A DNA stretch of 36,275 nucleotides, from contig JAJRWI010000080.1 of assembly GCA_024276825.1 (NCBI GenBank), positions 1 to 36,275 of the forward strand, read 5' to 3'. A program made the position numbers and the translations under genes. Positions within the stretch are counted from its first letter, which is position 1, and each line of letters opens with the position of its first letter. Under the pieces are notes generated by a model. The model was not told the origin of the DNA. It made no database searches and worked only from the letters and a program-made list of their open reading frames with translations. This document shows positions 1 through 36,275 of this stretch, one piece after another. This DNA comes from an archaeon. Its GTDB lineage: Archaea > Asgardarchaeota > Thorarchaeia > Thorarchaeales > Thorarchaeaceae.

Positions 1-746
1 ACGCCTACCAATGATGACATGTCTCCACGTGTGACAGAGATTGCAACGGCAGCTCCTGAAAAGACAGCCACACCAATATCAAGCATGTTAAACCCGCCTC
101 TGCGCGTGATTTCAGTAAGTGTGCCTGACACCCAATTGCCATCAACTTCAGCGCCAAAACTTGGGAAGAATATAACGAATAATACTCCCATTATTGCTCC
201 CATTGCAAATGACAAGGCAAGAGCTATTAGTTCATTCATGGTACCCTTGATAAAGAGCGGTCTATCAGAAACAACATAACCAAGTGCGACTCCCAGCATT
301 GGTCCCATTAGGGGAGATAGCAGCATTGAGGCAACAATAATAGTCGCGTTGTTTTGAGCAAGACCTATTCCTGCTATCACTGCAGCGATAATTACAAATG
401 CAAGGAAATCAAAGTTTAGTGATGCCTGCGATTTCACATTCTCATAGATCTCTTCTACTGCCAATATGGCCTCTCTCTGAAGCTTGCTCTCCGAGGTTTC
501 TTCTTCAACTCGCGGAAGTGATGCTTTTAGATCAACAATATCGATATAACCAAATTCGACTCCGATACTTCTGGATTTCAATTTCTCCATTGTCTCTTGC
601 AGCATCTCATCAGGAACTCTGAACTGAAGAAGATGTGCGGAATCGGCATCGAACTTAAAGATTGTTTTAATACCAATTACATTGAGAATAAACTCATAGA
701 CCTCTTCGGTCTTGTCCCACGGGATAACTACTTGAACTTGCTTCAA
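1..746 (-). CDS. DUF389/TIGR00341 family membrane protein, 3' end outside window
   Basis: Not in the ORF track. Manual reverse translation from TTG at 746 (GGAG upstream) gives MKQVQVVIPWDK...LAVEEIYENV...FLAFVIIAAVIAGIGLAQNNATIIVASMLLSPLMGPMLG, the DUF389 signature. The frame stays open to the window start. Confidence 0.85.
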   Translation of the reverse strand, partial: MKQVQVVIPWDKTEEVYEFILNVIGIKTIFKFDADSAHLLQFRVPDEMLQETMEKLKSRSIGVEFGYIDIVDLKASLPRVEEETSESKLQREAILAVEEIYENVKSQASLNFDFLAFVIIAAVIAGIGLAQNNATIIVASMLLSPLMGPMLGVALGYVVSDRPLFIKGTMNELIALALSFAMGAIMGVLFVIFFPSFGAEVDGNWVSGTLTEITRRGGFNMLDIGVAVFSGAAVAISVTRGDMSSLVG

Positions 747-919
747 TTAAGGCAGCTCCCTGTCAAATTACAGCCCATTGCAATATTATTAAGAGTTTCT
801 AGATGGCGAAAAATCGGCAGTTTGTAATACTACTATTACGCTCAATGATGCATCCACCCGCCTGAAATTTAATTTCATTTATCCTAACAGTTTAATTAGA
901 GTTTAAGTCTGTTAAATAC

Positions 920-1600
920 ATGGATATCATAAATATCTCAATTATCCTTGGCGGATGGTTTATGCTCTCACTGACTGGCGCCTTAGCCCCAGGACCACTT
1001 TCCGCTGCCTGCGTTATGCAAGCAAGTCGACGAGGGCGTCTATTTGGAATACTGCCAATGGTCGGGCATGCTATTGTGGAACTCGGGATAATTGCAGCAA
1101 TAATCCTGACATTGCAAACCATCGATTTCTCGCCCCTTGTAGAAGGCTTAATGATTGGGTTTGGGGGCGTTGTTGTGATCGTCTTTGGATTTCTCGCACT
1201 CAAGGATTACAAGGTAAAACCAAGTCCTGAACTGGGTCAGATATACATCAGGAATAAGACAACAGTTGTTGAGGCCACGCTTCAAGGAGCCATAGTCAGT
1301 GTACTCTCACCATATTTTTTGCTCTGGTGGTTTGCAATAGGTCTGGGAAGCATTCAATCGCTGATGCTTGAGCTGCAGATTCAAGGCACAATGTTATTTC
1401 TAATTGGAATCCTTGTGTATGTTGTTCATGTTTCAACAGACTTCATATTTGGAGCATTTCTTAGTATTGGGACTGACACTGTTGTGCGAAAAGCCGAAAC
1501 CGGAGATGTCAATTGGATCAATGTATTTATCGGAGTATTTCAGTTATTGCTTGGTCTTTGGTTCGTCTGGCAAGCATTGATGATAATCACAGTCCTATAA
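920..1600 (+). CDS. LysE family translocator
   Basis: LSLTGALAPGP N-terminal motif, GHAIVE, about 6 TM segments, SPYFLLWW. Confidence 0.85.
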   Translation: MDIINISIILGGWFMLSLTGALAPGPLSAACVMQASRRGRLFGILPMVGHAIVELGIIAAIILTLQTIDFSPLVEGLMIGFGGVVVIVFGFLALKDYKVKPSPELGQIYIRNKTTVVEATLQGAIVSVLSPYFLLWWFAIGLGSIQSLMLELQIQGTMLFLIGILVYVVHVSTDFIFGAFLSIGTDTVVRKAETGDVNWINVFIGVFQLLLGLWFVWQALMIITVL

Positions 1601-1612
1601 ACTTCGCAATCG

Positions 1613-2230
1613 GTGAGTATTATGGATACTAGAGTTCTTTTGACTGGGTTTGAGCCATTTGACGGTTTTAGCGTCAATCCATCAGCAGTTATGGCAGAAA
1701 CCTTGAATGGCAAGACAATTGGCAATACTCATGTTTATGGATATGTTCTCCCCTTAGACTATTGCCGTGCTCTTAATGTTTTACGTAAGGCAATTAAATC
1801 ATCAAATCCCAGTCATATAATAAGCTGCGGACAATCTTACTCTCCTGAGATCAGACTTGAACGAATTGCCATTAATGCAGTAAACACTAAACGGCCAGAC
1901 AATTATGGCAATACTCCCAATGATGACACCATCATAGCAGGTGCTCCAGCAGGATATTTCGGGACGATTGATCCACATCAGATAATTACAAGACTCATCA
2001 GGAATGGGATTAATGCAAAGATCAGTTATCACGCAGGCATATTTGGATGCAATTGGATTTACTATAATCTTCTGCACTGGGCAGCCAATGGAATCCTAGA
2101 TGCAAAGGTCCTATTCGTACACCTACCTCCGCTACCCACACAAGCTGAGGAGAAAGGAGATCAAAGTATTCCAATCATGGATAAAAATACTCAACTTAAT
2201 GCATTGAATTTGATAATAGAGTCATTGTAA
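1613..2230 (+). CDS. pcp: Pyroglutamyl-peptidase I (C15)
   Basis: LLTGFEPF..NPS, catalytic E (RLERIAIN), C (AGIFGCN), H (FVHLP). Confidence 0.92.
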   Translation: MSIMDTRVLLTGFEPFDGFSVNPSAVMAETLNGKTIGNTHVYGYVLPLDYCRALNVLRKAIKSSNPSHIISCGQSYSPEIRLERIAINAVNTKRPDNYGNTPNDDTIIAGAPAGYFGTIDPHQIITRLIRNGINAKISYHAGIFGCNWIYYNLLHWAANGILDAKVLFVHLPPLPTQAEEKGDQSIPIMDKNTQLNALNLIIESL

Positions 2231-2307
2231 TTTAGCAATCGATTATGCCGCTCTTTGCGGACGACTGCATACATCATTATTCACAACTTAGAACCAAAGT
2301 TCCATAT

Positions 2308-3093
2308 TTATGAGAAAATTCTCTCGCCAAATGCAAGAAGGAGTGCATAAAGAATGATGCTACTAAGAACAATAGAAAAGGTCCTTTCAACAATCATCAC
2401 TGGGACAATGGGCAGGAAAACTTCACCAGTGAAACCAAACAGAAAGATGGCACTAAGAGTCAACATTGAGAGATCAGCAAATGCACCAATCAGAGTAAAT
2501 GGAATAAACTGCAAATACCTCCAAACACCCTGTCGCTCTGCTTTGAATTCAATATGCATGAATTGCAATGCTAGGGCAGTAAGAGCGGCAAATACATAAG
2601 GGATGATAAAAGGCCAGCCTGTTGCACAGTAAGTCATGAACACAATGATCACAATTGTCAGGTATATAGCTGCTAATGCTGGGCCAAGAACTCTTTTTCC
2701 TGAGATAGACCTTGGCCTAGCTGCGAAACCAACAAGAAGACCAGCCAATGCAGGGCCCAATATTGTGGGAGGAGCAGCAAGGTAGATAGAGTTACCGATG
2801 ACCCCCAAAGTCAACGTAAGTGCAAGAAAGCCTGCAATAAGACCATACACAAATCCTCGTGCTCCACCAAGAATCACGCCAAAGATTGGAGCAATGCAGA
2901 TAGCGAGGTTAAGAATGCTCCCCATGCCAATTAATGTATTTAATGGAATCAAGGCAACTACTGCATAGAGTGATGCAAGTATCACTCCAATAGTCATCGC
3001 TTCTGATTCAGAAGTACCGCCTTCCAGCTGCAAGTCGCTTTCGGTCATTGTAATCAGCCGGTTTTTAGGCGGTTCCTTTTTTTCTCTTTCCAT
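2308..3093 (-). CDS. Integral membrane protein, ECF S-component-like
   Basis: About 7 hydrophobic segments; PIFGVILGGARGFVYGLIAG resembles the ECF substrate-component glycine pattern; substrate unknown. Confidence 0.5.
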   Translation of the reverse strand: MEREKKEPPKNRLITMTESDLQLEGGTSESEAMTIGVILASLYAVVALIPLNTLIGMGSILNLAICIAPIFGVILGGARGFVYGLIAGFLALTLTLGVIGNSIYLAAPPTILGPALAGLLVGFAARPRSISGKRVLGPALAAIYLTIVIIVFMTYCATGWPFIIPYVFAALTALALQFMHIEFKAERQGVWRYLQFIPFTLIGAFADLSMLTLSAIFLFGFTGEVFLPIVPVMIVERTFSIVLSSIILYALLLAFGERIFS

Positions 3094-3188
3094 TTTAACA
3101 ATTTAGTATCAGTTGGAACTTTCGCTTGATTGTTCTGAAATAATAAAATAGAGCGATTCATCCAAACTTCAAATCTGGGATGCACGAA

Positions 3189-4193
3189 TCAATTTTCTGG
3201 ATAGAAATCCCAAAGATGCGAGAATTTCCAGCCTTTTCCAATCTTCTTGAACTCGTCTTCCAAATCAACGAAGGCGTCATTTTCAAATGGATAGAATCGC
3301 AGATTGTTATTATCATCGCGAATAATCAAATCGGGTCGACCAACTTCTCTCCAGTATCCTACCAGATATATCCAGTCATTCTTGAATCCTCGGCCCACCA
3401 CAGGATATGGGGGTTCCGCAAACACATTGTACTGCCTTTCAGGGTCTAGTTTGCCATATTTGTACAATATCAACTCATTATTCCTCTTTCGAACAATCAG
3501 ATCTGGAGTCCCATTGCCCGTCCATTCTTCCACAAAGAAGTGTGTATATGAATCACCAAAGCCGCGCCCGATTCTTCTTGGCTTGCCTTGATCTTTGAAT
3601 GTTACACCATTGAATAGATAAAGATAGAGCTCCCCATTCTCTTTTCGTGCAACCAAATCAGGAAATCTCTTGCCCTCCCAATAACCAACCAATAAGTCAG
3701 GAAAGTCCTTCTTGAAGAATCCCTCACCGACAAATTTGGACCTTCCCAGATCTTCAAACTCACGACCATTCCATGGATAAAGTCTGAGCCTTCCCTCATC
3801 GTCCCTTACGAGAAGATCAGAAGTACCATTATCAGTCCATTCAGCAACAAAATATTCCCACTCAGGCAGAAAACCGCGTCCTACTCTGCGGCCCGTTCCC
3901 TCAACAAAGAAAGTCTCGTTCTTGAAGGGATAATACTTCAGGTCGCCATCATCCTCGAGGACCACAAGACCAGACCCGCCACCAATTCTTCTACGGTATG
4001 ATACTGTATGGCCTGGTTCCCAGTAGCCAGGCAAGTATTTGGCAAATTTCCAATCATCGCCAACCTTGATACCGGTTTCAACATCCTCAGGGGGAAAGAA
4101 TGTAATATGGCCATCTCTTTCAAATAGGGGATACCAGAGTAGATCACCGTTATTTTTTCTTACTACCAGCCCAGGCATCTTCTCTCGCCTCAT
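3189..4193 (-). CDS. Repeat protein, FG-GAP/VCBS-like beta-propeller (6 repeats)
   Basis: Six units of roughly 50-65 aa with consensus W..xG.PDL(I/V)VR...G.L..YP(F/W)...(I/V)G.G(F/W); no signal peptide. Confidence 0.65.
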   Translation of the reverse strand: MRREKMPGLVVRKNNGDLLWYPLFERDGHITFFPPEDVETGIKVGDDWKFAKYLPGYWEPGHTVSYRRRIGGGSGLVVLEDDGDLKYYPFKNETFFVEGTGRRVGRGFLPEWEYFVAEWTDNGTSDLLVRDDEGRLRLYPWNGREFEDLGRSKFVGEGFFKKDFPDLLVGYWEGKRFPDLVARKENGELYLYLFNGVTFKDQGKPRRIGRGFGDSYTHFFVEEWTGNGTPDLIVRKRNNELILYKYGKLDPERQYNVFAEPPYPVVGRGFKNDWIYLVGYWREVGRPDLIIRDDNNNLRFYPFENDAFVDLEDEFKKIGKGWKFSHLWDFYPEN

Positions 4194-4338
4194 CCAATTA
4201 TTCCAATCATTTGAGATTTAGTATTTGGCTTTGTCTATGATGTAACATACATGCCATTTACATGCAATCCGAATGGATATTCAAAATGACTGTACTTTTC
4301 AATCCAGTTATAAGAAGGGAATGAAGACCGCAAATTAG

Positions 4339-4974
4339 GTGAGCACAATTTCCCTGCTTGAATTCAAGAATGTTGCAATGGCCTACGATGGTATTATTGT
4401 GTTTGAGAACTTTAATCTTAAACTATTGAATGGAGAAACTGTTGGTCTCACGGGTCCCTCTGGCTGTGGCAAAAGCACTGTCCTTAGACTTGCAGTAGAT
4501 CTGGTATCGCCAGTAAGCGGTGAAGTGCTATTCAAATCACAACCTGTGAACGAATGGGAGCCTACAGAACTTAGAAGAAGAATGGTGCTTGTACCACAAG
4601 AGGCTTCAATGTTTACCGGAACCGTGGAAGACAATCTGAAATGGGCCTTGGATATTCACAAGATGGATTACAGAGAAGGAGAGTTCGAGAGGGTCTTAAA
4701 GGATGTACTTCTCGATATTGAATACTTGGGCAAAGTCGCTGCTAATCTTTCAGGAGGACAGAAGCAAAGAGTGGCTATAGCCAGAGCTTTACTACTAAAA
4801 CCAGATGTTCTGCTTCTAGATGAACCAACATCTGCCTTGGATATGGAAGCAACCCTTGCAGTTGAAGAGGCGATTAATAATCTGATTAAGGTCTCAGACC
4901 TTTCAGTGCTGATTGTTACACATAACAAGGAGCAGGCTCGGAGATTCACATCGCGAGTTATTGAAATGGAGTGA
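4339..4974 (+). CDS. ABC transporter ATP-binding protein (FetA/YbbL-like)
   Basis: Walker A GPSGCGKS, LSGGQ, LLLDEPT; short single NBD overlapping the UPF0014 permease. Confidence 0.88.
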   Translation: MSTISLLEFKNVAMAYDGIIVFENFNLKLLNGETVGLTGPSGCGKSTVLRLAVDLVSPVSGEVLFKSQPVNEWEPTELRRRMVLVPQEASMFTGTVEDNLKWALDIHKMDYREGEFERVLKDVLLDIEYLGKVAANLSGGQKQRVAIARALLLKPDVLLLDEPTSALDMEATLAVEEAINNLIKVSDLSVLIVTHNKEQARRFTSRVIEME

Positions 4975-5807
4975 GAAAAATGATGTTACAATTTGATTTT
5001 AATCTTTTAGAATTCTTGAATGGTCTGCCTTGGGATAGAATTTCTGAAACCTCATGGAGATATATAACTGCATTATTCTTGCTTGCAGCCTTGATTCTGG
5101 TAAGCAGATGGCAAGGTCTTGGAATTGGAAATAAATTGGTGGTTGGAACTATTCGAGGCACCATCCAGATCCTCATAATGGCCCTGTTTCTAGTTTCAAT
5201 CTTCGCCCTTGAAAACCTGATAATCATATTCATCGTACTGACATTCATGGGAGTTTTCGCTGCTCATACAGTGAGGTCCAACTTGGACCATATACCAGGG
5301 GCCATGTCAGCATCACTGCCAGGAATTTTAATTGCTGGTCTCTCGGTGATGTTCATTTCTGTTCTTTTAGGCATCATTCCAGTGATTGGAGAATATATCA
5401 TACCAATGGGAGGGATGGTCATTGGAAACTCAATGACAATGTCAAGTCTTGTCATTGATAGGATGTGGTCCAACGCTCAGAAGCAAAGGTCACTGATTGA
5501 AACAGCATTATCACTTGGTGCAAATCCGACTCAGGCAAATGAATTGACCATTAGGGAGGCCATTAGAGCAGGTCTACTTCCAAATCTGAACAGATATGCA
5601 TCCCTGGGAATAGTCAGCATTCCGGGACTAATGTCTGGAATGATCATCGGAGGTGAGCATCCAATTGTCGCGGCATTTTATCAGGTGATAGTCTTCATCA
5701 TGATATTCCTTGCTGCTACAATCTGTGGATTTATAATCTCAAGGATGTTTCTGCGAAAGATGTTCAATGAACGATATCAATTACTAGTTCCACCATTACA
5801 AAAGTAA
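4971..5807 (+). CDS. ABC permease, UPF0014 (FetB/YbbM-like)
   Basis: YIIPMGGMVIGNSM, ALSLGA, LGIVSIPGLMSGMIIGG..P..AA.YQ motifs. Confidence 0.9.
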   Translation: MRKMMLQFDFNLLEFLNGLPWDRISETSWRYITALFLLAALILVSRWQGLGIGNKLVVGTIRGTIQILIMALFLVSIFALENLIIIFIVLTFMGVFAAHTVRSNLDHIPGAMSASLPGILIAGLSVMFISVLLGIIPVIGEYIIPMGGMVIGNSMTMSSLVIDRMWSNAQKQRSLIETALSLGANPTQANELTIREAIRAGLLPNLNRYASLGIVSIPGLMSGMIIGGEHPIVAAFYQVIVFIMIFLAATICGFIISRMFLRKMFNERYQLLVPPLQK

Positions 5808-5904
5808 TGATAAATAATCAGGCAATCGTCAGGAACTTGAGTTGATAGCAACTCTTTTAGGAGGCTTAATCCTAGCCCAGAGTCGCCACTCGGAGGAATG
5901 ACTC

Positions 5905-7221
5905 TTGAGTACCGAAGAGACTTTCGATATCATAGTAGTCGGAGCGGGAGCCCTAGGAGTTGCTTCAGCGTTCTACCTTCAAAAGAACAATCCTGACAAG
6001 AAGATTCTGCTAATTGATAGACTTCTCGCTGCAGGGCAGGCCAATACTGCAATGAGCGCAGCAGCAGTCAGGAACATGTTTGGCTCATCAACGAATCAAC
6101 TTCTTACAGATACTTCCATTAAGTATTTTGAGCATGTACAGAATGATCTTAAACATGAACTGTATTTCGAGAAGACTGGTTATCTATGGCTTCTTAGTGA
6201 AGAACAATACAACAGTGAGAATGCCAAGGTCTGGATGGGAAGAATGAAAGATTCAGGCATTCAATTCAAAGTCTACACAAAGGATGAACTGAAAGAGATG
6301 ATACCTGGCCTGAATGTTGACTTTGCAAATGATGAAGAAGCGGAGCTTATGAACCTTAAAGAAGTGGCCTATGGTCTCTTCGGACCTGACTGCGGGGTCC
6401 TTGATCCAACTCGACTTGTTGAACACTATCTTGAGGAGTTCAAGAAGGTCTCCCATGTCAAGCCGCGATTCGGTGTAAATGTCGAAAAGCTGATTGTTGA
6501 GGCAGTGCCAAAACTGGATCTGCCTGGGGAGCCCTATGTCTGGCAGAATAAACGTGTGACTGGTGTAAAAACAAACAAGGGCATTTTCAAAGCAGAAACT
6601 ATTGTGCTAGCTACAGGCGCTTGGGCAAACGAGCTACTCGATCCTATTGGTATTGATAGCCAGACAAAAACAAAGAAGCGACAGTTGTTTGTTATTCATG
6701 CTGGCGAGAGAGAGGGCCTGAGGAACCTTCTGTATACAAAAGGGTTCAATGATCTGGGATGCATTCCATTTACAATCCTTCCCTCTGCGGGAGTCTATTT
6801 CAGACCGCAACTTCAAGAGAAGGGGTTCTGGATCGGTTGCGGCGATAAGTTCGGGCGCGCATACAAGTATATCATGAGCGATGAGGAGATGGTGCCTGAA
6901 ACTAGTTATTATGAGAACAGCATGTATCCAGTGCTCTCAAAATATTTCCCTGATTTTAAAGATACTCGAGCTACCAATATGTGGGCAGGTGGTTATTGTT
7001 ATAGCCCAGACAGAATTCCATTTGTTTATGAGGATCATGGCGTGATTGTGGTAAATGGTGCTTCAGGTTCAGGAATCATGAAGGCTGATGCTTTAGGCCG
7101 CATTGTTGATGCATTATATCGTGGTGAAGAAGAGGCTCAATTGTACGGGGGCAAGAGGATTAACGCCAAGGCTCTTGGTCAAAAAGACAGAAAAGTTGAC
7201 CTAGAAACCGCAGTGATCTAG
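5905..7221 (+). CDS. FAD-dependent oxidoreductase (DAO/sarcosine oxidase beta-like)
   Basis: IIVVGAGALG Rossmann motif, LATGAW, WAG.Y, SGSGIMK; GGAGG upstream of the TTG start. Confidence 0.88.
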   Translation: MSTEETFDIIVVGAGALGVASAFYLQKNNPDKKILLIDRLLAAGQANTAMSAAAVRNMFGSSTNQLLTDTSIKYFEHVQNDLKHELYFEKTGYLWLLSEEQYNSENAKVWMGRMKDSGIQFKVYTKDELKEMIPGLNVDFANDEEAELMNLKEVAYGLFGPDCGVLDPTRLVEHYLEEFKKVSHVKPRFGVNVEKLIVEAVPKLDLPGEPYVWQNKRVTGVKTNKGIFKAETIVLATGAWANELLDPIGIDSQTKTKKRQLFVIHAGEREGLRNLLYTKGFNDLGCIPFTILPSAGVYFRPQLQEKGFWIGCGDKFGRAYKYIMSDEEMVPETSYYENSMYPVLSKYFPDFKDTRATNMWAGGYCYSPDRIPFVYEDHGVIVVNGASGSGIMKADALGRIVDALYRGEEEAQLYGGKRINAKALGQKDRKVDLETAVI

Positions 7222-7302
7222 TGAATTAAACGGCAAGCAATTCATCCACAATGGATTACATTGAAATGGCAGTAAGACCTATTTTAAATGAGGTGAAGCT
7301 CA

Positions 7303-8259
7303 ATGAGCAGAGCAGATAAGAAATTCTGGATCTATCGTGTGCGTTCGCTTGAAAGCGGCATTGAATATGACTCATTAGAAGATGCTCCAGAGGAACCTCT
7401 GCTTGTTGAGATGCTGGGAATTCAACCTGAGAAATTTCCAATGCTAGCCACTCGATTCAACATTGACCTTGATGACCTGCAAGACCTTATGGACCTTGAT
7501 GAGAGACCACGAGTCCAAATTGAGGAGGACTTTGCAATGCTTGTGTTGCGGGTTCCCGTGGATCTGAATATCAAGCATCGTGAGTATTCCACATATCCAG
7601 TAGGCATTTTCACGGATGGACAATCTTTACTAATAATGAAGCATGCAGAAATTCCCATTCGAAAAAAGAGGCTAAGACGACTGACCAAGTCCCTCATGAC
7701 TCCACCGCAAATAATCTATAACATGTGGGAACTGGTGATTCATTCGTTTGAAACTACTCTGGATATTATTGAGGCCATAATCAAGAGAGCCGAAGAGTCA
7801 ATTCAGACAGAATTATATCCAACTAGACTCAGACGATTCTTTCAACTATCATCAGATGCGGTCTATATGGAAGCAGCTCTCAGATCAAACATGCGAGTCT
7901 TGCGTCATATGATAAGAAATCCAAAGTTTGGCTCCATAGAACTCAATGTAGAAAGATTAGAAGAATTGGAGGTTGACCTTCAACAACAAATGGAACTTAG
8001 TGCGATTTACAGGGAACTTATTGACAATGCTATGAATGCATATGATACAATAGTCGGTCACAACCTAAATCAGGTCATGAAAACACTCACTTCAATATCT
8101 CTACTAGTCAGTGTTCCTACACTTATTGCAAGCATTTATGGAATGAATGTTGGACTGCCTTTGCAGAATGAGCCAGGGGCCTTTTTCATCTTGCTGCTGA
8201 TCAGCATTCTTATCACATTACCGCTTCTTATAGTTCTAAGAATGAAGCGCCTTGTGTAA
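7303..8259 (+). CDS. corA: CorA family Mg2+/Co2+ transporter
   Basis: ERPR, NLNQVMKTLT, YGMN signature, two C-terminal TM helices; GAGGTGA RBS. Confidence 0.9.
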   Translation: MSRADKKFWIYRVRSLESGIEYDSLEDAPEEPLLVEMLGIQPEKFPMLATRFNIDLDDLQDLMDLDERPRVQIEEDFAMLVLRVPVDLNIKHREYSTYPVGIFTDGQSLLIMKHAEIPIRKKRLRRLTKSLMTPPQIIYNMWELVIHSFETTLDIIEAIIKRAEESIQTELYPTRLRRFFQLSSDAVYMEAALRSNMRVLRHMIRNPKFGSIELNVERLEELEVDLQQQMELSAIYRELIDNAMNAYDTIVGHNLNQVMKTLTSISLLVSVPTLIASIYGMNVGLPLQNEPGAFFILLLISILITLPLLIVLRMKRLV

Positions 8260-8311
8260 TAAACTCAATATGCGCTGTCTTTATCTTCATCAATGTTATT
8301 CATAGTCAACC

Positions 8312-9277
8312 ATGAAAGTAGGTGTTCTCACAAGTGGTGGCGACAGTCCAGGCATGAACGCATGCATCAGGGCCATTGTACGAGTTGGAATCAGTAGAGG
8401 ACAGCACATCTTTGGAATCCATGGTGGGCTTCAGGGTCTTCTAGACCGCCATATCTCAACACTTGAGGCACGCTCTGTGGCCAATATCGTCCATAGAGGA
8501 GGGACTATCCTCACAACCGGAAGGTCTGAGGAATTCAGAACAACTGAAGGTCAGAAAAAAGCCGCCCGCATTTTAAGGGAGGAGATGTTTGATGCCCTGA
8601 TTGCTCTCGGTGGCAATGGCACCATGCAGGCTCTTCACAAACTGCAGCAGTACTGGGATGGTCTGATAATTGGGCTGCCTGGAACAATTGACAATGATGT
8701 ATATGGCACCGATTACTCAATCGGCTTTGACACTGCAGTGAACAATGCCATCGATGCTGTAGATAAAATAAGAGACACTGCACAGTCTTTCGATCGCATT
8801 TTCCTGATTGAGGTCATGGGTAGACACTCGGGACAGATAGCATTACATGTTGGAATCGCCTGTGGTGCTGATGTGATTGCCATTCCCGAAACCAAGACCG
8901 ATTTGGATCTTATCGCTGAAAAAATCATAGCGGGAAAAAAGCGGGGCAAGTCATTTGCATTTATCGTTGTTGCTGAAGGAGATGAGGAAGGCGATGCTCA
9001 CACAATCGCGCAGAAGTTGTCAACCAAGATAGGCGAGAAATGCAGGGTGTCGGTATTGGGATATATCCAAAGAGGAGGAAATCCAACGCATCATGATAGA
9101 ATTCTGGCCACACGTCTTGGAGCTTATGCCATCGAATGCTTGCTAAAAGGAGTTAGCGGCGTAATGCTGGGAATGATTAATGGTGAGTTGACTGCAACAC
9201 CATTAGAAGAAACATTCACAAAGAAGAAGCCTATTGATCAATGGCTGTTCAGTCTTGTTGATGAGCTATCCATTTAA
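8312..9277 (+). CDS. pfkA: ATP-dependent 6-phosphofructokinase (PfkA family)
   Basis: VLTSGGDSPGMNA, GGNGT, LPGTIDND, EVMGR, LGYIQRGG. Confidence 0.93.
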   Translation: MKVGVLTSGGDSPGMNACIRAIVRVGISRGQHIFGIHGGLQGLLDRHISTLEARSVANIVHRGGTILTTGRSEEFRTTEGQKKAARILREEMFDALIALGGNGTMQALHKLQQYWDGLIIGLPGTIDNDVYGTDYSIGFDTAVNNAIDAVDKIRDTAQSFDRIFLIEVMGRHSGQIALHVGIACGADVIAIPETKTDLDLIAEKIIAGKKRGKSFAFIVVAEGDEEGDAHTIAQKLSTKIGEKCRVSVLGYIQRGGNPTHHDRILATRLGAYAIECLLKGVSGVMLGMINGELTATPLEETFTKKKPIDQWLFSLVDELSI

Positions 9278-9446
9278 CAACTGTAGAGTTATTGTAGGAA
9301 TAACTTGGATTTAGATATAAGTAAGGCATCAAAGGTTGTTCCACAAGGCGGATATCATAACATCTCGAAGGGCAATTAATTAATAGAAGCTGAAAATAAA
9401 GGATAATAGATTAAAATATGGATACCACTCCCTTTTTGCTTTTTCC

Positions 9447-9736
9447 ATGACTCTGATCGTGGAAATCGGATCTACTATTACATATGCTTTATTGAATAGA
9501 GGGGTCGACAATGGCAATGGTACTTTGAAAAGCATAACACTCCTACTCAAGATACATGGTTTGAGCTATACTGAGCATGGACCGATTATTATCACCTCAA
9601 ACTCAGACTTTGTTACTCAAGGATGGGCAGGATCAAGGACTAAGGCAGATCCATACATCATTGGGAGCTAAACATTATAGCAGATGGTGATTGCATATCT
9701 ATCTCAAATACTGATGTGTACTTTGTGATTCGCAAT
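9447..9736 (+). pseudogene. Frameshifted, truncated remnant of a NosD/parallel beta-helix surface protein N-terminus
   Basis: YTEHGPIIITSNSDFVTQGWAGSRTKADPYII continues after a frameshift near 9665 as LNIIADGDCISISNTDVYFVIRN, then degenerates. It resembles the lead-in of archaeal beta-helix surface proteins (recognised by eye). Confidence 0.7.
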
Positions 9737-9931
9737 AAGCGAAAATTCAGGGTGAGTTCATCGGGCCATAAGTTATATTCTTCAGAAACAGATATTCTCA
9801 AACTAAATATATTCATCATAGAATGTTAATTTCATGTTTATTTTCACCATTTACACACATTTCATTTGATAATGGAATGAATATGTGAACTTATTATCAC
9901 ACATGTGATGTAATTTATGACCACTTATTAC

Positions 9932-9999
9932 GAAAACACATTCACCAAGAAGAAATTGATGAGTGGATGTTCAAACTGGTTGATGAACTGTCAGTTTAA
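9932..9999 (+). pseudogene. Decayed duplicate of the pfkA 3' end
   Basis: ENTFTKK-(4-nt deletion)-IDEWMFKLVDELSV* versus PfkA EETFTKKKPIDQWLFSLVDELSI* (9206-9277); hand count 55/68 nt identical. Confidence 0.85.
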
Positions 10000-10084
10000 T
10001 AGCAGAATGATATCTAGATGAGGCCTTTATTGCAGATTATGACAATGCTTATATTGCAACAGGTTACCGAGTTACTAGAACACA

Positions 10085-10366
10085 ATGTCAACAGTAAAAT
10101 TTGATTTTCAAGACGAATTGGAAGAACTCCAGGTCAGAATATTTATGGACACCCGAAAGAAACTCTCAAAAAAGGAGTTGCTTGAATTAATATTTCAAAT
10201 TGGAATTGAAAATTATGACAAGATAGTAAAAAGAGTGTTATCAAGCAAAAGGCCCCTTGATAATAAGACAATCAAGAAGGTACTGTCAATGGCAGAGGAT
10301 CTTGGTCCCGGCAGTGAAGACCTCTCGCTAAGGGTTGATGATATTGTTTATGGAACTGATGAGTAA
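10085..10366 (+). CDS. Putative antitoxin (VapB-like)
   Basis: 93 aa, overlaps the PIN gene by 1 nt (TAATG); C-terminal DLS.RVDDIVYG resembles archaeal antitoxin tails. Confidence 0.65.
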   Translation: MSTVKFDFQDELEELQVRIFMDTRKKLSKKELLELIFQIGIENYDKIVKRVLSSKRPLDNKTIKKVLSMAEDLGPGSEDLSLRVDDIVYGTDE

Positions 10367-10785
10367 TGTCAGTATTAATTGATAGTAATGTCCTAATTGC
10401 ATTGATCAATAAACGAGATAGACTGCATTCTAAAGCTAAAGAATTGCTTGACAAAATTGCAAAATTGGAAAGCGCCTATCTTATCACAATTGATTATGTG
10501 TTAGATGAAGTCCTAACAACACTATGGAAGCACACTAAGAACAAGAGTGTTGTGAAAAAGGCTTACAATCTGATATGCAACAACCCAGATTTTATCACTT
10601 TGGAATTCATTTCAGAACTGATGATTAGTAACGCATGGGACATATGGTCGAAATACGCAGAGTGGCCAAATAAACCACTTAGTTTTACTGATTGTTGTAT
10701 CGTTTCATTCATAAAGAAAAATAGAATCAAGAATATTGCAACATTTGATTCAGATTTTAATGGACTTGTAAACATAATTAAATAG
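10366..10785 (+). CDS. vapC: PIN-domain ribonuclease toxin (VapC)
   Basis: VLIDSNVL, D..H, VLDEV, LSFTDC, TFDSDF acidic catalytic residues. Confidence 0.9.
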   Translation: MSVLIDSNVLIALINKRDRLHSKAKELLDKIAKLESAYLITIDYVLDEVLTTLWKHTKNKSVVKKAYNLICNNPDFITLEFISELMISNAWDIWSKYAEWPNKPLSFTDCCIVSFIKKNRIKNIATFDSDFNGLVNIIK

Positions 10786-10900
10786 AATTCTTGTTGGCTC
10801 AAATCAATTATTCTAGACTCATACCACAACATAGCCAAAAGTAGGGAATTAAATATCTGATAGAAGATTAATTAATGAGATAACTAAAGGAGCTTGATGT

Positions 10901-11353
10901 ATGAGGCACACCGTTCAGATGCGGCTATCAGACTTTGACGATGAGATGAATCCAATTGAGCGCTGTGATTCAACGGCGATTCCCACAGGCAAGATTTGGA
11001 AGAAGACCATAACAGAAGGCGAGTGGGTGGTCTGCAAGTTCGATGACACTGTTTTTTTCGCACAGATCATCAATGGCAGGATTCACGTGTACGGTCATGA
11101 GGCAGTCTGCAAATGGTGTGGAGACCCCTTGGCCATTCGTGATAAGAGTGTGTTCTGCAGTGGTCATTGTGGGAGGTATCAGGGTAAGGTCTCACGAGAC
11201 CTCAACAAGTATTTACACTGGGATGGCGCAACCTCATTCACTCTTCGCCATGAGATTGCACGGATCGAGGGGCTGGTCCTAGAACCGCGTGATCTCGAGC
11301 CATTGGTTTCCACGCCCCCCATTCCGTTCTATGAAGAGTTTGAAGAGGATTAA
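10901..11353 (+). CDS. Hypothetical protein with CxxC...FCSxxC zinc finger
   Basis: AGGAG RBS; CKWCG-x9-VFCSGHC; acidic C-terminal tail. Confidence 0.65.
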   Translation: MRHTVQMRLSDFDDEMNPIERCDSTAIPTGKIWKKTITEGEWVVCKFDDTVFFAQIINGRIHVYGHEAVCKWCGDPLAIRDKSVFCSGHCGRYQGKVSRDLNKYLHWDGATSFTLRHEIARIEGLVLEPRDLEPLVSTPPIPFYEEFEED

Positions 11354-11367
11354 TTGGACTCGGTGAC

Positions 11368-12246
11368 TCATAGATTCAGTTCAAACAGCAAGAATCTCCT
11401 GTCTTTGTAATCTTCAGGGATTTCTATAAACATCTGAATCCATGTGTGAGCATTATTGCCAAGAAAGAATACAAGGCTCTCGGCAGACTCGTTCTCAGCC
11501 TCTTCGAATATTCTGGAGATTATGTCTACGAACAGGCTCTGATTATCAGCAAAGACAGAGAACACCATCGTCTTCTTGTCATTACGTTGTAACACGCCAT
11601 CAATATAGATCCCGGCAATACTACCATCATGGTCTATAATTGCTCGAAATCTGGCAGACTCTGAGAGTCGTTCTAATGACCTGAGGTCCTTTCCAAAGAA
11701 GGCCCACATGAAGGGAATGGTTTCATGATCCACAAGACCCGGGTTCTCCTGAAGAATAGAATGAAGTCGCTCAGCATCAATGATAAGGGGAACATAATTG
11801 GGACTTGATTTTGGTCTTGGCGGGAATGGATGTTCAATCCTAAAATAACCAACACTGTTCTTCTGTTGAAAACCCAGCCCAAGAGCCAGTTTCTGTGATG
11901 CAGTGTTTCTGCTGCTGGTTCCATAACGAAGTGTCTTGACTCCGACATCCTTGGCAATATCAATGATTTTCTGAACAATCTCTGTGCCATGATGCTGCTT
12001 CTGTGAGTCAGCTCTAACTCTAAGTGCTCTCACCCAGGCCTCATTTGAATTTTTGATCTGTTCTAGCCCACCAAAGCCCACAAGCTTGCCATCAACAAAC
12101 TTTCCAACAAGATGCCAAAGAGGATTACTTATCCAGCTTAAAAAAGTGCTTGGAACATAATCATCTTCCCAGACACTCTTGCTTACTTGGATGACATCTT
12201 CGAGGTCATCTGATGTCAATAGTCGAATTTCCTGATTGTTGGACAT
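11368..12246 (-). CDS. GNAT family N-acetyltransferase
   Basis: IRLLT..D, WVRALRV...Q..HHGT acetyl-CoA motif, N.AS..L...LGF. Confidence 0.82.
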   Translation of the reverse strand: MSNNQEIRLLTSDDLEDVIQVSKSVWEDDYVPSTFLSWISNPLWHLVGKFVDGKLVGFGGLEQIKNSNEAWVRALRVRADSQKQHHGTEIVQKIIDIAKDVGVKTLRYGTSSRNTASQKLALGLGFQQKNSVGYFRIEHPFPPRPKSSPNYVPLIIDAERLHSILQENPGLVDHETIPFMWAFFGKDLRSLERLSESARFRAIIDHDGSIAGIYIDGVLQRNDKKTMVFSVFADNQSLFVDIISRIFEEAENESAESLVFFLGNNAHTWIQMFIEIPEDYKDRRFLLFELNL

Positions 12247-12320
12247 GGATTTTTTCTTGGACTATATCATTTAAGAATCGAATGAAATGTGCCATTTTCG
12301 AGGAGCTTGTTCTGGCTGGG

Positions 12321-13007
12321 TCAATGTGGTGCATATGAAGAACGACCCTTGAAAGCAAGACCCAGTTTGACGCGCTTGCCAGTCGCCATATATACTGCTC
12401 TCTCAGCAATTGCGAACGCATGATCTGCCGCGCGTTCAAAGTATCTACCCACGATGATATAAAAAAGTGCCATCTGACTAATGTCTGTGCGCTTGCGGAG
12501 ATAATCAACAATCTCGTTGAACATCTCACTAGTTTCACGATCACTATCAGCCTCAAGCTTTTCCAATTGATTCAGTTGCGAGAGGTCACCTGTGAGAATT
12601 GCCTTCATACTAATCTCAAGAGTCTTTTTCGCAAGTTGGGCCAGATATGGTAATGATTCGAGCTCTTTGAAATGTTCAAGGCCGTTGCAGAGGTCTACTA
12701 TATGTGCTATCTTATAGGCATATCTTCCCACCCTGTACAGATGGTGAGAGACCTGTAAATAAGTGGCAAGAGTTCTCAGGTCTTTAGCAACGGGCTGCCT
12801 GCGTGCAATTGTCTCAATCACATTCTGTTCAACCTTCTCAGCAAGTTCATCAATATCCTCGCATTTTCGTTTCACCATAGAGGCCTCTTCATCATTCAAA
12901 TGCTTGAATGCAGTCATTGCATCCAATAATGATGACACAGCGAGTTCATAGAGCCTTTCAAGTCGTTTTGCAATCTCTTCAATGTAAATTTCAAGTTGAG
13001 TCTTCAT
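12321..13007 (-). CDS. phoU: Phosphate signalling protein PhoU
   Basis: QPVAKDLR, ERAADHA; last gene of the pst operon. Confidence 0.92.
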   Translation of the reverse strand: MKTQLEIYIEEIAKRLERLYELAVSSLLDAMTAFKHLNDEEASMVKRKCEDIDELAEKVEQNVIETIARRQPVAKDLRTLATYLQVSHHLYRVGRYAYKIAHIVDLCNGLEHFKELESLPYLAQLAKKTLEISMKAILTGDLSQLNQLEKLEADSDRETSEMFNEIVDYLRKRTDISQMALFYIIVGRYFERAADHAFAIAERAVYMATGKRVKLGLAFKGRSSYAPH

Positions 13008-13019
13008 TTATACATCTCC

Positions 13020-13787
13020 TCATCCTATTCGTCCAGTGATAAAGGCCTCCGTTCGGGGATCTTCAGGAGCTTCCGCAATCCTTTTGGTCTTATCGAATTC
13101 CACGAGTTCGCCAAGATAGAGAAAGGCTGCTTGGTCTGAAACTCGAAAGGCCTGTTGCACATTATGCGTAACGAGGATAATAGTATAGTCTTTCTTTAAT
13201 TGCATTATTAAATCTTCAATTTTCGCGGCACTGATTGGGTCTAATGCAGAAACGGGTTCATCCATCAACAGGATAGGAGGGTCAATGGACAATGCTCTTG
13301 CAATGCATAATCTCTGTTGTTGACCGCCTGAAAGATTCAAAGCAGGTTGGTCAAGATTGTCCTTCACTTCATCCCAGAGTGCTGCCCTTCTTAAGGTATG
13401 TTCCACAATTCTCTCAAGCTCATCTGAATCATGAAGACCATGTAGACGTGGGCCGTATGTGATATTATCACGAATACTCATCGGAAACGGATTTGGCCTT
13501 TGAAACACCATTCCTACCCTGCGTCGCAATTCATACACATCGGCATCAGGAGCATAGATGTTTTCGCCCTGAAGCATGATCTTCCCAGTCATCCTAAAAC
13601 TATCAACCAAGTCATTGAGTCGATTGATTGATCTAAGAAGAGTGCTCTTTCCACAACCACTAGGGCCCATTATTGCCGTCACTGAGCTATCCTCAAAATA
13701 ACATGTGATGTTCTTTAGAATCTGCTTCTCTCCAAACCATGTGCAGAGGTTTTCGATTTCAATGTGGTATTCATAGTCAGATTTCAT
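13020..13787 (-). CDS. pstB: Phosphate ABC transporter ATPase
   Basis: GPSGCGKS, VGMVFQRPNPFPMSI, LSGGQQQRLCIARAL, TEAFITGRIG. Confidence 0.96.
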   Translation of the reverse strand: MKSDYEYHIEIENLCTWFGEKQILKNITCYFEDSSVTAIMGPSGCGKSTLLRSINRLNDLVDSFRMTGKIMLQGENIYAPDADVYELRRRVGMVFQRPNPFPMSIRDNITYGPRLHGLHDSDELERIVEHTLRRAALWDEVKDNLDQPALNLSGGQQQRLCIARALSIDPPILLMDEPVSALDPISAAKIEDLIMQLKKDYTIILVTHNVQQAFRVSDQAAFLYLGELVEFDKTKRIAEAPEDPRTEAFITGRIG

Positions 13788-13788
13788 T

Positions 13789-14727
13789 TCAGACGACCCT
13801 CCGTGTGACCTTGCGTGACACTATTTGTGCAGTGGCATCGATCATTAGCACCATTATTAGAAGGGTTAATGCGGTCCCTTGTGATTTCACTTGAAGATAA
13901 GATCGTGGGTCTGATATGTAGGCCCAAATTGTATATGGCATTGATGCAACCCATGATCCCGGTCCCATCAAGTCAGTTGGCAGTCCCAAATTGTTTCCGG
14001 TGGTGAATATCAGGGGTGCAGTTTCTCCCATAATCCGTCCTAGTGAAAGAAGGATTCCTGTGATGATTCCCGGGAATGCAGCGCGTATGGTGATATTCCA
14101 TGTTGTTGACCATTTTGTTGCTCCCAGTGCAAGTGAAGCTTCTCTGAGCTCTCTTGGCACTTGCTTTAATGCCTCTTGAGTTGTTCTTAATGTGCTTGGA
14201 ATCATCATAAATGCCAGTGTGAGACCGCCAGCAACCATTCCAAGACCAATACGTAGGTAGACAACTAGGAAGACAAATCCGAATGCTCCAAATACAATGG
14301 AAGGGATTCCAGCAAGAACATCAGATGCAAATTCTATCGCACTTCTCATCAGGCCTGGCCGTGAGTATTCAGTAATATAGACAGCTCCAAATATGCTGAG
14401 CGGGATTCCAACAGCACCAGCAATCAAGATAAGAAGTAGTGTTCCCACAATCGCATTCAGAATACCTCCTGTCAGGTCACCACCGGGTGTTGTAAAGATA
14501 AACTCTAGGCCATTCCCATGGCCTGAGCTGAGAAAGATCTGAAGCCCCATAATGCCAATCTGAAAGACAATCATGAAGAAGGGTAGGATCACTATGATTA
14601 TTGCTGCAATAAGCAGAATTTTCGTCAGAAGGTCTTTGAACTTTCTCAGCTTATTTGCACTCTTGAATTTGCTCGCTTTCTTTCCCCTAGTGGCTCTAGG
14701 AGTTGGGTTTCCACTATTATTATTCAT
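13789..14727 (-). CDS. pstA: Phosphate ABC transporter permease
   Basis: LAGIPSIVFG, REASLALGATKW, GETAPL. Confidence 0.94.
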   Translation of the reverse strand: MNNNSGNPTPRATRGKKASKFKSANKLRKFKDLLTKILLIAAIIIVILPFFMIVFQIGIMGLQIFLSSGHGNGLEFIFTTPGGDLTGGILNAIVGTLLLILIAGAVGIPLSIFGAVYITEYSRPGLMRSAIEFASDVLAGIPSIVFGAFGFVFLVVYLRIGLGMVAGGLTLAFMMIPSTLRTTQEALKQVPRELREASLALGATKWSTTWNITIRAAFPGIITGILLSLGRIMGETAPLIFTTGNNLGLPTDLMGPGSWVASMPYTIWAYISDPRSYLQVKSQGTALTLLIMVLMIDATAQIVSRKVTRRVV

Positions 14728-15729
14728 CTATGCTAACCCCCTCGATTTTATGCCCCATTTAATGAGTATCTTAGCAATTGATGTGAACATTATGGACATC
14801 AATAATAAGACAAGAGCAACAGCAAACAATGCAGACCTCCATAAGGGATAGATGAATGCATAGCCAAGCTGATTTGTTATTATGCTGGTCATGACATAAG
14901 TCGGATCAAATAATGTGTAAGGAATCTGCAATGTGTTTCCAGTGACCATTAGGACTGCCATGGTCTCGCCCACAGCTCTTCCAAGTGACAAGATTATTGC
15001 AGCACCAATCCCGGGGATTGCTGCACTGAGAACAACACGAATTGCGGTTTCAGTCTTGGTTGCGCCAAGTGCAAGTGATGCCTCCCTATAGGTCCTTGGT
15101 ACTGATTGTAGTGCATCATCAGATACTGCAACAACGGTGGGCAGGAGCATTATTGCAAGAATTAAACCTCCTGCAAGTACACTTAATCCATTTTGAACAT
15201 TGAATATGGTTTCTATGGTGGGTACCAAAACAAGATATGCCCATAAGCCATAGACAATCGATGGTATAGCTGCCATCATCTCTACTATCATCCTAATTGG
15301 TCTGCGCAGAGAATTGGGACAATATTCGCTCAGAAAAACAGCTCCGCCGACCCCAAGTGGAACTGCAATTGAAATTGCAAGAATCGTACATAGAAATGAG
15401 CCAGCAATGAAAACAAGAATCCCATATTGACCATCATTTGGATTCCAAATAGGATTTGTAATTATTCCGATACCACCCTCAGGTGCTACAAAAATTGGGA
15501 AGGCTTCAATCCACAGAAAGGTGAAGATTAAAACAATTATTGAAATGCTCATTACAGTAGGAAGGAAAAGCAGAATCTTGCCGGAGATATCAATCTTTTT
15601 TGATCTAGACATCCTTTTGATGTTCTGTATTATTCGTTTCACATTCGCAACTGAACCATAGGCTCTTGTCTTAGGTTCATGAGATCCATCGGACTGTTGT
15701 TGTTTTTCATTCAGCCTGCTATCCGTCAT
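14728..15729 (-). CDS. pstC: Phosphate ABC transporter permease
   Basis: IPSIVYGLW, REASLALGATK, GRAVGETMAV. Confidence 0.94.
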   Translation of the reverse strand: MTDSRLNEKQQQSDGSHEPKTRAYGSVANVKRIIQNIKRMSRSKKIDISGKILLFLPTVMSISIIVLIFTFLWIEAFPIFVAPEGGIGIITNPIWNPNDGQYGILVFIAGSFLCTILAISIAVPLGVGGAVFLSEYCPNSLRRPIRMIVEMMAAIPSIVYGLWAYLVLVPTIETIFNVQNGLSVLAGGLILAIMLLPTVVAVSDDALQSVPRTYREASLALGATKTETAIRVVLSAAIPGIGAAIILSLGRAVGETMAVLMVTGNTLQIPYTLFDPTYVMTSIITNQLGYAFIYPLWRSALFAVALVLLLMSIMFTSIAKILIKWGIKSRGLA

Positions 15730-15762
15730 TGTTCTCTATCCCTTGAATTCCTACTAAAGTGT

Positions 15763-15787
15763 AATGTGAATATGATTTGTTCACATT
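15763..15787. promoter_or_regulatory. Inverted repeat AATGTGAA-N9-TTCACATT between pstS and pstC
   Basis: Perfect 8-bp arms seen directly; function (operator or mRNA hairpin) inferred. Confidence 0.35.
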
Positions 15788-15830
15788 TCCATGATTACAG
15801 GTCCTCGCTCGATGTTATGCATAATGATCA

Positions 15831-16895
15831 TCAACCACTTGGAGTGAGGTTTGCTACTACACTCTCTGAATACACGAGTGCTGAGCTCCCCGAAATGGGC
15901 ACATATCCCACAGTCGAGATGTATTGCTGTCCTTGAATTAGAACCCAGTTAAGAAAGACAATGACATACCATGGAAGATAGTCGGGATTGACCAAATAAT
16001 ATAGTAATCTTGCAATTGGATATGCATGGGGGTTCGGAGAATTCATAAGACTTTGACTGGGGTCAGTCAAAGTTTCGGGCAGTGCATTGAGTACGTTCTC
16101 AAGAGTTGGAGTCACCCATTCATTATTTCCAGGATTGTAAAGGTTCACAGGTACAAGTCCTTCCATAAAGGCTAGTCCAACATAGCCAATTCCATTCTCA
16201 TCACTCTTAATTCCTTCTGCCACACTTGGATTCCCATCTACAGCAAAGATTCCTGGCGCCCAACTAATTGATTCATGATGCCCATAACGCCATTCAAACT
16301 CTGCGCCATGTGGGTTTGCATTCTCATCTGCAGTTTCAAGCCATTTTCCAAATGTTGCAGTCGTACCACTTGCATCGGATCGCACATATACATTGATGTT
16401 GCCAGAAGCCCGAACAGACACACCAAAGACTGTTTCAAACTCTTCCCAAGTTGTGACATTTCTCTGAAATATGGCGACTGCCATGTCAACATCCATCTTG
16501 AAAACCGAACCATTGACATTCTCATTGACCACGATACCCAAAGCATCCGCCGAAACGGGTAGTATAGCTATATTGGGATAATTCGCTATAAACTCTGGCT
16601 CTGGGTAGGAGCTGGACGCCCCAATATGAATCAGTCCACTCGCCACTTGAGATTGACCGAGACCAGAGCCTCCAGTCCCGGGGTTGACGGTGAAGGAAGG
16701 ATAGTCATCATGAAACTTTGCTGCCCATATTTGCGAGAGAGGATAGACAGTAGTGGATCCAGCTGTGGTTATTGTATATCGAACTGTAGGTTCCAATGAT
16801 GATATTGCGGTCGCTATTCCGACGCCTATTATTAGGCCAATTATCATACCTGAGAATAGGGATCTTCTGCTTTGACTTAGGCCCATTTCAATCAA
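15831..16895 (-). CDS. pstS: Phosphate ABC transporter substrate-binding protein
   Basis: AGSTTVYP, GGSGLG, RSDASGTT, YPIARLLY; N-terminal TM anchor; start may be the ATG at 16886. Confidence 0.93.
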   Translation of the reverse strand: MIEMGLSQSRRSLFSGMIIGLIIGVGIATAISSLEPTVRYTITTAGSTTVYPLSQIWAAKFHDDYPSFTVNPGTGGSGLGQSQVASGLIHIGASSSYPEPEFIANYPNIAILPVSADALGIVVNENVNGSVFKMDVDMAVAIFQRNVTTWEEFETVFGVSVRASGNINVYVRSDASGTTATFGKWLETADENANPHGAEFEWRYGHHESISWAPGIFAVDGNPSVAEGIKSDENGIGYVGLAFMEGLVPVNLYNPGNNEWVTPTLENVLNALPETLTDPSQSLMNSPNPHAYPIARLLYYLVNPDYLPWYVIVFLNWVLIQGQQYISTVGYVPISGSSALVYSESVVANLTPSG

Positions 16896-17093
16896 CTCAT
16901 GCCCACTTTATCTGATTATTAAGAAGTGTGCATTGATTTCTAGTGCATGTATATGATGTAAATGTTTCATATGATAATGTAATTGTCAATAATACAAATT
17001 TATATCAGGAAAATTGAACGAGAGAGGCAAGAGCATGAATGTGAACAGTCACAGATGTGAGCAAATGCATTCCCACTAGTTTATATGAGGGCA

Positions 17094-17113
17094 TATATTG
17101 CATATGCAATATA
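17094..17113. promoter_or_regulatory. Perfect 20-bp palindrome TATATTGCATATGCAATATA, candidate operator
   Basis: Seen directly in the divergent pstS / regulator intergenic region just upstream of the regulator. Confidence 0.45.
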
Positions 17114-17123
17114 ATTTTGACAT

Positions 17124-18173
17124 ATGATTGCATGTGAAGTGATTATGGTGGGTTCAACAAGGAAACTCAATCAAGTGAGAAATTCCTACTACATTTATCT
17201 GCCAAAAGAATGGTGTGCAAGATTTGGACTCGACAAAAATGCGGAAGTGCATTTAGAAGAGACATCTGATGGTTCTCTCATTGTTTCTCCTACTTCAATA
17301 CGTGGAAAAAGCCAACAGCAGGTAAAGTTTTGGATCAAAGACGTCATTCCTGAGAATATTGAGAATATACTAGTGGGTGCATATGTTGTTGGTGTAAGTC
17401 AATTGATGATTGAGTTCGAATCAGAATTGGAAATGGACACCAGAGAGGCAATAAGTGGCACTATTAGAAGACTCCCCGGCTTTGAGATTCTAGATGAGCG
17501 AAGAAATAGCATTCTAGTAAGTGATACAAGTGAAAAACAAGTTGTAATTCCAGTTTTGAAACGGCAGTTTGCAACAGCAAAGTATATGCTGCATGATCTT
17601 CACAAAATGATGGAATCAGGCGAGCCCAAACGAGCAGACAAGATAATTGACCGCGATGATGATGTCGATAGGCATAGATACTTTGTTGAACGCCTAGCCC
17701 ATTTGGCCCTTCAAGATCCAAGTTATGCTCGAAGAATCGGTATATCTCCGGAAGACTGTCTGCATTTCAGTTTGGCTGCAAAATATATTGAACGCATTGC
17801 TGATCATATCTGTAGCGCTGCAAGACAATTCCGAAAAGTAAAGGCAATTAGCAAAAAGATTGTTAACCAGACTGCAAAGCTTGTCATGCTATACGATAAG
17901 ACTTTCAAGAACTTTTTTGCTATAGACTCGCAAAGGAAAAAGTATCCAAAGAAGATCACTGAAGCTGAACATCAAGATGCCTTTGATTCACTATCTGAAT
18001 CAGAAAAAGTATTGAAGGGATTTACAATCACAAAAAGCTCCACTCGCACAACTTCAGCTGCTTTGGTTATTCTATTGTTGCACCTTGAAAGGATTGCATC
18101 CTACTGCCAAGATATTGGTGAGGTCGCAATAAACAGAACAATAGAATCTAGGACTCGCATGCGGGATATATAA
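17124..18173 (+). CDS. Archaeal phosphate uptake regulator (AbrB N-terminus plus PhoU domains)
   Basis: TRKLNQV..SYYIYLPKEW AbrB motif; DDDVDR, IERIADH, LERIASY; start may be the ATG at 17145. Confidence 0.88.
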   Translation: MIACEVIMVGSTRKLNQVRNSYYIYLPKEWCARFGLDKNAEVHLEETSDGSLIVSPTSIRGKSQQQVKFWIKDVIPENIENILVGAYVVGVSQLMIEFESELEMDTREAISGTIRRLPGFEILDERRNSILVSDTSEKQVVIPVLKRQFATAKYMLHDLHKMMESGEPKRADKIIDRDDDVDRHRYFVERLAHLALQDPSYARRIGISPEDCLHFSLAAKYIERIADHICSAARQFRKVKAISKKIVNQTAKLVMLYDKTFKNFFAIDSQRKKYPKKITEAEHQDAFDSLSESEKVLKGFTITKSSTRTTSAALVILLLHLERIASYCQDIGEVAINRTIESRTRMRDI

Positions 18174-18249
18174 GCAACAGGCAGGAGCGATGTTAGAATT
18201 TAAACTATTGAATAAATCAATGCATCGAGGAGTCTGGCAAGTATGATAA

Positions 18250-18774
18250 TCAACGGGTCTTGAACTTTTCTTGAATCGATTTCACCAGTTCCAAGAAAGC
18301 AAGATCGACATTTTCGTTTTCAGTAGCACTCGTTCGAATAAGTTTGAGCCCCCTTACTTCTGCCAATCCTGCAAGCTGATCATCAGTTATCACTGGAGAC
18401 AGGTCAATTTTATTCGCAACCATAATAACAGGCACCTTTCCTGCTCCGCTATAGAGCGCATTTAGCCATCTGTCAATATTGGCCAAGGTTTCGGGTCGTG
18501 TAATATCAACTACCAGAAATGCACCTGCAGCGTTTGAACAGTATTGCTCTCTCAATGCTGAAAAGGACTCTTGCCCACCAAGGTCCCAAATTACAAGCTT
18601 TATTCTTGAGCCATCCACAATAACAGTCTTCACATGGAGGATTGCCCCAATTGTACGGCCTGTGTACATTGAGAGACTATTATACACATACCTTTCGACC
18701 AGCGATGTCTTGCCTACCCCGCTATCTCCAAGAAAGACGAGTTTATGGACATAATCAGGGGTATCTGTTGACAC
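18250..18774 (-). CDS. Rab-like small GTPase
   Basis: G1 GDSGVGKT, G2 TIG, G3 WDLGGQ, G4 NKID, G5 TSA; no C-terminal Cys. Confidence 0.92.
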   Translation of the reverse strand: MSTDTPDYVHKLVFLGDSGVGKTSLVERYVYNSLSMYTGRTIGAILHVKTVIVDGSRIKLVIWDLGGQESFSALREQYCSNAAGAFLVVDITRPETLANIDRWLNALYSGAGKVPVIMVANKIDLSPVITDDQLAGLAEVRGLKLIRTSATENENVDLAFLELVKSIQEKFKTR

Positions 18775-18826
18775 GGATTTCTCTCTCCAAATCTCTGGTT
18801 ACATTAATAGTAAATAAGTCAACCGA

Positions 18827-19363
18827 CTAAGCTGTGGGCATTTCCTTTTCTCTTGCTTTATCAAGTATTCTCTTTGTAAGCCGCATGAATGCCTGTTCAA
18901 CATTTGTGTCTTCCTTGGCACTTGTCTGAACATAATCAAAGGCGTATTTATTTACAATTCCGTTTATCAGGTCTTTACTTGTCTTACTCTTGAGATCGCA
19001 CTTGTTTTCAACCAGAACTACTGGTATTGTAGAAGTTACGCTATATAGGGTGGAAATCCAATCATCTATTCTATCAAGAGTTTCAGGTCGTGTTCTATCA
19101 AACACAAAAAATGCTCCAGCAGCGTTTTGATAATATGCCTTTCTTAATTGTGCAAAACTGTCCTGACCTGCAATATCCCAGATTACCAGTTTGACAAGTA
19201 CATCATCAATATGGATTTTTTTCACATGGATGTCAGTACCAATAGTTGCTAAATAATCGCCTTCAAAACTATCATAGACATAACGGCCCACCAAGCTAGT
19301 CTTGCCTACTGCGCCTTCACCTAGAAAGACGAGTTTGAATAGGTAATCTGCTTTGTCTGGCAG
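18827..19363 (-). CDS. Rab-like small GTPase (probable CTG start, 178 aa)
   Basis: The frame extends upstream of the tracked ORF: (M)PDKADYLFKLVFLGEGAVGKT; YLATIG, WDIAGQ, NKCD, TSAK; GGAGAG 8 nt before the CTG. Confidence 0.88.
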   Translation of the reverse strand: MPDKADYLFKLVFLGEGAVGKTSLVGRYVYDSFEGDYLATIGTDIHVKKIHIDDVLVKLVIWDIAGQDSFAQLRKAYYQNAAGAFFVFDRTRPETLDRIDDWISTLYSVTSTIPVVLVENKCDLKSKTSKDLINGIVNKYAFDYVQTSAKEDTNVEQAFMRLTKRILDKAREKEMPTA

Positions 19364-19505
19364 GGGTCTGACTCTCCAATTCTACTGCTTTTGAAAATGC
19401 TTTTGTTGTTTGTATCTAATAACAGTATCGCAGTTCTATCATATCTGTTCAATTATAACCAAAAGAACAAAAAGAGGCTAAAGCTTCAATTCTTTTGATG
19501 TTGTT

Positions 19506-20297
19506 ATGAAAATAGGGACATTTGCACGAGAGAACTCACAAGTAGAAAGGGCCATTCAGTTCTCTCCTGATTTCATTGACCTAAGAATGGACCTCAATTA
19601 TAGTCTGAGTTTTCAAAAGATAACCATGATGCTTAGCGACACTGACATTGAGATAACTCTTCATCTTCCATCAAGCCCTGATTGGAAGCCACAAGAGATC
19701 AGCAGGGAGATTGTTCCCTATATTGATATTGGGGCAGAGATCGGTGCAAAACTTGTCACAATTCACACTACATTATCACCTCTCTTCTATACAGATGAAG
19801 ACATTGACAATTTCCTGCAATCGGTAGTTCTCGCTCATGATGCAGCATTAGAAGTTCGAATTACTCTTGCTGTTGAGAATCTTGGCTTATATTATTCAGA
19901 GCTCGAGTTACTCTTTGAAAGCTGTCCAAGGATGAGGCTCGCTCTGGATATTGGTCATGGCCAGATATATTCCACAGAAAATCGGAGTATTGCAATAATT
20001 CAATCTTTCTATGATCGCATTGAGATGGTCAATGTTCATGACAACCATGGTTCAAGAATGCTTGAAGAAGTCATATCCATGCAAAAAAATGATACAATTT
20101 CAAAGGAAACAATGCGCGAGCTTGGTAAGAAGCATGATGAGCATCTTCCCATCGGAGAGGGAGAAATTGATTTCAAAGCAATATTTGGTAAGCTCAAGAA
20201 GAGAGGCTATGATAAACGCTTTCTTATGATGTGCAAGGACCCATTCAAATTCCCAGATGAACGTGAAAAATTCTTGAATCTGTGGGATGAAGCCTAG
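19506..20297 (+). CDS. Sugar phosphate isomerase/epimerase (AP endonuclease 2 TIM barrel)
   Basis: TLHLP, LAVEN, LDIGH, VHDN, HLPIGEGEIDF. Confidence 0.85.
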   Translation: MKIGTFARENSQVERAIQFSPDFIDLRMDLNYSLSFQKITMMLSDTDIEITLHLPSSPDWKPQEISREIVPYIDIGAEIGAKLVTIHTTLSPLFYTDEDIDNFLQSVVLAHDAALEVRITLAVENLGLYYSELELLFESCPRMRLALDIGHGQIYSTENRSIAIIQSFYDRIEMVNVHDNHGSRMLEEVISMQKNDTISKETMRELGKKHDEHLPIGEGEIDFKAIFGKLKKRGYDKRFLMMCKDPFKFPDEREKFLNLWDEA

Positions 20298-21241
20298 GAT
20301 TTGGACGCAATCGATCTTGCGAGTTTATCAACCTCAGCTATTCCATCGGGGTCCCCAGCCTTAGCAAATAGTGCTCTTGCAATTCGCACAATCTCTACAG
20401 CCTTGTCATATTTTGATTGTACAACAAAGAAGCGTGCTTGCTTGAGCCTTGCTTGAGCCATGGCGCTATAGACATCAGGAGGATAGTCGTAGTTGTCAAT
20501 AGTGATTATTGCACCACATTTAGGACAATGGGTGGGACGATCCACAATATCTTCAGTGGGCGTTGGAGCACGAGTTGCTGGAGTGGGGGCTTCAACCACA
20601 GGCTTGGGAGTCGCTTCTTCAGAAGGAGTTGCTTCCATAGAATCATATCTTGAAGATCTAAACTCTTCAGAAATATCTGAAAGCACATGACCTTCTTCTA
20701 CTTCCACAGATGAAGGTGATTCTTTGTCTTTAGAGATGAGAGCAGAATGTGCACCCAAAAGTTGCTCTTCAATTTCAGATGTATCAGGTGCATCAATAGC
20801 TGGCGCTTCACCCCCTGCAGCGGCAGGTCCTGCAGTACCAGCTGGCATTTCACTGGGTCCCTCTAGTAATTCATGAACCTCGCTTGCCCGTAGCATCCGA
20901 GTTTCAACAATTGAGCCATCTTCTTCACTAATGCCAACTACTTCAGCTCTAGAGAAGGTCTCTCTCGCCTTATCCAATTCACTCTTTCCTCGTTTCTTTG
21001 CAGTTCGGCGAATCCGATCCTTTTGAATCTGGCTTGGGCGGACCCATTCATCATTGGTAGTAGGGGGAGGGGGATTTGCACCAAAAGAAGTAACTTCTTC
21101 AGAGGAATCAGTTGTAATTGATTCTGCTGCAGGCTCTGGCTTTGGAACCTTTTTTACCGGCTTAAGCAAAGAGGCGCCACAGCGAATACAGAACTTTCTT
21201 GTCGGCTGATTAGCCTTACCGCATTTTGGACAAGTCTTCAT
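20294..21241 (-). CDS. Zinc-ribbon protein with long disordered linker and C-terminal helical (TPR-like) region
   Basis: CPKCG..N....KFCIRCG; acidic/Pro/Ala-rich middle; second CPKCG; helical C-terminus. Confidence 0.7.
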   Translation of the reverse strand: MKTCPKCGKANQPTRKFCIRCGASLLKPVKKVPKPEPAAESITTDSSEEVTSFGANPPPPTTNDEWVRPSQIQKDRIRRTAKKRGKSELDKARETFSRAEVVGISEEDGSIVETRMLRASEVHELLEGPSEMPAGTAGPAAAGGEAPAIDAPDTSEIEEQLLGAHSALISKDKESPSSVEVEEGHVLSDISEEFRSSRYDSMEATPSEEATPKPVVEAPTPATRAPTPTEDIVDRPTHCPKCGAIITIDNYDYPPDVYSAMAQARLKQARFFVVQSKYDKAVEIVRIARALFAKAGDPDGIAEVDKLARSIASKS

Positions 21242-21602
21242 CTTGCCAGCCTCTTTCTCCTTCGACTCAATCTTCTATTACATTCCTACTGATATAAGTT
21301 TGCGGAGTGAAAACAAGGCCAATGCTTCTGTCCTAAGATCAATTATATCAATAGCATTGAAATGACCTTTGGAAATTTGGGACATGAAATAGTAAGTTTC
21401 AGTCTATATTGCTAGTGACCTTAGTCCTGTGAGTTATGCAATCACTATTTATTTCGGGATTGTGCTTGAATACATAAGACTTGAACAAAGACTGACACTC
21501 TCGAAATGTGCCAAGTGCGGTCTTCTTGATGGACAGGACTGAGATGTCCAAAATTGTTCAATTAAAAAATGAACAGCAAAATGGCCCCTCCCATTTTTTC
21601 TA

Positions 21603-22811
21603 TTAAACTCCATTCTCATTATCTCTAATTTTACATTCCATTTGAATTGAACTTGCAATTTTACATGCTATCCCGTAGGCTGCTTCCAGGCTTTTCTCAA
21701 TAGTTATGATTGTGCATATCGGAGACCTGCGCTCAACAAGCATACCAGTGGGAGTCAAGTCGAAGGTATGCGGGAACTGTGAGAGGTCAGGACATATCCC
21801 ATCATGCCTTGCATAGACTATCATTTTCACAACAGGCTTGAGCTCAATTCTCTTGGTTGGCAGGCGGCCATTACATGCATTCAAGTGCATCTCAAGAATT
21901 GATGCATTGCTACTGAGTTCTAGCATCTCCAGAGTTCCTTGAATTCGAGGGTTTATTTCCATTAAGAAAATCTCATCATCTCTTATCATAAAATCAAATC
22001 CATTGGATCCAATAAGACCTATAGACTTGCAGATTGATTCGGAAACCCTCTTGATTTTGCTTTGTATGCTGCGTGAGATTTCTAGCGGCCAGTAATTTCC
22101 ACAATACACAAAATCATTGTTTCTGCCGGCGCTCGGCATTCCAATTAGTTGACCCTGAATTGATATTACCTTTACATCATTACCAGTTGAGATGACACTA
22201 CAACTTGCATCAATCCCATTGATGTATTCTTGGATGACAACTGGATTCTTTCTCTCTTTTTGCTGATACAATTCAATGGCTTGCTCAAGATTTAGAAGTA
22301 AATGAATTCGGGAGCCTCCACCAGAATGAATTGATCTCATCACACAAGGAAATCTAATTCTTTTGCACGCTCGAATCAGCGAAGATTTGCTATTTGCTAT
22401 AAGGCGGTTAGGATAATTAATTTCCAGTTCATCCGCCAGTTTTGAGAGAACTTTTGGGTTTCTGGCAGTTTCCATCCTTGATCCAGTATTGCCCATTACT
22501 TGCCAATTTTCGCTTATTCTTTTTAGTGCCATATAGTGATCATCAAATCCACTGCCCACAACTACATAATCAATATCACAATCAATGAACTTCGCCCTGA
22601 AGTTTTCCACAAGAGCTTGGCTCACTTTCATTTCTTCAACTTTATCAAAAGCCGGACTATTAATTGCAGTCCAGTCATCGCAACAAGCACCAAGGTCGCT
22701 ATCGCCCCAATAGTCTGAAACATATACCTTTGCTCCGAGCCGCTTTGCTGAACATGCAATTGGGCGAGCATTGAAACCAATGATACCAATTGAACAGCCT
22801 TTGAATGACAT
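21603..22811 (-). CDS. ATP-grasp protein (COG2232-like)
   Basis: GFNARPIA.SA..LG, SDYWGD.D, GSGFD, QEYING, YCGN, GSNGFDF, EINPRIQGT. Confidence 0.82.
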   Translation of the reverse strand: MSFKGCSIGIIGFNARPIACSAKRLGAKVYVSDYWGDSDLGACCDDWTAINSPAFDKVEEMKVSQALVENFRAKFIDCDIDYVVVGSGFDDHYMALKRISENWQVMGNTGSRMETARNPKVLSKLADELEINYPNRLIANSKSSLIRACKRIRFPCVMRSIHSGGGSRIHLLLNLEQAIELYQQKERKNPVVIQEYINGIDASCSVISTGNDVKVISIQGQLIGMPSAGRNNDFVYCGNYWPLEISRSIQSKIKRVSESICKSIGLIGSNGFDFMIRDDEIFLMEINPRIQGTLEMLELSSNASILEMHLNACNGRLPTKRIELKPVVKMIVYARHDGICPDLSQFPHTFDLTPTGMLVERRSPICTIITIEKSLEAAYGIACKIASSIQMECKIRDNENGV

Positions 22812-23055
22812 GGATTATTCAATATGTGATGACTCCATTATAGTATAAAAATATGAGAACTGATCTGAACATTCAAGCATGAATTAGTGCGATTTCATTG
22901 AATTAACAAGGATATTATTTCGATATATCATCTGAATCTGTATTGATGTAATAACAGCGTAATTATCATTGGTTAGAAATATAAATATCATTTAATTATA
23001 AGATATATTTAAATTTAATATGTTCTTTGAAATAATTACAAGGAGAAAAAAGGTA

Positions 23056-24456
23056 ATGGTATATTATACCGATTTGCCGAAGAGCGACAGACGCTGGGTT
23101 GTGGGTTACTACCTATTCCTATGTCTGATCGGTTTCGCCGTTCTCCTAGGACCAGTAGGCGGTGGAATTCCAATAAATATCATTGGAAATCCGGGCCGAA
23201 ATCAACATGAGATTGCAACTCCAAATTATGGCACTAGCCCGTCTGATTGTCAGACCTGCCATCCTGATGAGTTCAACTATTGGAATCAAACAGGTCATGC
23301 CACGCACATGAGTGTTGTGAACTCAACGCACGTGCGAATTGGAGCATACACAGTTGTATCTTGGGCCTTCTTCAACACTTCCTGTTCAGAGTGTCACACA
23401 ACTGGTTGGGACAATTCAACAGGAACTCCCACGTATGATTTCTTGGGAGTTAATTGTTTTGCGTGTCACAACTCAACCGGATATGTTGACTATTCTGGTG
23501 ATGCTTGTTCCACATGTCACAGACCAAGTGGCGAGGAGCATCCTCATGAATATGTCCCATGGGAAAACTCAGCCCATGCAAACTCCCTGAACGACTTGCG
23601 TAGCACAACTGAAGAAGTTCCTGCTGCAGAGTGTATGCATTGTATGTCCACCGAGGGTTTTGTGTACCAACAGAACCCCGATACGATTGGCAGTGATGTC
23701 AATACTGATTTTGATCCTTACGGGGACTACAATCCAATCTCATGTCCCGCCTGCCATGCAGTTCATGCAAATTGGTCTGCCGTTTCACCTGGTATGATTC
23801 GTGCAGTTAATGACACGCAACTATGCGTAACATGCCATTGGGAAGACCAAATATGGACAGGGGGCCCACACCAGCTTGCTGGAGTTGAATGCACAGACTG
23901 CCACGGTTATGACATTGCCCCAGGTGACAATGTGTTTCTGAACCACACCTTTTCAGTCAATCCAGACAAGGCGTGTGGACAGGCACCAGAGTGCCATATG
24001 GGACAAGAGGACTGGGCGGTCGGTCAGCTTGAGGCGATTCAGAATGCCTTTGACGCACTTTCGCAGGAGATTCTTGATGAGGCTAATTCCCTGCAGGAAG
24101 TCATAAATGCCTATAATGCAACCGACGGTGCCAATCATACATTGGTCACTGAAGTCCAGCAGACCATCGACGAAGTTGTTGAGAATGTTGGGCTGCTTGT
24201 TGCTGATGGTTCTCATGGCTTCCATGATCCAGCAGGAATAAGCTCAAGTCTCACTGCAGAGTACGCAAAGCTGCTGAATGCTAAGGTCTATTTCTATGAG
24301 AACATACCACCTGAAACAGTTACAGTCACACAAACTGTCACACAGACTGTCACAGTTCCAGTTGAAATGACCAATACACTCATGCTGGCTGGCGGAGCAG
24401 TAGGCGGCATCATTGTCGGGTTGCTCCTAGGAATAGTTGTAGGTAAGCGGCGCTAG
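23056..24456 (+). CDS. Membrane-anchored multiheme cytochrome c (7 CxxCH + CxxCM + CX5CH; NrfA/c552-like helical C-terminus)
   Basis: CQTCH, CSECH, CFACH, CSTCH, CPACH, CVTCH, CTDCH; DGSHGFHDP; N-terminal hydrophobic signal; Thr/Val linker, C-terminal TM and KRR; AGGAG before the ATG at 23056. Confidence 0.88.
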   Translation: MVYYTDLPKSDRRWVVGYYLFLCLIGFAVLLGPVGGGIPINIIGNPGRNQHEIATPNYGTSPSDCQTCHPDEFNYWNQTGHATHMSVVNSTHVRIGAYTVVSWAFFNTSCSECHTTGWDNSTGTPTYDFLGVNCFACHNSTGYVDYSGDACSTCHRPSGEEHPHEYVPWENSAHANSLNDLRSTTEEVPAAECMHCMSTEGFVYQQNPDTIGSDVNTDFDPYGDYNPISCPACHAVHANWSAVSPGMIRAVNDTQLCVTCHWEDQIWTGGPHQLAGVECTDCHGYDIAPGDNVFLNHTFSVNPDKACGQAPECHMGQEDWAVGQLEAIQNAFDALSQEILDEANSLQEVINAYNATDGANHTLVTEVQQTIDEVVENVGLLVADGSHGFHDPAGISSSLTAEYAKLLNAKVYFYENIPPETVTVTQTVTQTVTVPVEMTNTLMLAGGAVGGIIVGLLLGIVVGKRR

Positions 24457-24464
24457 TTTAACGC

Positions 24465-24492
24465 GGGGATTTTCATCCCCTTTTCTTTTTTT
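24465..24492 (+). terminator. Hairpin plus poly-T terminator after the cytochrome gene
   Basis: GGGGAT-tttc-ATCCCC followed by TTTTCTTTTTTT, 8 nt after the stop. Confidence 0.7.
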
Positions 24493-24632
24493 GCATTATT
24501 CTTCGCTGTCAAGTATTTCTGTGTGCTGAGAGTGTCGAAATGCAAAGAGGTGAATTTCAATCATTAAATGCCATTGCCTTAACACTAGTCATCGAGCCGA
24601 GTTTAGTAAAGCTCACTGACTGATTGCAATAT

Positions 24633-26612
24633 TTAGATCATAATTAGCGATTGAATCAAAAACTCCAATAATCTGTATACTATTCCCCCAACAATTATTG
24701 CAGTTATTAGATTCGCTAATGCGATTGCAATAGTAGGTCGCCACCCAAATTCTTTGATTAATATTGCGAGGGTTGATATACATGGGATATATAGCATTCC
24801 AATAAGTGCAAGCACGATGAATTGAACAGGCGTTAGAACTAGCGCAAGGTTTGTTCCATAGATGGCAACCAATAAAAGAAGAATGTACTCCTTTCTAATG
24901 ACGCCGAAAATCAATAATATTCCAGCGATTGCAGGTAATCCAAGCCACCAAACAGTAAGCGGAGCTAGAAAGTTGCTTATTGGGTCAAGGAACCCAAATG
25001 CATACATTCCCTGAACCAACGCGCTTCCAAGTATATACAACGGAAAGACCATGTAGATAATTGATTTTGTCCGTGTCCAAGTCTGCTTTGTTACTACAGA
25101 GAAGGAAGGAACTCTAAGAGTATGAATTTCCATTATCAGACCAGTCGTTTCTCCAGACAATGCTTTGAATGCCATTCGACCCACTATGAACATAATAAAG
25201 ATATCAATAAGATAGAGTGCCAATGCCCATTCAATGCTAACAAATGCGGCAACAAGACCAAGAATAATAATGGTTCTCGCAGAACATGGGGCGAAAGTAA
25301 TTGCGAGTGCTGCAAGCATTCTCTCACGTCGGGTTTCCAGTATTCTGGTTGTGTAAATGGCAGGAACATTGCAGCCGTAACCAAGTATCAATGGAACCAG
25401 CGCTTTACCATGTAGCCCAATCTTGTGCATGAAGCTGTCCATCATAAATGCCACTCTTGGTAGAATTCCAGAATCTTCAATCACTGTGAGCATAAGATAA
25501 AAAGGAATTATATAAGGCACAACCAGTGTGATTCCAGCAACAATGCCACCGAAGGCACCGTTCCATAATATGCTGATAACTGGTCCACTTACAACTGGAT
25601 CCACGGGTTGAAAGAATCCAAATAGCTGAGAGAGGATATCAGATAAGAAATTTCCAACTAAGAATGTCCACAACAGCAATGTGGCAATGACCATAAATGA
25701 AACAACATAGCCAAAAACCCGATGAGTCACAATGCGGTCGAGCTTTTCTGATAATGTTGCTTCTATTTCGGTGTTTATCTGGGAGTCGTTTGCAATCCTG
25801 CTTGCGCATGAGTATCTCTCAGAGTTAATGATTGAAAAGCAAGGTTCTTGATGGATGTCCTCTAATTCAATGGCAAGTTGGTTGGCTAGGATGATTATTT
25901 CCTTAGATTCTGATTCCATCTGCTCACGTACTTCTTCATCATCTTCCAACAGCTTAATTGCAATCCATCTTAGAGGATACCCCAATTGAAGTTTGATGGA
26001 CTTGAGGAACTTGACAAGTTTCTCAATCCTCTCTTCCACTTCTGCCCCATATCGAATTAGTGGTTTCTTTTCTTGTGGGGCATTTTTGGCCACCCCTACA
26101 GCTACTTCCATTAAATCATGAAGACCCTCGCCACGAATAGCCACAGTGGGAATGACTGGCACTCCAAGAGCAGCTTGTAGCTTATCAATATCTATAATGA
26201 GCCCCTTTTTCAAAGCAATGTCCATCTGATTGACACAAATGACAAGTGGGACTTCCAGCTCCATCAATTGAAGAGTAAAGTACAGATTGCGTTCTAATAC
26301 TGATGCATCAATGACATTAATTACGACATTTGGCTCTTCAAAGGCAATATACTCTCTAGAAACTACTTCCTCAAGAGAGAATGTTGAGAACGAGTATATT
26401 CCAGGTAGATCAATAACTTCAATATCATAGTTCTCAAAACGAAGATATCCCTTTGCAAGCTCAACTGTCTTTCCCGGCCAATTTCCTATGATCTGACGAG
26501 AGCCTGTGAGATGATTGAAAATCACACTCTTGCCAACATTGGCATTTCCAGCAAGAGCAATAACCAGTTGTTTGTCTGCCGCTTCCATTGATGTCTTGTC
26601 TTCAGAAGGCAT
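24633..26612 (-). CDS. feoB: Ferrous iron transporter FeoB
   Basis: [38 protein letters not shown]; start placed at the ATG at 26612 to avoid overlap with the upstream gene. Confidence 0.95.
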
Positions 26613-26643
26613 AGAGCAATGACCTGTAAGTCTCACTATATGA

Positions 26644-27381
26644 TTACACTCCCAGAACTTCAACAAAGACACTCGAACCAACAGTCCGGCCAAGAGCGAT
26701 ATTTGATCCTCTGACCGCAATCTCCACCGGACCTCTGAACGGTGCTTTTCTCAAAACGACAATTGTAGCACCTACTGTAATGCCTAAGTCCAAGAGTCTT
26801 CTGATCATTTTGTGACCACCTCGGATAAAGGCAATTCTGGCCTTTTGTCCCTCTTTTAAAGCAGGGTCGGCCAATGATATTACATCTTGGTCGCGCTTGC
26901 CTATTTCTCCAAGATCGCGTCTTTTTTTCTTCATACACTCATCACAGCTTGATAATTTCAAATCACATGCAGGGATTGGATTACGAGTGTCTGGACACTT
27001 ATCCGGATGCTTAAGCAATTGGCATAGCGCTCGCTCGGACTCGTCATTTAAGGTGTGTTCTATTTCGCATGCCTGATCATGAACACGATCCTTCTTGATT
27101 TTCAGAATGTAATGCAAGAAACATTCGAGCAATCTGTGTCTGCGAACCATCTTTTTGGCGATTCTACGTCCTTCAACTGTTAGATTCACGCCCTTATACG
27201 GGTAGTAATTGACATAGCCCAACTCACTTAATCGTTGCATCATCTGAGTGACACTTGCAGGGGCGATGTTCATTTTTTTAGCAATCTCTGAATTCTTCAC
27301 CTTATCAGCATTCTGACTGAGCTTATAGATCACTTCAAGATATTCTTGGATGCTTTCACTCTGTAATTCGTCAGTGGACAT
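26644..27381 (-). CDS. DtxR/MntR family metal-dependent repressor with C-terminal FeoA domain
   Basis: EYLEVIY, PASVTQM, RRHRLLE.FL, ACEIEH, P..CP; FeoA RRLLDLG...APFRGPV...IALGR. Confidence 0.92.
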
Positions 27382-27397
27382 TTTAGCTTCGCCTAAA
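27382..27397. promoter_or_regulatory. DtxR-type operator immediately upstream of the repressor ATG
   Basis: Minus strand TTTAGGCGAAGCTAAA (TTTAG-N6-CTAAA), similar to the DtxR-family TTAGG...CCTAA box. Confidence 0.6.
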
Positions 27398-27582
27398 TTT
27401 TACTTAAAAGATTGTAATGTATAGTTGCCTATGAAGTTATCTATCATTGCAGAATGAATTTGTTTCTTATTTGATGCGATTGACTCATCCAAAAATGCCT
27501 TCAATTGATTTGAGTTTGACTCATTTTATAATTCTATATATAAGTCCTAATTCTAGCCCATATAGAAGAGGTGATCTATCTG

Positions 27583-28032
27583 ATGTTTCTTGATAAGAAA
27601 GTAAGTCATTTTTTTGATGCGCTCCATGTGGGAGTTGTTATTCTGAATCCAAATGATCAAATTATTCTTTTTAACAAAATGGCTGGGAAAATGCTCGGAC
27701 AGGACCCATCAAGTCGGATTAACAGTTCAATTCTTCGATGCCATCCGAAGCGTGCAGAGCCAGGTGTTCAAAAGATGCTCGATGAATTAAAATCTGGTGA
27801 ATTAAAAAAATATCAGGGCTGGGTCAATTTCCAGGGTCGCATTCTATGGGAGCACATCTATCCTGTGAGAGATGAGAAAGGAAACTACCTTGCTACAATG
27901 ATTGAACTTCATGATGGCACAGCAAAGGCCAGATTGCTTGAGTTGGAGGGAAAATTCGAAAAACCTGAAATGCATGGCGTTGGGGCTAGTTCTCCAAGAA
28001 GCCCTTTCCCGGATTCGGAAACTGACGAATGA
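27583..28032 (+). CDS. Stand-alone PAS domain protein
   Basis: GVVILN...IILFN..A, SILRCHP, PVRDEKGNYL; GAGGTGA RBS before the ATG at 27583. Confidence 0.8.
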   Translation: MFLDKKVSHFFDALHVGVVILNPNDQIILFNKMAGKMLGQDPSSRINSSILRCHPKRAEPGVQKMLDELKSGELKKYQGWVNFQGRILWEHIYPVRDEKGNYLATMIELHDGTAKARLLELEGKFEKPEMHGVGASSPRSPFPDSETDE

Positions 28033-28057
28033 TGTCAATTGAACATATTGCAGCCAA

Positions 28058-28969
28058 CTAAATTCCCAATACTACCAATATGACACCAACAATAGTAATT
28101 ACAATTCCAAAACATGCCAGTTTCGTCAACTCCTCCTTTAGAAAGATTACAGATATGGGAACTGCGAAGATTGGAGCAGATGATGCAATGACTGAGGTAA
28201 TAGCTGCTCCTGCATATTTTACTGATGCGACATATAACAAAGAGCCTAATCCCATGCCAAAAAACGCAGCCATGGCCACAATCTTCATTGATTTTCTAGA
28301 GGGCAAGGCCATGCCGTTTCGTAATGCTATTGATACTATTGGAAGAAAAGCAGCGGACCCGAATAGCAGACGGATAAAGTTGCCGCTAAACACATCAATA
28401 TTATACATACCAACTTGTAATATGGTTGTAGCAATGGCATACAATATCGCTGTGAGAAATGCCATCCCAACTCCTATTAGATTGGTTCTTTTATTTCTAA
28501 ATTTGTCCGACAAATCTTCAGATTTACTTTGCTCACTTGAAATTACTGTTATTCCAAGTATTGCGAGAATTGTTCCAATCAATCTTGAAACAATAAAGGG
28601 CTCTTGCAGAAACCATATCGTAAATGCAAAAGTGAATATTGGAAAAGACATTGCTATTGGAAATGCATAGGACACACCAATTCTCTCTTGGCTCATAAGA
28701 TATATTGTGTCTCCAACCACAGCACCAAGAATGACCGAAGCTGCTAAAAGAACTACTGTTTCAAGGGGAATCATTGTAATTGCTGTTTGACCAAACAATA
28801 TCGCGGCAAAAGCAATTATAGGTAATGCTATCCACATTTTTAGAGAACTGATCAAAAGAGGTCGAATCTCTTCTCTTTGGGATCTATAAATAACAACTGA
28901 AATAGCATAAAAGACCACTCCAATCAGACCCATTATTGAGCCAAAGAGAACATCCGGTATGGGTTGCAT
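28058..28969 (-). CDS. DMT/EamA family transporter
   Basis: 10 TM segments in two repeats; IGVS.A.PI, FLQE and FLKE motifs. Confidence 0.9.
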   Translation of the reverse strand: MQPIPDVLFGSIMGLIGVVFYAISVVIYRSQREEIRPLLISSLKMWIALPIIAFAAILFGQTAITMIPLETVVLLAASVILGAVVGDTIYLMSQERIGVSYAFPIAMSFPIFTFAFTIWFLQEPFIVSRLIGTILAILGITVISSEQSKSEDLSDKFRNKRTNLIGVGMAFLTAILYAIATTILQVGMYNIDVFSGNFIRLLFGSAAFLPIVSIALRNGMALPSRKSMKIVAMAAFFGMGLGSLLYVASVKYAGAAITSVIASSAPIFAVPISVIFLKEELTKLACFGIVITIVGVILVVLGI

Positions 28970-28990
28970 AAATGTAAGCTAAATTGCAAA

Positions 28991-29217
28991 GCAAAAACAC
29001 TATTGGTCAATGCCAGATTTTTCAATCTCACATGCCTCATCGATCAATTTAACAGCTGTTCTAAATACCTAATGAGATGCTGCAACCATTGGAATTTATT
29101 TCTCACATCTTGGTTTCTTGTAGTATCCTTTTGTTAGGATTTCTGCCATCATGATCATAATTTCAAGTGCATCATAGGCTTTCGCATATGTGTATGGATT
29201 AGTGAATCTTGCCAGCT
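28991..29217 (-). pseudogene. Decayed duplicate of the mtd 3' region
   Basis: FTNPYTYAKAYDALEI...TKGYYK...EK*IPMVAASH*VFRTAVKLIDEACEIEK versus Mtd FTNPYAYAKAYAALEI...; gapless 29020-29209 versus 32061-32250, hand count 132/190 nt; two in-frame stops. Confidence 0.92.
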
Positions 29218-29258
29218 ATTAAGCTGCATTCCGATTGCCATTCAAATCTAGTTCAGCC

Positions 29259-31766
29259 CTAAGGCAGATAGCTTGATTGATACCATATTAAGCCCTCAGG
29301 GGGACCTGATGTTATCACGAAATAGTAGATTCCTATTTCAGGCCCTATCAGCTGTACGGTTTGGCTATCTGCCGTTAGAAAGAATTCATGAATTATTGTC
29401 AGATTATAACTCAAGATTAGTCCTGTAAACTCTGCACCTGTTGGAATCTCTGCATAGAAGTCATAATTGTAGCTTGAATTCAAGAAAGAATAGCCAGCAA
29501 GAATGCCTCCATAAATGTCCCATGGTGTAGGGCACATTAGATATGGATAGCTATCCCTAATGGGATTCATTGCATTCGGGGGTGTTTCATTCGCTGGAGT
29601 CACTGTCATGGTAATATTGAATGCAGTGTCATTCAAATTCTGCTTGATGACGATCAACTTTGTCAAAGAAGCAGAACCTGCGTCAGGGTCGAGGATGTAT
29701 CCAGGCCAAGCATTATTAAGAATCTCAACGAATTGAGTGTCATTTGTGCCATCTGACCAATATCGAATTATTGTTATATTAAGATGTTTATTATTGCCTC
29801 CACTCCAATTAAGAAACATTGAGAATGAGGTGCTATTGTTGATGTTAATTACTTCAAAAGCAGACTCTTCAGGTTGTAATTCGACAGTGTCGTTAAGAGC
29901 TTGACCCTCATATGTCATGCTCAAAGTCTTGTTATAATCGGGAGTGATGGTCATTGTGATACGTTGGGTATATCGTGTTGTAACACCTTTAATGACCCAG
30001 ATTCTTGAGATCCGCTTAGGTGCGTTTGGATTGAGATGGATAATGCCAGTTTTGCTCGTTGAATTCATATGAATAATGATGGTTTCATTAGTCCCATCTT
30101 CATAAAATACCAAAACTGATGCCACCCATTTGTCACTAGAGTAGGACCAATTAAGCCGCAGGGTGAATGGAGATTCTCCAGTGATATTCACCTCTTCAAT
30201 CACGGCACCACCCTTGCCCCTTACCCATACTGTGTCATTCAGAGCACCATCAGTGTAATTCATTCGAACATGTGGCTCATACAATGGCACACCATTTGCC
30301 TTATGCGCATCAAGAATTAGCCAGCTCCAAAATCGAATCAAGGCTTGTTCAAGAGTCATGTTCAATACTCTTTGAAGCGCGGTTTCAGGCGACACGTTTC
30401 TGGAATCGCCACTGCCATAATATTTAGTTTCATTGAATATTCTTAGAAGGGTATTGGGACCAAATGTTTCATTCAGCCATTTTGTGAACAAGAATGAAGC
30501 CATGTAATCATTCCATGTGCCCACCCATCTTTCGAATGGACTACTTGCATTCAAGTCTCTATAATGATCAAACCAGTTAAGACTCCCAAGGCGCTTTGCC
30601 ATTCGCATCCATGATGTCATAGTCATATTGGGATAGTTCCTTAACATTGATGTCATGCCCCAGAATTCAGCCTGCCCTTCAACAAACCATCTGGAGTAAA
30701 ACCACACATGGCGAAATGTTCCAGTTGAGTCATTATATCTCTTAAAATGGAATTGATGCATCATTTCATGTTCGCCTACGAGCTTGAGCTCTTCCCTTGT
30801 GGCATTAGTTCCCACTCGAAATATAATGGTACCATTAGGATTAGCCGAGGCAGTAGACTCTACTGATGTTGATGATACTAGACGTACTCGGATCCTTCCC
30901 TGACTGTCTTTATTTGGTTCGCCAAAACCTAACTGTCTATAGAGATTAACTGAGAAGTTGATGTGTTCAGAGATGAGATTAATAACAGAGCGGTTGACTC
31001 CTGGCCCAGCTCTAACTGTGATATTATCACCCTGCATAAGGGATTCATCGAATCCAGTGGTCTGAATATCAGTTCTTACTCCATTGATGAACCAAATCTC
31101 ATCTCCACCATATTGTCCTGATGTGTAAGATATGAGAGCATTTGGTTCTCCAGGTGTCATTGGGCCTGTTACCCAAGAATCAGACAAATCATCACTCGGA
31201 AAGTATGAGAGAGACTCATCAGAGGCAGGAGGGTTCGGACCATCCATTGCATCATTCCAATCACCAAGGATAGGATCTCCATTGCCACCGCCATACCTCA
31301 TGAAATCAACCAAAAGTCCACTTGCGTCGTGAATACCAACTTCATCACCCGACGGGTCCAAAATACTCGAGTTAAGACCTGCATAGACAGTAGCCTGATT
31401 ATCGTTGATATCCAAGTCATTTGTCCCAACACCCGTAAATACTCGCAAATAGAGATACTTGCTATTTCCAGTGAGAGTTGGCAGAGTGATGATATCATCA
31501 TCATATGTCGTTAGAATCCAGTTAGTCATGTCTGGAAGCTGTCCAGTTGTAAAGAGTTCAATGAATTCATCTTGCGTGGATTCATCAGGATGAACCTCAT
31601 TTATGATAACTAGACTCTTATCTTGGGATGGGTCATCTACAAGCTCAGTTTCATCTGGTGGAGTCTGTGGACCACGATATAATATGAAAACACTAACACC
31701 AGCCAAGAGGATAATTATAACTAGTGCAACAGCGGCGCGTTTCATTAGTATGAACCTCGCAGACAA
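29259..31766 (-). CDS. Membrane-anchored/secreted protein: lamin-tail-like domain + gluzincin metallopeptidase + tandem beta-rich domains
   Basis: N-terminal TM; VIINEV...EFIEL...W.L (LTD); HEMMH plus downstream WFVEGQAE; many N-x-S/T sequons; start may be the ATG at 31745. Confidence 0.72.
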   Translation of the reverse strand: MSARFILMKRAAVALVIIILLAGVSVFILYRGPQTPPDETELVDDPSQDKSLVIINEVHPDESTQDEFIELFTTGQLPDMTNWILTTYDDDIITLPTLTGNSKYLYLRVFTGVGTNDLDINDNQATVYAGLNSSILDPSGDEVGIHDASGLLVDFMRYGGGNGDPILGDWNDAMDGPNPPASDESLSYFPSDDLSDSWVTGPMTPGEPNALISYTSGQYGGDEIWFINGVRTDIQTTGFDESLMQGDNITVRAGPGVNRSVINLISEHINFSVNLYRQLGFGEPNKDSQGRIRVRLVSSTSVESTASANPNGTIIFRVGTNATREELKLVGEHEMMHQFHFKRYNDSTGTFRHVWFYSRWFVEGQAEFWGMTSMLRNYPNMTMTSWMRMAKRLGSLNWFDHYRDLNASSPFERWVGTWNDYMASFLFTKWLNETFGPNTLLRIFNETKYYGSGDSRNVSPETALQRVLNMTLEQALIRFWSWLILDAHKANGVPLYEPHVRMNYTDGALNDTVWVRGKGGAVIEEVNITGESPFTLRLNWSYSSDKWVASVLVFYEDGTNETIIIHMNSTSKTGIIHLNPNAPKRISRIWVIKGVTTRYTQRITMTITPDYNKTLSMTYEGQALNDTVELQPEESAFEVININNSTSFSMFLNWSGGNNKHLNITIIRYWSDGTNDTQFVEILNNAWPGYILDPDAGSASLTKLIVIKQNLNDTAFNITMTVTPANETPPNAMNPIRDSYPYLMCPTPWDIYGGILAGYSFLNSSYNYDFYAEIPTGAEFTGLILSYNLTIIHEFFLTADSQTVQLIGPEIGIYYFVITSGPPEGLIWYQSSYLP

Positions 31767-31906
31767 ATAGAAGTTAATAAGAGTTAATGCATATGCTAAT
31801 AAGCCTTGCGTCGATATTGTATTCCAAAATGAGCTATTTAATCCCTTCTTGAATAATCATGTTTCAGATTAGACTATATCAATGGAACTTGCGTGGGCAT
31901 TGAACT

Positions 31907-31955
31907 GAAGCAGGCTGAAATACCATCATGATCATGGAATTCCAATGCCTGCTTC
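31907..31955. other. Stem-loop downstream of mtd
   Basis: GAAGCAGGC...GCCTGCTTC 9-bp arms with inner CCAT/ATGG pairing, about 20 nt after the mtd stop. Confidence 0.4.
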
Positions 31956-31974
31956 GAGAGATTATTGGTTTATT

Positions 31975-32838
31975 CTATTTTGGCTTGTCAAATAGTTTAG
32001 TCTTGGATAGTCTCTTGCCTGATGAACCGTGAGGAGTGCGAAGAACACTATCGCCGGCTTTCTCAATCTCCCGTGCCTCATCAGCAAGTTTAGATGCTGC
32101 TCTTAGCACCTCGTGGGCAGCGGTTACCATTGGAATGTATTTCTCTGGCCTTTGCTCCTTGAAACATCCCTTTGTTGTTATGCCAGCCACTACGGGCAAT
32201 ATCTCAAGTGCGGCATATGCCTTTGCATATGCATAAGGATTAGTGAATCCACCAGCTTCAAGTGCCTTAGCAGTCTTTAAGGTGATTTTTGGAAGCTCTA
32301 GTTCTTTTCCATCTTTTAGAGAATCAATGAGTTTATCCATTTCTATCTGAATAAAGCGGATAACACCAGTTGTAGAGAGAACCTTGATCAGTTCTGCGTT
32401 AAAGAGAGCCATCTCGGAAGGATCTAGGAACTCTTTTCGCGCGCCTATCATAGGATCCATGGGCAACACAATGAACCCGCTGTTGTCAGGAACAGAAACA
32501 ACACTCTTCCCCTCTTCATTCTTCTTGTAAAATGCTTTCTTAGAAGGTGCGTCTGATATTGATACTATGGGGATATTCTTGCCTAGCAGAATCTCTCGTG
32601 CCCTAGTTGGCCCAGGCAGTGCCGCATTTGGACTCACAATAAACACAAGCTGCGGCTTCATCTCTGCCATTCTATTTGCAGAATATTCACAGGCATCAGG
32701 TTCAAGCTTCGCACCAGATCCCGCAGATACCACCGCGATATCCTTTCTCTCTGCACGTTCATCCATTATGAGATCAAGAAGCGGTGCAGCTCCAATACAA
32801 CCAAGTTTTAAAACACCTATCCTTACAAGGTCGGTCAA
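31975..32838 (-). CDS. mtd: F420-dependent methylene-H4MPT dehydrogenase
   Basis: KLGCIG...DERAER.DI...GSGAK, SPNAALPGP, DPMIGARKEFLDP.EMALFN, NPYAYAKA, RTPH; GGAGG RBS. Confidence 0.95.
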   Translation of the reverse strand: MTDLVRIGVLKLGCIGAAPLLDLIMDERAERKDIAVVSAGSGAKLEPDACEYSANRMAEMKPQLVFIVSPNAALPGPTRAREILLGKNIPIVSISDAPSKKAFYKKNEEGKSVVSVPDNSGFIVLPMDPMIGARKEFLDPSEMALFNAELIKVLSTTGVIRFIQIEMDKLIDSLKDGKELELPKITLKTAKALEAGGFTNPYAYAKAYAALEILPVVAGITTKGCFKEQRPEKYIPMVTAAHEVLRAASKLADEAREIEKAGDSVLRTPHGSSGKRLSKTKLFDKPK

Positions 32839-32941
32839 TGTTCAACCTCCTAAATGAGAATTTGTGTGTTTGGTGGATAAAACGGTTGTGGTTGAATTGC
32901 TGTCTATCATCAGATTGAGTTTCAAGGCCATTGAAGAGTAT

Positions 32942-34525
32942 CTATTTGAGATTCGTGATGTTTTTAATAAATTCTAGAGACCATTCATCATCTTGTTGAT
33001 AATCATGGCCTAAGCTCAACGCAACCTCTGCTTTCATTAGCTCTGCGCCGAGATACGCTGCATGTTCAGGATTGCCCACCAATCCTCTATTAACAATCTC
33101 TTTCAAAAGTGCAGTAGACTTGTCAGAAGCAAGTCGTTGAATGTTTCCTTGGCCATCCCTATGCTCGCAGAGTACTAGTCCAGCTTCACGGTCGACACTG
33201 ATTCGAAAGCAACCTAGAGGATCTGGCACGTAATCTAAGCTCACATCTTCTACAAGATGATAGGTATCATCAAACGATAGGGACTGAACACTGAATTCCC
33301 TGGACTTGCTTGCAAATGCTGTGATGCCAAGTTCTTTCGGTGGCGAAATATTCATCCTCGCAAGAAATGCCAGCTGTGCGGTTGATTGCAGTTCACTAAT
33401 GCACCCAAGAGTGGATGGCCTTTCTTCTGTTGATAGGAAGACAGCTATTCCCAGTTCAACACCCAAGAGTGAGAGAATTGCATTGATGCCCATCGTGTCC
33501 GAATCAATAAACTCGGTTACATTGGCGAATCCTGCAAGGAATGGGGTGTTTTGATCTAGTTTCCTGTATTCATGAAATGCCACAAGTGATTTCATCAACC
33601 CGGGCTGGATAGGGGCCTCCAAGATAGGGTCTGCAAGAATCTTCGAAAACCCATTCCGTCGTAATCGAGCGGATAACTCGTAACACTTGCGGGCTCGATC
33701 AATCGGCTCTAGTGGATATGCCCCCTTTGATACATTTGTTGGTAAACAGACAATTGCAATGTTTTCAGGAAGTCTAGTAAGGGCGTTAACATTTCCATAG
33801 TCAATAGAGAGCACAATCTCAGCACCAGCATCAACAGCGGCCATAATCTCTTTTGGATTAAGCGAGTCAATGCTTATGCTCACTCCAAGTTTTCTAATCT
33901 CATATGTGAGTTCTGCAATGCGTTCTGGATCGCTCTTTGAGATGGTGGCACCCAGATCTACGATGTCCGCATATTTCGCGTAATACTTCGCAGTGGCAAT
34001 ACATTGTTCAAATGGACGTGTTGTGGCATCAACGACCTCAGCCATTATTTTGGGGCGAACATCAATACCAATTACAAGACCTGAATCTAACTTGAAGTTC
34101 CTCACACCAAAAGTAGCATCATGTTCAGCCTTGCTAAGAAGACTTTTCATCTTCTCCAGAATATAATTGCTAAGAGCCATATCCGCTGGTGCAGAACCAG
34201 AGAGATCATTAATCACTTCATCAAGATTAGCAAGCAATAGCGGCAAGTTTGAAATATTGCGAGTGCCTTTAAGAACTGGAATTCCAAATTCATTCTCAAG
34301 TTCAGAGTAATCGCCCTGTGCCATGCCCGATACAAAGATGATGTCAGGCTTATTAACAGGCATATGTCTTGATAGATATCTCTGTACCATTCGAGGAGTG
34401 GTAAATGCAGCCACAGAGAGGGGCAGCATCCTTATTGATACTTCTGATTGGCCGCTCATTGTTTTTGCCAAATCTGAATAGGCCATCTTCCCCGTCAAGA
34501 GGAGTATTTCTCGATCATGTATCAT
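32942..34525 (-). CDS. Dihydropteroate synthase-like protein (TIGR00284; pterin-binding barrel + DUF4346)
   Basis: LLLTGKMA, VAAF.TP, MAEVVDA, SIDS, ADPIL, NVTE.ID.D..G.NA; C-terminal DP.G.F.I...HAAYLG.EL.KAE.AL..G..Y.QD. Confidence 0.88.
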   Translation of the reverse strand: MIHDREILLLTGKMAYSDLAKTMSGQSEVSIRMLPLSVAAFTTPRMVQRYLSRHMPVNKPDIIFVSGMAQGDYSELENEFGIPVLKGTRNISNLPLLLANLDEVINDLSGSAPADMALSNYILEKMKSLLSKAEHDATFGVRNFKLDSGLVIGIDVRPKIMAEVVDATTRPFEQCIATAKYYAKYADIVDLGATISKSDPERIAELTYEIRKLGVSISIDSLNPKEIMAAVDAGAEIVLSIDYGNVNALTRLPENIAIVCLPTNVSKGAYPLEPIDRARKCYELSARLRRNGFSKILADPILEAPIQPGLMKSLVAFHEYRKLDQNTPFLAGFANVTEFIDSDTMGINAILSLLGVELGIAVFLSTEERPSTLGCISELQSTAQLAFLARMNISPPKELGITAFASKSREFSVQSLSFDDTYHLVEDVSLDYVPDPLGCFRISVDREAGLVLCEHRDGQGNIQRLASDKSTALLKEIVNRGLVGNPEHAAYLGAELMKAEVALSLGHDYQQDDEWSLEFIKNITNLK

Positions 34526-34648
34526 TTGACCACCCGAATTATTTCATATGAGAAGAAAATGTTCGTATTATTCTTTCTTAATTTCAATACATCCAAGACT
34601 TTCATTGAATCATAAGACGTTTTATGTTCTAATGTCATCAGCAATATT

Positions 34649-35470
34649 GTGATTATATTGCACCCATTTAGACGATTACCAACTGTCCAGCTGACGCCTG
34701 ATAATGTGGTTGAAGAGGATGATCTTGTAGCAATCGAAACTGCATTGGAAGTAAGGATTGGCAATGAGTTTCTTGCAGCTTTTTTATGTAGCCCAGGCAA
34801 CGAGAAGGAGCTCGCCATTGGATATCTGCTCTCTACAGGTATTGTTCAACAGGCATCGGACATTAAACATATTGAGTTTTCAAACAATCGTTGCAAAGTT
34901 ATTATGATGAATGGGGCTAGTTTCAACAGGCAGAGGGCATTCTCTCAAATTAGGCGGTTCATTGGAACCGAGTGTTCAGCTCCAGAACTGCTTCGGGACC
35001 TGCGAACAGCTCAAGGTCTACCTTGCATAAAAAATGAAATCGATGTTTCTTTTGAACGAATGCAGAAGGGGATAAAGCTATTGAATGAATTGCAGGTAAA
35101 TCGCAGAAAGACTGGAGCGTTTCATGGAGCTCTCTTACATCACATAGAAGCGAACCAATATGTCATTGCTGAGGATCTTGGCAGACACAATGCTGTCGAT
35201 AAAGCAATTGGAATGGCGATAGTTCAGGGCATTGAACCTATGAGTTGTTTCCTTATCAGTTCTGGAAGGTTAACTGCAGACATTGTCAGTAAATGTGCAT
35301 GGACACGCATACCATTGCTTGCGTCATTTGCTGTGTCTACAGACGCAGGAGTAAAGTTCGCACAAAAGGCAAATATCACTCTGATCGGTTCGTTCAAGGG
35401 TCATAAGATGCGTCTATATAATCAAGGTGCGGCAAGTATTGTCTTTGAAAAAGCACAACAAAATAATTAA
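34649..35470 (+). CDS. fdhD: Formate dehydrogenase accessory sulfurtransferase
   Basis: CSP...ELAIGYL, TGAFHGA, EDLGRHNAVDKAIG, SSGR. Confidence 0.9.
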   Translation: MIILHPFRRLPTVQLTPDNVVEEDDLVAIETALEVRIGNEFLAAFLCSPGNEKELAIGYLLSTGIVQQASDIKHIEFSNNRCKVIMMNGASFNRQRAFSQIRRFIGTECSAPELLRDLRTAQGLPCIKNEIDVSFERMQKGIKLLNELQVNRRKTGAFHGALLHHIEANQYVIAEDLGRHNAVDKAIGMAIVQGIEPMSCFLISSGRLTADIVSKCAWTRIPLLASFAVSTDAGVKFAQKANITLIGSFKGHKMRLYNQGAASIVFEKAQQNN

Positions 35471-35551
35471 AGTCTTGAAAATTCGTGATTGTTCAGCAGA
35501 TACTGAGGAATACCGTTCAACCGTGAGTTCTAATTGCAGCCAAGAACAATT

Positions 35552-35869
35552 CTATTTTCCGCAACACTCACTTCCCGTTTGACAACCTTCATCTTCGGTG
35601 TAAGAACTCTTGCGTTTCGATAGGATTCTGGACATTTGGTTCCATATGCAACCACATCCGAAGTTAATTATGGATACTGCGTTTGAGGGACAGTTCTTGG
35701 CACAGGCAGTGCAGTTAGTACAATCCCAGGGTCGTGCTATTATTGCAGGACCAGTTTCAGGTAGCTCCCAAACATTGAATGGACAGACCTCAATGCACAT
35801 GCCACATCTTGTGCATGCGGATGAATCATAGACAACATCTGTTTGATGCTTTTGCTCTGAGATTGTCAT
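35552..35869 (-). CDS. HgcB-like 2[4Fe-4S] ferredoxin
   Basis: Two CxxCxxCxxxCP motifs, post-cluster GCGC and C-terminal CC as in HgcB; second motif is CTNCTAC rather than C(M/I)ECGA. Confidence 0.75.
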   Translation of the reverse strand: MTISEQKHQTDVVYDSSACTRCGMCIEVCPFNVWELPETGPAIIARPWDCTNCTACAKNCPSNAVSIINFGCGCIWNQMSRILSKRKSSYTEDEGCQTGSECCGK

Positions 35870-35873
35870 TTTA

Positions 35874-36275
35874 TCACCAATTAAGAATGAAAGCAGCCGA
35901 ATTAAAGGCTATCAGGAAAATTGCTCCCAATATTAGTATTAACAGCATATATGGAAACTCTGCTCTTATAGATTTCGGATCACTAATTGAAGTCATCCCC
36001 GCAAAGTCCATTGTCAATGTTATGGCAAGTATTAGTTGAACTGCTGTCCAATTGACAATAGTTGTCCAATATGAATTGAGAAACAGCATTATCAATAAGG
36101 CAAAGGGCACTGTAATTATGGCAAAGCCGAATCCCCTTCTGAGAAATGAATTATTGCGAGATGGCAGCAAGGGAAATATCAGTCCAAGTAACAATGTATT
36201 AGCGAAGAGTGCAAATACAAATTTACTGATCAAGACAATAATACCAATGCTCTGATTCAGGATACTGAAAAACAT
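35874..36275 (-). CDS. C-terminal membrane domain of an HgcA-like corrinoid protein, 5' part probably outside window
   Basis: IFPLLP...SF.RRG and LTMDFAGMTS.S....IRAE match HgcA TM-domain patterns (LLPWLP..F..KG; NFTG.T..TS.SGV..EM); stop lies 4 nt before the HgcB-like gene. Confidence 0.65.
   Translation of the reverse strand: MFFSILNQSIGIIVLISKFVFALFANTLLLGLIFPLLPSRNNSFLRRGFGFAIITVPFALLIMLFLNSYWTTIVNWTAVQLILAITLTMDFAGMTSISDPKSIRAEFPYMLLILILGAIFLIAFNSAAFILNW

Follow-up and report, generated by a model that had tools for sequence, protein, structure and literature searches.

Displaced gene tails behind accessory genes in Thorarchaeia as possible scars of recombination-driven gene capture

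How did two unrelated housekeeping genes on one archaeal contig each come to be followed by cargo and then by a broken copy of their own 3' end? The 36,275-nt stretch of it that we call the window belongs to a metagenome-assembled genome of the Thorarchaeia (G000; 2.9 Mb, 82 contigs). No known prokaryotes are more closely related to eukaryotes than the Asgard archaea, and gene exchange among these bears on how the eukaryotic ancestor assembled its gene set. An earlier, sequence-only reading of the window had proposed that the layout records the capture of cell-surface genes by one-sided homologous recombination, anchored in conserved genes. We found that the layout is real at both sites, with a copy of the pfk tail at the first and a fragment of mtd at the second (Table 1).

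Table 1. Features of the two sites in the window.
Site	Feature	Position	Strand	Basis or remark
pfk	Intact pfk (ATP-phosphofructokinase, 321 aa), left anchor	8312..9277	+	Pfam PFK, E 2e-103
pfk	Left repeat: pfk tail including stop codon	9202..9277	+	Local DNA alignment to 9927-9999, 77%
pfk	Dead cargo: frameshifted N-terminal piece of ~130 aa, beta-helix surface-protein family	9447..9814	+	blastx against own paralogues
pfk	Displaced pfk tail (remnant), ~25 codons plus stop, 4-nt deletion	9927..9999	+	77% identity over 77 aligned nt
pfk	VapB-like gene and PIN/VapC gene, a pair	10085-10366 and 10366-10785	+	PIN E 1e-13; far side of remnant, same low-GC island
pfk	p150 (150-aa gene), conserved right neighbour of pfk, right hotspot border	10901..11353	+	Family-wide comparison
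mtd	EamA-family transporter gene	28058..28969	-	Pfam EamA, E 4e-36
mtd	Displaced mtd fragment (remnant), codons ~191-264, in-frame stops	29012..29230	-	E 8e-20
mtd	Cargo: 835-aa membrane-anchored protein, lamin-tail domain, HExxH motif	29259..31766	-	Co-oriented with mtd
mtd	Left repeat inside intact mtd, codons ~191-262	32053..32268	-	DNA alignment to 29230-29012, 71% over 220 columns
mtd	Intact mtd (F420-dependent methylene-H4MPT dehydrogenase, 287 aa), anchor	31975..32838	-	Pfam MTD, E 1e-106

At the first site, the remnant is 73 nt long, lies 650 nt behind pfk and terminates exactly on TAA. Its Smith-Waterman score was 62, against a genome-wide null with a 99th percentile of 38. The cargo in front of it is 60% identical, in two frames, to the N-terminal motif of a paralogue at C26:2031-4508, and full-length paralogues in this beta-helix family measure 420-1200 aa. 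The remnant sits in a 1.6-kb low-GC island (9278-10900; 34% GC versus 43.6% for the genome), and the VapBC pair in the same island is absent between pfk and p150 in relatives. The site may have grown by accretion, its order along the DNA being beta-helix piece, remnant and VapBC.

At the second site, the remnant is 219 nt long, with an identity to mtd of 62-65% at the amino acid level and 66-71% at the nucleotide level; as protein it matches residues ~194-264 of mtd. Of its in-frame stops, the 65-codon core has two and the full match three, and the EamA gene starts 42 nt behind it. The membrane anchor of the cargo protein is N-terminal, and its lamin-tail domain was recognized with an E of 7e-9. 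The cargo gene has homologues of 50-58% identity in four other genera, where it never adjoins mtd, and has none in its own genus. Compared with mtd genes, the remnant came closest to that of G000 itself (62%); for 19 others the identity was 35-48%. Being uniformly further from all alleles outside G000, it does not tell the native tail of this pair from the incoming one. The earlier reading saw co-oriented, extracellular-type cargo at both sites; that of mtd is membrane-anchored and co-oriented, and that of pfk is a co-oriented, dead fragment of a surface-protein gene.

We compared the last 35 amino acids of 2454 G000 genes with gene-masked DNA within 10 kb in four placements, namely downstream on the same strand and three controls, with a score cut-off of ≥55. 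The downstream, same-strand placement gave six matches, of which four were solid, one was weak and one was false (an acidic tail common to the ribosomal proteins P0 and P1), versus 0, 2 and 2 matches in the controls, all four of them shared domains in real genes. The mtd case was found separately and became the fifth solid one; the scan had missed it because the remnant lacks the last ~25 codons. For the whole of G000 this makes five solid C-terminal remnants that lie downstream of their gene and are co-oriented with it, besides a weak case and a mirror case, with no genuine case in the controls. Matches set aside from scanning were YHS/TRASH and zinc-ribbon domains, tandem small GTPases at 18250-19357 (false or weak), C81:13-1383 and C33:64397-64819 (chance level) and C54:1-2022 (weak, with no cargo).

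A closed genome of the same genus (G001; a single 3.16-Mb contig) was scanned over its first 1.6 Mb, about half of its length. There were eight matches at the same cut-off, four of them solid, against 0, 0 and 1 in the controls, and one mirror case consisting of a 5' remnant upstream of its gene. The density of scars was equal to that in G000. G000 and half of G001 thus contain nine solid co-oriented downstream C-terminal remnants versus 0-1 in the three control placements, and 3' remnants outnumbered 5' remnants by 9:2. The recurrence predicted from two cases was borne out genome-wide and in further Asgard genomes, through G001 and through a pfk remnant in another genus (G021). The same scan over 0.84 Mb of other archaeal contigs found 0 cases where ~1-1.6 were expected, a set too small to tell whether this lineage is special.

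Could the layout be an artefact, either of strain-variant mis-assembly or of chance similarity between short peptides? G000 is metagenome-assembled, in 82 contigs, and the pfk match is short, with 17 aa in one frame. However, copies that are 61-89% identical are too different for assembler confusion, the same layout occurs in the single-contig G001, the scores fall far outside the null distribution, and the true matches were confined to one of the four placements. We find an artefact barely credible.

The way in which the two copies differ is informative about their origin. Identity within repeat pairs ranges from 89% down to 61%, and nucleotide differences summed by codon position were 37, 23 and 78 for first, second and third positions (chi-square p 2e-8). 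Reading frames are still open in several remnants, including C45 and cases A and B of G001. The two youngest pairs, C45 and C31, switch sharply from identical to diverged: in C45 the first 15 codons (45 nt) are identical and are followed by 6 synonymous and 3 non-synonymous changes, and in C31 the first 20 codons have one synonymous change (a block of ~62 nt with 1 mismatch), after which 22 of 28 codons differ. The pfk and mtd pairs of the window are too diverged to show an identical core. Judged from these alignments, the third-position bias and the sharp breakpoints fit recombination with a diverged allele; because the youngest pairs switch so sharply, their copies appear to be two alleles joined by a crossover and not a decayed duplicate. 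We rejected an origin by tandem duplication, given that no second copy of the cargo follows the remnant and that the repeats differ as alleles do.

A related possibility is a local long target duplication, made by staggered breaks or copy-and-switch repair and decaying thereafter, for which no donor allele would be needed. The (nearly) identical 5' blocks of C45 and C31 are what a true duplication would leave, the mtd remnant is closest to the genome's own allele, and repeats of 46-420 bp, some overlapping gene 3' ends, surround recombinase-free inserts in bacteria (Furuta et al. 2010, PMC2853133). Uniform decay, however, cannot turn 0-1 differences into ~35% divergence within one repeat, nor can it yield a third-position excess with open frames (C45, G001 A and B), and the published repeats hardly differ from one another or from the empty target (PMC2853133). 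We therefore regard this origin as quite improbable.

The restriction-modification units with such duplications (Nobusato et al. 2000; Furuta et al. 2010, PMC2853133) are nevertheless like the islets in being small recombinase-free inserts between direct repeats that are far longer than transposon target duplications and in some cases overlap gene 3' ends. They differ in carrying restriction-modification cargo between near-identical repeats, whereas the islet repeats are 61-89% identical and allele-like. No archaeal case passed the 2010 screen (PMC2853133); the islets have the insert size (<20 kb), the repeat length (>30 bp) and the freedom from other mobile elements that it used, but not its near-identical repeats, theirs being synonymous-biased in their differences.

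In our judgement the islets are probably scars of recombination-driven gene capture that had no recombinase of its own, although we hold this view with considerable reserve. DNA from a diverged relative, in which accessory genes come after a conserved gene's tail, would pair with the resident gene. A first crossover within the last 20-90 codons would leave the working gene ending in the incoming tail. The other end would then be joined out of register, and the resident tail would be left behind the cargo, where it would decay. The second join may be illegitimate, as in homology-facilitated illegitimate recombination (HFIR), may be the single crossover of a circularised fragment, or may be made by an integrase acting in trans. 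The allele-like divergence and the breakpoint in the anchor gene fit the one-sided homologous recombination of the earlier reading. We infer the donor, the route of DNA entry, the use of host RadA-type machinery and the nature of the second join.

The layout resembles what ordinary recombination with DNA of diverged relatives, a process known from bacteria, would leave as a scar. HFIR has been described in a series of studies (de Vries & Wackernagel 2002; Prudhomme et al. 2002; Meier & Wackernagel 2003, via PMC5361080), and its proposed footprints are the displaced effector/immunity modules of the Vibrio cholerae T6SS and the strings of orphaned 3' regions at Rhs/CDI loci. HFIR resembles the islets in several respects: homology is provided by a conserved gene upstream, which acts as the anchor, no integrase takes part, cargo enters behind the anchor while the old downstream part is displaced and kept as an orphan, and repeated events give arrays, to which the interleaved pairs in G001 may be compared. 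A diverged-allele tract adjoining the cargo, with the breakpoint inside the anchor gene, was found in C45 and C31, and the far joint varies in position, with remnants of 17 to ~77 codons. These footprints differ in being bacterial, mostly from transformable species, and at polymorphic-toxin loci whose payload is the variable tail itself, whereas the islets have housekeeping anchors, cargo unrelated to the anchor, and Asgard hosts.

Two observations sit uneasily with plain recombination. One-sided recombination on one chromosome copy cannot duplicate an identical 5' block; this needs a second chromosome copy, copy-and-switch repair or a circular intermediate. Nor is the 9:2 excess of 3' over 5' remnants predicted unless selection is invoked. 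By analogy with e14 at icd, an identical 5' block followed by a diverged tail also exactly resembles the attL/attR of an integrase-borne element.

A rival explanation is that the islets are integrase-less or eroded elements, whose site-specific recombinase, of the tyrosine or another type, acted in trans or has since been lost and whose attP would bring the replacement tail. The order of gene, cargo and displaced tail and the preference for 3' ends are classic for integrative elements, and the 45-nt block of C45 and the ~62-nt block of C31, each (nearly) identical and then diverged, are core-like. A documented precedent is e14 (PMC13626634). Like the islets, e14 (and phage 21) at icd shows an insert-supplied tail, the insert, and the native tail as a pseudogene (icdC), with differences between the two tails that are largely synonymous. 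Unlike them, e14 is 15 kb long, has its own integrase and excises on SOS induction (PMC13626634), whereas the islets are 0.65-7.3 kb and contain no recombinase.

As the sequence-only reading had it, neither window site has a tRNA, recombinase or transposase: the window contains no tRNA and no such domain in any sizeable ORF, and tblastn of the window with 13 integrases from relatives returned no match. The 3'-remnant sites and the hotspot inserts sent to Pfam yielded no integrase, intact or as a pseudogene, and the cargo ORFs of co-oriented 3'-remnant islets in G000 and G001 sent to Pfam included no recombinase; the mirror-case islet on C81 of G000 does hold an IS110 transposase. Metagenome-assembled genomes tend to lose mobile elements. 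G000 has one tyrosine recombinase, cut by a contig end (C78:8586-8996), whose orthologue adjoins tRNA-Ser, and PF00589 genes occur in about half of the family's genomes. In the single contig of G001, however, nothing matched PF00589, PF00239, PF01548, PF01609 or PF00665, so that no tyrosine, serine, DEDD or DDE recombinase was detectable there, yet its scar density is the same.

None of 17 pfk loci of relatives has an integrase, and 79 other mtd loci were free of integrase-like sequence and of mtd remnants; ordinary integrase-bearing elements at both sites would have spoken against the earlier reading. Around the relatives' 13 integrase loci (+/-10 kb) there were neither gene-tail remnants nor repeats that span the integrase. 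In cis-mobilizable elements and in tandem accretion, as in the islets, cargo that lacks an integrase lies between att-like direct repeats. Such elements depend on a related element that has an integrase and uses the same att site; none was found at the pfk or mtd loci of 40 relatives or anywhere in G001. Remnant boundaries also vary between independent events at the same gene. For pfk the remnant has ~25 codons in G000 versus 39 in G021, where it lies 1.1 kb downstream, with no common boundary. The host gene of the C31 case, a molybdopterin oxidoreductase, has left an orphan remnant in G022 that starts ~5 codons apart from the one in G000. A trans-acting or lost integrase is a possibility to be kept in mind, but a doubtful one.

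More speculatively, and in our view unlikely, the islets could be 'homology-addressed' mobile cassettes of Asgard archaea, each a unit of conserved-gene tail plus cargo. Such a unit would loop out via its two repeats, pass from genus to genus and be taken up again by the orthologous gene in one crossover catalysed by the host, with the gene tail acting as att site and the host recombination machinery as integrase. If true, this would account for the identical 5' block, for the bias to 3' ends and for the repeated use of the same genes across genera.

The interval between pfk and p150 is a family-wide hotspot for accessory genes. It is empty (42-112 nt) in 5 relatives and filled with 0.6-3.4 kb in at least 9 relatives and in G000 (at least 10 genomes). 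The intact pfk is 62-75% identical to its orthologues in most genomes of the family. The inserts are mutually unrelated, with different accessory genes in nearly every genus, and no recombinase or transposase domain was found among the cargo genes sent to Pfam. Hotspots of transfer free of mobile elements, with core genes on either side that recombine homologously often, have been described (Oliveira et al. 2017, PMC5635113), and these likewise pair one core-gene interval with differing accessory genes and no mobility proteins. The model for them differs in invoking two homologous crossovers that leave no scar, whereas the islet remnants mark an out-of-register second join; those hotspots were also defined within bacterial species, and ours between genera of an archaeal family.

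Hotspot behaviour of this kind does not hold at mtd, where the wide flanks of 9 relatives showed no synteny. A metagenome scan with mtd returned 80 loci, with a best identity of 72%, and none had common synteny, the cargo or an mtd remnant. We infer direction and donor because neither an empty site nor a donor genome was found at species level; amino acid identity reaches 72% for the nearest mtd and 75% for the nearest pfk of the same genus.

Scars of this kind would be a marker, readable from sequence, of capture from diverged relatives that used no mobile-element enzymes. They date the events, because repeat identity runs from 89% down to 61%, and they draw attention to particular hotspots, of which pfk|p150 is one. 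Should their rate turn out to be high relative to other prokaryotes, that would suggest that recombination in this group tolerates unusually diverged partners. For annotation, remnants explain orphan 'gene fragments', and some tails of housekeeping genes would be foreign.

The proposed bias toward surface cargo did not survive the wider survey: other islets carry toxin-antitoxin, transporter, hydrolase and glycosyltransferase genes. Among the genes seen there are an MNT/HepT toxin-antitoxin pair (C32), an M20 peptidase, a glycosyltransferase, a protein with a beta-lactamase fold, a block of ABC transporter genes and oppositely oriented membrane ORFs. Toxin-antitoxin genes in or beside two islets, MNT/HepT as C32 cargo and VapBC beside the pfk remnant, might suggest selfish insertion by a cargo nuclease, either a homing-endonuclease 'mobile ORF' or an addiction module of toxin-antitoxin or restriction type that would cut the target and bring the replacement tail. 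The 'mobile ORF' type occurs in fungal mitochondria. HepT and PIN, however, are RNases, no DNA endonuclease domain was found in the cargo ORFs sent to Pfam, and most cargos are ordinary enzymes, transporters or surface proteins, which makes selfish insertion very unlikely.

A junction motif shared between islets, which the earlier reading had suggested looking for, was sought at five islets and did not appear, and the same five had no terminal inverted repeats. The anchor genes include pfk, mtd, a radical-SAM enzyme and a molybdopterin oxidoreductase, and the cargo is unrelated to them. Inserts measure 0.65-7.3 kb and repeats 73-245 nt. Cargo GC was 31-37.5% in four of five islets, compared with 43.6% for the genome.

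We called open reading frames across the whole source genome, G000 (2.94 Mb in 82 contigs, metagenome-assembled, 98% complete, 43.6% GC), masked genes of at least 120 aa, and compared the last and first 35 residues of 2,454 genes with translated DNA up to 10 kb away on either side, taking each strand separately, which gave four placements (C-terminal cut-off score at least 55). C-terminal matches at or above the cut-off numbered six downstream on the same strand, none downstream on the opposite strand, and 2 and 2 in the upstream placements. The four upstream matches were rejected as remnants on inspection, because they lie in genuine genes that share a YHS/TRASH or zinc-ribbon domain, and so was one downstream match, an acidic tail common to ribosomal P0/P1; the match on contig C54 was weak. 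Four solid islets, in which cargo lies between an intact conserved gene and a displaced, diverged copy of its own tail (the remnant), were thus found by the scan, including pfk in the window. The mtd islet is a fifth; its remnant does not include the extreme tail, so it was tblastn that detected it.

The same procedure applied to the first 1.6 Mb of the same-genus genome G001 (one 3.16-Mb contig) gave 8 downstream same-strand matches versus 0, 0 and 1 in the other placements, with 4 solid cases and one mirror case, a 5' remnant upstream of the intact gene. All 9 solid cases pooled from the two genomes fell in one of the four placements (binomial p about 4e-6), and the layout, claimed from two sites by the sequence-only reading, does recur beyond them. 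An artefact is a less likely explanation. A separate pfk remnant of 39 codons lies 1.1 kb downstream of pfk in G021, which belongs to another genus, and in G022 there is an orphan remnant derived from the tail of the gene that hosts the C31 islet in G000.

Features of the window and of other islets in the source genome
Feature	Location	Strand	Description
Window	entire contig C74		36,275 bp
Intact pfk	8312-9277	+	Pfam PFK, E 2e-103
Dead cargo	9447-9814		~130-aa N-terminal piece of a beta-helix surface-protein family, frameshifted, between the two pfk copies
pfk remnant	9927-9999		copy of last ~25 codons plus stop, 650 nt after pfk
VapB/PIN pair			beyond pfk remnant
p150	10901-11353		150-aa gene, conserved right neighbour of pfk
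mtd remnant	29230-29012		219 nt, matches mtd codons ~191-264
mtd cargo gene		co-oriented	835 aa, after mtd; membrane anchor, lamin-tail domain, HExxH motif
Intact mtd	31975-32838	-
Solid case	C45:4450-4971
Solid case	C31:46-630
Solid case	C32:1692-2822
Mirror case	C81		80-aa 5' remnant 4 kb upstream of zinc alcohol dehydrogenase; IS110 transposase in interval

The layout reported at pfk was borne out, with the qualification that its cargo is a dead gene piece. The remnant is 77% identical to the pfk tail across 77 aligned nt, with a 4-nt deletion, and terminates precisely at TAA; its protein-level score was 62, far above the 99th percentile of 38 obtained when about 2,400 genes were put through identical scoring. 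G000 encodes at least seven full-length members of the cargo's family. At mtd, too, the layout held, with the displaced fragment (E 8e-20; 62-65% aa and 66-71% nt identity) behind a co-oriented gene. This fragment has two in-frame stops within its 65-codon core and three across the full match, lacks the last 25 codons and ends 42 nt ahead of an EamA gene; an mtd remnant was found at 0 of 79 other mtd loci. The G000 mtd is 68-70% identical to that of two other genera (G016, G015) and just 57% to that of G001, in contrast to pfk, which is 75% identical to its G001 counterpart; the entire mtd gene may be a replacement that came from another genus.

Summed over five pairs, the sites at which the two copies differ fell mostly at third codon positions (37/23/78, p 2e-8), and the remnant frame was open through to the original stop in C45 and in G001 cases A and B. 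In the two youngest pairs the change was abrupt. The first 45 nt of the C45 pair are identical and the remainder has 6 synonymous and 3 non-synonymous codon differences, while the C31 pair matches over ~62 nt with one mismatch, after which 22 of 28 codons differ. Long target duplication arising locally (PMC2853133) is less likely, and its uniform decay was rejected, since it cannot yield a sharp identical-to-diverged switch in these pairs together with the third-position excess. Judged by their sequences, the two tails are different alleles that evolved under selection and were joined by crossover to a shared block. The breakpoint pattern alone fits both a host-catalysed crossover and an integrase core, because e14 at icd (PMC13626634) shows the same pattern.

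The main rival, in which an integrase worked in trans or has since disappeared, we consider possible but rather unlikely. As claimed, no recombinase was seen at the sites: integrase-like sequence was absent from the window, 19 pfk loci and 88 mtd loci, and the 36,275-bp window has no tRNA genes. The islets showed neither inverted repeats nor a junction motif in common, and there were no gene-tail repeats within 10 kb of 13 relatives' integrase loci. Family searches of G000 found no match to PF00589 or PF16795, and elsewhere in the genome only a broken IS607-like piece, one IS110, two DDE_Tnp_1 and TnpB pieces. Searching by tblastn with relatives' integrases recovered one tyrosine recombinase outside the window (C78:8586-8996, minus strand; C-terminal ~135 aa, 53% identity, cut by the contig end), which the PF00589 search had missed; the G006 orthologue of this recombinase adjoins tRNA-Ser. 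G000 is therefore not integrase-free. G001 had no match to five recombinase/transposase families, and despite this its scar density equals that of G000.

Gene capture by the host's own recombination is the best-supported account, and we hold it to be probable by a modest measure. On this account, DNA of a diverged relative brings in the tail of a conserved gene together with accessory genes; crossing over within that tail would join it to the resident gene, and the resident tail would be stranded behind the cargo when a second join is made out of register. This second join might be illegitimate, as in homology-facilitated illegitimate recombination, or a circular fragment might have entered through a single crossover. 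In young pairs the identical block is present twice, which would require copy-and-switch repair, a circle or a second copy of the chromosome. Homology-facilitated illegitimate recombination, proposed for displaced T6SS modules and Rhs/CDI orphan arrays (PMC5361080), is alike in the possible illegitimate second join. Nuclease-driven selfish insertion is less likely. The kind of event is already known from bacteria, and we found no description in archaea in the literature searched; new here are the control-matched genome-wide count, the closed-genome replicate, the allele-breakpoint signature and the pfk|p150 hotspot.

Surface-type, co-oriented cargo did not hold up as a rule. Cargo in G000 comprises the dead beta-helix piece, the 835-aa surface protein, a co-oriented MNT/HepT toxin-antitoxin pair, two small opposite-strand membrane ORFs, and a 0.8-kb stretch without a clear gene; that in G001 comprises a beta-lactamase-fold protein, a 7.3-kb block (ABC ATPase, acyltransferase, CAAX protease, regulator), a 766-aa glycosyltransferase and an opposite-strand M20 peptidase. 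G021 has an opposite-strand KaiC-like ATPase. With types and strands so mixed, the rule is not general. Cargo GC was 31-37.5% in 4 of 5 G000 islets versus 43.6% for the genome.

Downstream of pfk, 17 relatives conserve p150 and a convergent GNAT gene. Five genomes, one of them same-genus, have 42-112 nt between pfk and p150, and in nine others the spacer is 0.6-3.4 kb and holds different genes in each (an unknown 774-aa protein, CDGSH iron-sulfur protein, methylase piece, secreted-type nuclease/phosphatase, alpha/beta hydrolase, P-type ATPase); no recombinase was found among the inserts scanned. Such varied inserts between core genes match bacterial mobile-element-free hotspots, which have been put down to homologous recombination in the core genes on either side (PMC5635113). 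As p150 is the conserved neighbour, the G000 island spans 9278-10900 (beta-helix piece, pfk remnant, VapBC), a make-up that suggests two events in succession or a single compound one. In G021, a 915-aa beta-helix gene of the same family as the window fragment (G021:C8, L271:5918-8665, plus strand) directly adjoins the pfk remnant and is convergent with pfk, so that members of this family lie next to pfk in two genera.

Several other loci were observed. The C81 remnant lies in a mobile-element debris cluster (C81:166300-178010, L034) with a broken IS607-like unit (MerR-HTH plus serine-recombinase N-terminus, with a TnpB piece) and an intact IS110-family transposase. Two tandem Ras/Rab-like small GTPase genes in the window (18250-19357, minus strand; 48% identical) gave a false N-terminal match and were rejected as a remnant. 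The G022 orphan (G022:C105:7640-7765, L156) is a 42-aa molybdopterin oxidoreductase tail flanked by a DinB-family gene and a cobalamin adenosyltransferase gene, in an assembly that yielded no intact copy. A small example in a third genus, spotted during the integrase-locus check, is a 143-aa gene (G008:C1, L294:15078-15687) whose tail recurs ~100 nt downstream as a 27-aa copy with 52% identity. Finally, two remnant pairs in G001 (C1:639625-649660, L188, L189) are interleaved, in the order amidohydrolase A, 7.3 kb of cargo including regulator B, A remnant, beta-lactamase-fold gene and B remnant, which looks like successive captures at one place.

Follow-up and report, generated by a model that had tools for sequence, protein, structure and literature searches.

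Does the gene pair at the edge of this Asgard contig encode a divergent mercury methylase, or a related corrinoid methyltransferase that acts on another acceptor? The window, i.e. the whole stretch of 36,275 nucleotides that was analysed, is the entire contig C74 of a 2.9-Mb assembly of 82 contigs (98% complete), and its right end carries two neighbouring ORFs on the minus strand (Table 1). A first-pass annotation had read them as a divergent hgcA/hgcB-like pair from a probable Asgard archaeon, and this description held; the window end holds the 3′ part of a real HgcA/HgcB-related two-gene module and no chance pattern, and the named close homologues are all from Asgard MAGs, mostly of Thorarchaeota.

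Table 1. Coordinates of the gene pair and of neighbouring or related genes; plain positions refer to the window (contig C74), others to the contig named.
Feature	Position	Strand	Basis or remark
HgcB-like ferredoxin, 105 aa	35552-35869	-	best NCBIfam match HgcB, Cys-column comparison
Spacer of 4 nt between the ferredoxin-gene ATG and the HgcA-like-gene stop	35870-35873	-	...AAT TGG TGA TAAA ATG ACA...
3′ end of SAM-methyltransferase::HgcA-like gene, 133 codons + stop	35874-36275	-	helices 2-5, DFAG
5′ part of HgcA-like gene	G000:C82:1-1260	-	profile search of the assembly
Cystathionine gamma-synthase gene	C82:1369-2526	-	upstream of the pair, same strand
Cystathionine beta-synthase/cysteine synthase-like gene	C82:2523-3533	-	upstream of the pair, same strand
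fdhD sulfur-carrier gene	34649-35470	+	converges on the ferredoxin gene
Pterin-binding-domain gene, 527 aa, DUF6513/PterinBD-DUF4346	32942-34525	-	
mtd, methylene-H4MPT dehydrogenase	31975-32838	-	
cdhE	C82:8992-10407		in cooC-cdhEDC
acr3 of the same genome	C4:1059-2051		

The HgcA-like ORF is open at the contig end, and what looks like its ATG at 36275 codes for a residue inside the protein. When the assembly was searched with HgcA, HgcAB-like and CdhD models, the N-terminal half turned up on the minus strand of contig C82, where it occupies the first positions and is open at the contig edge. Full-length homologues (571–590 aa) cover both pieces; the C82 piece aligns with their first ~426 alignment columns and the window piece with the last 133, and ~22–24 codons between the two are unassembled. 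In the 574-aa homologue P0001 the window piece corresponds to residues 444–574 with 66% identity, which is also the identity of the C82 piece, and P0001 searched against this assembly matched C82:1-1260 and C74:35877-36269, plus a paralogue on contig C18 and CdhE. As there is a single N-terminal and a single C-terminal piece, in matching contig-end orientation and each 66% identical to the same homologue, we conclude that a gap in the assembly has split a single gene, whose completed product would have about 575 aa. A pseudogene or an assembly artefact was rejected so far as the data allow, since both pieces are open, conserved and placed at complementary contig ends; with the gene split over two contigs and ~22–24 codons unseen, it may still hide an internal defect. 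The spacer between the HgcA-like and ferredoxin genes suggests their tight coupling in an operon.

In a database search we obtained numerous proteins of 571–590 aa with the same architecture and 55–65% identity (Thor-type), the named ones from the Asgard MAGs mentioned above, and a second set of ~555 aa with 33–37% identity from Lokiarchaeota/Promethearchaeota (Loki-type). A full-length gene of one or the other type occurs in about 45 of the 201 sampled genomes of the phylum. The N-terminus of the C82 ORF is a class-I SAM methyltransferase (Methyltransf_25/31 at residues 43–162), for which the best family by a wide margin is CpaM (NF043040; 125.5 bits over residues 7–213, the next family scoring 37 bits). 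CpaM, the “corrinoid protein-associated methyltransferase”, has a cut-off of 180 bits, missed by this protein and by its homologues (114–140 bits). The CpaM-type trait, a class-I SAM methyltransferase tied to an HgcA-like corrinoid protein, is nevertheless present here in the form of a fusion. This fusion, out of sight of the first-pass annotation, tells more about the protein than any other of its features. The corrinoid domain, which the first-pass annotation had placed outside the window, is indeed found on the C82 piece (PF03599, residues 260–373, E 1.4e-21), and this piece gave 189.9 bits with HgcAB_like and 171.2 bits with HgcA (NF040863 positions 29–175). Its cap helix, GINVWCAARGTHF, contains GINVWCAARG and keeps the cobalt-ligand Cys. 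Of the cap helix expected earlier, N(V/I)WCA(A/G)GK, the Cys and the stretch NVWCAA are present, while the end is RG and not GK; this holds throughout, NVWCAARG being found in 30/30 Thor- and Loki-type rows against NVWC(A/S)AGK in 28/28 rows of canonical HgcA. Across 103 full-length family members, conservation reaches at least 95% for SAM motif I (L46, G49-C50-G51, G53), for D70, for GINVWCAARG, for LPQL and for several residues of the membrane domain.

The multi-TM, HgcA-like C-terminus that had been noticed ahead of the ferredoxin corresponds to a piece of 133 aa with the last four of five membrane helices. A Pfam search of this piece gave no match, and the NCBIfam matches of the ORF to the membrane part are weak (HgcAB_like E 0.003, HgcA E 0.017); the five-helix domain is recognised in a full-length homologue, which spans NF040863 positions 28–321 of 325. 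The motif deviations pointed out in the first reading are real, both DFAG in this membrane piece against the canonical NFTG and, in the ferredoxin, CTNCTAC against CMECGAC, the consensus of 40 true HgcB. NFTG was the sole motif detected in canonical HgcA, in 16/28 rows, the regular expression being blank for the other 12. A sequence search of the PDB returned only soluble CFeSP large subunits (2H9A, E 2e-13), with no HgcA structure among the matches.

The second gene encodes the ferredoxin that had been described, with two 4Fe-4S motifs, GCGC and a terminal CC. Two CX2CX2CX3CP motifs (Cys19/22/25/29 and Cys50/53/56/60) are followed by FGCGC (Cys72, Cys74), then by Cys96 and then by a terminal CCGK (Cys102/Cys103), so that the Cys pattern of HgcB, i.e. 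two cluster motifs, a Cys after the second cluster and vicinal Cys at the C-terminus, is complete. Pfam recognised generic Fer4 families only, and the HgcB model NF040864 matched over positions 9–92 of 93 with E 3.7e-16 and 58.7 bits, under its cut-off of 99. Cys74 aligns with the equivalent of HgcB Cys73, a column in which Cys is 100% conserved in the 40 true HgcB, and in the ferredoxins of the Thor- and Loki-type clade the eight cluster Cys and this same Cys are 100% conserved as well. Cys72, which makes GCGC out of GVGC, is found in 100% of the clade and in 0% of true HgcB, and the terminal CC is kept by every Thor-type member. Moreover, a homologous ferredoxin gene lies immediately downstream in 29/29 related loci that were retrieved. 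The first-pass annotation had held that the extra cysteines and this gene order define HgcAB; on their own they do not, since a paralogous clade has both too.

Scoring with HgcA and HgcB HMMs, one of the checks proposed with the first reading, gave a related pair that stays below both cut-offs. The HgcA cut-off of 275 bits is missed by full-length homologues (P0001 205, P0028 194) and by the two pieces of this protein (171 and 14), and the same is true of the HgcAB_like cut-off of 285 bits (NF043039; 219 and 207 for full-length homologues, 190 for the N-terminal piece), while as controls a canonical HgcA (L057) scored 436 bits and true HgcAB-like fusions 367–448 bits. The ferredoxin being a separate gene, the single chain of corrinoid, membrane and ferredoxin domains of an HgcAB-like fusion is not found here. 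Judged by these profiles, the pair is outside all four curated families, i.e. HgcA, HgcB, HgcAB-like and CpaM.

The other proposed check, a tree against HgcA, fused HgcAB and CdhE, gave a separate Thor+Loki clade outside canonical HgcA, and it is in this clade that the protein falls. In the maximum-likelihood tree (51 rows, 327 columns, LG+C20+F+G4 by PMSF, CdhE as outgroup; ultrafast bootstrap/SH-aLRT), support was 100/100 for canonical HgcA, 99/99 for the Thor-type, 100/100 for the Loki-type and 95/92 for the two together, and the HgcAB-like forms grouped at 99/98. The Thor+Loki clade joined canonical HgcA at 90/84, and the AU test did not reject a topology in which all CpaM-linked forms stand together, apart from canonical HgcA (p 0.31). 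The same picture came from a quick tree of 78 rows. The Thor+Loki group is thus a distinct clade, possibly the sister of canonical HgcA. In a previous study, Lin et al. 2023, an Asgard clade was noted near the fused-HgcAB subtree, the N-termini being trimmed (first 327 alignment positions; PMC10083202).

Could the pair be, even so, a genuine but divergent mercury methylase, a functional orthologue of HgcAB? All residues found critical by mutagenesis are present, namely the cap-helix Cys, the equivalent of HgcB Cys73 and the C-terminal CC (PMC11588087), the split A+B gene order is that of canonical hgcAB, the clade is placed as its sister at 90/84, and in some Thor-type loci an ArsR gene lies upstream, as in ND132. 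Yet the scores fall short of the curated cut-offs (205 vs 275 for the full-length homologue with HgcA, 58.7 vs 99 with HgcB), the canonical clade (100/100) does not include the protein, its cap helix has a final RG in place of the GK of 28/28 canonical HgcA, and there is an extra fused methyltransferase, of a kind found beside 0/81 canonical hgcA loci. In addition, the HgcAB fusion from Pyrococcus furiosus, a non-canonical protein of another clade, does not methylate Hg (PMC10083202). The pair is therefore probably not a mercury methylase, a functional HgcAB orthologue being quite unlikely here, and Hg(II) is unlikely to be the native substrate. Of the two possibilities left by the first reading, the paralogue with another substrate is better supported by the HMM cut-offs and the tree than the divergent Hg methylator.

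Compared with HgcA and HgcB (Pseudodesulfovibrio mercurii ND132; NF040863, NF040864), the pair shares a CFeSP-type corrinoid domain with the N-V-W-C cap-helix Cys, the five-helix membrane domain, a separate downstream dicluster ferredoxin with a Cys after the second cluster and a C-terminal CC, an ArsR-type regulator upstream at some loci and, plausibly, SAM as methyl donor. It differs in that the clade has NVWCAARG instead of NVWCAAGK, D(F/W)(A/S)G instead of NFTG and GCGC instead of GVGC, as well as an N-terminal SAM methyltransferase of ~235 aa, and in its scores below both cut-offs and its separate clade. The clade also has an extra Cys 9–10 residues before the cap-helix Cys (residue 304 of the C82 piece in this protein), which every Thor-type member has (VLVCDT) and every Loki-type member has one position off (VLCVDS), whereas canonical HgcA is without it.

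The corrinoid domain is homologous to that of AcsC/CdhE (PDB 2H9A, 4C1N, 4DJD, 9FZY; NF003195 88 bits, positions 321–444); CdhE, on the other hand, lacks the cap-helix Cys, is soluble and receives its methyl group from a methyl-pterin and not from a fused SAM domain. Another likeness is found in the CpaM/HgcAB-like systems (NF043040/NF043039), in which a CpaM-type methyltransferase is coupled to an HgcA-like, membrane-bound corrinoid protein of the Cys-on type and to a ferredoxin with two clusters. A CpaM-like methyltransferase gene is adjacent or fused in 12/12 other non-canonical HgcA-like loci (HgcAB-like fusions and two short paralogue types), while within 2.5 kb of canonical hgcA such a gene was found in none of 81 loci from many phyla. 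What sets the present pair apart from the HgcAB-like fusions is a ferredoxin with a gene of its own and a Cys tail of the HgcB type, the methyltransferase being joined to the corrinoid protein instead; the scores are lower than the cut-offs (219 vs 285 and 114–125 vs 180 bits), and the tree sets the clade apart from the HgcAB-like one (99/98).

Other members of the wider family were encountered in the same survey. The paralogue on contig C18 (G000:C18:7391-9313; L005:757-2679, plus strand) is a 640-aa chain of CpaM, HgcAB-like corrinoid/membrane and dicluster ferredoxin parts, with 333 bits for NF043039 and 248 bits for NF043040, both above cut-off, and the cap helix NVWCAACG; it is flanked by a small winged-helix-like ORF upstream and by GAPDH downstream. 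Two more unclassified Asgard HgcA-like types of 327–344 aa occur at L047–L053 (genomes G184, G139, G130, G149, G167, G176 and G131), with cap helices NVWCSAAG and NVWCGSRG and a separate CpaM-like gene directly upstream in 7/7; the three that were scanned (L047, L050, L052) all stay below the HgcA and HgcAB-like cut-offs. The canonical HgcA used as control (L057; G025:C110:1070-2110, minus strand) comes from one genome of the same phylum, has NVWCAAGK and is 74–77% identical to HgcA of Anaerolineales, and it represents either a horizontal transfer or a binning error, the genome having ~9% contamination.

What reaction, then, would this architecture support? In purified HgcAB, SAM is the methyl donor, acting through a CH3-Co(III) intermediate with Cys thiolate ligation, the clusters of HgcB mediate and supply electrons, and Cys93 of HgcA together with Cys73, Cys94 and Cys95 of HgcB are crucial (PMC11588087). 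All of these HgcAB elements are conserved in the present pair, which has a dedicated SAM-binding domain besides, and it is from this that we infer a catalytic cycle. Gene 1 provides a CpaM-type SAM methyltransferase, an HgcA/CFeSP-type corrinoid domain with Cys-thiolate as cobalt ligand and the five-helix membrane domain; gene 2 provides an HgcB-like ferredoxin with two clusters and a tail rich in Cys. The ferredoxin would reduce the cobalamin to Co(I), the fused domain would bind SAM and convert Co(I) into CH3-Co(III) with Cys-on ligation, and the methyl group would then pass to a thiophilic acceptor held on the ferredoxin cysteines (GCGC and CC) at the membrane. The pair is thus probably a SAM-charged, ferredoxin-activated B12 methyltransferase acting on a thiophilic acceptor. 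What has been observed is the architecture, the conservation of the SAM motif, the cap helix and the ferredoxin Cys, the strict pairing and where the clade stands in the tree; the substrate and every chemical step are inferred. As canonical HgcAB uses SAM without such a domain, the fused domain may serve another role. SAM also methylates reduced cobalamin in the activation of methionine synthase, in TsrM and in class B radical SAM methylases, a likeness of mechanism only that extends to the supply of electrons by a low-potential FeS or flavin protein. Those systems have no sequence kinship with this one, which combines a class-I Rossmann methyltransferase with a CFeSP-type, Cys-ligated and membrane-anchored corrinoid.

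The genes around the pair bear on both the donor and the acceptor. If the SAM domain served only the reductive reactivation of Co(II), as in methionine synthase, the methyl group would come from elsewhere, e.g. from methyl-H4MPT of the Wood-Ljungdahl pathway. The homology of the corrinoid domain to CdhE/CFeSP would suit this, as would the neighbourhood, where mtd and the pterin-binding-domain gene are nearby and cooC-cdhEDC lies 8–13 kb away on contig C82. But the mtd, pterin and cdh neighbours are not conserved in other Thor- and Loki-type loci, the conserved module comes without a methyl-pterin methyltransferase gene, and SAM alone suffices as donor for HgcAB (PMC11588087), all of which makes a reactivation-only role very improbable.

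An organic or sulfur nucleophile, such as a thiol or sulfide of Cys/Met metabolism, a membrane lipid or a peptide, might be thought of as the acceptor, given that the cystathionine beta-synthase-like and gamma-synthase genes precede the pair on the same strand and that metG is near the pair in four Thor-type loci. Nonetheless, these Cys/Met contexts are not conserved, ArsR and ACR3 are the sole recurrent neighbours across the related loci, and the invariant CxC and terminal Cys pair of the ferredoxin would resemble soft-metal sites; we consider such an acceptor unlikely. More generally, the neighbours at this locus are absent from the other Thor- and Loki-type loci, being singletons in the neighbour clustering, and a conserved Cys/Met or Wood-Ljungdahl neighbourhood was rejected on this ground.

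Returning to a thiophilic acceptor, the neighbourhoods of the sister clade offer a candidate. An ArsR/SmtB regulator adjoins the pair in 13/18 Loki-type and in 3/10 Thor-type loci, the nearest relative included, and an ACR3-type transporter gene (TIGR00832 275 bits, cut-off 283) lies directly upstream, in the same orientation, in 11/18 Loki-type loci. Thor-type neighbourhoods are otherwise unconserved, the remaining neighbours being unrelated genes, and at the present locus ars genes are absent, the acr3 of this genome lying elsewhere (Table 1). A link to an arsenic operon consequently holds in the Loki-type, is seen in the Thor-type merely as ArsR in 3 of 10 loci, and fails at this locus. Since the Loki-type sister clade is found in arsR-acr3 operons, our best guess at the acceptor is As(III) or some other soft metal(loid), for which the evidence at this locus is indirect. 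Perhaps the Thor/Loki clade is the closest sister of canonical HgcAB and natively methylates arsenite or some other soft metalloid at the membrane, in a B12-dependent, ArsM-independent way that in the Loki-type is tied to export by ACR3, although we consider this full scenario to be rather doubtful. If this is true, an ancestral enzyme of metalloid detoxification would have lost its dedicated SAM domain, and the methylation of Hg by canonical HgcAB would be a derived activity of this enzyme or one on the side.

The clade bears on the natural function and the origin of HgcAB. SAM has been known as the donor of HgcAB since 2024, yet to our knowledge a module that would bind SAM has not been recognised in it, and here a close and widespread relative keeps all known key residues and carries an explicit SAM methyltransferase domain. 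It may serve as a test system for the charging of a Cys-ligated corrinoid by SAM, and for whether the ancestral substrate was arsenic rather than mercury. Moreover, as the cap-helix Cys, the HgcB Cys and the gene order resemble those of hgcAB, such pairs could be miscounted as mercury methylators in environmental surveys. Our literature search found no paper on the clade of methyltransferase::HgcA-like and HgcB-like proteins, nor on CpaM with a corrinoid; the HgcA-like, HgcB-like and CpaM parts are each already known, and it is their combination in one clade for which we found no description.

Some minor observations were made along the way. In about 10 of 18 Loki-type loci, two conserved small ORFs (~90–145 and 70–125 aa) follow the ferredoxin gene on the same strand (e.g. 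L171:10132-10452, plus strand, and L166:1783-2055, minus strand), with no match in Pfam or NCBIfam. In the window itself, an 835-aa protein (29259-31766, minus strand) has as its sole recognised domain a lamin tail (PF00932, E 7e-9), and at 24633-27381 on the minus strand lie feoB (695 aa) and, after it, a gene for a 245-aa protein in which an iron repressor of the DtxR type is joined to a FeoA domain. Finally, a 478-aa multihaem cytochrome c, unusual in an Asgard archaeon, is encoded at 23020-24456 on the plus strand and shows c552/NrfA-like, c554 and c7 motifs.
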